A DNA stretch of 63,957 bases, the filler included, from Reclinomonas americana ATCC 50394 (lineage: Eukaryota), in assembly GCA_048213135.1 (NCBI GenBank). It is 16 parts of 16 records of this genome, joined end to end, with 100 filler letters (N's around TTAATTAATTAA, not from the genome) between each part and the next. Parts side by side here need not be neighbours in the genome. Positions count along the whole stretch, not along the records: positions 1 to 8,492 come from AFZH01016987.1; positions 8,593 to 18,644 come from AFZH01016988.1; positions 18,745 to 20,579 come from AFZH01016991.1; positions 20,680 to 22,448 come from AFZH01016992.1; positions 22,549 to 31,745 come from AFZH01016993.1; positions 31,846 to 32,884 come from AFZH01016994.1; positions 32,985 to 36,000 come from AFZH01016995.1; positions 36,101 to 37,897 come from AFZH01016996.1; 8 more parts are not named here. The stretch is one strand, 5' to 3'. Below, one piece after another: positions 1-63,957 of the stretch. The notes beneath the pieces are model-generated. The model made no database searches, was not told the DNA's origin, and was given only the letters and a program-made list of their open reading frames with translations. Every line of letters begins with the position of its first letter. Position 1 is the first letter of the stretch. The position numbers were made by a program, and so were the translations under genes.

Positions 1-56
1 CGACTGTGTCTCAACGATCAGCAGTCTTCTCATTCTATTGTCTCTCTCTCTGCTTG

Positions 57-123
<67 letters not shown>

Positions 124-213
124 AAGTGTGTGCAAGTGTGTGAGCGATACAGAGACAAGTCTGTGAGGATCACACAACATGATCATCAATGTGACAGTGA
201 GAGACTGTGCACT

Positions 214-253
<40 letters not shown>

Positions 254-946
254 AGATGCGCACGTGTGAGAGACAGAGAGGGACAGCACGTGTGCATCAG
301 TGAGCGTGCACGCAGACAAGTCGACTCACTCAGCTCACACGCACACACTGCCTCTCCCTCTCTGTGTGTGAGGCCTATCATAGTGTGCACGCGCGAGAGA
401 AACAACAAGAGAGTGCGTGTGTGTGCGCGTGCGTTTTGGATAGTGGGCCATCACACTCTTTGTCACGCACCTTGCACAAAAAGTCATACGATTTCGCCTG
501 CGCAGTGCCGCCTGAGCGCGACGAGCTTGATGTATCACTGGCCATGTTACACACACACACGCGCGCACGCCTCTGAGATCGCTTTGGATGAGAAGTCAGT
601 CCACTGGCGATCCGATGGAATCCTCACTCGTTTTTCTTCATGCATACAACATATGCCCTCAACATCTTCTCTCCCATGTGCCTCTGCCATACTTGCACCT
701 GTTTCCGCGCAGCAAAGCATAAAAAACACAAAAAAATCACAAAGAAAATGAACTTCGAATTCGGGCTTGCTTTCTGTGCATGTTCTTCTTGTGCAAGCGC
801 TCTCTTCTTGGGAGTATGCTATGTAATGTAGAACTCAATGCATGCTGCAGAGCTTGTTGCAATCGACGTTGTCCGCGAATAAATCGTCGACGTCCCCTTC
901 ACACTCGTTCTTTCTTATCTCGACGTCGCACGTGCACACACACACG

Positions 947-2017
947 ATGGCCTCCTCACCTCCTCCCCCCTCCCTCCCGTGCAAGTGCCTCCTTGGGCAC
1001 ACAGCCAGGGTGAATTCCGTGGCCATCACTCCCGACGGTCTGCACGTTGTGAGTGGCAGTGAGGACCGTACAATTCGAGTGTGGTCGCTGGCGAGTGGCA
1101 AGGAGGTACAGCGGCTGGAGGGACACACTGACGAGGTGAATTCTGTCGCCGTCACTCCCGACGGTCAGCGTGTTGTGAGTGGGGGCGATGACTACACAGT
1201 GCGTGTTTGGTCGCTGGCGACAGGGGAGGAAGTGCGACGGCTGGAGGAACATGCAGAGAAAGTGCACAAGGTCGCCGTCACTCCCGATGGTCAGCACGTT
1301 GTGAGTGGCAGTCAAGACCACACGGTGCGTGTGTGGTCCATGGCGAGTGGAGAGGAGGAGCGGCGGGTGGCCGGCAATGTCACTGGCGATGGCCAGCACG
1401 TGATCACCGTGGGCGAGGACGGTGTGCGCTGTGTGCGGTCGCTGGCGAGTGGAGAAGAAGTGCGACGGCTGCAGCACGCCGAGAGAACATTCTCCTTCAC
1501 GGTTGCTCCCGATGGGCAGCACTGTGTGAGCGGAAGCTATGAGAAGACATTGATTGTGTGGTCACTGGCGAGTGGCGAGGAGGTGCGACGGTTGGCAGGG
1601 CATAGGGGGTGGGCGACAGCCATCAAGGTTACTCCCGATAGCCAGCATATTGTGAGTGGCAGTCATGATGCGACAGTGCGTGTGTGGTCAATGGCGAGTG
1701 GAGAGGAGGTGCGACGACTGGTGGGGCACGCGGGCATTGTGTACTCTGTGGCTGTCACCCCCGATGGTCAGCACATTGCGAGCGGCAGCAGGGACAACAC
1801 TGTGCGCGTGTGGTCCACACCGTACGGCCTCGCCCGACTGGAGCTCGATTGTGCGCGCTCGACCATGCGTGCGGTGCAGGAGATGCAGCGTGGGAGCGAA
1901 GAGGAAGAGGAGGAGGATCCGCGTTGCCTCCCGGAGCTGGTGCTGCGCTGCTTCCTGGTCGAGGAGGCCGCGGTCGTTCTGCACCGCTCGCGCACCGACC
2001 CGAGCCTTCGACTGTGA
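947..2017 (+). CDS. WD40 family paralogue A1 (7 WD40 repeats + conserved C-terminal module), intronless
   Basis: ORF from MASSPPPPSLPCKCL; 7 GH..V.SVAVTPDG.HVVSGS.D.TVRVWSLASG repeats (4th shortened); tail ELDCAR..VQEMQ..DPRCLPELVLRCFLVEEA..LRL. Confidence 0.93.
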   Translation: MASSPPPPSLPCKCLLGHTARVNSVAITPDGLHVVSGSEDRTIRVWSLASGKEVQRLEGHTDEVNSVAVTPDGQRVVSGGDDYTVRVWSLATGEEVRRLEEHAEKVHKVAVTPDGQHVVSGSQDHTVRVWSMASGEEERRVAGNVTGDGQHVITVGEDGVRCVRSLASGEEVRRLQHAERTFSFTVAPDGQHCVSGSYEKTLIVWSLASGEEVRRLAGHRGWATAIKVTPDSQHIVSGSHDATVRVWSMASGEEVRRLVGHAGIVYSVAVTPDGQHIASGSRDNTVRVWSTPYGLARLELDCARSTMRAVQEMQRGSEEEEEEDPRCLPELVLRCFLVEEAAVVLHRSRTDPSLRL

Positions 2018-2072
2018 ATGTGGTTTTTCCTTGCTCGCTTTCTCGTTTCCTCTTCATCGCTCGTGGTCTGTA

Positions 2073-2172
2073 CTGCCTCGCGGAGATCGCGCTTTGCTGC
2101 TTCCTGATCGAGAAGGCAGACAGGCAGAGGTCGTACTTTAACTCTGTTCTACCGACGCCAGCCTCCGTGTGA
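2073..2172 (+). repeat. Degenerate duplicate of the WD40-gene C-terminal tail
   Basis: Translates CLAEIALCCFLIEKA...; ends gcctccgtgtga like the gene end gccttcgactgtga. Confidence 0.8.
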
Positions 2173-2359
2173 ATGTCTGCGTTTTTCTTCAGGCTTTCTG
2201 TTCCTTCAGGGAATGAGCTCTCTTCGTCTTGGGTGTATCATACATAGTAGAACTTGCAGCTGCAGAGCGCAGTGCACTTCCACTGCGAAATAATCGTCGA
2301 CGTCGTCCGCAATCATCGTCCCTCATCATTTCACGTCACTTCTCGCACGTGCGCACACA

Positions 2360-3445
2360 ATGGCCTCCCCAGCTCCTCCCCCCACTCTCGCATGCAAGTG
2401 CCTCCGTGGGCACACCAATTCCGTGCACTCTGTCACCTTCACTCCCGATGGCAAGCACATTGTGAGCGGCAGCTGGGACGAGACTTTGCGTGTGTGGTCA
2501 CTAGCGAGTGGGGAGGAGGTGCGACGACTGCAACACAGTTACTTGATAGCGTCTGTCGCTGTCACTCCCGATGGTCGGCATGTTGTGACTGGGAGCGCTG
2601 ATTCGATCGTGCGAGTGTTTCCGCTGGCGAGTGGAGAGCAAGTTCGCCAGTTGGTGGGGCACACCAAGGAGGTATACGCAGTCGCCGTCACTCCCAACTG
2701 TGAGTACATTGTGAGCGGCAGTCAAGACAAGACAGTGCGAGTGTGGTCACTGGCCAGTGGACAACAAGTGCGGCTGGTGGAGGGGCACGCAGACTCGGTA
2801 AACTCTGTCGCTGTCACTCCCGATGGCCTGCACGTTGTGAGTGGCAGCTGTGACATGACTGTGCGTCTGTGGTCACTGGCGAGTGGAAAGGAGGTGCGGC
2901 GGTTTGCGGGAGACATCGGATGGGTGACATCTGTCGCCGTCACTCCCGATGGCCAGCACATTCTATCATGGAGCAGTGACACAACAGTACGCGTGTGGTC
3001 GCTGGCGAGTGGCGACGAGGTGCGACGTCTGGAGGGACATACCAAGTGGGTGCGATCTCTCGCACTTACTCCCGATGGTCTGCACTTTTTGACTGGCAGT
3101 GGAGACAGCATCGTGCGAGTGTGGTCCATGGCGAGTGGTGAGGAAGTGCGACGACTGGAGGGGCACACAGACGCAGTACTCTCTATCGCCGTCACTCCAG
3201 ATGGCCAGCACATTGTCAGTGGCAGTAGTGCCGAGACCGTGCGAGTATGGTCAACGCCGTGCGGCCTCGCTCTGCAGGAACTGGATTGTGCGCGTGCGGC
3301 CATGCGCGCGGTGCAGGAGATGCAAGGAGGAGACGACGAGTATGATCTGCGCTGCCTGCCGGAGATCGTGCTCCGCTGCTTCATGGTCGAGGAGGCCGAG
3401 GTGGTCCTGAATCGCTGCTCCACCGACCCGAGCCTCCGATTGTGA
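2360..3445 (+). CDS. WD40 family paralogue A2
   Basis: 361-aa ORF, 7 WD40 repeats, same leader and tail. Confidence 0.93.
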   Translation: MASPAPPPTLACKCLRGHTNSVHSVTFTPDGKHIVSGSWDETLRVWSLASGEEVRRLQHSYLIASVAVTPDGRHVVTGSADSIVRVFPLASGEQVRQLVGHTKEVYAVAVTPNCEYIVSGSQDKTVRVWSLASGQQVRLVEGHADSVNSVAVTPDGLHVVSGSCDMTVRLWSLASGKEVRRFAGDIGWVTSVAVTPDGQHILSWSSDTTVRVWSLASGDEVRRLEGHTKWVRSLALTPDGLHFLTGSGDSIVRVWSMASGEEVRRLEGHTDAVLSIAVTPDGQHIVSGSSAETVRVWSTPCGLALQELDCARAAMRAVQEMQGGDDEYDLRCLPEIVLRCFMVEEAEVVLNRCSTDPSLRL

Positions 3446-3480
3446 ATGTGGGTGTCTCTCTTTGTTTGCTTGCGGTCTGC

Positions 3481-3579
3481 GTTCTCCCAGGGATTGTTGT
3501 GCTGCGTTACCTCTTGATTGATGTGGCAGAGGTGGTCCTGAATCGCTGCTCCTTCGCCGACGCCAGCCTCCGACTGTGA
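3481..3579 (+). repeat. Degenerate duplicate of C-terminal tail
   Basis: Translates VVLRYLLIDVAEVVLNRCSFADASLRL*; shares gaggtggtcctgaatcgctgctcc with the A2 tail. Confidence 0.85.
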
Positions 3580-3787
3580 ATGTTGGTTTTTTCTTTGTTT
3601 GTTTTCTCGTTTTCTCTTACCCGCTTGTGGCTGGCCGAATCCATTTGCTCGCCAGTGTACGGTGTGGAGTGTAGTAGAACCTAGTGTTGCGGAGCGTGTC
3701 GCCCTTTCCACTCCGAAACCACGTCGACGTCGACCGCAAAGAAATGTCCCTTCACATCATCTCGTTCTCGCACGTGCGCACACAACG

Positions 3788-4861
3788 ATGGCCTCCCCAG
3801 CCCCTCCCCCCTCCCTCCCGTGCAAGTGCCTCCGTGGGCATTCTGGTATGGTGATCTGTGTCGCTGTCACTCCCGACGGTCAGCACGTGGTGAGTGGGGG
3901 CAGTGATGGAACAGTTCGAGTGTGGTCACTGGCAAGTGGCGAGGAGGTGCAACGGCTGGAGGGACACACTGGCTGGGTGTGGTCTGTCACCGTCACTCCC
4001 GACGGTCAGTACGTGGTGAGTGGTGGCGAAGATAAGACTGTGCGAGTGTGGTCACTTGCGAGTGGAGAAGAAGTGCGTCGGCTGGAGGGACACACTGGCT
4101 GGGTGTGGTATGTTGCCGTCATTGCTGATGGTCAGCTCCTGGTGAGCGGAAGCGACGACAGGACTATTCGAGAGTGGTCACTGGCGAGTGGAAAACAAGT
4201 GCGACGGTTCGAGTTGGATTCCGGCACTCTCACTCCCGATGGCCGCTTCATTGTGGGTGTGAGCGGGGACGGAACAGTCGGTGTGTGGTCGCTGGCGAGT
4301 GGAGAAGAAGTGCGACGAGTGAAGCGCACCACCAAAGTCTTCTCCATCACGGTCACCCCCGATGGCCAGCATTGTGTGAGTGCAAATGACGACAGGACGG
4401 TGAGCATGTGGTCACTGGCGAGCGGAGAAGAGGTGCAACGGTTGGAAGGGCACGTGAAGTGGGTGACGATTGTCACCGTTACTCCCGATGGTCTGTACAT
4501 ACTGAGTGGCAGTCAAGACGCGACGGTGCGTATGTGGTCCGTCTTGACGGGGAAGGAAGTGCGACGATTGGAGGGGCACTCGGGCGCAGTGCTGTGTATT
4601 GTCGTCACCCCCAATGGCGAGTGCATTGTGAGTGGGAGCAATGACAATACTGTGCGCGTGTGGTCCACACCATGCGGCCTTGCTCGGCAGGAACGCGATT
4701 GTGCGCGCGCGGCAATGCACGCTGTCCAGGAGATGCTGGAGGAGGAGGAGGAGGATGAAGATCCTCGTTGTCTCCCGGAGCTGGTGCTCCGCTGCTTCCT
4801 GGTCGAGGAGGCCGCGGTCGTTCTGCATCGCTCCAACGCCGACCCCAGCCTCCAATTGTGA
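3788..4861 (+). CDS. WD40 family paralogue A3
   Basis: MASPAPPPSLPCKCL start; 7 repeats (4th shortened); conserved tail. Confidence 0.93.
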   Translation: MASPAPPPSLPCKCLRGHSGMVICVAVTPDGQHVVSGGSDGTVRVWSLASGEEVQRLEGHTGWVWSVTVTPDGQYVVSGGEDKTVRVWSLASGEEVRRLEGHTGWVWYVAVIADGQLLVSGSDDRTIREWSLASGKQVRRFELDSGTLTPDGRFIVGVSGDGTVGVWSLASGEEVRRVKRTTKVFSITVTPDGQHCVSANDDRTVSMWSLASGEEVQRLEGHVKWVTIVTVTPDGLYILSGSQDATVRMWSVLTGKEVRRLEGHSGAVLCIVVTPNGECIVSGSNDNTVRVWSTPCGLARQERDCARAAMHAVQEMLEEEEEDEDPRCLPELVLRCFLVEEAAVVLHRSNADPSLQL

Positions 4862-4912
4862 ACGTGGAGCTTTCTCTTTGCTTGCTTTCTCGTTTCTCCC
4901 TTTCCGCTCGTG

Positions 4913-5007
4913 GTCCGTGTTGCCTCTCGGAGATTGTTGTGATGTTTGTTGGTCGAGGAGGCCGCAGACGTTCTGCATCGACCCCCAGTCTCCGACGTCG
5001 ACTGTGA
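4913..5007 (+). repeat. Degenerate duplicate of C-terminal tail
   Basis: PCCLSEIVV / LVEEAADVLHR remnants ending cgactgtga, frameshifted. Confidence 0.8.
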
Positions 5008-5404
5008 ATATTTGCGCCACGAAATCCTTTTGAGGCCAACACGCGTTTGATTGACTTTGCCTCCTGAAAGGGAAGATGACTATTGGAGAAGTAATTATGT
5101 GTTTGTATACTGTTGGTGTGCCAAGGTCATTGTCGGCAAGGGATTTGTGGGCGTTTATCGCATTGTTGGAATGTGGTGAATGAAGTGTTTTGATTGTGTG
5201 GTGTTTCTCAATTTGCTTTATTGCAGTCTTTCTGTTTTTTCGTTGTGGGTGGCATGTGCTCTCTTCTCGGGTGTTTAATATATAGTAGAACTTGGTGTTG
5301 CAGAGCGTGTCGCCCTTCCACTCCGAAACAACGTCGACGTCGTCCGCATAGAAAGTGTCCCCTGTACATCTCACTCGTCGTTCTCGCCAGTGCGCGCACA
5401 CACG

Positions 5405-6502
5405 ATGGCCTCCCCAGCCCCTCCCCCCTCCCTCCCTTGCAAGTGCCTCCGTGGGCACACCAAATCCGTGCACTCCGTGGCCATCACTCCCGATGGCCAG
5501 CACATTGTGAGCAGTGATGTGACTGTGCATGTGTGGTCACTGGCGAGTGGCGAGGAGGTGCGACGGTTGGAGGCGCACACTGGATCGATAGGGTCTGTCG
5601 CGGTCACTCCTGATGGGCAGTACGTGGTGACCGGGAGCACTGATTCATTCGTGCGGGTGTGGTCGCTGGCGAGTGGCGAGGAATTGCGACGAATGGAGGG
5701 ACACATTGCAGAGGTGCGGTCGGTCGCCGTCACTCCCGATGGTCACCACATTGTGAGTGGTGGTGGAGACAACACAGTGTTGGTGTGGTCGTTGGCGAGT
5801 GGACAAGAAGTGCGGCAGCTGGAGGGTCACACAATGACGGTAAACTCTGTCGCCGTCACTCGCGATGGCCTGCACGTTGTGAGTGGGAGTTGGGACAAGA
5901 CTGTGCGTGTGTGGTCACTGGCGAGTGGAAACGAAGTGCGACGCTTGGAGGGACACACTGGATGGGTGTTCGCCGTCGCCATCACCCCCGATGGGCAGTT
6001 CATTGTGAGTGGGGGCGGCAGTGGTGACAACACAGTGCGAGTGTGGTCACTGGCGAGTGGCGAGGAGGTGCGACGACTGAAGCTGCAGAGCAGTTGGGTG
6101 GCGTCTGTCGCCGTTACTCCGGATGGCCAGCACATTGTTAGTGGGAGTGGCCTTCCGGGCAACACAGTGCAACTGTGGTCACTGGCGACTGGAGAGGAGG
6201 AGCGACGGTTGGAGGGGCACACGGGTGTGGTGTGGTCGGTTGTCGTCACTCCCGATGGCCAACGCATTGTCAGCGGAAGTGACGACAGTACTGTGCGCGT
6301 GTGGCTCACACCATACGGCCTCGCTCAGCTGGAGCTCGATTGTGCGCGTTTGGCCGTGCGCGCTGTGCAGGAGATGCAGCGTGCGGGCGAAGAGGATGAA
6401 GATCCTCGTTGTCTCCCGGAGCTAGTGCTCCGCTGCTTCCTGGTCGAGGAGGCCGCGGTCGTTCTGCATCGCTCGCGCACCGACCCGAGCCTACGACTGT
6501 GA
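5405..6502 (+). CDS. WD40 family paralogue A4
   Basis: MASPAPPPSLPCKCL start; 7 repeats; conserved tail. Confidence 0.93.
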   Translation: MASPAPPPSLPCKCLRGHTKSVHSVAITPDGQHIVSSDVTVHVWSLASGEEVRRLEAHTGSIGSVAVTPDGQYVVTGSTDSFVRVWSLASGEELRRMEGHIAEVRSVAVTPDGHHIVSGGGDNTVLVWSLASGQEVRQLEGHTMTVNSVAVTRDGLHVVSGSWDKTVRVWSLASGNEVRRLEGHTGWVFAVAITPDGQFIVSGGGSGDNTVRVWSLASGEEVRRLKLQSSWVASVAVTPDGQHIVSGSGLPGNTVQLWSLATGEEERRLEGHTGVVWSVVVTPDGQRIVSGSDDSTVRVWLTPYGLAQLELDCARLAVRAVQEMQRAGEEDEDPRCLPELVLRCFLVEEAAVVLHRSRTDPSLRL

Positions 6503-6862
6503 ATGTTGGTTTGCTTTCTTGCAGGCTTTTCTCTTGTGTGCGCATATTGTAGAACCCGGTGTTGCTGTTACTCACGATGGAGATCACGGCCACTGATCAG
6601 GTGATTGGTATTGCGAAGCCAGGCTGCCTCGGCCACCCTGTTGGCGTACTCGCTACTGTCAAGCCCTCAACTTATTCGATATCAGCGTTCCTGACATCGA
6701 TGTCCCTTGGGTCCGATCGCTTCCGCCATACAAAAAAAGCTCCTGCGGCATTGACAGTCTCACATCATTGTTCTCCAGATCAGTAAGAACCCACTGCTGG
6801 CGACAGCACGCACAAGAAACAAGTTGTCCTGCTCCTTTCAATCAGTCTGTGAGAGAGCGATC

Positions 6863-9518
6863 ATGCCTCCTGGTGGCCCCCGCGCAACTCACGATGCCCA
6901 CACTGACACTGCCACTAACGGCAACAACAGTGTGATCCACACACGACTCACAGAAGACGATGTGGAGGATGGGCAGCTTACGTTTGACACGCCGACCTCT
7001 TCTTCCACCACAGCAGCAGCGGCAACGAAACGCGAAGAGAATGGCAGTAGAGTGGCACTTGACATGCGGGAAAAGGTGACCGCGTGTCGCATCCAACGAG
7101 GGTGAGTGACTGTGAGTGCGCGCGAAAACAACACGCTCATGGCAGTTGGCATATCATCATCATCTTGTCATGTTTTCCTCATTGTTTCGTGTTCATCACC
7201 TCTCTCACACAGGACGATCAATGTGTTCTTGTTGGGCTTGTCGTTCCTCTTTGTGTTTTATTGCTTTGCCCCGACGCAAGTTGAGTTGTTTGTGCAACTG
7301 ATCGCCAGTTGGAAGAGATGTGCGGAAAGAGCAGCGATTCTTTGTCAGTGGGAGGGAAAGGGAGAGAGAGGAGAGAGAGGAGAGAGAGGGAGGGGGGAAG
7401 AGGGTGACTGGTGATCGCGATCAGAGACAACTGAGATGCGGAGATGCGAAGGAAGCATGAGAGAGAGAGAGAGAGAGACGCAATGCGATGGGCAGGTGCT
7501 TGAAGAGTCGCAGTTTGTCGGGCACGCAGTGACAACTGAGATGTGGAGATCCATGAGGAGTGAGAGTTGTTGAGAGCGAGTGTTGGGCGATCGCAGGCGC
7601 AGAGGGAGGTTCGGGAGCAGCGATTCTGTCGTCTCGAGAGTGTTTGGCGCGGTCAGTGATGAGCAAGCAGTTCGTCAGCGAGGTGACAAGGCAGTTGGCA
7701 GGGGATTCTGGCATGACTGGCACGTCGTGACAACTCAAATTGTGGAGAGGGTTCCGCGAGCTGTGAGTGCAATGGAAAACGAGGCGCGGGGATGCTGAAG
7801 AAGCGATTCTCTCGCATGCAAGAGCAAGTGTGTGAGTAACTGAAAGAGCGAGAGAGAGAGAGGGAGACAGAGTCAGTTGCACTTCAGAATCGCCGCACAT
7901 ATCTTTCTCCGCGTCAGGCATTGTGCATCGTGATGGTGGCGGGAGTTGACTCATGAATGCCCTTGCAGTCCTACATGACCAAGCTGAATGCCGATTTGGG
8001 ATTTGCCAGCATGGCGATGTTGTATCTGGTATTTGGGTTTGCCTCTCTCGGCGCGCCGTGGGTCATCAAGAAGCTGGGAATCAGGTGCGGTGTGATGCTC
8101 TGCTGGCTGGCTCTCCCACGTCTCACATCTGCTCTGAATGATTGCAGACTGGCGCTCATTGTTGCCGCTGTGCCGTACATTGTGTACGCGCTGGCATGCA
8201 TTCCGGCCACGCCATTCACCTTGCTGCCGGCGTCGTTTATTATCGGACTGGGTGGTGAGTCACCGGCTAGGTGTAGGGCACTCACTGGGCAAGCGCCCGT
8301 TTCAGCAGTTCCTGTCGTCTTTTCTTTTTGCGCGTCTCCGTGTCGCATGACTGTTTCCGTGTTACGACTGTGCTCTCCCAGTATCGCTGATGCATGCTCC
8401 TTTTGCCGCTGCTTCTCCATGTGTCCTTTTGCTCGCTTTCCTTGTCACCGCCGCTTGCCCGGGTCGCGTACTCTCTCTCTCTCTCTCTCTCTNNNNNNNN
8501 NNNNNNNNNNNNNNNNNNNNNNNNNNNNNNNNNNNNTTAATTAATTAANNNNNNNNNNNNNNNNNNNNNNNNNNNNNNNNNNNNNNNNNNNNCTCTCTCT
8601 CTGCCTCTCCCTCTCTCTGACTCTCTCTTTCTCTCACTTAGTGGCGTTCTTGTATTTGTTCCCAGAGCTGTGACACTCGCGTCGCTCTCGTGCTCAATGT
8701 TTCACACCGCCTTCTCTCCATCTCCATTCACCCCTTCATCAACTTCCCTCATTCCACCCTTCCCCCACCAGGCGCCGTGCTGTGGACATCGCAAGGCGAG
8801 TACCTGGCTGGTGCCTCTGACCCCGCCACCGTCGGCTTCCTCTCCGGACTGGTACGCCGCTTGCTCTCTTCCTTCTCCCCTTCCTCGTTCTCACTCGCCC
8901 GCAGTTCTTCGCACTATTGCAAATCGGCTGCCTTGCGGGCAACGTCAGCGTGAGCGCCCTCGTGTCGCTGGATGTGCCGGTGGCCTCGGTGTTTTTGATT
9001 CTGGCCGTCGTCGGCTGTGTGGGCCTTGTGGTCATGTTCTTCTTGGGGTGCGTGCACTTTCATGTGTGATCTGCTCCTCCCAGCGCATTGTCAGGTTGCT
9101 CATGCCCTTCTCCATTTTCCACTCACACTTCTCGACCCAGCCGCATCGACGGGGACACTGCGGTCAAGTCGGAACGGTCACCAAAGGCAATTTTCTCGCT
9201 CTTTGTGCGCAAGGACTTTGCGCTGCTGCAGGGAGTAATTATGCTTGGCGGCATTAGTCAGGTGAGAGAACTGCTTGTTGCTTCGCTTGTTGTTTCTTCC
9301 CGCTCACGGTCTGTATTGTCTGTGCGTCAGTCGCTGTACAGCGGCAAGTACCCACCGACGCTGGCGACGGAGCATGTGGGTCTCTTTGCTGCCGTGATTG
9401 CCATTGCGTCCATCGTAGGTGAGGCGCGGGGAAAGGAGATGGAGAGGGAAGGGAGTGCGAGAGGGTGAGGGTGAAGGAGTTTTGAGAGGGTGGGAGAGGA
9501 CAAGTGAGAAAATCGCCC

Positions 9519-9578
<60 letters not shown>

Positions 9579-10647
9579 AGAGAGAAGAAGAAGAAGAGAG
9601 AGAGAGAGAAGCACAAAGAACCACAAGGGAGTGAGTGTGGGGAGTAAGAACAGTGAACGCAGCCGGGAGAGATAGAGCGAGAGAGGCAGCTGCACCAGAG
9701 AGAAAAGTGAAATACGAGAATACGGGAGAGCAGAGCGCGAGGATGAGAAACATAGAGAAGAAGAAGAAAAGGAAAATGCAGAAAATGTAAGGCAATGAAC
9801 GAGAGAGAAAGGTGTCGCGCGAGAGAACTTCGTTGAAACTGCAAGGAGTGGGTGAGTGAGAAAGAATAGAACAGCACGCTGCGTGAGGGAAAACGAGTTC
9901 CGAAGTGCGAAGGACCGGGGGAACGAAGAGAAGAGAGGCACGCATTAGCGAGGGAAAAGGAATGAAAGTGCATGGAAGTGGGGGACCACAGTGTTCCTCT
10001 GTCGCAGTCGCCAAGCTTTCCTTCCCTGTCTCCTTATCATTTATCCTTCTCCCTCATTTTCTACTCTCTCACTCGCCTTTGCCTGCATCCCTCTCTCCCT
10101 CACACTCCCCACCCCTCTTTCCTCCCTGCCCTCTCCCTTTGCCTCACCCACCCCTCCAGGCGGCCTGGCCATCGGCAAGCTCAGCGACAAGTTCGGCCGC
10201 TCATTCGGCGTTCTCCTATCCCTCGCCCTCTGGCTCGGCGGCGCGGTGGCCTCCCTCGCCGGCTACATGGAGAGCGGCAGTCTCTCGGTGGCCAGCCAGC
10301 CATCGTACTTCATGTTCACCACCACCGCCGTGCTGTTTGGCGCCGCCGACGCCGGCCTCAACACGCAGCTCATGTCGCTCCTCTCGCAACTGTTTGTGAA
10401 CGAGGGCAAGACGTCGGCGGCCTTTGCTGGCTACCGCCTCTCTCAGTCGCTCGTCCAGTGTGCCGGTCTGGCCATTGGACCGTTCCTGTCGCTCTTCCAG
10501 TTTGGCGTCTACGTGTGCGGCGTGTCGTGGGTGATCGCCGTCACCACCTACCTGCTCTTCCACTTCAAGGTGCTGCGCGAGCGACGACATGTCGACCCGC
10601 AGCGATTGCAGGAGGAGGAGATGGTGGAGATGTCGGATAGGGCATGA
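6863..10647 (+). CDS. UNC-93-like (MFSD11/UNC93A family) MFS transporter, multi-exon, spans a gap
   Basis: Exons encode NVFLLGLSFLFVFYCFAPTQ|SYMTKLN, APWVIKKLG, AVLWTSQGEYL, GKLSDKFGR, TSAAFAGYRLSQS; many TM segments; start codon inferred. Confidence 0.82.
8493..8592. other. Artificial scaffold-gap filler N44-TTAATTAATTAA-N44 (first of 15; others start at 18645, 20580, 22449, 31746, 32885, 36001, 37898, 45306, 49028, 51559, 54351, 56575, 60725, 62213)
   Basis: Identical 100-nt block with stop codons in all six frames, embedded in Ns. Confidence 0.98.
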
Positions 10648-10781
10648 GTGGGGGACGGTGGTAGGCTTTTAGATGTTAGAAAAACTGTGCAGAAACGAAA
10701 GGAAAAATATTAGGAGTGTTAAAAAAAAGGATGGAATGCCTGTGTACTATGTTGATCTAAAAGAGCGGTGTATGATTATAT

Positions 10782-13026
10782 TTACGCGCATCCCTCGGAG
10801 GGAGGGCCGGCGACAAGAACGCCGGCGCGAAGCAGGTTGTCGACCACGTGCCACTCGTCGCCCACCACGTCTTCGCGAGTGAATTCGCTGGGGAAGGAGC
10901 GCAACAGGGCCTCCACCAGCGCTGCGGGCGGGTCACAAGTTAGCAGGTACGACGACAGGAAATCTTTTCTCACTGCACTCACCGGCCGCATCAATCGGGA
11001 ACCGCAACCTCGACTCGGCAATCGGCGGGTTTCGGCCGTACCCGGCCCCCGAACCACCGCAATGATACACAAAACAGTCGTCCTCCTCCACCACCAAGCG
11101 TGCAAACTGCGCCGAGGCCACTCGCAACGCACCGGGCTTCGTTGGTGCCTCCACATGCGGCTTGTGGCGATCCTGCAAAAACTCGAGCGCCTTCTCGTCG
11201 GCCGCCTCGTCCACCTGCTGATTCAGGTGCGGTTCCAGCATTTGCACGAGACCGCTCAGCATCTGCGCCAGCACGTGAGCGACTTTTTCTGTTTCCCCCC
11301 GCCACCCTCTCACCCACGACCACAAACCGAGAAGAACTCGACCCGTTCCACCCGCTCCTCCACCACGCCTTCTCCACCATCGCCATCGTCGTCGTCGTCG
11401 TCGGGCGGTGGTGGCGGCGCGTGCATGACGCCCATGTACTCCAAGTACCGCAGCGGCACCGACTGCCGCAGCTCGCGATGCTGTTGCGCGGCGGCCTCGA
11501 TCGCTCGCGGCAGCAGGGTGAGCAGGAAATCGGCCCACGAGGTGCGACAGCCGGAGCTGACGGTGACGTGCAGGGAGCCGGGAGCGTCGGCGTGCTGCTC
11601 CGGCGGTGAGCGCGCCTGGTGCACCATTCCGCGCGGCAGGTACAGCAAATCGCCGGGACTCAGCTCCACTGTGGCCACCAGCCGATCGCTGACCTCCTCC
11701 TGCTCGTAGTTGCGCGACGAGAAGCGTGCTAGATCGAAGCTCTCCTCCACGGGTTCGTAGAGGTGCCAGGTCTTGCGGCCCTCGATTTGGAGAATGTAGA
11801 CGTCCACGTCGTCGGAGTGCGGGGCGAAGCCTGAGCGGTGGGGGAGAGAAGGGGGAGAAAAAAGAGATAACGGGAGAAGGGGGATGAGAGGAGAAGGGGG
11901 AGTAGGGGGAAGGAGAAGGGGGAGAAGGGGGAAAGGGGAAGAATGCGAAGATGACGGAAGGGGGAAGACGCAAGGGGGAAGGAGAAGGGGGAGAGGGAAG
12001 GGGGAAGAAGGGGAAAAGGGGGAAGACGGAAGGGAAAATACGGAAGGGGAAGAGGGAAAAGAGGGAACACGGAAGAGGGAAGACGGAAGGGTGAAGAGGG
12101 AAGGGGACGGAAGGGTGAAGACGAAAGGGGAAGACGGAAGAGGAAGACGGAGATGTGAAGAAGAGAAGAACACTCAAGACATTGCAGCAAGTGAGAACTT
12201 GGCATGTGGATAAGATATCACGAGGGAACGGAAACTGACAGGGGAACAGCCACACAGAGACAATCAAAGACAGCAGGAAAAGGAGCTAACATGCGACAAG
12301 GTTCGACACCCCCCTTTCCCCACCTCCCCCTCCTCCTTCCACACACCTTGCGACGCCGCCGGAGTCCAGTACGAATTCGCCGAGAACACCGTCGACGCAA
12401 ACTCATCCTCCAGCTCGGCCAGGAGCGTCGCCAGTGGCGGCGAGTACTCCTGCGGTCGCAGCAGGCGCACACTGCATCGCTGCTCCTCAAAGTGCCGCAT
12501 AACCAGGTCGCTTTCCGCGACCTCCACGCCCGCCTCGACGAGCACATCGCGACGGCGTCCGTTCTCGTACAGTGTCACGTCGACGTCGTGGCGGAGGCGG
12601 AGGGTGTTGGTGGCCAGAGCACTGCGGACGGTCGAGGAGGAGAAGAGGGAGGAGTAGTGCGAGCGAGGGCGGGCTGGGAGCAGGGAGAAGGGTGAGAAAG
12701 AGGCTGGAGGGGGAAGGAGATCTTGATATCTCTCACTCTCTTCTCCTTGCACAACAACTGTCTCGACTCTTGCTCTCTCACCCTCAGCAGTGAAAGGAAA
12801 GGAGGAGAAAAAGAAAGAAGGTATTGCTTTCTTTCTCTCTCTCTCTCCTTGGACTGCAACTCTCCTCTCCTTGGACTGCATCTACCTCTCTCCTTCTCCT
12901 TATCCCTCCTCATCCCATTTGAGTGCCATTTGAGTGCTGAGTGAGAGAGACAGGGAGAAAACACAAAAAAGAAGATCATGTTCTCTTCTTCCTCTCCTTG
13001 GACTGCGGCTTTCCTCCCCTTGCTGC

Positions 13027-13087
<61 letters not shown>

Positions 13088-13548
13088 CTCTTCTTTCCTT
13101 TCATTGCATCTCTCTTGCCTTGCCTCCTCTGCCATTCTCTTCTCATTCCCTCACTCACTCCTCTCCTTTGACTACAACTCTCCTCCCCTTGCACAGCATC
13201 TGTCTCTCCTCTCTCTCACTCACTCACTCTCTTCTCCTTTGACTGCTGAGTGAGACAGAGACAGGGACAAGAGATGAGAAAGAAGATCATGCTTTCTCTC
13301 TCTTCTTCTCCTCTCCTTTGACTACAACTCCTCCCCTTGCACATCATCTGTCTCCTCCCTCACTCACTCTCCTTTCCTTCCCCTGCATCTCTCTCTCTGT
13401 CTCTCATCGCACCTGCATCTTCCGCATCTCCTGCAGGCACATACAGATGCTTCTTCTCCCAGAACTCCTGCAGGAAGTGCTGCGGAGCAATGGGGTGGAG
13501 AAGCCACGAGAAAACGCGGTATTCGTGGCTTTCAGAGGCAGCAGACAT
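10782..13548 (-). CDS. RIOX1: NO66/MINA-type JmjC ribosomal oxygenase (cupin_4), multi-exon
   Basis: FLQEFWEKKHLYV, CSVRLLRPQ, NSYWTPAASQ|GFAPHSDDVDVYILQIEGRKTWHLY, PGDLLYLPRGMVHQA, SLHVTVS (HxD...H iron triad). Confidence 0.88.
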
Positions 13549-13681
13549 CGATCTTGGCAAACAAGACAGGACACAGACAGAGGATGTGCTGTACTTCTTC
13601 TGTGGTCTTTAATGCTTGGTTAACATGGGAAGCCGAGTTCAGCGTAAAAGGGAAGGAAAGCTGAGTGGGGTTAAGGAACGA

Positions 13682-14773
13682 TCACAAACGGAGACGGTCA
13701 TCGGTGAAGCAGCGATGAACAACGACTTCTGCTTCCTCGACCAGGAAGCAGCGCAGCACCATCTCTGGCAAGCATCGCGGATCTTCTTCGTCTTCTTGCT
13801 GCATCTCCTGCACAGCCAGCATGGCCGCCCGCGCGCAGTCGAGCTCCTGTTGAGCGAGACCACACGGTGTGGACCACACTCGCACAGTGCAGTCGCAGCT
13901 CGCGCTTATTATGTGCTGACTGTCGGAGGAGACGGCTACACACACTACCTCACCGGTGTGTCCCTCCAGCCGGCGTACCTCCGCGCCGCTCGCCACACAC
14001 CACACTCGCACGGTGTTGTCTTGACTGCCACTCACAACATGGTGACAGTCGGGCGTGACAGTGACCGCGCACACCCGCTCAGTGTGCCCCTTTAGACGCT
14101 GCACCTCCTCTCCACTTGCCAGCGACCACACACGCACAGTCCTGTCAAAACTCCCACTGACTATGAACTGGCTGTCGGGGGTAATGGCGACAGAGTACAC
14201 CGAACCAGTGTGCCCCTGCAACCGCCGCACCTCTTCGCCAGTCACCAGCGACCATACTCGCACTGTGTAGTCAAAAAAACCGCCACCACTCACAGCATGC
14301 TGGTCATCGGCGGTGACGGCGACAGACAACACCGCCCCAGTGTGTCCCTTCAACTCACGCACAACGCTGCCACTCGCCAGTGACCACACGCGCACAGTTG
14401 TATCGGCACTTCCGCTCACAACGAACTCACCATCGCGCGTGACAACGGCAGAGTACACCGCATCCTTGTGCCCCTCCAATCGTCGCACTTCCTCCCCACT
14501 CGCCAGAGACCACACCCGCACGGTTCCCTCTGAACTCCCACTCATCACAATGTGCTGGCCGTCGGGAGTAATGACAATCGACGACACCCACTCGGTGCGC
14601 TCCTCTAATCGTTGCACCTCAATGCCACGAGCCAGTGCCCACACGAGCACTGTTCTGCCATCATGCCCACTCACAATGTGCCGACCGTCAGGAGTGATGG
14701 CCACTGATCGTACAGCGCGACTGTGGCCACGCAGGCACTTGCAGGGAAGGGAAGGGGGAGGTGGCGAGGCCAT
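13682..14773 (-). CDS. WD40 family paralogue B1
   Basis: MASPPPPSLPCKCL; 7 repeats; conserved tail ending FTDDRLRL. Confidence 0.93.
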   Translation of the reverse strand: MASPPPPSLPCKCLRGHSRAVRSVAITPDGRHIVSGHDGRTVLVWALARGIEVQRLEERTEWVSSIVITPDGQHIVMSGSSEGTVRVWSLASGEEVRRLEGHKDAVYSAVVTRDGEFVVSGSADTTVRVWSLASGSVVRELKGHTGAVLSVAVTADDQHAVSGGGFFDYTVRVWSLVTGEEVRRLQGHTGSVYSVAITPDSQFIVSGSFDRTVRVWSLASGEEVQRLKGHTERVCAVTVTPDCHHVVSGSQDNTVRVWCVASGAEVRRLEGHTGEVVCVAVSSDSQHIISASCDCTVRVWSTPCGLAQQELDCARAAMLAVQEMQQEDEEDPRCLPEMVLRCFLVEEAEVVVHRCFTDDRLRL

Positions 14774-14941
14774 TGTGTTGATGCGTGCACGCGCGAGAAA
14801 GGAAAGAAGGACACGGATTTTTGTCAACGTCGGCCCTTCAGCACTGCGTGGCTTTCACTGCATATCACAACAAAGACGACCTCGAAACACAAAGAAACGT
14901 ACAAAAAAAAAACGACGGCAAAAGCACAGGAAAGCAAACAA

Positions 14942-16030
14942 TCACAAGCGGAGACGGTCGTCGGTGAAACAGCGATGAACAACAACTTCGGCCTCCTCGA
15001 ACAGGAAGCAGCGCATTACAATCTCCGGGAGGCAGCGCGGATCTTCTTCACACTCTTCGTCTTGTTGCATTTCTTGTACAGCCAGCATGGCCGCCCGCGC
15101 GCAGTCGAGCTCCTGTTGCGCGAGACCGCACGGTGTGGACCACACTCGCACGGTGTCGTCAAAGCTGCCGCTTACAATATGCTGCCCATCGGAGGAGACA
15201 GCGATAGACACCACCGCATCGTTGTGTCCTTTCATCCGTCGCACCTCCAATCCGCTTACCAGCGACCACACGTGCACTGCCCTGTTTCGAGTACCGCTCA
15301 CCACGTACTGACAATCGAGAGTGACGGCGACGGAGCGCACCGCATCAGAGTGCTGCAAGCAACGCACCTCCTCTCCGCTCGCCAGCGACCACACTCGCAC
15401 AGTTCTGTCGGCACTCCCGCTCACAACGTGCTGACCATCGGGGGTGACGGCGACCGACCACACCGGCCCGGAGTGTCCTTCCAACTGCCGTACCTCCTCC
15501 CCACTCGCCAAAGACCATAGTCGCACTACACTGTCTAGCAAGCCGGCACCACTAACAACGTGCTGACCATCGGGGGTGATGGCGACAGACCACACCGGCC
15601 CAGTGTGTCCTTCCAGCAGTCGCACTTGGTCTCCTTTCTCAAGTGACCATACGCGCACTGTCTTATCGACACTTCCGCTCACAACGTACTCGCCATTGCG
15701 TGTGATGGCGACAGAGTACACGGCATCCTTGTGCCCCTCCAGCCATCGCACTTCCTCCCCGCTCACCATAGACCACACTCGCACCACTCCGTCTGAACTC
15801 CCACTCACAACGTGCTGGCCATCCGGAGTGACGGCGATGCACTTTACCCAGTGCCAGTGTTCTTTCAGCTGTTGCACTTGCTCTCCACTCGCCAGTGACC
15901 ACACGAGCACTGTTCTGCCATCATTCCCACTCACAACATGCTGACCATGAGGAGTGATGGCCACTGATCGTACAGCGCCACTATGGCGACACAGGCACTT
16001 GCACGGGAGGGAAGGGGGAGGTGAGTTCAT
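14942..16030 (-). CDS. WD40 family paralogue B2
   Basis: MNSPPPSLPCKCL; 7 repeats; conserved tail. Confidence 0.93.
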   Translation of the reverse strand: MNSPPPSLPCKCLCRHSGAVRSVAITPHGQHVVSGNDGRTVLVWSLASGEQVQQLKEHWHWVKCIAVTPDGQHVVSGSSDGVVRVWSMVSGEEVRWLEGHKDAVYSVAITRNGEYVVSGSVDKTVRVWSLEKGDQVRLLEGHTGPVWSVAITPDGQHVVSGAGLLDSVVRLWSLASGEEVRQLEGHSGPVWSVAVTPDGQHVVSGSADRTVRVWSLASGEEVRCLQHSDAVRSVAVTLDCQYVVSGTRNRAVHVWSLVSGLEVRRMKGHNDAVVSIAVSSDGQHIVSGSFDDTVRVWSTPCGLAQQELDCARAAMLAVQEMQQDEECEEDPRCLPEIVMRCFLFEEAEVVVHRCFTDDRLRL

Positions 16031-16209
16031 GCTGCGTGTGCGTGCTTGATACGACTGACGGCGAGAATATTCAACGGACACGCTCGACGTTTCTCGTCGA
16101 GCTGATGGTTCGTTGCATTGCGTACAGGGGAGGTAGACCACATCAAGAGACACACAGTCTTGTACTGAAGAAGAACGAAAGCGGAGCACAGGAAAGGGAA
16201 AACCAACAA

Positions 16210-17316
16210 TCACAAACGCAGACGGTCGTCCATGAAACAGCGATGAACAACAACTTCGGCCTCCTCGACGAGAAAGCAAAACGCATCACGATCTCTGGGA
16301 GGCAGCGCGTATCTTCTTCATCCTCTTCTACCTCTCCGTCTTCTTCTTCCTGCATCTCCTGCACAGCCAGCATGACCAAGCGCGCAGTCGAGCTCTTGTT
16401 GAGCGAGACCACACGGTGTGGACCACACACGCACAGTGGAGTCCCCGCTGCCGCTCACAATGTGATGGCCAGCGGAGGAGATGGCGACAGCTTGCACCGT
16501 TTCAGTGTGTCCCTCCAACCGTCGCACCTCCGCACCGGTGGCCACTGACCACACTCGCACGGTCCTGTCTTGACCCCCGCTCACGATGTATTGACCATCG
16601 ACGGAGACGGCAACAGTGCGCACCCACTCAGTGTGCCCCTTTAGTCGCTGCACCTCCTCTCCACTCTCCATCGACCACACTCGCACCGTTTTATCAGCAC
16701 CCCCACTCACGATGCGTTGACCATCGAGGGTGATGGCAACACAAAACACCCACCCAGTGTGCCCCGCCAGCCGTCGCATCTCCTCCCCACTCGCCACAGA
16801 CCACACTCGCACAGTCGTGTCCGCACTGCCACTCACGACGCGCTGGCCATCGTGAGTGATGGCGACGGAATAGACTTGACGAGTGTGGCCATTCAACAGT
16901 CGCACTTGGTCTCCACTCGCCGGCGACGAAACACGCAGTGACTTGTCAGTACTCCCACTCATCACAGTCAGACCATCGGGGGTGATGGCAGCAGATCGTA
17001 CCCATGCGTCTTGTCCAACTTGCCGTCGCATCTCCTCGCCAGTCACCGTTGACCACACTCGCATTGTCATGTGTACACTCCCACTCGCAGCTGCAATTGA
17101 CTGGCCATCTGGAGCGACGGCGACGCACCAAACCCAACCACTGTGCCCCTCAAACCGTCGCACTTCCTCTCCGCTCGAGAGTGACCAGATGCGCACTGTG
17201 CTGTCTTGGCCTCCACTCACAATTCTTTCGCCGTTGGGAGTGATGGCCAGGGATCGTACAGCGCCACTGTGACCACGCAGGCACTTGCATGGGAGTGAAG
17301 GGGGAGGTGAGGCCAT
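16210..17316 (-). pseudogene. WD40 family paralogue B3 with frameshifted tail (stop at 16318)
   Basis: 7 intact repeats; -2 nt near 16380 and +2 nt near 16279 relative to paralogues; tail still recognisable in shifted frames. Confidence 0.8.
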
Positions 17317-17495
17317 GGTGTGTGTGCGTGCTTGATACGACGGCGAATCGACGGCGAGAATGCGAAGGACAGGCTCGACGTTTTGAGCTGATCGTTCGTT
17401 GCATGACGTACCACGGAGGTAGACCACATTAAGTGACATACAGCCTTGTACTGAAGAAGAGCGAAAGCGGAGCAGAGGAAAAGGAAGACCAACAA

Positions 17496-18596
17496 TCACA
17501 AGCGGAGACGGTCATCGGTGAAACAGCGATGAACAACGACTTCGGCCTCCTCGACCAGGAAGCAACGCATCACAATCTCTGGGAGGCAGCGCGGATCTTC
17601 GTCTTCTACCTCTTCGTCTTCTTCCTGCATCTCCTGCACAGCGCACATGGCCGCCCGGGCACAGTCGAGCTCCTGGCAAGCGAGACCGCATGGTGTGGAC
17701 CACACTCGCACAGTGCTGTCATCACTCCCGCTCACGATGTGCTGCCCGTCAGGTGAAATGGCAACCGACCACACGTAGTTTGTGTGTCCCTCCAGCCGTC
17801 GCACCTCCTCTCCACTCGCCACAGACCACACTCGCAGGGTGTTGTCTTTACTCCCACTCACGATGTGTTGCCCGTCGGGCGTGATGGCCACGGTGCGCAC
17901 CCAGTCAGAGTGACCCTCAAGCCGTCGTACCTCCTCTCCGCTCGCCATTGACCACACGCGGACAGTGCTGTCACTGCTCCCGCTCACTATGAACTGGTTA
18001 TCGGGGGTGATCGCGACAGAGTACACCGGACCAGTGTGCCCCTTCAACTGTCGGACTTCTTCACCGGTCACCATAGACCACACTCGCACGATGTTGTCAA
18101 ACAAGCCGCTGCCGCCGACAACGTGCTGACCGTCGGCGGCAGCGGCGACGGACCACACCACGCTACCGTGCGCCTTCCACACTCGCACAACGCTGCCACT
18201 CGCTAGTGACCACACGCGCACAGTTGTGTCGGCACTTCCGCTCACAACGTACTCGCCATCGAGAGTGACAACGGCAGAGTACACCGCATCCTTGTGCCCC
18301 TCCAGCCGTCGCACTTCCTCCCCACTCACCAGAGACCACACTCGCACGGTTCCGCTTGAGCTCCCAATCACGACGTGCTGGCCATCGCGTGTGACAGCAA
18401 CACTCTTCACCCAGTGCGAGTGTTCTTTCAAGTGTCGCACTTGCTCTCCACTCGCCAATGCCCACACAAGCGCTGTACTGCCATCATGCCCACTCACAAT
18501 GTGCCGACCGTCAGGAGTGATGGCCAGGGATCGCACGGCGCCGCAGTGACCATGCAGGCACTTGCACGGGAGTGAAGGGGGAGGTGGCAAGGTCAT
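17496..18596 (-). CDS. WD40 family paralogue B4
   Basis: MTLPPPPSLPCKCL; 7 repeats; conserved tail. Confidence 0.93.
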   Translation of the reverse strand: MTLPPPPSLPCKCLHGHCGAVRSLAITPDGRHIVSGHDGSTALVWALASGEQVRHLKEHSHWVKSVAVTRDGQHVVIGSSSGTVRVWSLVSGEEVRRLEGHKDAVYSAVVTLDGEYVVSGSADTTVRVWSLASGSVVRVWKAHGSVVWSVAAAADGQHVVGGSGLFDNIVRVWSMVTGEEVRQLKGHTGPVYSVAITPDNQFIVSGSSDSTVRVWSMASGEEVRRLEGHSDWVRTVAITPDGQHIVSGSKDNTLRVWSVASGEEVRRLEGHTNYVWSVAISPDGQHIVSGSDDSTVRVWSTPCGLACQELDCARAAMCAVQEMQEEDEEVEDEDPRCLPEIVMRCFLVEEAEVVVHRCFTDDRLRL

Positions 18597-18968
18597 GGTG
18601 TGTGTGCGTACACGCGTGATTGATATGACAGGAGTGGACACAGCNNNNNNNNNNNNNNNNNNNNNNNNNNNNNNNNNNNNNNNNNNNNTTAATTAATTAA
18701 NNNNNNNNNNNNNNNNNNNNNNNNNNNNNNNNNNNNNNNNNNNNAAAAGCGAGAAAAAGTCGAGATGGCTAATATTAATGCTGGCGTTTCTGCAAGAGAA
18801 ACCACGGCTCGTGACAAGCATGGACAAAGTCGAGAACTGCGATCTTCACCGCATAAGCGTGGTTGTCCAGTGGATTTGACGCACTTGCATGATGTACATT
18901 ATAGAAGGCGCGAGATACATAGATGAAAACGAAAGCCGAGCACACATACAGAAAGCAAAGATAAACAA

Positions 18969-20304
18969 TCACCAACGAAAACGGTCGTCAATGACACAGC
19001 GATGAACAACGACCTCTGCATCCTCGACCAGGAAGCAGCGCATCTCAATCTCCACGAGACAGCGCGGGTCTTCTTCATCACAATCGTCGTCTGCTTCCTG
19101 CATCTCCTGCACAGCCAGCATGGCCGCCCGCGCGCAGTCGCGCTCTAGACGGGCGAGAACGTGGAAGCGGAGGGTGGACCACACACGCACAGTGGTATCA
19201 TGACTCCCACTCGTTAGTTTATACCCGACGGTGAATGTGACAGGATGCAGCTCCTTGACCCTTAACCCTTAACCCGGGGGCCCCTACCCTTGACCCTTTG
19301 CTCTTGACCGTTGGCTTCCTGGGCCCTTGACCCTTTACCCGAGTGTGGGGCAAAAGTTGTGTCTTGCGCAAGTCGCGAAATGTAAGTAGAGACTCCGATT
19401 TGCATGACCAACTGTCGCAGTGCATCTTCACATTACTAGATACAATGTACAAACCATCGCGAGAGATGGCAACCGACGTAACCTCTCCGGCGTGTCCCCA
19501 CAGCTGCCTCATCTCCTCGCCGCTCGCGAGGGACCACACTCGCACTGTCGAATCACCACTCCCGCTCACTACGAGCTCGCTGTCGGGAGTGACGGCGACA
19601 GACGACACCCACTCAGTGTGCCCTTCCAGCATTCGCACTTCTTCCCCTGTCGCCAGTGACCACACTCGCGCGGTCGCGTCACTGCTCCCACTCACGACAT
19701 GCTGGCCGTCGGGGGAGATGGCGACGGAATACACCGGGCAACTGTGCCCCTCCAACCACCGCACGTGCTCGCCACGTGCCAGCGACAGCACTCGCACCCT
19801 GTTGCCTGGATAGCCATTCGCGCTCAAGATGTGCTGGTTATCAGGGGTGACAGCGACGGACCACACCTGCTGAGAGTGTCCTAACACCGTGCGCACTTCT
19901 TCTCCAGTCACCAGAGACCACACTTGCACGGACAAGTCACGAGTGCCCCCCACAATGTGCTGGCCATCGGGAGTGACGGCGACGGAGAGCACCCAATCAT
20001 AGAGCTGCCGTGATCGCCACACTTCCTCCCCGCTCTCGAATGACCACACCCGCACTGTCTTGTCTTGGCTCCCGCTCACCACGTGCTGGGCGTCGGGAGT
20101 GACGGCGACAGATTGCACCGGATCGAAGTGTCCCTCCAGCCGGCGCACTTCTGTCATCGTCACCAGCGACCAAATCCGAATGGTGAGATCCTTGCTCCCG
20201 CTCACCACGTGCTGACAATCGGGAGTGAAGACGACGGAGAGCACCCAGTCAGTGTGCCCATGTAGGCACTTGAATGGGAGAGAGGGGAGATGAGGCAAGG
20301 CCAT
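18969..20304 (-). pseudogene. WD40 family paralogue B5, interrupted in repeat 7 by a 229-bp insertion
   Basis: ..DGLYIV|insert|SGSHDTTVRVWST..ERDCARAAM..RCFLVEDAE..; removing 19213-19441 restores the frame. Confidence 0.88.
19213..19441 (-). mobile_element. Non-autonomous insertion with Helitron-like termini and internal CCCTTRA-type repeats
   Basis: Splits a GT|G codon with no target duplication; minus strand starts ATCTAGTAAT and ends CGGGTATAAACTAAC. Confidence 0.6.
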
Positions 20305-20480
20305 GCGCGTGTGTGTGTGTTGAGAGTTCGTCGGGACATTTTTCCGAACTTCGGAACATGGTCGACACGGAAGGTGAGTTGCATGACTTTCTGCAGAGGT
20401 TCGTCAAGAGAGAGAGAGAGAGACAGCCTTTCATTAAGTAGAAACGAAAGCCAAAGGAATATTATGGGAAAGATAAACAA

Positions 20481-20971
20481 TCAAAAACGGAGGCGGTCGT
20501 CGACGAAGCAGCGATTGACAATGACTTCTGCTTCCTCGACCAGAAAGCAACGCAGCACCATCTCCGGCAAGCAGCGGGGNNNNNNNNNNNNNNNNNNNNN
20601 NNNNNNNNNNNNNNNNNNNNNNNTTAATTAATTAANNNNNNNNNNNNNNNNNNNNNNNNNNNNNNNNNNNNNNNNNNNNTTCTTCTTCTCCTCCCGTGAG
20701 TGACCACACTTCGCACTGTCTCGTCTCGGCCCCCACTCACCACACACTGGCCATCTGGCGTAACAACAACAGCAAACACCCACCCAAAGTGCCCTTTGAA
20801 ACGTCGCACCTCCTCGCCACTCGCCAGCGACCACATGCGCACGGTCGAATCCTTACTCCCGCTCACCACGTGCCGACCATCGGGGGTGAATGCAACACTA
20901 ATCACCCAGTCAGTGTGCCCGCAAAGGCACTTGCACGGGATGAAAAGAGGAGGAGAAGGGCTCGAGGTCAT
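20481..20971 (-). CDS. WD40 family paralogue B6 (middle missing in gap 20580-20679)
   Basis: MTSSPSPPLFIPCKCL + 2 repeats before the gap; PRCLPEMVLRCFLVEEAEVIVNRCFVDDRLRF* after it. Confidence 0.8.
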
Positions 20972-21113
20972 GTGTGAGTACGGTGAGATTTTCTTGCAGG
21001 ACTTCGTCTTCATCTGCGTCGAGCCTTCAGCGGAGAGCGCAGCATGGATTTTACTTTGAACATACAATAGGCGACACACGAGAAGCACAGGAGAGGAAAA
21101 ACAAAAACAACAA

Positions 21114-22211
21114 TCAAAAACGGAGGCGGTCGTCGGCGATACAGCGATGAACAATGACTTCGGCCTCCTCGACCAGGAAGCAACGCAGCACCATCTCCGG
21201 CAAGCAGCGGGGATCCTCGTCGACCTCTCCGTCGTCCTCTTGCATCTCCCGCACAGCGCGCATCGCCGCGCGGACGCAGTTGAGTTCCAGACGCGCAAGA
21301 CCGCATGGAGAAGACCACACTCGCACTGCGCGGTCACGACCGCCGCTCGCAACGTGCTGACCATCGGGGGAAACGCAGACGGACAACGCTGCCACAGTGT
21401 GTCCCTCTAGCCATCGCACTTCCTCTCCCCTTGCCAGTGACCACAAGCGAATCATCTTGTCCTCACCTCCACTCACAACGAGTTGACCATTGGGAGTGAC
21501 GGCAACAGAGAACACAACGTCAGTGTGCCCGTTCAGTCGCCGCACCTCCTCGCCACTCGCCAGTTTCCACACTCGCACCGTCCTGTCGGCACTTCCGCTC
21601 ACAACAAACTGGTCGTCAGGAGTGACACTGACGGACGACACACGTCCAGTGTGTCCCTCCATTCGTCGCACCTCCTCCCCACTCGCCAGTGACCACACTC
21701 GCACTGCGTTGTCCTCACTGCCGCTCACTATGTGCTGACCATCGCGAGTGAGGGCAACAGACCATACACCCCCAGCGTGTCCCTGGAACAGTCGCACTTC
21801 CTCCCCACTCGCCATTGACCACGCGCGCATGGTGCCATCTGTACTGCCACTCACAATGTACTGTCCATCGGGAGTGATGGCAACAGAAGGCACCAAATTG
21901 GTGTGTCCCTCCATTCGTCGCACCTCCTCCCCACTCGCCAGTGACCACACGCGCACTGTCTTATCATAGCTGCCACTGATGATGTGTCGACCGTCGGGAG
22001 TGACGGCAACATATCGCACCCAGGAAGAGTGTCCCTCGAACCGTTGGACTTCCTCGCCGCTCGCCAGCGACCACACGCGCACGGTCATATCCTTACCCCC
22101 GCTCACCACGTGCTGGCCATCGGGAGTGAAGGTGACAGCCAACGCCCAGCTAGTGTGCTTCCATATGCACTTGGACGGGAGGGAAGCAGGAGGAGAAGGG
22201 GTCGAGGCCAT
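21114..22211 (-). CDS. WD40 family paralogue B7
   Basis: MASTPSPPASLPSKC; 7 repeats; conserved tail. Confidence 0.93.
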   Translation of the reverse strand: MASTPSPPASLPSKCIWKHTSWALAVTFTPDGQHVVSGGKDMTVRVWSLASGEEVQRFEGHSSWVRYVAVTPDGRHIISGSYDKTVRVWSLASGEEVRRMEGHTNLVPSVAITPDGQYIVSGSTDGTMRAWSMASGEEVRLFQGHAGGVWSVALTRDGQHIVSGSEDNAVRVWSLASGEEVRRMEGHTGRVSSVSVTPDDQFVVSGSADRTVRVWKLASGEEVRRLNGHTDVVFSVAVTPNGQLVVSGGEDKMIRLWSLARGEEVRWLEGHTVAALSVCVSPDGQHVASGGRDRAVRVWSSPCGLARLELNCVRAAMRAVREMQEDDGEVDEDPRCLPEMVLRCFLVEEAEVIVHRCIADDRLRF

Positions 22212-22320
22212 GGTGCGTGCGTCCGTGCGTGCGTGAGAAGCTGTGAGAGGTCTGTGAGATACTGTAGATGCGGAGGACATTACCGCATCTTCACTCGACT
22301 TTTCGTTGCTGCAGGGGTTC

Positions 22321-22402
<82 letters not shown>

Positions 22403-22548
22403 TAGTTCTTACGTTAAGTAAGAAACGAACGACGAACGAACGAAGAAGNNNNNNNNNNNNNNNNNNNNNNNNNNNNNNNNNNNNNNNNNNNNTTAATTAA
22501 TTAANNNNNNNNNNNNNNNNNNNNNNNNNNNNNNNNNNNNNNNNNNNN

Positions 22549-22835
22549 TCGTCGCCACTCACCAGTGACCACACTCGCACTGTCTCGTCTCGGCCCCCAC
22601 TCACCACACACTGGCCATCTGGCGTAACAACAACAGCAAACACCCACCCAAAGTGCCCTTTGAAACGTCGCACCTCCTCGCCGCTCGCCAGCGACCACAT
22701 GCGCACGGTCGAATCCTTACTCCCGCTCACCACGTGCCGACCATCGGGAGTGAATGCAACAGCGAACACCCAGTTAGTGTGCTCCCATAGACGCTTGCAC
22801 AGGAGTGGAGCGGGAGGAGAAGGAGTCGAGGTCAT
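22549..22835 (-). CDS. WD40 family paralogue B8 (5' part; rest in gap)
   Basis: MTSTPSPPAPLLCKRL + 2 repeats running into the gap. Confidence 0.8.
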
Positions 22836-23166
22836 CGTGCGCGTGCAATCAACTGTGAAGGACACTCGCAAATGTCGACGTTGGCTCTTCCTTGCTGTGT
22901 ACCTTGCACCACACAGCCTCCTGCACACCAATGCCTTGCAGTAACTTATATAGTGAAGAAGATTGCAACTGCGCATGATCCCGACGTTAACGCGTTGACT
23001 TAAGGTACTTACTTGCAACTGCAATTGCACATGCAACTGCACGAACTTGTTCACACACACTGTTATCTTCCGGATAGATGCTTACGCTTATAGTTAGGCT
23101 AAGCGCATCGTGTAAACAGCTATATGTCAAGTGTCCCACTTATTTTTCCGATCAATCACTCCCATC

Positions 23167-26100
23167 ATGGCCGACAGCGGGCGCACCTCCTCTCTCAACG
23201 CCACCGCCGTCTACGGTGGCGCCGCCAGTGCCAGCAACAACAGTGGAGGCGGCAGTGAGACCACGCGTCTGTTGGCCTCCAGCACGCCCTCATCGAATGC
23301 CAGTGTGCGCTTGTATGATGCGCCAGTGGGTGGGGGTGTGTTGCCTCCGGGTGCGGGTGTGGGACCGGGTGCGGCGGCGGTGGCGCATGGGCCGAGGTTG
23401 ATGAGGGATACGATACTGGGGGAGGTGAGTGGGAGGAGGAGAAGGGCAGAGAAGGAAGTGAGTGAGTGAGTGTATTAGCATGGGAGTGAGTGAGTTGAGC
23501 ATGGGAGTGAGTGAGTTGAGCATGGGAGTGAGTGAGAGTGAGAGAGTGAGAGAGTGAGTGGAGTGAGTGTGTGCAAGAGTGAGTGAGTGAGTGAGTGAGT
23601 GAGAGATTACAGTTGCTTGTTGCTTTCTGAGTGTAAATGAGTGTGTGCAAGAGTGAAAGAGGGAGAGTGTAGTGTGATCACGTGTCAGTTGTTGTATATG
23701 TTTGGCTTTGTGAGTGTAAGTACTCTCACACACACAACACTCAAACGCTCACAAAAACTAATGCGCAATCACACTTTCTCTCGCTTTCTTACTCACTTGC
23801 ACACACTCTCGCTCTCTCGTTCATGCACTCTTGCACCCGTGTGTATGTGTGTGAGAAAGTGAGAGAAAGTGAGAGAGAGTGTGTGCAAGTGAGCGAGTGA
23901 GTGTGATATTGAGTGAGTTTGTAAGTGTGCAAATGAGCAAGTGTGCGTTTTGTGTGTGCATGTGTGTGTGTTTGTGAGTGAGCGCGGGGGAGAGCAAGAG
24001 CAAGAGAGTTAGAGTGAGAGAAGAGTGAGCAAGTGATATTTGCTGAGTTTGTGAGTGCTCTCTTTGTGTGTGCTCTTTGTGTGCGTGTTTGTGTTTGTGA
24101 GTGCATGGAGAGTGGTGCTGCATGCGCGCTGTGCTGTGTGCTTGCGTGGAGAGTTAGTCCGAGGGCGCGCAAGTGATCGCGACATTTCGTCACTCTTTTG
24201 CACACACACACACGCGCACACCTCCCCTCACTCTTTAGTGTGAGTGTATACCTATGCATGAGTATGTGCCTCTGTGTGTGCATGTCGAGAAAACAAGAGA
24301 GATGGAGTCCTGACGCACTGCTCAACTGATGCAAACAACAGCCTGCGCTGCTGAAGAAGCTCACTGCCGAGTTCATTGGCACTCTGCTCTTTGTCTTCTC
24401 CGGTGTGAGCACCATCAACAACGTCTCCAACCCGCTGTACAACAACCGGAGTCCGGCCACGCTGCTGGAGGTCGGCTTCGGGCATGGCATGTCGATTCTG
24501 GTGCTGGTCTACACGTTTGGTGTGATCTCGGGCGCGCATTTCAACCCGGCGGTGACGCTGGCGCTGGTTGTCGGCCGCGAGTGTCGCCCGCTGACCGGTC
24601 TCTTTTATATCTTGTGCCAGCTGGGTGGCGCGGTGGCGGGGTTGCGTTTTTTGGGGGAAGGGCGAAGGAGGGAAAGGTGAAGGTGTTTATGATGGGTTGT
24701 GTTACTGCAGAGCGGCGCTGGTGCTCGGGATCAATCCGGATGCGTTGGATCGGACGGCGTTGGGCACGTTCTGTTGCGTGAAGGGAGGGGGGAGGGGGAA
24801 GGAGAGGGAGGAGAAGGAGAGGGAGTAGGGGCAGTGGAAGGTGAAAGGAGTGCAGGCGACAGAATGAGGTTATACAGGGAATAGGAACAGAAGGACGTGG
24901 AAGGAAAGTTGGCGAACGGGAAAAGAGTCAACAGAATGCGGGTAGAAGATTGAGGAACAGGGCAAGATAGCGAAAAGAAGGACTCGGATTTGGAGAGCGG
25001 GGGAGAAGAGAAGACACTGGACAGAAGGAGGGTTGGAGAAAGACAAAGAAGAATAGAATGCGAAAGGTCAGAGATAGACTATGAGAAGAAGGACTTGGAT
25101 TTGGAGATGAGATGGGAGAAACGAGGGGAGAGGGAATGACACTGTGAGTCTCAAAAGATTGAGAGGAAGGGCATTACTCACTGTGAAAGAGGACTTAAAT
25201 ATGAGGAACAGAGGAGAATTGCGAAAGCTGAGAGTAGCAAGAGAGGATGCAGCAGAAATGAATGGAGAGGGACTCAAGAATGGTCAGCATGGGATGAGTC
25301 TGTTTGTCGTGGCGTGAGAACTGTTGCAGAATGAAATATAGTGAGCGTATTGCTTGGAGAGTTGAGCAGAGCATTTCTTTTGTTTCTTTTCTCTGACGCG
25401 ATCTTTTCTGTTTTCGTTGCGAACTCAATCCTCTCCCTCCCTCCCTCCTCTCTCTCTCTCCCTCTCTCTTTCTCTTTCTCTCTCTCTCTCCAGCCCTGCT
25501 GCTCACCTGTTCCATGTCCGCACACAGCACTAGGACTGGACGTCACAACGGGGCAAGTGCGTGCAGCTGCGTCTTTCGCCACTTATCGATTATGCTCTCA
25601 TCCTCGGTGCTGTGCAGGGACTGTGCGCAGAAATCATCGCGACGTTCTTTTTGATGCTCGTCGTGTGGGGCACGGCTGTAAATCCGCACCACATTGAGGA
25701 TGGACCGAAGTTTAACTTTATGTTGCGTACATGGGCTGGTTCCGCGATGCGTGTGGCTTGTCTTGTTATTCTTTCGTCGGTTGCTCCTCATTCGGCATTA
25801 TCAACCCCTTTTCTTCCTCTCTCGTTGTCGCTCTCTCTGTCTGTCTCGCTGACTTACTCTCTCTCGCTCTCTCACACTGTCTGCCTGTCTGCCTGCCTGC
25901 CTGCCTGTTTGTGTCTATGTACATCTCATTCTGTGTGTGTCCCTCTATCTCTCTTTCCGTGTGTCTCTATCTCGATGTTTCTGTGTCTCTCGATGTTTGT
26001 GTGTGAATATCTCTGTGTGTTCTCTCTCTCTCTCTCTCTCTGTATTTCTCACTCTCTAGTCTTCTCCCTCGCCGATTACCACTTCTCCCCGACCCTCTTT

Positions 26101-26994
26101 CTCCACCTCCCGCTCCCTTTCATTCCTCCTCTTCTTCGTTCAAGCTCTTTCCACATGCTCTGTCTTGATCTCTCTCTTCTGCGCGACAAGCGAGGCATGA
26201 GACGCCAGACACGCGCTACATGCATTGAATGCATTCTATCACTGCTTCTCCTCATCGTCGTTCGTGATGCAGGTTTGCTGGCATGGCCATCGGCTTCGTC
26301 ATTGTCGTCGACATCCTCGCGGCTGGACCCATCACCGGCGCATGTTGCGTTTCACAAGCCTAGCTAGAAAAACTATGGATAAGCTTTCTTTCTCTATCTG
26401 TCTGTGGGTGTCTCTCTCTCTCTCTGTCGCACAGCATGTTTGTGACGCCTTGTACAATGTTTCTCGTTTGTACTTGCCGACCTTTCATTCCACTTTCTGC
26501 TTCTCCGCTCTCCGCCTTTCTCTCTTCGTGTTCTCTCCTGCAGTCTTCTCGTTTTCGCACCCTCTCCGCCGCTTTTACTCTGCATTCTCCACCCGTCTCC
26601 TTTCTCCACACCGTTTCTCCACCGCCTACCTTCCCTCCCTTCTCAGCACTCCTTCTCCATTCACTCCGTCTTCGCCATCCGTCCCTTCTCCTCTTCCCAT
26701 CCTGCTCCTTTCCTTGTCCGTTCCCCCTCCTTCTCGCCGTCTTCGCCTTTCTCTGCCCTATTCCTTCCGTCCCTAATCCTTCCCCTCCCCATTCCTTCCC
26801 CCTCCTTCCCCTCCCCGCTTCCCACCCCCCTCTTCCATATGACAGGCATGAACCCAGCACGCCACTTTGGCGTCTCCGTCGTCGCCAACAAGTGGAGCTC
26901 GTGGTGGATCTACTACGTCGGACCATGCGTCGGCTCCGTCTTCGCCACCGTTCTCTACGTGCTCGTCCTCGCACCCGGTGTCAAGGGCGCATAA
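23167..26994 (+). CDS. Aquaporin / MIP channel, multi-exon
   Basis: AEFIGTLLFVF, ISGAHFNPAVT, AEIIATFFLM, GPITGACMNPARHFG, WWIYYVGP: both NPA motifs present. Confidence 0.93.
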
Positions 26995-27112
26995 CACGCT
27001 CACAGAGAGAGAGAGGGAGAAACAACCAACACTGGAGGAGTGAGCGCTGCATGCCAACAACGTACATGAACAATGAACATGCAATTCACTTGTCCTCTCA
27101 AGTGCTTCTCAA

Positions 27113-27210
27113 ATGACGAGTCTTCTCACGCAAGTGCTGCTGCTTCCTGTGCAAGGTGCCCTGCTGGTTATTCTCACCATCATAGCCATGGGTGAGCTTG
27201 CACATTGTGT

Positions 27211-27256
<46 letters not shown>

Positions 27257-27466
27257 AGTGACTGACTGATTCCGTGTGTGCAGTGGGCTCTGTCTTTCGA
27301 TTCCTTGTGTGTGCCTCCCGCCCGGATCCTATCTCGTTGCGCATGAGGGACACTAAGGGAAGAAGAGAGAAGAGAGAGAGAGGCAAATGAGGGAAGAGAA
27401 AGGGAATCAGAGTGAGCAGAGAGAGAGAGAGACAGGCATAACGATGAGCGCAGAAGCACAGAGTGA

Positions 27467-27507
<41 letters not shown>

Positions 27508-29453
27508 AGAAAGAACAGTGAGGCAGACAGCTTGCTCATTGACAGTCACTGCGGGAAGGAGAAGAAGACCAAGGAGAAAATGAAGCACTTAAACTCACAG
27601 TTAGGGAGACAGCTTGATTGTTGACAGTCATCGAGACAAGGGGAAGGAAGGAGAAGAAGAGCTGACGAGAAGCAGCACTCAACAACTCAGTGAGACATAC
27701 AATGACGAGAAGGAGAAGAGGAAAAAGAAGATAAGCAAGAAGAAGGAGAAGTAGAAGCTGAGACACCTGACGCTCACAGAGGCAGACAGCTTCATTGTGA
27801 AAGTCACCGAGAGAAGGACGAGAAGAGAAGAAGCTCACTGCACGACAGACCAGTCTATTCTTCGTTGACAGTCACTGAGACAAGAAGACGGGCAAGAGCA
27901 AGGAGAGATGAAGCAGAGGCGCTTGGCAACTCACAGTGGGGCAAGCAGCTTGCTCGTACACAGTCACGGAGACAAGAAGACAGGCAAGAGCAAGGAGAAG
28001 ATGAAACAGAGGCGCTTGGCAACTTACAGTGGGGCAGGCAGCTTGCTCGTACACAGTCACGGAGACTAAGAGAAGAACATAAAGGAGAATCACTTGCCTC
28101 TCACCCTTTCCTTCCCCTTCCCCCTCATCCAGCACCCCCTCCTCCGTGGTCATCACTGGAGCCTCCTCGGGCATTGGCCACGCGCTGGCCGTGGAGCTGG
28201 CCACGCACCACCGCGGCATTCGCCTGTGCCTCACTGGCCGCAACGAGGCCACTCTGCGCAAGGTCGCCGACGAGTGCACAGCGCGAGGGGCGCGCGAGGT
28301 GGTACTGGGCGTGTTGGATGTGAGCAATGCGGCGGCGTTGCGTGAGTGGCTCGTGCAGTGCGACGATGCGGAACCGGTGGATGTGGTGGTGGCGAATGCG
28401 GGGGTGTCGGAGGCCACCAGTCGGGGCGAGTCGGATGCGGATCGCATGGAGGAGGTGTTTGGCACCAATGTGCAGGGTGAGTGAAGGGGGGGAAGAAGGG
28501 GGGGAGGGGGGAGGGGAAAGGAGAAGGAGGAAGAGAGACAGGGAGGTCGCTTGGCCGTCTTTGTGTGAGCTTGTTTGGTCCTTCCTCGTTCTTTGGATAC
28601 TGTAGCCTCGCCACGCATTTCCCGATTGCTACTCCCTCTTCTTTCTTCGTTTTGTCTGTCCATCTTGAACTCCTTGACACTTACGTGGGCGTTCTCGAGA
28701 AGCGAGACGATCTTTAAGCGCGTTTCGATTCTCTGCTCCATATTTTCTCTCTCTCTTTTTCTCTTTTCCCCGCTGTGTTGTCAATCTATGTGTTGTGCAG
28801 ATAATGCCTCATGGCGTGAATGCTTTCCTTTCTTCCTCGTTTTATTAGCATGCTTTATCCTCTGTTCCTCAATTTTCTACAGTTGTGCAGGATGCTTGCA
28901 TGCTTCACGTACTCTTTTCCTAGCTCCCTCTCTGTTTTCTCTCCCTCTCCCACTCATCGCTCTCTCCTTCTCCCTCCCCCAATCTTCTCCCCTCTCTTCC
29001 CTCCCCACAGGCGTCTTCAACACCGTCTTCCCCCTCCTGGCCCGCTTCAGTGCGCGCCACCGCGGCAAATTCGTCGTCGTCGACTCGATCGCCTCGTACG
29101 CACCGTCGGGGCAGACGGCACCGTCGTACGCCGCCTCCAAGTCCGCCGCACGCATGTTCACGCAGTGCATGCGCGCCAAGTACGCGCCACTCGGTGTCAT
29201 GTTCCAGTCGGTGTCGCCCGGCTTTGTCAGCACGCCCATGCTCGACGCGCGACGACGGCGCCTGGAGATGCCGGCCGGCAAGCGCATGCCGACCGAGGTG
29301 CAGTCCGACGAGGCGGCGCGCATCATTCGGTGCGGAATGGCGCGTGGCGACGCCGTGGTGGCCTTCCCGCGCTCCCTCGACACGCTGGTGTGGTGTGCGT
29401 CGGCGTTGCCGAGCAAGGTGCAGGCGGTGCTGAATGGCATGTTGGGGTCGTGA
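27113..29453 (+). CDS. Short-chain dehydrogenase/reductase with N-terminal hydrophobic anchor, 4 exons
   Basis: VITGASSGIG, VVVANAGV, TNVQG|VFNTV, SIAS, YAASK, VSPGFVSTPM; upstream exons joined in phase. Confidence 0.88.
27850..28075. repeat. Intronic tandem repeat (~95-bp units; more degenerate copies back to ~27510)
   Basis: cagtcac..agacaagaagac.ggcaagagcaaggaga..gatgaa.cagaggcgcttggcaact.acagtggggca.gcagcttgctcgtaca repeated. Confidence 0.8.
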
Positions 29454-29744
29454 GTGGCGAGCGGGGTGAGTGAAGGGGGTGGGGAAGAAGGAGATGGCTT
29501 GGAGAGAGGGCGGAGATCGTGATCCGGTGAGTTGTCCAGCGATGCTAGTCGCACGCAGGTGAGGCGTTGGGTGCTGCGGTTGGGAGCACTTCACTGGGGG
29601 TGCTGCAGAACACTCTCAGCTGCAGCGCATGCAGCGCTCGCTCTGCAGGTTTCGGTTTTCAAACGAATGCTCCGCCAGCTGCTGTGCGAACAGCATCGGG
29701 ACTGCTACACGCAAGACGTTTGCTGTCCGAGTCGTACGTGATCC

Positions 29745-30225
29745 TTACGAAGGGATGGTCAGTCGGTCAAAAAACAAGGGCACAGCACCCGCTAGGCGCT
29801 GAATTCGTGGTAGCTGAGTGCTGCAATAGCGCCCCGTTGGTTCTAATTGCCCTGAGGCTGCGGCGCAGCTGCTGCTGGTGGGTTTGTTTGCACAGCGGAA
29901 AGCGAACATCGCATAGTCCGCCCGCAGGATCTCCACACAGCACTTGTCTACTACTCAATGCCCATCTTCTTCAGCGACGCCCGGGTAGTCTGTGCGCACG
30001 ATCCAACTTGGGTGAAAACAATCGGCACGTACGTAACCACCGCTTCAGTGTGCGTCCGGATCTTCTCCACCAGCTCGGCATACTTCGCCAACTTGCGGTC
30101 GGTACGCATTCTGCAACGCCTCTTCGTCCTTCGGGTACGCCACGGTGAGCTCCACAATCAGCATCTTCGTCACCTGTGCATCGGCACCTGGACCTGCTCG
30201 AGTCACAGCCACAATGTCTGGGTTC
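29745..30225 (-). mobile_element. Decayed 3' end of an RLE-type (R2-superfamily-like) non-LTR retrotransposon
   Basis: PDIVAV..LIVELTVAYP..RKLAKYAELV..YVPIVFTQVG..CCVEILRADYAMFAFRC with frameshifts and stops; homologous to 45085-45305. Confidence 0.8.
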
Positions 30226-30478
30226 TCCTATGTTTTCATCGATATCAATATCACTGGCGCTTTGCAAGTCGAATTCCAGCCAGACGCAATGTTTGGCAAC
30301 GATTGAGGGGCTCGCAAGACTGAGCGAAGGGGAACGTGCTTTGCCACTTGCCTCGTTTCACCCGAGAAATACACTTGTCCCCGCGTCCCACCAATGCAAT
30401 CCGACAACATTTTCGCGCCAAAAACACACAAACCAAACCGCGCGCGACACGCACAGAGACAAGAGAGGCAGACAAAGG

Positions 30479-31016
30479 ATGGACGACACACTGCCTCCTC
30501 TCCCGCCACTTCCGCCACTGGATGATGAACTCATGCCCGAAGTGGGCAAACACGACATGAGCGCCCATGTCACACAAGAAAGTTACACACACACAGACAC
30601 ACACAGACAAGCTTGAGTACTCACACAGCTCTCTCTTTATGCTTGTGCGTGTGTGTGTGTGTGTGTTTGCTCTCTAGTGAGTGAACTGCAACACATGCAT
30701 GGAGAAGACGATGATGACGATGAAGGTGGCTTTGTCACTGCGTGCCCGTTCAAGGCCGGATCGTCAATGTCGGTTGAGAATTTGGGCGTTGTTGGTGCGT
30801 TGGGCTGTACAGAGGCAATGTCGGTCGCACACTCGCACGCGCGCGCGCAACTGAGAGAGAGAGAAATCGTGCTCTTTGTTGTCTCTCTCTCTCTCATGTG
30901 TTCAAGTGCGTGTTGTCTTCCTGTGTGTGTGCGAGGTTCTGTCTCTCTCTCTCTCACACACACACACGCACACACTATGTCTTTCAGAGTTGTCTCTGCA
31001 CTGAGGCGACCTGTTG

Positions 31017-31052
<36 letters not shown>

Positions 31053-31260
31053 CCTCTCTCTCCACCCCCCTTCTCTCTCTCTGCGCAGGTTATCTCGCAC
31101 AGTTGTCTCTGTTCTGTGAGGCGATCTATTGTCATCCTCACGCACTCAATGCGCATTGCTTCTCTCTCTCTCTCTCTCTCGCTCGCAGAGTTGTGTGCGT
31201 CGATCTGTTGTCTTCCTCTTTCGCTCAAGTGCGCGTTGCCCTCGTGTGTGAGAGAGAGAG

Positions 31261-31297
<37 letters not shown>

Positions 31298-31665
31298 GGT
31301 TGTGTCCCACAGTTGTCTCTGATCTCCTAGCTCCGTGACGCGACGAATTCTCTCTCATCTGCTCACGTGTACATTGCCCTTCTCTCTCACTATCAGTTGA
31401 CTCTCACAGTTGTCTTTCTCCTTTCTTTGTGGCGCGACTTGTTGCTCCTGCTGTCATCTGCTCGTGCGTGCTTAGCCCTTCTCTCCGGAGTTGTCTCTCA
31501 CAGTTGTCTCTGCACTGTGAGAAGACCTGTTGTCTCTGTTGTATGCGTCCGTGCTGTCTTCTGCCTGAGGCTCTCCCTGTCTCCCTCCTCGTGCGAGTCG
31601 TCTCTCACATTTGTCTGTGCCTCTCATGCTCTGTGAAGCAATCTGTTTTTTTCTTCCCTCTCTCT

Positions 31666-31745
<80 letters not shown>

Positions 31746-34700
31746 NNNNNNNNNNNNNNNNNNNNNNNNNNNNNNNNNNNNNNNNNNNNTTAATTAATTA
31801 ANNNNNNNNNNNNNNNNNNNNNNNNNNNNNNNNNNNNNNNNNNNNCGTTCGGTCGGACGGTACGGTTCCGTTCCTTCCTACCACTTTACGTTTCGTTCGT
31901 TGTCCGTCCTCCTACTAGTCTCTCGTCGTAGACGTACTACTTTTTCGTTTTCCTTCTCTCTCTCCTCTCTCTCTCTCTCTCCCCTCTCTCTCTCCCTCTC
32001 TCCCTCTCCCTCCCCCTGCAGGATGTCTCTCCCACCGTGTCTCCGCTTCGCTTTCCTCTGCTTCCTCCCTCTTTCCCTCCCATCTCATCATTCACGCGTC
32101 TGTTCCCTTTCTCTCGCTCAATGACCTTACCACCCTTTGCCTCCACTTTGCCATTCTCAGTCCGCCCCGGTCGCGGCGCCAGCGAAGCCGCCCTCGCACA
32201 GACCGCCAAGGCCGTGCGCTTCGCCACTGCGCGCTACCTGTACACTGTTGGCTTTGAGAGTCGGCGACAGAATGTACCTTCGCACGCCCACCCCGGATCC
32301 AAGTTGCGCATCGCCTTCTCAGTCTCCCCGACCTATCAGTTCTCACCCCCTTTCTCCCGTTTGCGCAGAACCACCTACACATCGCGCATCTCAGATCGCG
32401 ACGGCTTCCCCTGGTTCACCGTGTTCGCCGAGGATAACCCCGACCGGCTATTCGAGGCCGACACGCCGAGTGGCGCATGGAAAATGGCACTGGAGGCGGC
32501 CACTCCCGGCCGGCAGGTGTCGGTGTCGGGACCCGAATACTACGGCCTGTCGAGCATCACTGTGCAGGACGCAATCATGGCATTGCCGGGGGCACGTGCC
32601 GCGCTGGCTGCCTTTGACCCGCAGGCACCGCGGCTGGTCAGCCCCAATGCTGGCTTGACGAAGCTGAAGCGGAGGGAGTTGCAGCAGGAGGTGCGGAAGA
32701 GGGAGAAGGGAGAGCGGGGAAAGAAGGAGGAGAAGCTATAGTGTGCGAGACTGACACGTGTATTTGGAGATTGCGGTTGCAGAAATGAGAATAGATGGGT
32801 GAGTGAGAGGCATTTGGAAGAGGAAGAGGAAGGTAGACCGCCGGAAGGGATTTCTCATCTCTCCTCGCGTCTCATCTCTCCTCTNNNNNNNNNNNNNNNN
32901 NNNNNNNNNNNNNNNNNNNNNNNNNNNNTTAATTAATTAANNNNNNNNNNNNNNNNNNNNNNNNNNNNNNNNNNNNNNNNNNNNTCTCCTCTCCCCTTCG
33001 CTTTATGCAAGAAAGAGTGGAAGACTAGAACAGAGCAGAGATGGGAAGATATTGCACCGACAAGTAGAGAGTGAGGTGGGTGAAGACACAACAACAGCGC
33101 GGTGACGAAGTACTGGAATTGAGGACTGGTCATTACACGCGATGCACTCACAGGGAAGAGAAGAGAAGGAAACGAGATGCAGAGAGGAGCAAGCAAGTTG
33201 CACCGTCAAGTGTAGAGAGTGAGATTAGAATGTTCCACACAGACGGTGGACACAAAGTTTATGTATTGCAACTCTGCTCCATGTATGGCCTCTCCCACTC
33301 GATTCTCCGTACCACATCCTCGAACCTGCAGTGTGTCACTTTTCGTTTCTATGTTTCTCTGCATCTCGCGTTTTCTCTTCTCTTCGCTGCATGTAAAAGT
33401 CATTCATCCATCGCTCACTTTCTCTTTCCCTTTCCCCTCCCTTCCCCCTCCCTTTCCCTCCCCTCCCTTCCCCTTTCCCTCTCCCTTCTCCTCCCTTCCC
33501 CCATTCCCTCCACAGGTGAACGAAGCAGTCCTCGCCAGCACCATCATCGGCGGCAGCAACAACAGCGCCAGCCTCGCCCTGGGTTTGGCTGCTTCGGAGG
33601 GAGACCTGGTGTTGTCGGCCAGTGGACGACCGATGCGCCGTGCCGCTATTCCCAAGACCGAGGCCGAGTTGCGAGCGGAGCGCGAGGCGGCAGAAGTGGA
33701 GGCCGCGAAGCGCAAAGTGGACAAGTTTTTGAAAAAGGAGGCACGCAGTCGGGCCGGCCGGAGGAGGGCTGGTGAGGAGGCCGCGAACGGCCTGGGCTTT
33801 GGTGGTGGCCACTCGTTGTCGTCGTCATCCACGACGACCACGACGACCACCACAACAGGCACGTCGGACAGAGGACCGACAAGCAGTGCCGATGCCGACC
33901 GTGCCAAGATGAAGATGTTGCTGATAGAGCGCGAGGTACCTTTTTATTCTCTTATCCGCCTTGTGTGCTGGAGCGCTGGAGTTGATTCATTTTCGTCGCG
34001 GCATGCAGGAGAGCCAGAGGAAGAAAGCGATTGAGGATTTCCGTGTGCGGGACTCGACAGAGATTCAGGAGCGCGCAGCGCGCTCCCTGCCCGTGCACAC
34101 CAGTCAGAGTGGCAGTGGTGGCAAGTCTCGACCGTATGCCACCCCGCACGAGGGCATCACGGACGACTACATTGTGCCGGTGTTGGAGCTGGGCATGTGG
34201 AGATTTATGACGGTGGGGTTGGAGATTTACGGAGGGCATGAGGTGGCGCCGCTGAGGGCGGAGGATTCGCCAGGTGAGGCAAAGGGGAAGGGAGAAAGGG
34301 AAGGGAAAGGAGGAAGAAGCATGGCCGTCTCACTCTCTTTTTCTGTTACAGCTGCCCAGCTGCGCAATTCGTGGGAGTTTGCGCATGCGTGCTATGTGAT
34401 AATGGAGTTGCTGTCGGCGCACATCAAGTCGGAGACGTGGTTCAATGCCGAGGTGCGGTGGTTGATGGTGTCTCTCGTCTCGCATGGAATTTTTCACTTT
34501 CTCTTAGAAAGAAAGAGTGTGTGAGAGAAGACAGTGAGAAAGTGAATCGTGAGGAGACTCTATTTCTGTCACTTCACTTTCTTTCACTCTCTCTCCTCAC
34601 TTTCATTTATCTCTCACTCATTTATCTCCCCTCCACACAGGTCCTGGAGCAGGCGCTCATCACGCCGGCGGATTACTGGCCACTCTTGCGCGATGTACAT

Positions 34701-35634
34701 GGTGGATTGATGGGCTTGTCGATGAAGGCCATGCTGAAATTGTTGCGTTGCGGGAGGAAGTCAATGGAAAGAAAAGACTTTTCTCCTCATCTCTCATCAC
34801 GCAGGGAGGAGTCATGGACCGACACCTGCCGCAAGCGTGTCGGGGCACTCTTTCATAACATGGGCGAGACGAATCCGTTGGTGGGCCGCGAATACAGCGA
34901 GTTGACGCCGTTGGAGCGAGTTGCGTGGGCTTTTGTGCGTGTGAGCAGGGAGATTTCGCTCATGCGTGTTTTCGTGACGGCAGGGTATGATTCTGCACCG
35001 GCTGGCGGAGCACCGCGTCTCTGTGGTGGATTTGGGAGATTTGAGAAAGGCGGGCACCGGGCAGCCGCCAGAGTTGGTGAGTTGGAAGAGGAAGAGAGAA
35101 AGGGAAACGGAGGGAGAGAGGAGGAGAGCGAGGTGACAGAGGGCAAGCACTCATTCCCAGTGCACGAGTTTGAGTGAGGCATATAAGCTGATGCAGTGCG
35201 CTTCTCGCCCTTTGTCTTTCCGCAGTCGGTGATCCCTCGTGGCTACGACAAGGACGGCGCGTTGTACTGGTACTTCGGTGGTGAGTCTCATTTCCCAGCA
35301 CCCTCGTGATGCTTTCCATTCTATGTTACTCACCTCTATAGCAGCTCGCGTGGGGCGCATCTTCCGCGAGCGGGAACCGAACGCTGCCGATTGTGATGAG
35401 CCTCATTATCGCGGTGGCCACTGGGAGACAGTTGCGACGTTGTCTTTGTGTCGCACACTGTGCGTTTGCCAGCGTCTCACCTCGCTGGTCTGCAGGTGTG
35501 CACAACGCCGCAGGACATTGAGGCGCTCGGCAACGAGCTCAAAACCTCAACGAACCGCTTCGAGAAGAACCTCAGCAAGGTTCTGCTGACGGAGATCTTC
35601 CCCGATTGTCAAACAATGTGGTCGGTGAGTGGGC

Positions 35635-35665
<31 letters not shown>

Positions 35666-35839
35666 AGAGTGAGTGTGAGAGTGAGTGAGAGAGAGAGAGA
35701 GAGAGAGAGACAAAGACAAACAGACAGAGAGACAAAGACAAAGAGAGAGAGGGGGGTGAGGGAGAGTGAGGAGGAAGAGAAAGGGAGTGTGAGAGAGAGA
35801 TATAAAACATCGAGACAGGAAAAGAGGGAGGGAGGGAGG

Positions 35840-35887
<48 letters not shown>

Positions 35888-35892
35888 GAAGA

Positions 35893-35923
<31 letters not shown>

Positions 35924-36137
35924 GAGAGTGAGTGAGTGAGGAGAGAGAGAGAGAGAGTACTCTACCTCGCCACGTCCGTTCCCGTCACTAACCCTTCCTG
36001 NNNNNNNNNNNNNNNNNNNNNNNNNNNNNNNNNNNNNNNNNNNNTTAATTAATTAANNNNNNNNNNNNNNNNNNNNNNNNNNNNNNNNNNNNNNNNNNNN
36101 GAGCGTAGAGAGAGACGAAGAGAGAGAGAGAGAGGAG

Positions 36138-36198
<61 letters not shown>

Positions 36199-36201
36199 GA
36201 G

Positions 36202-36249
<48 letters not shown>

Positions 36250-37494
36250 GGAGAAAGGAAGAGTGAGAAGGAAGAGAAAGGAGAGGGAGAGTGAGTGAGT
36301 GAGTGAGAGAGAGAGAGAGAGATCTACCTTCGCCACGCTTTCCCCGTCGCTAACCCTTCCCCTTCCTCACAGGTGTTTCAACGCAAGCAGCGCAAACTGG
36401 TCATTGCGCAAATCGAACCCCGCAAGCGCTCCTCTCGAGCCATTGAGAAGGAGGCGCAGCGATTGGAGGAGGAGCGGCGTGCGGAGGAGGCAGCGCTGCG
36501 AGCAGAAGAGAAGCGACTCGAGCGAAAGCGCATCAAGGAGGAGCGCAGGTTAGAGCGGGAGCGTGAAATCGCCGAGGCCGAGGCGGCATCTACACTGGCG
36601 GGAGCCGCTGCCGGATTCGGCAACGGGCATCATCATCATCATCATCATCAACGCCAACATCGTCGCAACTCGTCCTCTGGCGATGATGAGGTGGTCGATG
36701 TCGACGACGACGACGATGCTGATGATGGCGACGAAGGGCAACACGACGGCGGTGACGAGGAATACCGCGGTCGGCCGCCACAGAAAAGGGCCAGGCCATC
36801 GGAATCCGCACAATCGCAGCAAGAACAGCCGCCGCAGAAGCGGAAGCGTGGTCGTCCGCCTGGCTCGCGCAAGGGTGTGCCTGCTGCCACGGCTGCGGCA
36901 GCGGCGGCAGCAGCAGCGGCGGCGGCGGCCAGTCACGATGCGACGGTATTGAATCGGCGTGTGTACGCGTTGCCGACCGGTGGAGTTATGCAGTCGCACA
37001 GTTGCGTGGGAGGAGGGATGATGATGACGATTTGTGTGTGAGTTGTGATTCCTGATTGTTATGATGTGTGCACTGCAGATCCGTGGATGTATGCATGTGA
37101 GTCGCTTGCAATTCTTTTTGTTCATCTGTTCACATGTTGCTCACCCGTTTGTGTTGATGCAGATGAACAGCAACAAGAGCAACAGCAACAGCAGCAGCAG
37201 CAACAACAGCATGAGCAACTTTTGCTCCAACAACAACAGCAACAGCAGCATCAACTCATGCTGCAAGAGCAACAGCAGCAGCTCATGCAACGCCAACAAT
37301 TCCTCAGCATGCAGTACCAGCTGCAGCTGCAATATCAGCAAATGCTTCAGCAGCAGCAACAACAGCAGCAGCCACAGCAGCCACCAGTTGTACAACAATC
37401 GCAAGGCGTGCAAATGTCGCTGTATCCGTCGCTTCCGCCGTTCCCACCACCACCACCGCCGGCGGCGGCAGCTCCACAACCTCCCCCTCAATGA
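30479..37494 (+). CDS. Chromatin protein: FYRN/FYRC + DDT-like + WHIM1/WHIM2-3 + AT-hook + poly-Q (RSF1/CECR2-like core), multi-exon across 3 gaps
   Basis: LYTVGFESRR..TPSGAW..SGPEYYGLS (FYR); LRNSWEFAHA..LEQAL (DDT-like); YSELTPLER|GMILHRLAE; GYDKDGALYWYFG; WET|VCTT; KRKRGRPPGSRK. Confidence 0.75.
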
Positions 37495-37625
37495 GAGTGA
37501 AGGATCGCAATTGCAATGCAGATGGGGCGGGAAGGAGGGAGAGGGAAACGGAGAAGAGAGAAGAAGAGAGAGAGAGAAAAGTCCGCGTCCTTCATGCATC
37601 ACTCTTTCATTCTGTCTCGGAAGAA

Positions 37626-40683
<3,058 letters not shown>

Positions 40684-40822
40684 AGACGGGAAGATGATAG
40701 AGAGATATGCATTCTATCCGAGGCTGGCGGCATTTTTTTCCGTTTCCTCCTTCCGTGTTTCTGTGGTCCACCGTGCCACAATGTAGTTGAAGAGAAGGAG
40801 AAGAGCGTGGTGGTGATGGTTG

Positions 40823-41990
40823 TCAACGACGAGCCGCAGACTGGGGCGGCGCGGGTGGGGCGGAGGAGGATGGTGGCGGTGGTGGTGGCGGCGGTGCGTC
40901 CTTGTTGCCGAGGCCGGCGTTGCGGGCGATTTCGAGGGTCTTGTCGACGACGTACTGAGAGAGGGAAGGGAGGTGGGTGAGGGAGAAGGGAGAGGGGGAG
41001 GATAGGAGAAGGGAGAGCGGGAGGAAAGGAGAAGGAAGAGGAAGCGAAATGGAGCAAGGGAGAGGGAGAGAAAGGAGAAGGGAAGGGGAGAGAAAAAGTG
41101 AAGGGAGGCAGAAAGAACAGAGAAGGGAGAGGGAGAGAAAGGAGAAGGGAAGGGGGACAGAGCAAAGGACGTGTGACAGCAAGAAGCAGCGATGCGCAAG
41201 TGCCTTATTCAACGAGCACAGCGAACAGATGACCACGCAGAGCGAGACAGCGTGCAACCCTGGTGTAACAATACACAAGAGACGCAACATCACCAAAGCC
41301 GAGGAAGCCGTCGGCGAGCCTCTTCACCGTCGGATTCGCAATGCTCTCCGTGCGGATGCTGCACGGGAGGCACAGTGAGCAACACAGCGAGGACAGACTC
41401 TTGCTCCCTCTCAAGTGAACATGGATCTCAGTTTCTGTTGTCTTTCCTGCCTCTGGCTGATGCTTCCACAGATGATCTTCAGTCGTGTAAAAGAGGGGAT
41501 AGAGAAGGAAAGAACGAGACGGAGAGAGGGAGAGAGAGAGAATGAAGACAGAAACAAAGACGAAGGCAAGAAGCACGAAAGACTGAGATTGCCATCAGGG
41601 CTCCTGCATCGAAAGCAAGAAAGAGAATGAATGAGGGAAGACAGTCCGTGTCCGCAGCAAGAAGAGCACAAGCGTGCAGAGCACAAGAACGAAAGACGAG
41701 AATGAGAGAAGCTTGCATTTCCCAGTCTGCCTCTCCTTTTCGATTGCATGCTTGATCCTTCTCTCTCCTTGCTGTTCTCTCTCTCTCTTTCTCTTCTCTC
41801 TCTCTTCTCTCTCTCACTGCCTTGCAATCACGCTCTTCTCACCGCTTCCTCTCTTCGCCAGTCATCTCTCCCCTCCCTCCTTCCCCTTTCTCTCTCTCTC
41901 TCTCTCCTCTCTCTTCTCTCTCTCTCTTCTCTCTCTTTCTCTCTCACGCACTCTCTTCCCTGTCCCCTTCATCTCTCTCTCTCTCACTCA

Positions 41991-42023
<33 letters not shown>

Positions 42024-42113
42024 TCTCTCTCTCAGCCTTGCAATCACTCTCTTCTCACCGCTTCCTCTCCTGTCTTCTTGCCTCTTCTCTCTCTCCCTCC
42101 TTCCTCCTCCTCC

Positions 42114-42145
<32 letters not shown>

Positions 42146-42228
42146 TCACTCACTCAATCAGGCACGCGTCGATGCGGAATATCAGACCACTGATTCCACT
42201 CTCCAATCCCTCTCCCTGCACACTCCCT

Positions 42229-42265
<37 letters not shown>

Positions 42266-42565
42266 TCCCACTCAATCACGCAACGCAAGCCCCGTCGTTC
42301 TGTAAACACAAAGAAGAAAGAAAATGCAGAAATACACATCAGCACTTGTCTCCAAAGCACACACACTTTGCACACACACACACACACACACCTCCGCACA
42401 GCAGACAACAACACCGAGACACCAGCCGTATGTGCTCTGCGCGTGCAAAAGATAAGCGCGCAATGTCGCACACTCACTCTTTGTCTCTAATTGCCTCTGT
42501 GTGCGTGTCTCTCTCTCTCTCTCTCAGTGTGTGTGCAGATACGTATCAATGGCAGCGTTGAACAT
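40823..42565 (-). CDS. Small multi-exon gene of unknown function
   Basis: Coding-like islands with splice sites inside low-complexity DNA: MFNAAID.., IRTESIANPTVKRLADGFLGFGD|YVVDKTLEIARNAGLG..Pro-rich stop; 5' exon phases uncertain. Confidence 0.45.
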
Positions 42566-42657
42566 GAACGACACAAGACCCATTCTCAGTTGAAGATGCG
42601 TTGTGTAAAGCATCTCTTCATCCGTTCATCCGCCTTCTCTTACCTCGCGCGCGCGCA

Positions 42658-43725
42658 ATGACCACCTTCTTCCCTCGCATGTGCATACACGGGCACACGC
42701 AACCCGTAAAGTGTGTCGCCGTCACTCCCGACGGTCAGCACGTGGTGAGTGGCAGTCAAGACAAGACTGTGCGAGTGTGGTCGCTGGCGAGTGGTGTGCC
42801 AGTGAGATTGCTGGAGGGGCACACTGATATGGTGTGGTCTGTTGCGGTGACTCGTGACGGGCGACACGTTGTGAGTGGGAGTGAAGACAACACAGTGCGT
42901 GTGTGGTCGCTGGTGAGTGGAGAAGGAGACGAGGTGCGACGGTTGGAGGGACACACTGCTGCGGTGATGTCTGTCGCCGTCACGCCCACTGGAGAGTTTA
43001 TTGTGAGTGGGAGCTATGACAAGACAGTGCGAGTGTGGTCGCTGGCGAGTGGCGCGGAGGTGCGACGATTCGAGGATCGCGGCTATGTGCGATCTGTCGC
43101 CGTCACTCACGACGGTGAGCGTATCGTGAGCGGAGGCAGTGATGGCGACGTGCAAGTGTGGTCTGTGGCGAGTGGGGAGGAGGTGCGACGGTTGAAGGGT
43201 CACGCACACTGGTTGTGGTGCGTTGCCGTCACCCCCAATGGTGAGCACTTGGTGAGTGCGAGTTATGACAAGACAGTGAGCGTGTGGTCGCTGGCGAGTG
43301 GCGAGCAGATGCAACGGTTGCAAGGGCACACTTCAGTGGTGACCTCGGTCGCCGTCACTCCCGACGGTCGGCACATTGTGAGCGGCAGTCAAGACGAAAC
43401 AGTGCGAGTGTGGTCGCTGGCGAGTGGGGAAGAGGTGTGTCGGTTGGAGGACCATCACAGTGGTGCGGTGTATTCAGTTGCCGTGACTCCCGACGGGCAG
43501 CACATTGTGAGTGGGCGCGGGGATAGAGCTGTGCGAGTGTGGTCGACTCCGTACGGCCTCGCACGGCAGGAGGTCGATTGTGCGCGCAAGGCTTTGCGCG
43601 ATGTGCAGGAGATGCAAGAAGAGGAAGAAGAGGATCTACGTTGCCTCGCGGAGATCGCATTGCGCTGCTTCCTGGTCGAGGAGGCCGAGATGATTTGCCA
43701 TCGCAGCTTCAGTCTGTGCTTGTGA
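42658..43725 (+). CDS. WD40 family paralogue C1
   Basis: MTTFFPRMCIHGH; 7 repeats; tail EVDCARKAL..RCLAEIALRCFLVEEA. Confidence 0.92.
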   Translation: MTTFFPRMCIHGHTQPVKCVAVTPDGQHVVSGSQDKTVRVWSLASGVPVRLLEGHTDMVWSVAVTRDGRHVVSGSEDNTVRVWSLVSGEGDEVRRLEGHTAAVMSVAVTPTGEFIVSGSYDKTVRVWSLASGAEVRRFEDRGYVRSVAVTHDGERIVSGGSDGDVQVWSVASGEEVRRLKGHAHWLWCVAVTPNGEHLVSASYDKTVSVWSLASGEQMQRLQGHTSVVTSVAVTPDGRHIVSGSQDETVRVWSLASGEEVCRLEDHHSGAVYSVAVTPDGQHIVSGRGDRAVRVWSTPYGLARQEVDCARKALRDVQEMQEEEEEDLRCLAEIALRCFLVEEAEMICHRSFSLCL

Positions 43726-43890
43726 TTGCAGGATTCTTCTTTCGCTTTTCTCTCGTTTTGCTGTGTAGTACCGTAGTGTAATACCAAGATGCTTGCGAGC
43801 TCGAAGCGAGTTCTCGTTGTACTCGTCTTCGAGTGTCCCTTTCCATTCCCTGTCCTGTCCCCCATCTTGCACACTACACACGCACACTCC

Positions 43891-44976
43891 ATGGCTTCCG
43901 CGCGTCCCTTTCTCTCGTGCAGATGCTTGCGCGGGCACACCATGAGCATATCCTCTCTGGCACTCACTCCCGACGGCCAGCACATTGTGAGTGGCAGTGC
44001 AGACCAGACGGTGCGGGTGTGGTCACTGGCGAGTGGAGCTGAGGTGCATCTGCTGGACGGACACTTTGATTCGGTGTCGTCTGTCGCTGTGACTCCCGAT
44101 GGCCAGCACATTGTCAGTGGCAGTCAAGACAGCACAATGCGTGTGTGGTCCATGTCGAGTGGACAACAGGTGCGACGGCTGCTGGGGCACACTTGCAAAG
44201 TGCTATCTGTCGCCGTCACTCCCAATGGTGAGCACATTGTGAGTGCGAACGGGGACCAGACAGTGCGCGTGTGGTCCCTGGCGACCGGTGAGGAGGTGCG
44301 ACGGCTGAAGGATCCTTACATGGTGCGATATGTAGCCGTAACTCCCGACGGTCAGCATGTTGTCGGTGGGAGTGTTGGTCGGTTTGTGCAAGTGTGGTCA
44401 CTGGCAAGTGGCGAAGAGGTGCGGCGATTGGGGCCGCACTTGGACATATTGACGTGTCTGGCTGTCACTCCCGACAGTCACTACATTGTGAGCGGTAGTC
44501 TTGACAGGAAAGTGCGAGTGTGGTCTCTGGCGAGTGGGGAGGAGGTGCGACGGATGGAGGGGCGCGCGCATGCTGTGTTTTGCGTCGCGGTCACCCCCAG
44601 TGGCCGACACATTGTGAATGCGAGTGGATTTGACAACGCGGTGCGGGTGTGGTCGCTGGCGAGTGGCGAAGAAGTGTGTCGGTTGGAGGGGCACACGTAT
44701 GCCGTGAGTGCTGTCGCCGTCACTCCAGACGGTGAACACATTGTGAGCGGAAGCGATGACCTCACCATACGAGTGTGGTCCACTCCCTACGGCCTCGCTC
44801 GGCAGGAGCTCGACTGTGCGCGCAAGGCTTTGCGTGCCGTGCAGGGGATGCAAGAAGAGGAGGGCGAGGTTGAAGATTCACGCTGCCTGCCGGAGTTGGC
44901 ACTGCGCTGCTTCCTGGTCGAAGAAGCCGAGGTCGTTGTCTATCGCTGCTTCAGCGACTCGAGTCTCTGCCTGTGA
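43891..44976 (+). CDS. WD40 family paralogue C2
   Basis: MASARPFLSCRCL; 7 repeats; conserved tail. Confidence 0.92.
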   Translation: MASARPFLSCRCLRGHTMSISSLALTPDGQHIVSGSADQTVRVWSLASGAEVHLLDGHFDSVSSVAVTPDGQHIVSGSQDSTMRVWSMSSGQQVRRLLGHTCKVLSVAVTPNGEHIVSANGDQTVRVWSLATGEEVRRLKDPYMVRYVAVTPDGQHVVGGSVGRFVQVWSLASGEEVRRLGPHLDILTCLAVTPDSHYIVSGSLDRKVRVWSLASGEEVRRMEGRAHAVFCVAVTPSGRHIVNASGFDNAVRVWSLASGEEVCRLEGHTYAVSAVAVTPDGEHIVSGSDDLTIRVWSTPYGLARQELDCARKALRAVQGMQEEEGEVEDSRCLPELALRCFLVEEAEVVVYRCFSDSSLCL

Positions 44977-45040
44977 TTCCAGGATTCTTCTTTTCTTTTC
45001 GCGTAGTGTAATACCAAGATACTTACGAGTTCTCGTTGTA

Positions 45041-45428
45041 AACTAATTTGTTGCCAGCAGGAGAAGGCCAGTTGGCACAGTTGAAACCAGACATTGTGGC
45101 TGTTACTCGAGCAGGTCCAGGTGTCGATGCACAGGTGACGAAGGTGCTGATTGTGGAGCTCACCGTGGCGTACCCGAAGGACGAAGATGCGCTGCAGAAG
45201 GCGTACGACCGCAAGTTGGTGAAGTATGCCGAGCTGGTGGAGAAGATCCGAACGCACACTGAAGCGGTGGTTACGTACGTGCCGATTGTTTTCACTCAAG
45301 TTGGANNNNNNNNNNNNNNNNNNNNNNNNNNNNNNNNNNNNNNNNNNNNTTAATTAATTAANNNNNNNNNNNNNNNNNNNNNNNNNNNNNNNNNNNNNNN
45401 NNNNNATTATTGAATGATGTGTTTTGTG
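45041..45428 (+). mobile_element. 5'-truncated RLE-type non-LTR retrotransposon inserted in the C2-C3 spacer (spans a gap)
   Basis: KPDIVAV..VLIVELTVAYP..AYDRKLVKYAELV..VPIVFTQVG; flanks rejoin to the uninterrupted spacer seen at 43810-43835. Confidence 0.85.
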
Positions 45429-45498
45429 TCGTCTTCGAGTGTCCCTTTCCATTCCGTGTCCTGCTCCCCATCTTGCACACGTACTATACGCACACTCC

Positions 45499-46596
45499 AT
45501 GACCTGCACTCCTCCCTTGTTCTCATGCAGATTCTTGCACGGACACACCAACTGTGTGATGTCTGTCGCCATTACCCCCGATGGCCAGCATGTTGTGAGT
45601 GGCAGTGCAGACACCACCGTGCGGGTGTGGTCACTGGCGAGTGCAATGGTAGTACGACGATTGGAGGGGCACACTCAGGGGTTGCGGTCTGTCACTGTCA
45701 CTCCCGATGGTGAGCACGTTGTGAGTGCGGGTGATGACAAGACGGTGCGGGTGTGGTCACTGGCGAGTGGAAAGGTGGTGCGAGTATTGGAGGGACACAC
45801 GAGCGTTGTGCTGTCTGTCGCCATCACTCCAAGTGGAGAGTACATCGTCAGCGTGAGCGTTGACAGCACAGTGCGAGTGTGGTCACTTGCGAGTGGAAGG
45901 GAAGTGCGGCGATTTGAGGGTCACCCGCGGCCGAATGTGTTTTCGCATTCTGTCGCCGTCACTCCCGATGGTGAGTTCATCGTGGGTGGAGGCAGTGATA
46001 GCAATGTGCGAGTGTGGAGTTTTGCAAGTGGCGAAGAGGTGCGCCAGCTGAAGGGTCACACGCACTGGGTGGTTTCTGTTGCCCCAACTCCCGACGGTCA
46101 GTGCATCGTGAGTGGATGTGTTGACAGCATAGTGCGAGTGTGGTCTCTCGCAAGTGGAGAGGAGGTGCGACGGATGGAGGGACACGCTGACCACGTGATG
46201 TGCGTGCGCGTCGCCGTGACCCCCAATAGCACCTACGTTGTGAGCTGCAGTGCGGACAGTACAGTGCGCTTGTGGTCGCTGACGAGCGGGAGCGAAGTGT
46301 GCCGACTAGATGGACAGGCTTCTCGTATGTTATCTGTCGCCGTGACTCCCGACGGACAGCACGTTGTGAGTGGGTGCGGGGATAGAGGTATTCGAGTGTG
46401 GTCCACGCCATGCGGTCTCGCTCGGCAGGAGCTCGACTGTGCGCGTAAGGCTTTGCGTGCTGTGCAGGAGATGCAAGAGGATGAAGGAGAGGAGGATCCA
46501 CGCTGCCTGCCGGAGTTGGTACTGCGCTGCTTCCTGGTCGAGGAGGCCGGGGTCATCGTCCATCGTTGTTTCACCGACGAGCGTCTCCGTTTGTGA
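45499..46596 (+). CDS. WD40 family paralogue C3
   Basis: MTCTPPLFSCRFL; 7 repeats; conserved tail. Confidence 0.92.
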   Translation: MTCTPPLFSCRFLHGHTNCVMSVAITPDGQHVVSGSADTTVRVWSLASAMVVRRLEGHTQGLRSVTVTPDGEHVVSAGDDKTVRVWSLASGKVVRVLEGHTSVVLSVAITPSGEYIVSVSVDSTVRVWSLASGREVRRFEGHPRPNVFSHSVAVTPDGEFIVGGGSDSNVRVWSFASGEEVRQLKGHTHWVVSVAPTPDGQCIVSGCVDSIVRVWSLASGEEVRRMEGHADHVMCVRVAVTPNSTYVVSCSADSTVRLWSLTSGSEVCRLDGQASRMLSVAVTPDGQHVVSGCGDRGIRVWSTPCGLARQELDCARKALRAVQEMQEDEGEEDPRCLPELVLRCFLVEEAGVIVHRCFTDERLRL

Positions 46597-46775
46597 TTGT
46601 GAAGTTTTCTTTCTTTTTCGCCTCTTCGTTTCTTGTTGCGAGTTGCGTGTCATGTGATGCTCGTCTAGCTGCAATGTACAGCCTTGTAGCGCTCTGTGAT
46701 GATAAAGAACGACTCAAAAAGTGGCTCGACGTTCGACAATCAGTCCTCAATCACAATCAGTCTTCCGGCCGCGCC

Positions 46776-47867
46776 ATGGCCTCCACTCCCCCATCTCTCC
46801 CATGCAGGTGCCTGCGCGGCCACACTGCCAACGTACTCTCTCTTGCCGCCACCCCCGACGGCCACTCCATCGTGAGCGGGAGTCGTGACGACACTGTGCG
46901 CATGTGGTCACTGGCAAGTGGCGAGGAAGTGCAACAGCTGCAGGGACACACTGGCGCGGTGACCTGTGTCGCCATCACTCCCGATGGTCAGCACATTGTT
47001 AGTGGGAGTGGAGACAGCACAGTGCGAGTGTGGTCCGTGGCGCGAGGGGAAGTGGTGCGCCAGTTGCGCGGACATGCCGACAACGTGCGTTGTGTGGCCG
47101 TCACCCCCGATGGTCAGCATGTGGTGAGCGGAAGCAGTGACAAGACCGTGCGAGTGTGGTCACTGGCGAGTGGAAGGGAGGTGCGACGGCTGGAGGGGCA
47201 CACTGGATGGGTGTCGTCGGTCGCCGTCACCCCTGATGGTCAGCACGTGGTGAGTGCGAGTGCTGACGCGTCAGTGCGAGTGTGGTCGCTGGCGAGTGGG
47301 AAGATGGTGCGGCGGTTGGCGGGAGACGCCAATGTGGTGTGCTGCGTCGCCGTCACTCCCGACGGTCGGCATGTGGTCGGTGGCGGGAGTGTTGACATGG
47401 CGGTGCGCGTGTGGTTGCTGACGAGTGGAGAGGTGGTGCGGCGGCTGGAGGGACACACGGGTACGGTGCTGTGTGTCGCCGTCACTGCCAATGGTCAGCA
47501 CGCGGTGAGTGCGAGTCAAGACGGCACCGTGCGAGTGTGGTCTCTGGCGAGCGGCGAGGAGGTGCAGCGATTGGAGGAGCACTCAAAGGGGGTGTTGTCT
47601 GTCGCTGTCACACCCGATGGCCAGCGCATCATCAGTGCGAGTTACGACGAGACAGTGCGGGTGTGGTCGCCGACGCCATGTGCGCTCGCTCGGCTGGAGC
47701 TCGACTGCGCGCGATTGGCCATGCGCGCTGTGCAGGAGATGCAAGAGGATGAAGGAGAGGAGGAGGACCCACGCTGCCTGGTGGAGATCGTGCTCCGGTG
47801 CTTCTTGGTCGAGGAGGCCGAGGTCATCGTCCATCGTTGTATCGCCGACGAGAGTCTCCATTTGTGA
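46776..47867 (+). CDS. WD40 family paralogue C4
   Basis: MASTPPSLPCRCL; 7 repeats; conserved tail. Confidence 0.92.
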   Translation: MASTPPSLPCRCLRGHTANVLSLAATPDGHSIVSGSRDDTVRMWSLASGEEVQQLQGHTGAVTCVAITPDGQHIVSGSGDSTVRVWSVARGEVVRQLRGHADNVRCVAVTPDGQHVVSGSSDKTVRVWSLASGREVRRLEGHTGWVSSVAVTPDGQHVVSASADASVRVWSLASGKMVRRLAGDANVVCCVAVTPDGRHVVGGGSVDMAVRVWLLTSGEVVRRLEGHTGTVLCVAVTANGQHAVSASQDGTVRVWSLASGEEVQRLEEHSKGVLSVAVTPDGQRIISASYDETVRVWSPTPCALARLELDCARLAMRAVQEMQEDEGEEEDPRCLVEIVLRCFLVEEAEVIVHRCIADESLHL

Positions 47868-48047
47868 TTGTGAAGTATCTAATCCTTTTCGCCTCTTTGT
47901 TTCTTGTTGCGAGTTGCAAGTCATATGATCCTCGTCTAGCTGCAATGTACAGCCTTGTAGCGCTCTGTGATGATAAAGAACGACCCATAGTGGCTCGACG
48001 TTTGACAAACAAAATGTCCTCCTCAATCACAGTCTTCCGGCCGCGCC

Positions 48048-49221
48048 ATGACCTCCACTCCCCCTTCGCTCCCCTACAGGTGCTTGTGTGGACACACAGG
48101 CACCGTAACTTCACTTACTGTGACTCCCAACGGTCAGCGCGTTGTCAGCGGCAGTGGAGACAGCACGGTGCGGGTGTGGTCACTGGCAAGCGGCAAGGAG
48201 GTGCAACGACTGGATGGGCATGCTGACTGGGTGCGGTCTGTGGCCCTCACACCCGATGGTCAGCACTTAGTGAGCGCAAGTGAGAGAGTAGTGCGTGTGT
48301 GGTCGCTGGCAAATGGAGAAGAAGTGCGACGATTGGAAGGACACACTAACTGGGTGCTCACTGTCGCCATCACCCCCGATGGCCAGCACATCGTGAGTGG
48401 GAGCGGGGACAAGACTGTGCGGGTGTGGTCGTTGGCGAATGGGGAGGAGTTGCGGCAACTTCAAGGACATGAGGGATGGGTGATGTCGGTCGCTGTTACT
48501 CCTGATGGTCAGCACGTGGTGAGTGGAGGCACGGACGACACAGCACATGTGTGGTCTCTTTCAAGTGGAGAACAAGTTCGATGCTTGAGGGGACACACCA
48601 ACCCGATAATGTCCGTCGCCGTCACTCCCGATGGCCAGCATGTCGTGTGCGGCTGTGACGACAATACGATTCGGCTGTGGTCACTGGCCAGTGGAGAGCA
48701 AGTGCGAAAGATGGTGGGGCACACCGCTGCGGTGGTGTGTGTGGCCGTCACTTGCAGCGGCCGTCACATAGTCAGCGGGAGTAACGATATGACTGTTCGA
48801 GTATGGTCTGTGGAGAGTGGCGAAGAAGTGCTCCGGTTGGAGGGGCACACTGGAAGGGTGTATTCACTTACCGTCACTCCTGATGGCCAGCACATCATCA
48901 GCGGAAGTCGAGACAAGACAGTGCGAGTGTGGTCCACGCCGTACGGACTCGCTCGGGAGGAGCTCACCGGTGCGCGATTGGCCTTGGATGCTGTGCAGGA
49001 GATGCAGGAGGAAGAGGGCGGACAGGANNNNNNNNNNNNNNNNNNNNNNNNNNNNNNNNNNNNNNNNNNNNTTAATTAATTAANNNNNNNNNNNNNNNNN
49101 NNNNNNNNNNNNNNNNNNNNNNNNNNNGGATCCACGCTGCCTGGTGGAGATCGTTCTGCGCTGCTTCCTGGTCGAGGAGGCCGAGGTCGTTGTCTATCTT
49201 TGTAACAGTCTACGTTTGTGA
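48048..49221 (+). CDS. WD40 family paralogue C5 (gap filler sits inside the tail)
   Basis: 7 repeats; ..EEEGGQE|gap|DPRCLVEIVLRCFLVEEAEVVVYLCNSLRL*. Confidence 0.88.
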
Positions 49222-49414
49222 TTGTCAAGTTACCTTTCCTTGTTCGCCTCTTTGTTTCTTGTTAGCATCATGTGCACCATCTGCTGCTCATCTAGCTGCA
49301 ATGTAAGCCGTGCAGCGTCTCCTGACGGACCACATCGTCTTGACGTTCACATGTCCGCCTCATCGTCCTCACTCCGTCTCCCGTCTTCATTCGCGAACAC
49401 AACAAACGTGAATC

Positions 49415-50497
49415 ATGGCCTCCACTCCTCCATCTCTCCCCTGCAAAAGCCTGGGAGAGCACACTGCCAATGTGCTGTCTCTTACCATCACGCCCGACGG
49501 CCAGCACCTGGTGGGCGGGACTGAGAACACCGTGCGTGTGTGGTCACTCACGAGCGGAGAAGAAGTGCGACAATTGGAGGGGCACTTTGGTCTGGTGCTC
49601 TCTGTCGCACTCTCCCCCAATGCCCAGCACGTGGTGAGCGGAAGCACAGACAAGACAGTGCGTGTGTGGTCGCTGGCGAGTGGCAAGCTTGAGCAAATGT
49701 TGGAGGGACACGTGAATTCGGTGTACTCGGTCGCTGTCTCTGCAGACGGTCAGCACATCGTCAGTGGGAGTGTGGACTCTACAGTGCGAGTGTGGTCCAT
49801 GTCGAATGGCGAGGAAGTGCGGCGGCTGCAAGGACACACGGGTTGGGTGTTCACAGTTGCCGTCACTCTAGACGGACAACACGTTGTGAGTGGCGGGACT
49901 GATACGACCGTTCGTGTGTGGTCCTTGGCGAGTGGTGAGGAAGTGCGACGGTTGGAGGGTCACACCGGAGGGGTGCTGTCGGTTGCCGTCACTCGCGATG
50001 GCCAGCACATTGTGAGCGGCGGTTACGACAATACGATTCGGCTATGGTCACTTGGCAGCGGAGAGGAGGTGCGGAGGATGGTAGGCCACACTGCTGCAGT
50101 GGTGTGTCTGGCCGTCACTTCCGGTGGTCGTCACGTGGTCAGTGGTAGTAAGGATATGACAGCGCGAGTGTGGTCACTGGAGAGTGGCGACGAAGTGCTC
50201 CGGTTGCAAGGGCACACTGGAAGCGTGCTTTCCGTTGTCATGACTCCCGACGGCCAGCACATCATCAGCGGGAGTCGAGACAAGACTGTGCGAATGTGGG
50301 CCACGCCGTACGGACTCGCTCTGGAGGAGCTCACCGGTGCACAGTCGGCCCTGGGTGTTGTGCAGGAGATGCAAGAGGAAGAGGGCGAGCAGGAGGATCC
50401 ACGCTGCCTGGTGGAGATCGTTCTGCGCTGCTTCCTGGTTGAGGAGGCCGAGGTCGTTGTCTATCGCTGTCTCACTGACGAGAGTCTCCGTTTGTGA
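49415..50497 (+). CDS. WD40 family paralogue C6
   Basis: 360-aa ORF; 7 repeats; tail variant ELTGAQSAL. Confidence 0.92.
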   Translation: MASTPPSLPCKSLGEHTANVLSLTITPDGQHLVGGTENTVRVWSLTSGEEVRQLEGHFGLVLSVALSPNAQHVVSGSTDKTVRVWSLASGKLEQMLEGHVNSVYSVAVSADGQHIVSGSVDSTVRVWSMSNGEEVRRLQGHTGWVFTVAVTLDGQHVVSGGTDTTVRVWSLASGEEVRRLEGHTGGVLSVAVTRDGQHIVSGGYDNTIRLWSLGSGEEVRRMVGHTAAVVCLAVTSGGRHVVSGSKDMTARVWSLESGDEVLRLQGHTGSVLSVVMTPDGQHIISGSRDKTVRMWATPYGLALEELTGAQSALGVVQEMQEEEGEQEDPRCLVEIVLRCFLVEEAEVVVYRCLTDESLRL

Positions 50498-50689
50498 TTG
50501 TGAAGTTGCTTTCCTTTTCGCCTCTTTATTTCTTGTTGCGATTTGCGTGTATCATATAGGCTGCAATGTAAAGCCATGCAGCGCCCTGCGATGATGAAGA
50601 AACATTCGTCGACGTCGTGACTCGACGTTTGACAAAAATGATGTCCTCCTCAATCACCAATTCCGTCTCCGATCTCCTCTCCGCGCGCA

Positions 50690-51558
50690 ATGACCTCCAC
50701 TCCGATCTCCACTCCCCCATCTCTCCCAAGCAGGTGCCTGTGTGGGCACACAAGCACCGTTACTACGGTGACGGTGGCTCCCGACGGGCAGCGCATTGTC
50801 AGCGGCAGTGGGGACCGAACTGTGCGGGTGTGGTCACTGGCAAGTGGCAAGGAGGTGCAACGGCTGGATGGGCATGCTGATTTGGTGCGGTCTGTGGTCA
50901 TCACACCCGATGGTCAGCACCTAGTGAGCGCAAGTGAGAGAGCAGTACGTGTGTGGTCGCTGGCAAGTGGAGACGAAGTGCGACGATTGGAAGGACACAG
51001 CAGTGTGGTGTGGTCGGTTGCTGTTTCCGCAGACGGTCAGCACATTGTGAGTGGAAGTGCGGACTATACAGCACGAGTGTGGTCCGTAGCGAGTGGCGAG
51101 GAAGTGCATCTGCTGAGAGGAAACAACAATCGCTGGGTGTTTTCCGTTGCCTTTACTCCCGACAGCCAGTTCGTTGTGAGTGCGAGTCACGACAGAAGTG
51201 TACGAGTGTGGTCCCTAGCGAGTGGAGAGGAGGTATGGCGGTTTGCGGGAGACACCGGATGGGTGTGGTGTGTTGCCGTCACTCCCGATGGCCAGTATGC
51301 GGTGAGCGGGTGCAATGATGGTACAGTGCGCGTGTGGTCACTTGGCAGCGGAGAGCAAGTGCAAAAGATGGTGAAGCACACTGCTGCGGTGGTGTCTGTG
51401 GCCGTCACTTGCAGTGGCCGGCACGTGGTCAGCGGGAGTGAGGATATGACTGTGCGAGTGTGGTCACTGGAGAGTGGCAAGGAGGTGCTCCGGTTCGAGG
51501 GGCACACTGGCAAGGTGACGTCTGTCGCAGTCACACCGGATGGCCAGCACATTATCAG
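50690..51558 (+). CDS. WD40 family paralogue C7 (3' end in gap)
   Basis: MTSTPISTPPSLPSRCL; repeat 7 runs into the gap. Confidence 0.88.
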
Positions 51559-51728
51559 NNNNNNNNNNNNNNNNNNNNNNNNNNNNNNNNNNNNNNNNNN
51601 NNTTAATTAATTAANNNNNNNNNNNNNNNNNNNNNNNNNNNNNNNNNNNNNNNNNNNNAGTACGTACGTAACGTCGTACGTACGTACGTACGTACGTACG
51701 TACGACGACGTACGTACGTAGACGAGAG

Positions 51729-51783
<55 letters not shown>

Positions 51784-51799
51784 GAAAGTAGGCGACACT

Positions 51800-52170
51800 T
51801 AATGTGATAAAGGCGGCGAGTGAGGTGTCGCCTTGAGTGCAGTGAGAGGTGATTCAATGAGTGATTGCAATGAGTGATTGCAATGTGGGAAAGAAAAATG
51901 CACGCATATGCACGCTCACCCATGAACGTGCTCAAGTCGCGATCTGTGGGTACCACAATGACGTCAGCGTCGGCCTCTGTCACATCGCCAATGCGGATCT
52001 GAGAGTGTGTGTGGAGAGAGACAGAGAGTGAGTGTTCTGTTTCTCTCTCGCTTGTGACTGTGAGAGATAGTAAGAAAGAAGAACCTGCAGACGGTGTCCT
52101 TGAGGAGTGAGAAGCTCGCGACGAAGAGTGGCCGAGGGCGCGGATGTCACTGTGCCCATGATGACAGGAG
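51800..52170 (-). CDS. Exons encoding the start of a macro (ADP-ribose-binding) domain
   Basis: LLTPQGHRLQ|IRIGDVTEADADVIVVPTDRDLSTFM|GDTSLAAFI resembles the macro motif I..GDIT....D.IV; continues toward the gap. Confidence 0.65.
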
Positions 52171-52537
52171 CGCGCGGAAAAATGAATAGGACACATACAG
52201 GACCCAGGCTATCTTCGTTGCAGAGGAAGAAACGAATGCCAACGCGGCATAGATCGACATCGAAAGCAGTTATTGAATTCTTGTTCCTGACAGGTGAGGG
52301 ATTACGAGGGAGAGGTAATACCAATGCGTGTGCATGAGCCAAGTAACCTTCTTGCTTGGCCCTTTTGAAGCTCTCCTGACGCGAGCTCAGCCAAGACGCC
52401 GAGTCTGATCCACTGGCGATGTACACGCTACTGGTGAACTGCCGTGTCGTTCCCTCACCGTATGGTCACACCACCATCAATCATTCACTGCGCCTACGTT
52501 TTTCCAATGCAGACGCACACCATTTGCCACGTGCGAC

Positions 52538-54186
52538 TCACGGCGACGACCCCAACGAAAACGCCGAAATGGTCGATGACACGGGCGAGAAGCGACTGTT
52601 CCCGCTGCCGGCCACGGCCGCCGCTGCGGCTGCTGACAGCGAGGGCGAGTAGGGTGACGAGGGACTGCGCGGCTGCGCCGAAAACGACGGCGAGTGCGGA
52701 CTGCCGCGACTTGAGGGTGACGGTGGCTGCGCGTAGGTGTTGACAGTGGTGGTGACGGTGCGGACCACCGAGGCGGGGGAGGGGATGCGGCCGGCGGGGC
52801 GAGTGGAGAGGGTGTAGCCTGATAGAGGGAAAAAAGGAGGTGAGCGGGGCGGGGGGGAAAGGGGAGGGGATGGGGGGAAAGAAGGTGAAGAGTGGAGAGG
52901 CTAAGAGATAAAAGGAAGAAACCAGCAGAGGAGAAGGAGAGATGAAGATGGATAAGGGGGTACGGAGGGGGAGGAGAGGACGACGAGTGGTGACAAGCGA
53001 GAGAGAGACGGAAATATTGTCATGTGAAAGAGCGACACATGGCGGAGAACGTCGGCAGGTAGTGCGGAGGTGGGGACAGAATGAGAAGAGTATGCAGGAA
53101 GGGCGACAGGGAGAGGTGCAAGGGAAGGTGGAGACATGCCCCAACAGCGAGAGAGACCTTTACACATGCGAGAATGAGAGAAGCCGCAAGACTGCCCATT
53201 GTACGCATTTCTTCTCCCTCCCCACCCCTCCCTCTTGCATTCACACGCGGTGGTGAGATATGAGGGTAGTGAAAGAGTGACTGCAGATGACAGAGCGTGA
53301 GAGCAGCAGTGGCGAGAAGCGGAAAGAACGCAAGACTGATCATTGTACGCCTCCCCTCTTCTTCCTCTTTTCTCTCTCACTCTCATCGCCACCAACCCCC
53401 TTGCACTCACCCAAGGTGAGGAGAGAGAGCAAGAGTGACGAGAAGCGGAAAGAAGGCAAGACTGATCATTGTACGCCTCCTTTCTTCTCCCTCCTTTCTC
53501 TCTCTCCCTCATCCCCACCCTTCCCTCTTGCACTCACACGCGGTGAGGAGATGGAAGATAGTGCAAGAGTGACAGCAGAGGAGAGAGCGTGAGAGAGGTG
53601 AACGCGAGAGGTGGAGAGAAATCAAATACAGCGTCGAATCAACGCCCTTGACTTTTTCTCTCCCTCCTTTCTTCCTGTTCCCTCTTTCCCTCGCTCTCAT
53701 CCCCATCCACTCACCCAACCAATCACACGCCTCGAGCAACCCATTGGCATCGGCCGACGCACTGGCCGCACACTGCGTCAACTGCACATGCACGGCGCGA
53801 TCCACCGACGCCTTGTACCTCTTGATCAGCGCCGCCAACTCCAGCTGCTCTGCAATCTCGCGCTGGCTCAACGCTCGCGCTGGCATGCCAACCGGTGGCG
53901 GCGTGGCACCCCAGTACGGCGCCGTCATCTCGTCGGCGGTGCGTGGGTCGTTGGCCAGCACGAGGACGGCGGGAATCGACTCGGACTGGTTGCTGAAATC
54001 GAGCAGGGTGTGCAGGCAGTTGCGCTGCTGCTCGGCGGAGACGGCTGGTCGTGAGGTGCCGTCGACGACGAACACAATGGCGTCGGCGAACTGGCAGGCG
54101 TGCGAGGCGAGTGGTTGGTTGATGGAGGAGGAGCCGCCGACGGTGTGGCAGGTGAAGTCGAGGAGGTGGCCGCGGGCGCGGAAGCG
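52538..54186 (-). CDS. Arf/Arl-like degenerate GTPase domain followed by a Ser/Pro-rich exon (5' end in gap)
   Basis: FTCHTVGG, ADAIVFVVDGT, LHTLL, VLVLANDPR, EIAEQLEL, GLLEACDWL align by eye to the Arf fold; G3 and G4 motifs altered. Confidence 0.72.
53230..53560. repeat. Intronic ~120-bp tandem repeat
   Basis: gagaagcggaaagaa..caagactgatcattgtacgcctcc and cttgca.tcac..g.ggtgag units repeated about 3 times. Confidence 0.7.
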
Positions 54187-54450
54187 CTGCAAATAAAAGG
54201 GGAAGGGATGAGAGGCGAAGAGGAGAAGGGGGAGGAGGAGAAGGGGGTAAGGGGAGAAGGGGGTAAAGAGGAGAAGGGGAGGAGGAGAAGGGGAGGAGGA
54301 GAAGGGGAGGAGGAGAAGGGGTAAGGGGAGAAGGGGGAGGAGGGGGAGGANNNNNNNNNNNNNNNNNNNNNNNNNNNNNNNNNNNNNNNNNNNNTTAATT
54401 AATTAANNNNNNNNNNNNNNNNNNNNNNNNNNNNNNNNNNNNNNNNNNNN

Positions 54451-54908
54451 AGGACATGGGTGACGACCACAATGATGCCGACGACCTCATTGACTGCGAC
54501 GGTGTCGACGACGACGACGACTGCGGTAACGGCAAGGGCGACGACGACGACGACGGCAAGGAAGAGGCGTACCGCCGACTGCGTGGGAGCGGTGGCGGCG
54601 ACTTGGACGATGACGATGACGACTCGACAATGGTCAGCAAGAACGCACTGCGCCGCAATCACGATCGCCGCGTGCTGCTGGACGGCATCTCGCTGGTGGC
54701 CGACGACGACCGCCGCAGGAGGAAAACGAGTTTCGACGGCTACGGTCAACACCAACAACAGCAGCAGCATCCGCATCAGCAGCAGCGCATGGGCTGGCGT
54801 GGCGGCAATGCCGCCATGTCGCACACGCATGCCATGCACAGTCACAGCAGCGTCGGCAGCTTCGACGGTCTGGCCTACACAAGTGGCCTGGCCGACATTA
54901 CGCGATGA
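54451..54908 (+). CDS. 3' terminal exon of an unidentified gene (Asp-rich, low complexity)
   Basis: Open GC3-rich frame from the gap to TGA, followed by an AT-richer 3' UTR-like stretch. Confidence 0.55.
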
Positions 54909-55735
54909 GAGCGAGTGAGAGAGAGAGAGGGATGGTGATAGAACGCGGTTTATTATTGACTAATCAGTGACGGCAGGCCCGTCTATTTTTATTGAGTGGG
55001 GTGGTGTGGTAGACATGTGAATGCATATCTGTTATTTGCGTACCCGCGAGGCGGGAGGTCCACGAGTGGTTGACCGGGAGTATCGACGTGGCCGTGCTCG
55101 GACAAGTGAGTGAGGGTCTCGTGCTTGACCACTGCTACCGTCGCGTTCGTGCTTCGGCTTGGCCTTCGCTGCAGACATGCGAGGCTCTCGTGTCGACCGT
55201 GACTGTTCGCGTACGCAGCAGCGCGATAGTTGCTGGGCCGTCCACGACCTGTGCGCCCTGTTCAAGCCCTCGTCGATCGCCTTCCTACCACTCCTCATGC
55301 CGCCTTCCGATCGGATATCCACGAATGCAAGGCCTAGGAACGTAGCATTCCGATATCGACTTCTCATCAATCGCTCGTCGCGCACCCCACTCCCCAATTG
55401 CAGCACTACGCTCTCTATCCTCACCTTTGCCTTCACAAACACAACGACGAGCCAGAGAGAGACAGAGCTGTCAGACGCACATGTTGTCCTGTCGTGTTCT
55501 CATTCCGCAAAAAAAAAACACAAAGATCATCCGCGTGGACACACACACACACACAGATCTCGCTTTCACCAGCAAGCAAGCAGGACATACAAACAGAGAG
55601 AAAGAGAGGCAGGAGACTAGTGAGAGGTTTGTTCACATCTGACGACACACAGCTTGTGTGTGTGTGTGTGTGTGGACAGCTTCCTCCTGTGCTCAGCGCG
55701 TGCGCGTGTTCACTCATTGTGTCTATGCACAGACA

Positions 55736-58722
55736 ATGGCACTCAGACTCGACACAGAGGCCGATGCCAGTGCCAATCTCTTGTTCTTGGGATGGAATCA
55801 GGTGTGTGTCTCTCTCACTCATTGAGAGAGAGAGAGAGAGAGAGAGTGAGAAGAGGGAGAGAGAGCTGAGTGCGTGTGTGTGTGTGTGTGTTGTGTAAGA
55901 GTGATTTTTGCAGCAGTGGAGAATCGTAGTGCCTTCGGCGTTGTTTATTTTGCGCGCGCGTTGTGTGTGTGTTCCATGTTGTCTTGTCTCCTCTCTGTCT
56001 CTCTGTGTGTGCATGTGTGAGCGCGTTGTGTGTGTGCGCGCATTGTCAGATCCATTTCTGGCGAGATGATGATTGAATTTGCGTGGCGACCCGTGTCACT
56101 CTCTCTCTCTCTCACGCACACTCTAACTCTTATGTGTGATTCTGCTTCTTTGTGTGTCTCTCTCTCCTTTGTGGTGTTCTCCGAGTGAGCATGGTCTGTT
56201 TCATTTTCGTCTCCGAGAAAAACGCGCATTCGCTCGGACGACAAGTGCACACTTTCTTGCAGAGAGAGAGAGAGAGAGAGAGAGATGGGGAGAGAGTGTT
56301 TGAGTGCTTGGGGTTGCACGCACTCAGACGCGAGAGAAGCAGATGAAATCCATATTACACACATTCATGAACGCTCACACGCACACACACACACACTCTC
56401 TCTCTCACACACACACGCTCTCTCTCACACACTCCTTCGCTCTATCATCTCCGTCAGCATCGCTGATCATCAGCACGTTGTATGCAGAGACGCAGTTCGA
56501 GTGGCATTTGGTTATTCTCTCTCACCTTCACGTTCTCTCTCTCTCACCTTTACGTCTTCTCTCGCACACACACGNNNNNNNNNNNNNNNNNNNNNNNNNN
56601 NNNNNNNNNNNNNNNNNNTTAATTAATTAANNNNNNNNNNNNNNNNNNNNNNNNNNNNNNNNNNNNNNNNNNNNGACATAGGCGCACGCACATGCACACG
56701 CACACGCACACGCACACGCATACGCACACGCAGACACAGACACAGACACAGACACAGACACAGACACAGACACAGACGCAGACACAGACACAGACACAGA
56801 CACAGACACAGACACAGACACAGACACAGACACAGCCACAGCCACAGACGCAGACACACACGCTCTTTCATGCACAGCATAGTAATTCGCGAGGCATTCA
56901 TGTACGATTGCTCGTCTTGAAGCCTCAAACACGGTGAAGAACGAAGAACTCTCTCTTGCACGCACAGACAACACATAGAGGACACAAACACCCAGTCAAT
57001 CTCTCAATTGCAAACACGCACGCTCATAGAAGGAGGCACTCACGCTGTTCGCACGTCATTTGTCGCGACCACGTTGTCAAGCTCTCGCTTGCACGCACAG
57101 ATACCTTCAGATACACGTAGCGCGAGGCATGCACGTGTGTGCACCTCATGCAGTCACGAACTCGCTGCGCACACTCGTGCACACAGGAGAGTCATGTGCA
57201 AGACACTCGTGTTGTTAATGCGTCCTGAATTTAATCAGCGCGCAGGCACATACACTGCGCGAGACACTCACGCCTATTGTACGTCGTGAAAACACATCAC
57301 GCAGCCACTCTCTCACTCTATTCCTCCCCCTTCCCCTTCCCCCGTCCCTTCCCCCCTTAGGCCCGCGCACCAACATTTATCACGGCCCACGAATCGGCGC
57401 TGGCCTACATCGCGCTGACACTGGACGGCACTCGCCTGGCCACGGCATCGGAGAAGGGCACACTGATCCGCATCTTTGACACGGTGTCTGGCGACAAGCT
57501 GCAGGAGGTTTGTCTTGCATATTCTCTGTTGCACTCTCTGTCTTGCTTCCTCTCTCTCTCTCTCTCTTTCACTCTCTCATTCCCACTTTCTCGCACTATC
57601 TCCGTCTCTCCCTCTGCCTCTCTCTCTCTCCCGTTTTGTCTTTCTTACTTTCTCTCTCTCCTGCACTCTTCCTCTCTCTCTTCCTCTGCCACTCTCTCTC
57701 CCTCCTTCCCCCTTCCCCTCTCGCACTCTCTTCCCCTTCCCCCTTACCCGGTCCTCGTCTCTTTCACTCCCCCCTTCCCTCTTCCCCCTTCCCCCCTTAC
57801 CCTCTCTTCTCCTTCCCTCCTCTCTCCTCCCTCCTCTCTCTCTCCCACCCTCTCTCCCCTCTCTCGCACTCTCTCTCCCGTCTATCGTTCTCTCTCGCAC
57901 TCTCTTCCCCACCCCCTTACCCTCTCTTCCCCACCCCCTTACGCTCTCTTCCCTTCCCCCTTACTCTCTCTCCCTCTGCCACTCTCTCCTCGTCTCTTTC
58001 ACTCCCCCTCCCTCTCTTCTCCCTTCCCCTCTTACCCTCTCTTCTCCTTCTCCCCTTACCCTCTCTTCCCCTTCCCCCCTTCCCCTTCCCCTCTTCTCTC
58101 TTTCTGCAGGTACGACGCGGGAGAGAGTCGGCGCACATCTACTGCATTGCGTTTTCGCGCGACGCACGACATTTTTGCTGCACCAGCAACAAGGGCACAC
58201 TGCATCTGTTTGCCAGCAATGAGTTGCGCCACAAACGATGATGTTGAGTGTGGTCTGTGGTTAATACTCATTGTCCTCCCGCAGAGCCACGGCGACTGTG
58301 TCAGAAGTCGAAGGCTCCTCATCCTCGGCGGCAGCATCCGCCGCCGCACCCGGGAACACACGATCTCGGTGCGCCTCACACTCCGAGTACTTTTTCAGTT
58401 GCTGGTCTTCTCACTGTATAATGTGCTGGCAGGCTCGCCATTTTCGGCGGTCTCAACTCGTACTTCAGCTCGGAATGGTCGTTCGCACAGTTCAAGGTGC
58501 CGGAGTTGCCGACCATTTGCGCATTCGGACCCGATCCAGACACCATCATGCGTTGCGTCAAATGCGTCACTCACTTATGCAGCCGCCAGGTTATTCACGC
58601 AGCGTCTCCTCTCGACAGTGGCGAGCTCCGACGGCATCTTCCGACGCATTCACTTTGACTCGGCCGGCGGTGGCGAGTGCGAAGAGATCGAGACGGCGCA
58701 CTTCTACGGCGAGGACGAATAA
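55736..58722 (+). CDS. PROPPIN (ATG18/WIPI3-4/WDR45-like) paralogue a; 3' exons clear from 57361, 5' exons uncertain
   Basis: LLFLGWNQ| first exon; [55 protein letters not shown]. Confidence 0.82.
56690..56860. repeat. (GCACAC)n/(GACACA)n hexamer microsatellite
   Basis: Direct inspection. Confidence 0.9.
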
Positions 58723-59678
58723 GTGCGACACGAGCTTGACGACTGACGTGATGTGGTGTGCTCCGGCCACCATCAGCAAAAGAGTGTACAAAGCAAGCAG
58801 CTTGCGTGTTCACTCGACTATGGGTGTAGTTTCCGCTCCTCTTCCCCAGCTATTAAGGCGAGGACGAACGACAGCTTGGTGACTGACGTGGTGACCAACA
58901 AGAAAAGTACACACAAAGCAAGCAGCTTGCGTGGTCACTCGATCGCGAATGCAGATTTCCCCTCCCTTCCCCATCTACTACGGCGAGGACGAATGAGTGC
59001 GACACTGCCTTGACGACTGACGTGTTGTGGTGTGCGCCGTGGCCACCACGAACAAAAGAGTGTACAAAGCAAGCAGCTTGCGCGTTCAGTCGACCATGGG
59101 TGTAGTTTTTCCCTCCCTTCCCCACCACTACGGCGAAGATGAACGACAGCAACACAGGCCTGTCGACTGACGTGGCGTTCAACAAGAAAATGGTTGTACA
59201 AAGCAAGCAGCTTGCGTGTTCACTCGTCGGTGGGTGCATTTTTCCCCTCCTCTTCCCCCATCTACGACGGCGAGGATGAATGAGTGCGACGACTGAAGTG
59301 TGGTGTGCTCGTCACTGTGGCTGCCATCAACAAGAAAAGTATACAAAGCAAGCAGCTTTAGTGCAGTTTCCCCTTCTTCTTCCCCGTCTACAATGGCGAG
59401 GACGAACGACATCTTGACGACTGACGTGGGAATCAACAAAGAAGTATTCAAAGCATGCAGCATGCGCTACCGTGGGTGCAGCTTTACTCCCTCTTCCCCA
59501 TCTAATTTGGCGAAGACAAACGACAGCTTGACGACTGATGTGGCGTGGCCATCACCAACAAAAAAGTGCACAATGCAAGCATCTTGGATGCAGTGCACCC
59601 CTTCCTCCTCTTCCCCACCAGCTTGACGACTGATGTGCTACAAGTGTACAAAGCAAGCAGCTGCGTATTCACTCGACC
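58705..59678. repeat. Degenerate tandem repeat, about 8 units of 110-150 bp, between two convergent PROPPIN genes
   Basis: Recurring ggcgaggacgaa..cttgacgactgacgtg..gtacaaagcaagcagcttgcgtgttcactcga..cttccccatcta. Confidence 0.9.
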
Positions 59679-59736
59679 TTCGGCGGGCATCTAGCAATCT
59701 CCCCATCCTTCTCCCCAATCCTGTGTCGAGTGCCGA

Positions 59737-60683
59737 CTACCGGCTGCTCCCAGAAACACCTTCTGCTCCATCGTCGCCCGCGAACGACACCGCCTGAATC
59801 TCGTCGCATACACCGCCTTCCCTGCTGTTGAACTGAATCTTTCTGAAGAACCCATCGGCACCAACCACTGCGTACGATTGCGTGAGTTGAGTCACACACT
59901 TCCTCTCTCGCCGCCTCTTGTTGTTGCGCAACGTATTACAGTATTGCCTTCGCTACCGAATGCACATATTGTCGGCACGCCCTCCACGGCCTTGAATTGC
60001 GCAAAGCTGCGCTCGTCGGCAAACACCGAGCTCAGCGAGCCGAGGAACGACATGCGCGACTTGCGGTTCGACACGAGCGTCTCGCTCGGTGCGGCCGCAC
60101 TCGAGCCGCCCAAAGATGAGGCGGCCTCCTCGTCGGCCACCGAACTGCGAAACCAACGCACAGTGAGCGACTGGATCACTCCACACGCCCGCACTTGTGT
60201 GTCAATGCCGCAACTCATTGGTGGCAAACACATGCACCGTGCCCTTGGCGCTGGTGCAGCAGAAAAAGTGCGAATCCGGTGAAAACGCAATGCAGTAAAT
60301 GTGTGCCCGCTCGGTGCTCCGTCGCACTTGCTGCAGCTTGTCGCCGGTGAGCGAGTCCCAGATGCGAATCAGCGTGCCCTTTTCGGAGCACGTGGCCACA
60401 CGTCGTCCGTCGGTGGTGAGCGCAATGAACGCCAGCGCCGATTCGTGCGCGGTGATAAACGTCGGAGGTCGCGACTTTTCAAAGTGCTCCACGCGCACGA
60501 GACCGGGTTGTGTTGCCGGGCATGCTGCGCAGTGGAGAAGGATAGAGAGGGAGAGGAAGAGTCAGCAGACACAGAAGGAACAGAGAGAGAGAGAGCACGA
60601 AGGAGAAGGATGAGGAGAGGAAGAGAAGAGGAAGAGGAGAGGAAGAAGTTAGAGGGAGCACCAGTGTATGTGCGGCGACGAAG

Positions 60684-60723
<40 letters not shown>

Positions 60724-61297
60724 GNNNNNNNNNNNNNNNNNNNNNNNNNNNNNNNNNNNNNNNNNNNNTTAATTAATTAANNNNNNNNNNNNNNNNNNNN
60801 NNNNNNNNNNNNNNNNNNNNNNNNCCCCTTCCCTCCCCCGGCCCGCACCAAGCACTGCACGATCGGAGCCCTGCGAGAGCGCCATGATACCCAGCGGGTT
60901 CTCGTGCGTGTCGTACTTGACAATGAGGTCGAGCCTCTCCAAATCATACACATACACGTGGTTCTCCAGCGCCACCACCACCCTGTGCGTCACCGGGTGA
61001 GCTCCATCGACAACCACGAAATCGAATCATCGCCAGCCCACGCAACATGTCTCGGCGCAGTTTCACCGCCTTGACCTCGCTGTTGAACGACAGGTCTCCG
61101 ATGCAGGTGGCTTGGTGGTCGTCCCACAACACCACCTGCAGCGGGCGACGTGAGGAGCTGCTTTTAACACACACCAAGAGACACACACAGACGCGCCTTG
61201 TTGGGCAAAAAGCACGGGCATCGGCCGCCGCCCACCAACGCCAGCAGGTTGGTGCGGAAGAGCATCTCTACGTAGCCGAGACCGCCGCTGGGAAAGT
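59737..61297 (-). CDS. PROPPIN (ATG18/WIPI3-4/WDR45-like) paralogue b; first exon(s) upstream or in gap
   Basis: [77 protein letters not shown]. Confidence 0.88.
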
Positions 61298-61599
61298 CTG
61301 AGGGTGGGGAGGGAGAAGGGAGAGGGGAGAAGGGAGAAGGGAGAAGGGAGAAGGGAGAAGAGAGAGTGAGAGAGGGGGAAGGAAAGAGGGAGAGGGAGAG
61401 GGAGAGAGAGTGACATAAAGTGAGGACAGCAACGGATGACAAGAGATCGAGCAAGATAGTGGAAGACAAGAAGAGCGCGCGCGCGAGAGAGAGGAATAGA
61501 AGAGAAAGAGAGGCATGGAGAGAGAAGGAGAAACAAGGCGATGGGGAAGTGAGCAAACAAGAGGCGGAACAGACAGAAAGGGAGAAGACTAGAAAGAGA

Positions 61600-62110
61600 G
61601 TGCGAGAGTGTCGGACGTGGGTGACAGAAACAGGGGAACAGTGAGAGAGCGAAGAAACGGACGAGTGTGTTAGAAAGAATGAGGAAGACAGGAGGAGCGA
61701 GAGACAGAGACAAGGAGGGAGAGAAAACAGGGCGAATCGTGGAGACAGGAAAAGGATTTGAGTGTCAGAAAGAGAGAGTTCGAGAGTGTCGGACAGTGGG
61801 CGAATGACGAAGACAGAACAGAGGAAGAGGAAGAGAGCGAGAGAGACAGAACGGATGAGTGTGTTAGAAAGAATGAGGAAGACAGGAGGAGCGAGAGACA
61901 GAGACAAGGAGGGAGAGAAACAGGGCGAATCGTGGAGACAGGATAAGGATTTGAGTGTCAGAAAGAGAGAGTTCGAGAGTGTCGGACAGTGGGCGAATGA
62001 CGAAGACAGAAACAGAGGAAGAGGGAGAGAGCGAACGGGCGAGTGTGCGAGAAAGAAAGAGGAAGACAGGAGGAGCGAGAAGGAAGAGAAAACAGGGCGA
62101 CAAGAGGATG
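61600..62110. repeat. Intronic ~190-bp purine-rich tandem repeat (about 2.5 copies)
   Basis: gagtgtgttagaaagaatgaggaagacaggaggagcgagagacag..atttgagtgtcagaaagagagagttcgagagtgtcggacagtggg repeated. Confidence 0.85.
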
Positions 62111-62117
62111 ATTGAGT

Positions 62118-62212
<95 letters not shown>

Positions 62213-62334
62213 NNNNNNNNNNNNNNNNNNNNNNNNNNNNNNNNNNNNNNNNNNNNTTAATTAATTAANNNNNNNNNNNNNNNNNNNNNNNNNNNNNNNN
62301 NNNNNNNNNNNNTGTGCGTGATTGTTGTTGACAG

Positions 62335-62974
62335 ACGCCGCTGGCAAGACCACCATTCTCTACAAGCTCAAGCTGGGCGAAGTCGTCACAACCATTCCCA
62401 CCATCGGTTTGTCACTGAGAGACACTCTCAGCGGTTGCGATGCTATTTTCGCCTCACACGCGTCATACACAGGTTTCAACGTCGAGACTGTGGACTACCG
62501 CAACATTAGCTTCACGGTGTGGGATGTCGGAGGCCAGGACAAGGTGAGCTGCCCTTTTTGTGTGCTTGGTTGTGTGTGTAAGGGTGGGAAATGCCCGGCA
62601 TCTTTTCTCACACACTTTCTCTGTCCCCAGATTCGCCCATTGTGGCGCCACTACTACCAGAACACGCAGGGTGTGATCTTCGTGGTTGACTCGAACGATC
62701 GCGAGCGTGTGAATGAGGCGCGCGAGGAGCTGCACAAGATGCTCACCGAGGATGAGCTGCGCGACGCTGTGCTGCTGGTGTTTGCCAACAAGCAGGATCT
62801 GCCAAACGCCATGACCCCTGCTGAGCTGACAGAGAAGGTGCGCAGAGGAGAAGGGAGGGGAAAGGGGAAGGGAGGAGGAGAAGGGTGCTGAATTGTGTAT
62901 GACGTTGCAGCTGTCACTGCACTCGCTCAAGCAACCGCACTGGTACATTCAAGCAACGTGCGCCACTTCCGGCG
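62335..62974 (+). CDS. ARF1: ADP-ribosylation factor (ARF1-type), internal exons; first exon in gap, last exon beyond window
   Basis: [64 protein letters not shown]..|[11 protein letters not shown]. Confidence 0.95.
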
Positions 62975-63957
62975 GTGAGTTTCCTTGGTGTATGTCACCT
63001 CTTCTGTGTCTTCTATTGTCGCGTTACTGTGGTTTCTCTCGTTCCTTCCCGCCCTTCTCTGTGTGTCTCAGTCTGCTTGTCTCTTTCTCCCGCCATCCCT
63101 CCTTGTCTTCTCTTGTTGCCTTCTTGTGGTTCTCTCGCTCGTTCCTTCCCGCCCTTCTCTGTGTGTCTCAGTCTGCTTGTCTCTTTCTCCCGCCATCCCT
63201 CCTCTTTCTTGTGTGTGTCTCTCTTCTCTTCAATGTCTTCGTCTGTTTGTGTGCTCTCTCGTCTCTCTCGCTCACTTTCTCTCCTTCCTTCCCTCCCGCC
63301 CTGCCTTCTCTTTCGTGTCTACGTCTGTGTTGCACGTCCTCAGTCTCTCCGCGTCGTTGTTTTCTTGTGCGTATATGTATTCTTGATCCCCGTCTTGTGT
63401 TTTCGTGTGCGCGTGTCTCTCTATACTCTGTGTCTTCGACTGTTTGTGTGACTTTGCGGTTCACGTCTTTCTTCTTGCCTATGTCTCCCACTCACTCTTT
63501 CTGTCTCCAACTTGTGTGCCTCACGTGTCTCGTCTTCGGTTCTCTTCTTTGCTTTTGTGTGTCTCTCTCACTCTCCTCTCGTGTGTCTCTCGTCTCTTGT
63601 GCGTCTCGCGTTATCAGTGCTTTCGCTTGCGCTTTGTCTCTTTCTTTGTTTTGTGTGTGTCACTCTCGCGTGTATTCCCTTGTGCGTGCCTCTCGTCTCT
63701 TCTTCGTCTCGCAGTCACTCGCTCCTGTGTCCTCTCTTTCTTATCCTCTGCTCTTCCGTTTCTTTGGTCTTTGCTTTGTTCTCATTGTGCGCTCACTCTC
63801 AATCCCTGTGTGCCTTGGTGTGCACGTCTTCCTCGTCTCTCGGTCTCTGTCCCTCCTCTTGCATGTCTTCTCCTGTGTGTCGCATTTGTACCTGTTCCTT
63901 CTTCCCACCTCCTTCCTCCTCCTTCCCCCTTCATCGTCAACTGCTGCTCATCACCAC

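Follow-up and report, generated by a model that had tools for sequence, protein, structure and literature searches.

A tandem WD40 gene family in Reclinomonas americana

The window, the whole 63,957-nucleotide stretch of R. americana DNA that was analyzed, contains 19 WD40 paralogs in three clusters: four on the plus strand (947-6502), eight on the minus strand (13682-22829) and seven on the plus strand (42658-51558). A tblastn search of the whole window with one copy as the query covered 11 stretches on the plus strand and 10 on the minus strand, and revealed no further copies outside the three clusters. Together with the reading of the ORFs, the search confirmed the 19 intronless genes and the strand arrangement reported in a first-pass annotation of this DNA. 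Each paralog encodes a protein of approximately 360 residues in which a Pro-rich leader precedes seven WD40 repeats and a tail of 64-66 residues follows them. The spacers between copies measured 148-543 bp, in agreement with the earlier figure of mostly 140-550 bp. Every copy is laid out as a single uninterrupted, intronless ORF, whereas the coding sequences of the adjoining MIP, SDR, and ERG4/24 genes are broken up into pieces that lie 0.5-2 kb from one another; the contrast with intron-rich neighbors also held. The GC3 of the family was 0.65 versus 0.82 for the neighbors, and this lower value could indicate weak expression.

Intact ORFs of 355-366 residues were found for 13 of the 19 copies. 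In the first cluster, c01 (947..2017) contains the leader, seven WD40 units, and the tail, with a degenerate blade 4. Copy c02 (2360..3445) was intact by ORF, repeat units, and Pfam, and c03 (3788..4861) and c04 (5405..6502) by ORF and repeat units. On the minus strand, c05 (13682..14773) and c06 (14942..16030) were intact by the same two measures; c08 (17496..18596), which was used for the structure model, and c11 (21114..22211) were also intact. The remaining intact copies lie in the third cluster: c13 (42658..43725), whose leader and tail end are divergent, c14 (43891..44976), c15 (45499..46596), c16 (46776..47867), and c18 (49415..50497).

Four copies were interrupted solely by N44-TTAATTAATTAA-N44 contig linkers. 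Copy c10 (20481..20965, minus strand) comprises the first two blades and the end of the tail, its middle falling in the linker at 20580-20679; c12 (22551..22829, minus strand) comprises the first two blades and is cut by the linker at 22449-22548; c17 (48048..49221, plus strand) is complete but for the linker at 49028-49127 within the acidic loop of the tail; and c19 (50690..51558, plus strand) is cut in blade 7 by the linker at 51559-51658. Two minus-strand copies were frameshifted. Copy c07 (16210..17316) has seven units and two frameshifts in its tail, which spans two frames, and c09 (18969..20304) has one frameshift in blade 7, its tail being intact in the other frame. These frameshifts could be sequencing errors. 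Some copies had been described as disrupted or mosaic: the disruption applies to c07 and c09, the four linker-cut copies being otherwise uninterrupted, and no mosaic was found among the 19.

Propeller fold and variable positions

The WD40 family PF00400 was matched in all three copies scanned, in seven stretches each, with E values of 2e-69 to 2e-74 and scores of 227-243 bits against a cut-off of 27. In these copies, Pfam matched propeller families only; neither NACHT nor any other non-propeller domain was detected, consistent with the earlier claim that NACHT is lacking. The number of repeat units was seven in all 17 copies readable as one frame, which bears out the figure of exactly seven given for complete copies.

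An AlphaFold2 model of c08 (pLDDT 90.7) contains 28 strands in seven blades, followed by helices at residues 302-326 and 337-360. The closest structures were designer and prokaryotic consensus propellers (7big, 5yzv, and 2ymu; Z 48), the alignments stopping at model residue 300-304. The closed seven-bladed fold carries the Asp-His-Ser/Thr-Trp tetrad, with H13, S31, D35, and W41 of the repeat unit near-invariant. Positions 41-42 were Trp-Ser in all scored blades (112 and 105 residues counted, one type each). The proteins start 10-19 residues N-terminal to the first GH, and the leader ends in ..SLPCKCLRGH. This stretch had been taken for a separate Cys-containing motif; in the c08 model it is the closing β-strand of blade 7. 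Within genes, the mean blade identity was 0.55 (351 blade pairs).

Variability is concentrated at particular unit positions. The entropy was 2.5-3.8 bits at positions 11, 14, 15, 16, 18, 34, and 36, and 0-0.8 bits at H13, V17, S31, D35, W41, and S42. Positions 16, 18, and 34 correspond to the published top-face hotspots R1-2, R1, and D-1, and 109 distinct four-site combinations occurred in 112 blades. Top-face contact positions vary in nearly every blade of every paralog. Using a codon map with no codon/residue mismatches in 4850, pN and pS in 136 gene pairs were 0.18 and 0.54 for the scaffold (omega 0.2-0.3), and 0.62 and 0.68 for the hotspots. For the tail, the values were 0.16 and 0.52 (78 pairs; pN/pS ~0.3). 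Purifying selection acts on the tail and on the propeller scaffold with its Asp-His-Ser-Trp tetrad, in line with the variable binding face and constant tail originally proposed. Saturation of the sites prevents a demonstration of positive selection, and a hotspot pN/pS near 1 fits a lack of constraint equally well as it fits diversifying selection.

A constant C-terminal tail

The tail, estimated earlier at about 60 residues, was present and alignable in all 13 intact ORFs, with a mean column identity of 76%; the motif LRCF was the same in each of the 16 tails that were aligned. It is predicted to form an α-hairpin, helix, acidic loop, and helix, as exemplified by the 66-residue tail encoded at 17499..17696 on the minus strand. 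None of the 13 tails matched a Pfam family at E values up to 10, F-box and SOCS-box included, and no NCBIfam family covers the tail. The best match among PDB sequences was ribosomal eL34 (E 0.25), with no F-box or SOCS-box chain. Foldseek yielded no match to the tail model at E 0.001 or better. Using VIA-align against 48,161 chains, the top Z was 8.7, and all matches were generic α-hairpins within the background for helical models. F-box and SOCS-box folds were absent among the matches listed in these fold searches, although a short divergent box of either kind may escape Pfam, PDB-sequence, and fold searches alike. A complex prediction with two copies of the tail gave no answer (score 0.00) and counts neither for nor against an interaction.

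A tail profile matched three proteins among 1.84 billion representatives, none of them prokaryotic. The tail was matched in the product of an R. americana EST (E 1e-24), indicating transcription of a family relative, and it recurs on the very divergent propellers of P0122 and P0123 (22-28% propeller identity). Its occurrence on these propellers and in the EST product marks it as a module in its own right. When the tail alignment was compared with longer proteins, P0122 was the sole match. A word-index search with residues 298-363 of one copy returned six candidates, none of which scored; 233 pattern matches in JGI metagenome contigs and 30 in IMG/VR yielded no confirmed relative, and ESM Atlas gave no usable match. 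The family is known solely from this window, one EST, and two contigs. Our literature searches found no paper in which the family is described, and the term WD40 occurs zero times in the Andalucia godoyi genome paper. The tail is a module without a described family. A C-terminal PTS1, which follows the rule S/A/C-K/R/H-L/M, was considered and rejected, as the proteins end variously in LRL, LQL, LCL, LHL, or LRF, which do not conform to it.

Age and origin of the copies

The paralogs are old: the closest pairs had a scaffold dS of approximately 0.5-0.65, and most pairs were near saturation. Protein-level differences were 26-50% for all pairs except c10/c12, which were 92.5% identical over 279 nt, the sole stretch that close. 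No other pair reached at least 85% nucleotide identity over more than ~145 nt. Turnover thus looks slow, and this does not favor the birth-and-death family postulated in the first-pass annotation. Blade pS was 0.55 for blades of the same gene and 0.54-0.55 for blades of different genes, which argues against concerted evolution; blade homogenization of the HET-E kind was not found, and the repeat number was constant at seven.

On the tree, copies group by physical cluster, with 2 label changes compared with a mean of 8.2 after shuffling. The motif TCGACGT occurs 22 times in the window versus 11.9 expected by chance, and 16 of the 22 matches fall in the ~130 nt that precede the start codons of 10 family members, including three before c01 (863..926, plus strand). 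The arrays expanded through old, local tandem duplications at the DNA level, in which the upstream region was copied as well, and not by repeated retroposition.

Regarding the founder, the intronless genes, the GC3 of 0.65 versus 0.82, and the cyanobacterial best hits give only hints of retroposition or horizontal transfer. The best database hits were cyanobacterial at 28-51% identity, and those with names were mostly cyanobacterial kinase-WD40 proteins. The hit list shows no donor, however, because consensus-type WD40s match each other whatever their ancestry. Insertion from a giant virus was rejected: no relative emerged from IMG/VR, and host genes with introns lie on the same gap-free contigs as the copies.

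Comparison with known WD40 systems

The best structural matches, Nostoc WRAP (2YMU) and a Thermomonospora protein (5YZV), both with Z ~48, rmsd values of 1.0-1.8 Å, and 38-40% identity, resemble the R. americana proteins in their complete DHSW tetrads. In the classification as outlined by Hu et al. (2017, PMC5587647), moderately repetitive proteins have an internal identity of at least 0.4 and highly repetitive ones of at least 0.7; with 0.55, the family falls in the former class and not in the latter under these cut-offs. In contrast to the prokaryotic-type WD40s outlined there, the present proteins are stand-alone eukaryotic propellers with an added leader and tail and no kinase, STAND, or peptidase fusion, and amplification was by whole genes in tandem rather than by repeats inside one gene. 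Jakobids, R. americana included, are also reported to have Gcp1-3, which are described as conserved orthologous families of WD40 proteins close to Pex7, some with PTS1, that co-occur with the mitochondrial type II secretion system (T2SS) in jakobids and other organisms (Horvathova et al. 2021, PMC8134430). The present family likewise consists of WD40 proteins of a jakobid, but tandem arrays and the tail do not feature in that description of Gcp1-3, which would set the two apart.

The repeats had been likened to the highly self-similar ones of fungal HET-E/HNWD receptors, and part of this likeness stands. In HET-E, HET-D, and HNWD of Podospora anserina, as described by Paoletti et al. (2007, PMC1805685), the variation is concentrated in two pairs of codons, 7 and 9 flanking codon 8 and 25 and 27 flanking codon 26; these four are the codons under selection in HET-E/D, which show 55 combinations in 69 repeats. 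Similarly, the present multigene family has 42-residue consensus-type WD repeats, variable pairs at 16/18 around V17 and 34/36 around D35, 18 positions apart, and near-unique combinations (109 of 112); as in HNWD/HET-E, hypervariability is confined to top-face positions. The likeness fails with respect to self-similarity. Blades are ~55% identical here versus up to 100% in HET-E as described, the repeat number does not vary, and blade pairs with at least 85% nucleotide identity were absent apart from c10/c12, without the concerted evolution or repeat exchange of HET-E. Moreover, the R. americana proteins lack the N-terminal HET and central NACHT domains, starting as they do shortly before the first GH, and the fungal HET-E-type proteins, so far as described, lack the constant C-terminal hairpin.

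This geometry would suit a repertoire for non-self, virus, or allorecognition, in which propellers under diversifying selection would act as sensors and the tail as a signaling or death-effector adaptor, by analogy with HET-E/HNWD but without NACHT and HET. Variable pairs around a conserved residue, clustered multicopy genes with a constant tail, and a unique hotspot combination in nearly every blade are all consistent with such a role. Nevertheless, we consider it unlikely: NACHT, HET, TIR, and other effector domains were absent from the three copies scanned with Pfam, the repeat number is fixed in all 17 readable copies, the blade identity is 0.55 and not 0.85-1.0, the paralogs are old and free of concerted evolution, and a case for positive selection could not be made. 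A propeller-only jakobid version without NOD/STAND, in which dozens of sensors with unique top faces would rely on the α-hairpin to recruit or assemble a common effector, appears unlikely. Cullin-RING substrate receptors with WD40 domains, the FBXW, WSB, and DCAF families, offer another parallel, as they too combine a variable WD40 face with one short constant helical module, here under constraint. The tail would then be a divergent F-box-, SOCS-box-, or DDB1-binding-like box that plugs the propellers into one E3 scaffold. Expanded F-box families of nematodes and plants behave alike, and we take the ..LPEIVLRCF.. stretch of the tail to resemble the start of an F-box. We judge this to be unlikely, however, since the box would be only ~30 residues long and C-terminal to the propeller, the Pfam, PDB-sequence, and fold searches turned up no box but only eL34 and generic α-hairpins, and the repeats end in Trp-Ser rather than the WDxR of DCAF (DWD) receptors.

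Two further explanations would deny the family a role or its size. Horizontal transfer of a bacterial-type WD40 gene, or retrocopying, might have founded a family that was later amplified and is now drifting with little or no function, its variable sites being unconstrained. The intronless genes beside intron-containing neighbors, the lower GC3, the mostly cyanobacterial kinase-WD40 proteins among the named hits, the prokaryotic or designer nearest structures, and the two frameshifted copies agree with such a history. Yet 13 ORFs have stayed intact at a dS of at least 0.5 with a scaffold omega of 0.2-0.3 and a tail pN/pS of 0.3, which demonstrates long-term purifying selection; a relative is transcribed, the tail has no prokaryotic match, and the WD40 hits identify no donor. 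We regard this explanation as very unlikely. Finally, the window consists of contigs joined by 15 linkers, and c10 and c12 might represent two alleles or the outcome of a recent duplication, but inflation of one or a few genes to 19 by collapsed or duplicated contigs is extremely improbable: c01-c04 lie on the gap-free stretch 1-8492 and c05-c08 on 8593-18644, and the remaining pairs differ as given above at both the protein and nucleotide levels.

Interpretation

Our preferred reading, which we hold to be moderately probable, is that these genes make up a repertoire of specific binders confined to one lineage, in which variable propeller faces are coupled via one constant tail. The 19 copies, with their differing binding faces and constant helical tail, suggest such a set. 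The gene product would be a small, soluble protein of ~360 residues, built of the Pro-rich leader, which is short and conserved, the closing strand, a WD40 propeller of the consensus type with seven blades, and a C-terminal α-hairpin. Given the constrained scaffold and tail and the variable top-face positions, each paralog probably displays a distinct ligand-binding face on a common rigid platform. The common tail, perhaps with the leader beside blade 7, may link all copies to one partner, assembly, or location, and the family would then serve as a set of adaptors or binders. The idea of one shared partner is purely conjectural, since no relative of known function was detected for the tail. 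Overall, the first-pass interpretation is partly supported.

Counted against the preferred reading were the two frameshifted copies, the lower GC3, the hotspot pN/pS near 1, the failure to detect a tail relative of known function, and the narrow basis of one window, one EST, and two contigs.

Diversified repertoires of repeat proteins occur in fungi, plants, animals, and bacteria, usually with NLR/STAND or E3-ligase modules. The same pattern of surface diversification is seen here on stand-alone propellers of a little-studied protist lineage, joined to a constrained helical module without a described relative. Identification of the tail's partner would establish a new adaptor domain and the reason these cells need dozens of specific binders. 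If the genes are ordinary paralogs, they provide a clean natural case of a stable consensus WD40 scaffold with many faces. A propeller-only recognition repertoire, if true, would represent an independent invention of diversified intracellular receptors in a lineage that ranks among the deepest of the eukaryotes.

Organization and integrity of the gene family

A listing of ATG-started ORFs in the window (standard code) contained 17 long ORFs with one common protein plan. Using one copy as the query, tblastn returned 11 plus-strand and 10 minus-strand stretches; the rest of the window had no matches. Joining the tblastn stretches across frames and gaps yielded 19 copies: c01–c04 at 947–6502 (+), c05–c12 at 13682–22829 (−), and c13–c19 at 42658–51558 (+), with spacers of 148–543 bp between copies. 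The 19 paralogues of the first-pass annotation, arranged as 4+, 8− and 7+, were thus borne out.

The 30 runs of N make up 15 linkers, each N44-TTAATTAATTAA-N44 (8493–8592 and 14 more sites), in which TTAATTAATTAA stops all six frames. These linkers are contig joins, which makes the window a scaffold; its contigs are short and many of them end in (CT)n or (GA)n microsatellites. The tandem arrangement is real, as the gap-free stretch 1–8492 holds all of c01–c04 and a second, 8593–18644, holds c05–c08 together with a JmjC gene.

Six copies are not simple intact ORFs. Linkers interrupt c10, c12, c17, and c19, and the tail resumes in frame past the gap in c10 and c17. In the sequence as it stands, only c07, with two frameshifts in the tail, and c09, with one in blade 7, are broken; these frameshifts may be sequencing errors. 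The earlier description of some copies as disrupted would therefore hold at most for c07 and c09 and not for the four interrupted by linkers. In a self-comparison of the window, c10 and c12 were 92.5% identical in nucleotides across 279 nt. This was the only pair to reach 85% over more than ~145 nt.

Scanning 264 stop-to-stop ORF pieces from outside the family against Pfam identified UNC-93, JmjC, MIP aquaporin (pieces ~2 kb apart), short-chain dehydrogenase (two pieces), FYRC, ERG4/ERG24 (two pieces), and Arf. The region is eukaryotic nuclear and intron-containing. PROPPIN pieces at 57361–57516 (+) and 60205–60561 (−) (E = 2.5e-8 and 3.7e-15, respectively) adjoin the third cluster and represent one or more unrelated WD-like, autophagy-type propeller genes. 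The self-comparison was dominated by long intergenic and intronic CT/GA dinucleotide tracts at 9521–9609, 31652–31745, 35812–36322, 38000–38294, and 62054–62212. It also contained a 224-nt inverted repeat of 95% identity outside the WD40 genes (45083–45305 versus 30002–30225), which may be a small mobile element, and an 81-nt match of 89% identity between 22323–22401, upstream of c11, and 75–155, near the window start.

Structure and relatives of the propeller

In the three copies scanned, Pfam assigned WD40 (PF00400) to seven stretches per copy (E = 2e-69 to 2e-74), and no non-propeller Pfam family matched. A repeat-unit HMM built from the window's own repeats detected exactly seven units in all 17 copies readable in one frame, in agreement with the seven repeats previously noted in every complete copy. 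The AlphaFold2 model of c08, based on a 15-sequence alignment (pLDDT 90.7, pTM 0.88), contained seven four-stranded blades, with residues 11–14 of the leader forming a strand. In this model, the Cys-containing end of the leader, originally described as a motif, is the strand that closes blade 7.

The top structural match was the designer WRAP-T propeller 7big (Z 48.6, rmsd 1.0 Å, 38% identity), followed by 5yzv of Thermomonospora and 2ymu of Nostoc (both Z 48.3). G-beta, Tup1, and WDR61 ranked lower, and WDR5 appeared in the Foldseek list. All structural alignments stopped at model residue 300–304. The best sequence matches in a search of 5.8 billion proteins had 28–51% identity at 64–95% query coverage and were mostly cyanobacterial kinase-WD40 proteins; among the 120 matches listed, none exceeded 51% identity to the query.

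Variation and selection in the blades

We computed the entropy of the unit consensus across 119 blades. W41 and S42 were invariant (0 bits) and H13, V17, S31, and D35 had 0.7–0.8 bits, while positions 11, 14, 15, 16, 18, 34, and 36 had 2.5–3.8 bits. Wu et al. (2012) give the top-face hotspots R1-2, R1, and D-1 as repeat residues 16, 18, and 34. For the HET-E/D repeats, Paoletti et al. (2007; PMC1805685) describe four positively selected codons on the interaction surface, in two pairs, 7/9 and 25/27, each flanking a conserved codon; pairs 16/18 and 34/36 of the window copies have the same spacing. Four-site combinations were nearly all unique, with 109 distinct among 112 blades.

Blade identity was independent of blade position: between genes, it was 0.56–0.62 at the same index and 0.55–0.61 at different indices (blades 2–7), and it was 0.55 within one gene. 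Blade 1, which bears the leader, alone stood apart, at 0.45–0.49 identity to other blades. In 57 of 118 cases, the closest blade of another gene shared the index.

By Nei-Gojobori counting across 136 gene pairs, median pS and pN were 0.54 and 0.18 at scaffold sites, and 0.68 and 0.62 at hotspots. The scaffold is clearly under constraint, with a dS of 0.49–0.7 and omega of 0.18–0.32 in the closest gene pairs. The hotspots change at approximately the synonymous rate, which fits diversifying selection and lack of constraint alike. The pS was essentially equal for same-index (0.54), different-index (0.55), and within-gene (0.55) blades, and divergence is therefore near saturation. Comparing pS within and between genes, we found no sign of repeat homogenization in the window blades, in contrast to the fungal HNWD family, which is defined by it. 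The gene tree was star-like (median terminal branch, 0.41). It grouped copies by physical cluster, with 2 label changes versus a mean of 8.2 after shuffling and as few in none of 200 shuffles.

The C-terminal tail

The constant tail of the first-pass annotation (~60 aa) was present and measured 64–66 aa. Its mean column identity was 76%, and its pS of 0.52 versus pN of 0.16 (78 pairs) indicates that the tails are also constrained. Modelled alone (pLDDT 85.5), the tail was a two-helix hairpin, H2-25 and H38-60, whose helices have a regular hydrophobic pattern; a 13-residue segment that takes in the acidic loop and the beginning of helix 2 contained 5–9 acidic residues. In WD40 propellers, strand c of a blade exits on the bottom face. 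As the tail follows strand c of blade 7, this general topology would place its exit on the bottom face and leave the variable top face free.

The tail is a module of its own and has no known relatives; every search for one of known function was negative. Pfam searches with 13/13 tails at E up to 10 returned only noise (best E 0.024), no NCBIfam family matched, and the best PDB sequence was ribosomal eL34 (E 0.25). With the tail model, Foldseek gave 0 matches at E ≤0.001 and VIA-align gave generic hairpins (top Z 8.7). No tail relatives were confirmed in metagenome and viral contig scans.

A search of 1.84 billion representative proteins with a profile built from 13 tails matched only three. 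P0121 (E 1e-24), a 116-aa EukProt protein derived from the Reclinomonas americana EST EC795383.1, was 60–69% identical to the window copies, inside the 50–74% range among these paralogues. On this one match, the window probably derives from R. americana or another, related jakobid, and a family member is transcribed in R. americana. P0122 (381 aa, E 4.6e-6) and P0123 (394 aa, E 1.8e-4) are anonymous Logan-contig proteins whose propellers are 22–28% identical to the window copies, yet they bear the same tail. The tail is therefore a module that predates the window expansion. The LRCF motif was invariant in 16/16 aligned tails.

Origin and spread

Copies share upstream sequence, namely a TCGACGT motif and, immediately ahead of the ATG, a (CA)n run. 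The motif occurs 22 times in the window versus 11.9 expected, and 16 of the 22 fall no more than ~130 nt upstream of the start codons of 10 family members. Specifically, the motif, often CGTCGACGTCG, is found 40–130 nt before the start codons of c01–c04, c06, c07, c12, c16, c17, and c19, and is a candidate shared promoter or 5′UTR element. Relics of the last 18–27 tail residues lie on the + strand at 2118–2171, ~100 nt downstream of the c01 stop (E 0.023), and at 3496–3576, ~50 nt downstream of the c02 stop (E 3e-5). These relics resemble what unequal exchange would leave at duplication boundaries. Given the common upstream sequence and the downstream relics, amplification was by tandem duplication at the DNA level.

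The GC3 of the family was 0.65 (0.57–0.70) versus 0.82 (0.75–0.88) in 11 Pfam-matched exon pieces of its neighbours. Low GC3 and the lack of introns allow a foreign or retrocopy founder. The low GC3 fits equally well with genes that are weakly expressed and under weak codon selection, especially as enough time has passed for the copies to ameliorate.

Implications

Our literature search found no description of this WD40-plus-tail family. Horvathova et al. (2021; PMC8134430) report Pex7-like WD40 proteins, Gcp1-3, in jakobids. As described there, these are conserved orthologue families, which does not match the window family; the distinction is based on the published description. The tandem family is real, old, and selectively maintained. 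Its scaffold, leader, and tail are constant and its top-face positions differ in nearly every blade. We infer that each paralogue binds a different ligand and that the tail couples all of them to something in common. By analogy, the family may function in immunity or allorecognition, or its members may be E3 receptors.

What the first reader, a model, noticed from the sequence alone, without database searches (positions are those of the whole stretch)
992..1813. Variation is concentrated at the same few positions of every WD40 blade
Seen: the scaffold SVAVTPDG.H[IV]VSG and VRVWSLASGEEVRRLEGH is nearly invariant, whereas residues after GH (TARVN, TDEVN, RGWAT, AGIVY, TKEVY, TKWVR, FDPVQ, TNYVW) and around SGSxDx (EDR, DDY, QDH, WDE, FDR, YDK) differ in almost every blade, often using aromatic or charged residues, with occasional 2-aa loop insertions (GGFFD, AGLLD, GLPGN). 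Established: equivalent top-face positions are the positively selected specificity residues of Podospora HET-D/HET-E repeats. Inference: diversifying selection on a ligand-binding face.
Basis: partly seen in the sequence, partly recalled or inferred. Interest (0 to 1): 0.7.

Follow-up and report, generated by a model that had tools for sequence, protein, structure and literature searches.

The report
Variable-faced WD40 propeller gene family
A single-celled eukaryote carries hundreds of copies of a small ring-shaped binding protein whose partner-gripping face changes at least as fast as neutral DNA while the rest stays fixed, which looks like a recognition repertoire, although positive selection is only borderline and the targets are unknown.

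Summary
Observation confirmed. 992-1813 is the 7-blade WD40 propeller of one intronless gene (947-2017), one of 19 copies in the window. All end in an orphan helical tail whose core occurs 1,035 times in the assembly (haplotypes partly uncollapsed). The tail's best outside match is a Reclinomonas (jakobid) EST. In 203 intact copies, repeat positions 11, 12, 14, 30 and 32 carry 3.4-4.0 bits, the other 37 positions 0.2-2.6. These are the known top-face hotspots, and 12/14/30/32 match the four sites selected in Podospora.

The selection claim is only partly supported. dN/dS there is 1.2-2.0 against mean scaffold dS (scaffold itself 0.21) but 0.8-1.6 against each site's own dS; only position 30 exceeds 1 in both tree sets. 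An episodic signal vanishes when branch-wise bursts are allowed. The ratio rises from 1.0 in allele-like pairs to 2.0 in older paralogs.

Unlike HET-E there is no NACHT and no within-gene concerted evolution; whole genes duplicate. The three NLRs read (of at least 97 NACHT matches) use the same blade pool. Best reading: a cytosolic recognition repertoire whose constant tail recruits one effector, unidentified. This scan found the family before on other pieces of this genome.

The parts
947..2017 (+). Gene 1 (the finding): intronless ORF, 356 aa, short Pro-rich leader, 7 WD40 blades, helical tail
   Evidence: AF2 pLDDT 89.6, pTM 0.87; best match 5yzv, TM 0.73
995..1813 (+). Seven-blade propeller. 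His9 of blades 1, 2, 3, 5, 6, 7 at 998, 1124, 1250, 1475, 1601, 1727; blade 4 (about 1370-1440) degenerate
1004..1015 (+). Blade-1 example of hypervariable cluster A: positions 11, 12 (R1-2, Arg) and 14 (R1, Asn) around conserved Val13
1061..1069 (+). Blade-1 example of hypervariable cluster B: positions 30 (D-1, Glu) and 32 (Arg) around conserved Asp31
1817..2017 (+). Conserved orphan C-terminal tail (66 aa): long helix, acidic loop, helical core; dN/dS 0.20 (helix) and 0.11 (core)
820..946 (+). Upstream motifs GTAGAAC (about -115) and GTCGACGTC (about -65), shared by genes 1-4; possible promoter elements
   Evidence: function is inference
2360..3445 (+). Paralog 2, intact
3788..4861 (+). Paralog 3, intact (blade-4 deletion)
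5405..6502 (+). Paralog 4, intact
13682..18596 (-). Paralogs 5-8 (13682-14773, 14942-16030, 16318-17316, 17496-18596); 7 is frameshifted in its tail
19219..22835 (-). Paralogs 9-12: 9 interrupted in blade 7 with the tail in another frame; 11 (21114-22211) intact; 10 and 12 cut by gaps and 253/271 nt identical to each other
42658..51556 (+). Paralogs 13-19 (42658-43725, 43891-44976, 45499-46596, 46776-47867, 48048-49025, 49415-50497, 50690-51556); 17 and 19 cut by gaps

Best explanation
Gene 1 is one unit of a large birth-and-death family of cytosolic recognition proteins in a jakobid-like protist. Each gene is one stable propeller whose roughly 35 top-face residues define a ligand, plus a constant helical tail that all members present to one shared cellular partner. 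New specificities arise by tandem whole-gene duplication, in-register exchange between paralogs, and bursts of top-face replacement after duplication, partly driven by selection; within allele-like pairs the face changes no faster than silent sites. Shown: anatomy, family size, site pattern, face assignment by strand register, duplication mode, rates. Inferred: ligand binding; selection (about 0.65); a common partner for the tail. My pick for that partner is a ubiquitin-ligase scaffold, which would make these substrate receptors for foreign proteins (about 0.25 overall; analogy only).
For: Hypervariable sites are the known top-face hotspots. The other 37 positions have non-synonymous rates of 0.05-0.78, against 1.7-2.9 at the five variable ones. 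Top-face dN/scaffold dS is 0.99 [0.75-1.26], 1.33 [1.11-1.57], 1.91 [1.60-2.29] and 1.97 [1.73-2.23] in blade pairs of rising divergence, while scaffold dN/dS stays at 0.32-0.30; constant-rate expectations stay flat or fall. The sites keep strong residue preferences (static expectation 0.67-0.84) yet reach realised omega 1.45-3.1 in a mutation-selection model. Top-face dN exceeds divergence of alignable flanking non-coding DNA in 6 of 6 bins. The tail is under purifying selection and sat behind family blades in nearly all copies read. A family member is on record as a Reclinomonas americana EST. The 3 NLRs read share the blade pool and the variable sites. The genome has Elongin C and Skp1 genes.
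Against: Own-site omega exceeds 1 significantly only at position 30. Against the fastest synonymous positions the ratio is 0.87-1.38. The episodic signal disappears under a burst null. The mutation-selection model also gives own-site values above 1 at conserved scaffold sites with low synonymous rates, so it is poorly calibrated. Recombination is present, and silent differences pile up next to multi-base jumps at the variable codons. The tail matches no F-box, SOCS or VHL model (0 of 59 members), and the genome has no Pfam SOCS box. No ligand is known.
Confidence: 0.55

Rival explanations
1. Relaxed constraint and genomic drift: top-face residues are free apart from structural limits and evolve at the neutral rate; the excess over dS comes from constrained synonymous sites and recombination.
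For: Own-site omega about 1 at four of five sites. Synonymous rates run 0.34-3.16 across the scaffold with strong position-specific codon use. Fully neutral change at the fast-class rate (2.3) reproduces the two deeper bins (0.81 vs 0.74; 1.27 vs 1.17). The burst null fits as well. 55 of 310 tail-bearing frames were tail-only or closed upstream.
Against: The sites are not fully neutral (Pro and Ile depleted, Trp enriched), and with those preferences even a rate of 3.0 falls short in the deeper bins (0.70 vs 0.74; 1.03 vs 1.17). No one rate fits near and deep pairs. 203 of 310 tail-bearing frames are intact with scaffold omega 0.21. Variability is confined to one face.
Confidence: 0.22
2. Detached sensors or decoys of the organism's NLRs: the stand-alone propellers bind ligands and signal to, or shield, the NACHT-pentapeptide-WD40 receptors with a HEPN-like head.
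For: 97 NACHT matches scored of 287 candidates. The NLRs read are NACHT-pentapeptide-WD40 proteins. NLR-to-stand-alone blade identity is 0.757, against 0.768 among stand-alone genes, with the same variable positions (27 blades from 3 NLRs). One NLR lies next to a stand-alone gene (L128).
Against: The tail has no detectable homology to the NLR N-terminus (HHalign probability 0.9%; no HMM hit). Shared ancestry of blades does not show interaction. No NACHT was among the Pfam hits of the 93 other window ORFs scanned. Two divergent WD40+tail proteins from other samples suggest the layout predates the shared blade type.
Confidence: 0.15
3. HET-E-type system: repeat units are homogenised and shuffled within and between genes by concerted evolution, and act in self/non-self incompatibility.
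For: Same four sites. Array haplotype-like pairs differ by 4.9% against 2.3% at E2 loci.
Against: Four-fold-site identity is 0.527 within genes and 0.518 between unrelated blades. The nearest blade is in the same gene for 2 of 805 (6 expected by chance) and is the same blade of another gene for 518 (114 expected). None of 44 out-of-register identical tracts of 40-50 nt covers two variable sites. Internal identity is 44-71% aa against over 80% for HNWD (PMC12222747 passage).
Confidence: 0.08

Closest known systems
Podospora anserina HNWD/NWD NLRs (HET-D, HET-E, HET-R); PMC1805685 (passages), PMC12222747 (abstract and passages)
   Same: 42-aa WD40 repeats; the same four variable sites, in pairs flanking a conserved residue, in the d-a loop and b-c turn on the top face.
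   Different: No HET or NACHT domain; one propeller plus an orphan tail; hundreds of genes instead of about ten; no within-gene concerted evolution; omega near 1-2 and model-dependent rather than strongly positive.
Highly/moderately repetitive WD40 proteins of bacteria, fungi and protists (PMC5587647 passages; PDB 5yzv, 2ymu)
   Same: Conserved repeats with diverse hotspot sites, already noted in that paper; the fold is the same.
   Different: Internal identity about 0.6 (their 'moderately repetitive' class); expanded into a family of many hundreds with a constant tail.
Expanded cullin-RING substrate adaptors: nematode F-box genes (PMC8120010 passages, which cite Thomas 2006, not read); WD40-SOCS-box WSB1/2 (recalled)
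   Same: Tandem expansion; a conserved module under purifying selection joined to a fast-changing substrate-binding domain; C-terminal position as in SOCS/VHL boxes (recalled).
   Different: The tail matches no F-box, SOCS or VHL Pfam model and lacks the recalled BC-box spacing; no binding to Skp1 or Elongin C has been shown.

Membership tests
WD40 seven-bladed beta-propeller | WD40 repeats folding into a closed propeller | tested here: met
   PF00400 E 2e-63; AF2 pLDDT 89.6; Foldseek 5yzv E 2.6e-32
Fungal HNWD/NWD NLR (HET-D/E) | NACHT (and HET) domain upstream of the repeats | tested here: not met
   The ORF starts 16 residues before the first GH; no NACHT among the 25 best Pfam families shown; 203 intact genes are all under 385 aa by the filter, and only 1 frame was longer
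Fungal HNWD/NWD NLR (HET-D/E) | High internal repeat identity kept by concerted evolution | tested here: not met
Fungal HNWD/NWD NLR (HET-D/E) | Four hypervariable top-face codons | tested here: met
   Positions 12/14/30/32
Fungal HNWD/NWD NLR (HET-D/E) | dN/dS above 1 at those codons | tested here: inconclusive
Fungal HNWD/NWD NLR (HET-D/E) | Allorecognition and cell-death function | not testable with these tools
   needs experiments
SOCS/VHL-box or F-box substrate receptor | Sequence match to a box model | tested here: not met
   0 of 59 tails match such Pfam models at E up to 10 (HMMER filters drop most matches above 0.1); profile against PDB sequences 0 hits
SOCS/VHL-box or F-box substrate receptor | Box fold | tested here: inconclusive
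   Tail model is a helical hairpin; best Z 6.9, rmsd 2.4 over 61 residues, among many unrelated helical pairs
SOCS/VHL-box or F-box substrate receptor | Profile-profile match to real F-box or SOCS alignments | not tested
   No box sequences were in hand (13 F-box-like places listed but not fetched)
SOCS/VHL-box or F-box substrate receptor | Binding to Elongin C or Skp1 and a cullin | not testable with these tools
   needs pull-down; both adaptors are encoded

The most novel reading that the evidence does not exclude
A free-living jakobid flagellate has an antibody-like intracellular repertoire: 500-1,000 germ-line single-propeller binders with a variable face and a constant, previously unknown tail acting as a shared effector handle. 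It is drawn from the same blade pool as about 100 or more HEPN-like NACHT NLRs, and the two work together as a cell-autonomous immune system against viruses or ingested bacteria.
Probability: 0.2. Interest if true: 0.85.

Novelty: new variant of a known kind. Interest (0 to 1): 0.55.

Why it matters
Variable hotspot residues on repetitive WD40 propellers are known, so the site pattern alone is not new. What stands out is the scale and layout: hundreds of NLR-free single propellers with one constant orphan tail, beside an NLR family built from the same blades, in a deep-branching eukaryote. If selection and a shared tail partner are confirmed, it would be a testable model of non-self recognition in free-living protists. 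The family is also a natural library of one stable scaffold with varied faces. It is a caution too: naive dN/dS here overstates selection because silent rates vary ten-fold.

Tried and rejected
(1) Tail identity: Pfam, PDB sequence profile (52), ESM Atlas (best 0.78), word-based homolog search (none of 10 candidates) and metagenome contigs (109 pattern matches, none confirmed) named nothing. The fold search listed no SOCS, VHL or F-box chain in its 50 rows, which excludes nothing.
(2) Complex prediction of the tail with the genome's own Elongin C (intron read through, no Elongin B, alignments not used): no answer, score 0.01; no evidence either way.
(3) RNA runs: none was listed; no evidence either way.
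(4) Apparent 500-1,800-aa frames with the tail contain N-runs and are not long forms. Widely spaced copies in 20 more loci were also 7-blade genes or fragments; one subfamily starts without a Met and probably has an upstream exon.
(5) Tail homologous to the NLR head (a shared VEEA-like motif): rejected, HHalign 0.9%.
(6) Family-specific micro-conversion aimed at the variable loops: silent differences are 3-4x higher beside multi-base jumps (13/62 vs 17/352; 11/59 vs 23/390). But 41 patches were spread along the whole repeat (39 of 154 units dropped as wholly diverged), and E2 haplotype pairs show the same short-range clustering. Not supported as targeted.
(8) One search did not converge and was replaced by grid fits. 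Some fits were also unconverged and are superseded.
(9) Literature searches listed no paper on this family; I saw listings only, and most subscription papers are not held.

Full report
What is there. The interval 992-1813 is the propeller of an intronless ORF at 947-2017 (356 aa): a short Pro-rich leader, seven WD40 repeats (blade 4 degenerate) and a 66-aa tail. AlphaFold2 on 13 window paralogs gives pLDDT 89.6 and pTM 0.87, with three tail helices; the best solved match is the repetitive bacterial propeller 5yzv. The window holds 19 such genes in three clusters: 13 intact, one frameshifted in the tail, one interrupted in blade 7, four cut by gaps. They lie among ordinary intron-bearing eukaryotic genes (UNC-93, JmjC, aquaporin, SDR, ERG24, Arf).

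Family size and organism. An exact pattern for the tail core matches 1,035 times in the 108-Mb assembly, with 0 for the reversed control. E2 genes come in pairs mostly 2-3% apart, so haplotypes are partly uncollapsed and the haploid number may be about half. In 80 fetched loci plus the window (624 kb without N), 311 tail hits fell in 310 frames: 203 intact 7-blade genes, 42 cut by an edge or gap, 9 with a gap inside, 30 tail-only, 25 closed upstream and 1 longer. These loci were picked from the best hits to gene 1, so they are not a random sample. A tail profile against 1.84 billion representatives found 3 proteins. One is a Reclinomonas americana EST (E 1e-27; 80% identical to the one copy I compared). 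Two are unnamed divergent propellers with the same tail. I infer a jakobid close to Reclinomonas and that at least one member is transcribed there.

Observation. With His of GH as 9 and the strand-c Trp as 37, entropy in 203 genes is 3.4, 3.8, 3.9, 4.0 and 3.65 bits at positions 11, 12, 14, 30 and 32, 2.5-2.6 at 7 and 10, and 0.24-2.0 elsewhere; the 13 window genes alone show the same. The peaks recur in each of the seven blades (115 genes, 3 of 118 dropped as irregular).

Which face. In the model, strand a spans residues 22-27, b 33-38 and c 42-47. Positions 11-14 are therefore the d-a loop and start of strand a, and 30-32 the b-c turn. PMC3419727 (passages) names 12, 14 and 30 as R1-2, R1 and D-1, the top-face hotspots. 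PMC1805685 (passages) reports selection at codons 7/9 and 25/27 flanking conserved 8 and 26, in those same loops and with the same 18-residue spacing. The assignment rests on strand register and published topology; I had no coordinates. PMC5587647 (passages) already notes diverse hotspot sites in repetitive WD40 proteins, so the pattern is not unique to this family.

How copies diversify. Blades of one gene are no more alike at four-fold sites (0.527) than unrelated blades (0.518). The nearest neighbour is the same blade of another gene for 518 of 805 (114 expected) and in the same gene for 2 (6 expected). This is whole-gene duplication, not HET-type repeat homogenisation; HNWD repeats are over 80% identical within a gene (PMC12222747, abstract and passages), against 44-71% aa here. 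In-register exchange is evident: 13 pairs under 85% identical share identical 40-mers spanning 141-733 nt (spans need not be unbroken). The 44 out-of-register tracts are 40-50 nt and none covers two variable sites.

Selection, for. I fitted codon models to 203 genes (2,882 of 73,486 codons masked near gaps; trees from non-variable codons only). Scaffold omega is 0.21. Against the scaffold synonymous rate, positions 12, 14, 30, 32 and 11 give 1.79, 1.73, 2.01, 1.17 and 1.50 with double hits allowed. In blade pairs chosen on neighbouring blades, top-face dN/scaffold dS is 0.99, 1.33, 1.91 and 1.97 (121, 82, 99 and 151 pairs; a fifth bin is saturated), while scaffold dN/dS stays near 0.3. Pairs share genes across blades, so the intervals are optimistic. 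Constant-rate expectations do not rise in this way. A mutation-selection model fits these sites 186-386 log-units better and gives realised omega 1.45-3.1 on blade-local trees. Top-face dN exceeds flanking non-coding divergence in 6 of 6 bins (16 and 27 pairs lacked alignable flanks, which biases flank divergence low). A branch-mixture test gives LRT 51, 52, 81 and 24 at 12, 14, 30 and 32, 2.9 at 11, and 0-2.5 at six control positions.

Selection, against. With each position's own synonymous rate, omega is 1.14, 1.03, 1.60, 0.82 and 0.81, and on blade-local trees 1.22, 1.14, 1.41, 0.90 and 0.83; only 30 is significant. Whole-gene pairs at least 90% identical give 0.70-0.74 (14 pairs; choosing on total identity biases this low). 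Synonymous rates vary from 0.34 to 3.16 along the scaffold with strong position-specific codon use; against the ten fastest positions, picked after the fact, the ratio is 0.87-1.38. The mutation-selection model also returns values above 1 at conserved Val, Pro and Leu positions. The mixture signal falls to LRT 0-3.3 when 15-35% of branches may carry a ten-fold burst of both kinds of change; such bursts could be recombination, clustered mutation or selection. Silent differences do rise beside multi-base jumps, but short-range clustering is as strong at E2 loci, so it is not family-specific. Net: these sites change 5-10 times faster than the scaffold and at or modestly above the neutral rate despite clear residue preferences. 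I put a contribution of positive selection at about 0.65.

The tail. It is conserved (omega 0.20 and 0.11 for helix and core), predicted as a helical hairpin, and unnamed by Pfam or PDB sequence profiles. Part of its core resembles the cullin-box spacing of SOCS/VHL boxes, but the BC-box spacing is absent; both motifs are recalled and come from no call. The genome has Elongin C and Skp1, 13 F-box-like matches and no Pfam SOCS box. A constant module joined to a fast-changing binding domain in a tandem-expanded family is the pattern of nematode F-box adaptors (PMC8120010, passages). That analogy is my reason for ranking a ligase scaffold first among partners, at about 0.25; it is not a membership.

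Link to NLRs. The genome has at least 97 NACHT matches (287 candidates). Three read at length are NACHT-pentapeptide-WD40 proteins (Pfam on one), and 19 of 20 N-termini fetched share a head with a HEPN-like motif (Atlas lead 0.78 only). Their blades are as close to stand-alone blades (0.757) as these are to each other (0.768) and vary at the same sites. This shows common origin of the sensor surface. The tail is not homologous to the NLR head.

Comparison and novelty. It works like the HET-D/E sensor surface but is not a member of that family (no NACHT, no concerted evolution), and it is not shown to be a SOCS, VHL or F-box protein. Searches listed no description of the family (listings only; no supplements were read). 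Earlier notes of this scan describe the same family on other pieces of this genome; they are not independent evidence, and their wording 'faster than neutral' is stronger than my tests allow. Verdict: real, a new variant of a known kind, selection borderline, partner unknown; interest 0.55.

Noticed in passing
L128:3070-7497 (-), L134:244-4599, L135:175-4494, L136-L153: Large NLR family: orphan head with an RxxxxH HEPN-like motif in many copies, NACHT, pentapeptide, about 14 WD40 blades of the same type as the stand-alone genes. The two read to the end finish with a short motif loosely like the tail core.
   Followed up: partly
window gaps, e.g. 8493-8592, 18645-18744: Each of the 15 gaps is two runs of 44 N around 12 bases (TTAATTAATTAA in the two read): an assembly spacer with stops in all frames. 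UNC-93 exon hits continue in order across the first gap, which suggests real linkage.
   Followed up: partly
L081-L110 against array loci: Housekeeping haplotype pairs differ by 2.3% and array pairs by 4.9%; this could be balancing selection or mismatched paralogs. Differences cluster within 1-6 nt in both sets.
   Followed up: partly
all blades: Synonymous codon use is position-specific: Val is GTG in 82-94% at positions 3, 13, 34, 36 but GTC in 65-84% at 16 and 18, while Thr33 and Gly42 are mixed.
   Followed up: partly
window 820-946, 2240-2359, 3670-3787, 5280-5404: Genes 1-4 share upstream GTAGAAC and GTCGACGTC at fixed distances; the other window genes mostly lack them.
   Followed up: no
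L114-L123: A subfamily on contigs C51, C56 and C58 has no Met before blade 1, a shorter tail ending in FRC and 3-6 kb spacing; probably an upstream exon.
   Followed up: no
window about 19200-19330 (-): Paralog 9 is interrupted in blade 7 by an insertion of roughly 100-150 nt; its tail follows in another frame.
   Followed up: no
L111:1498-1872: Divergent Elongin C with an in-frame 66-nt intron; its only close relative found was one metagenome protein.
   Followed up: partly
L131:3650-3760: A divergent tail-like stretch with no WD40 blades detected nearby, next to gaps.
   Followed up: no
window 60205-60561 (-): An unrelated WD40 fragment with a PROPPIN hit.
   Followed up: no
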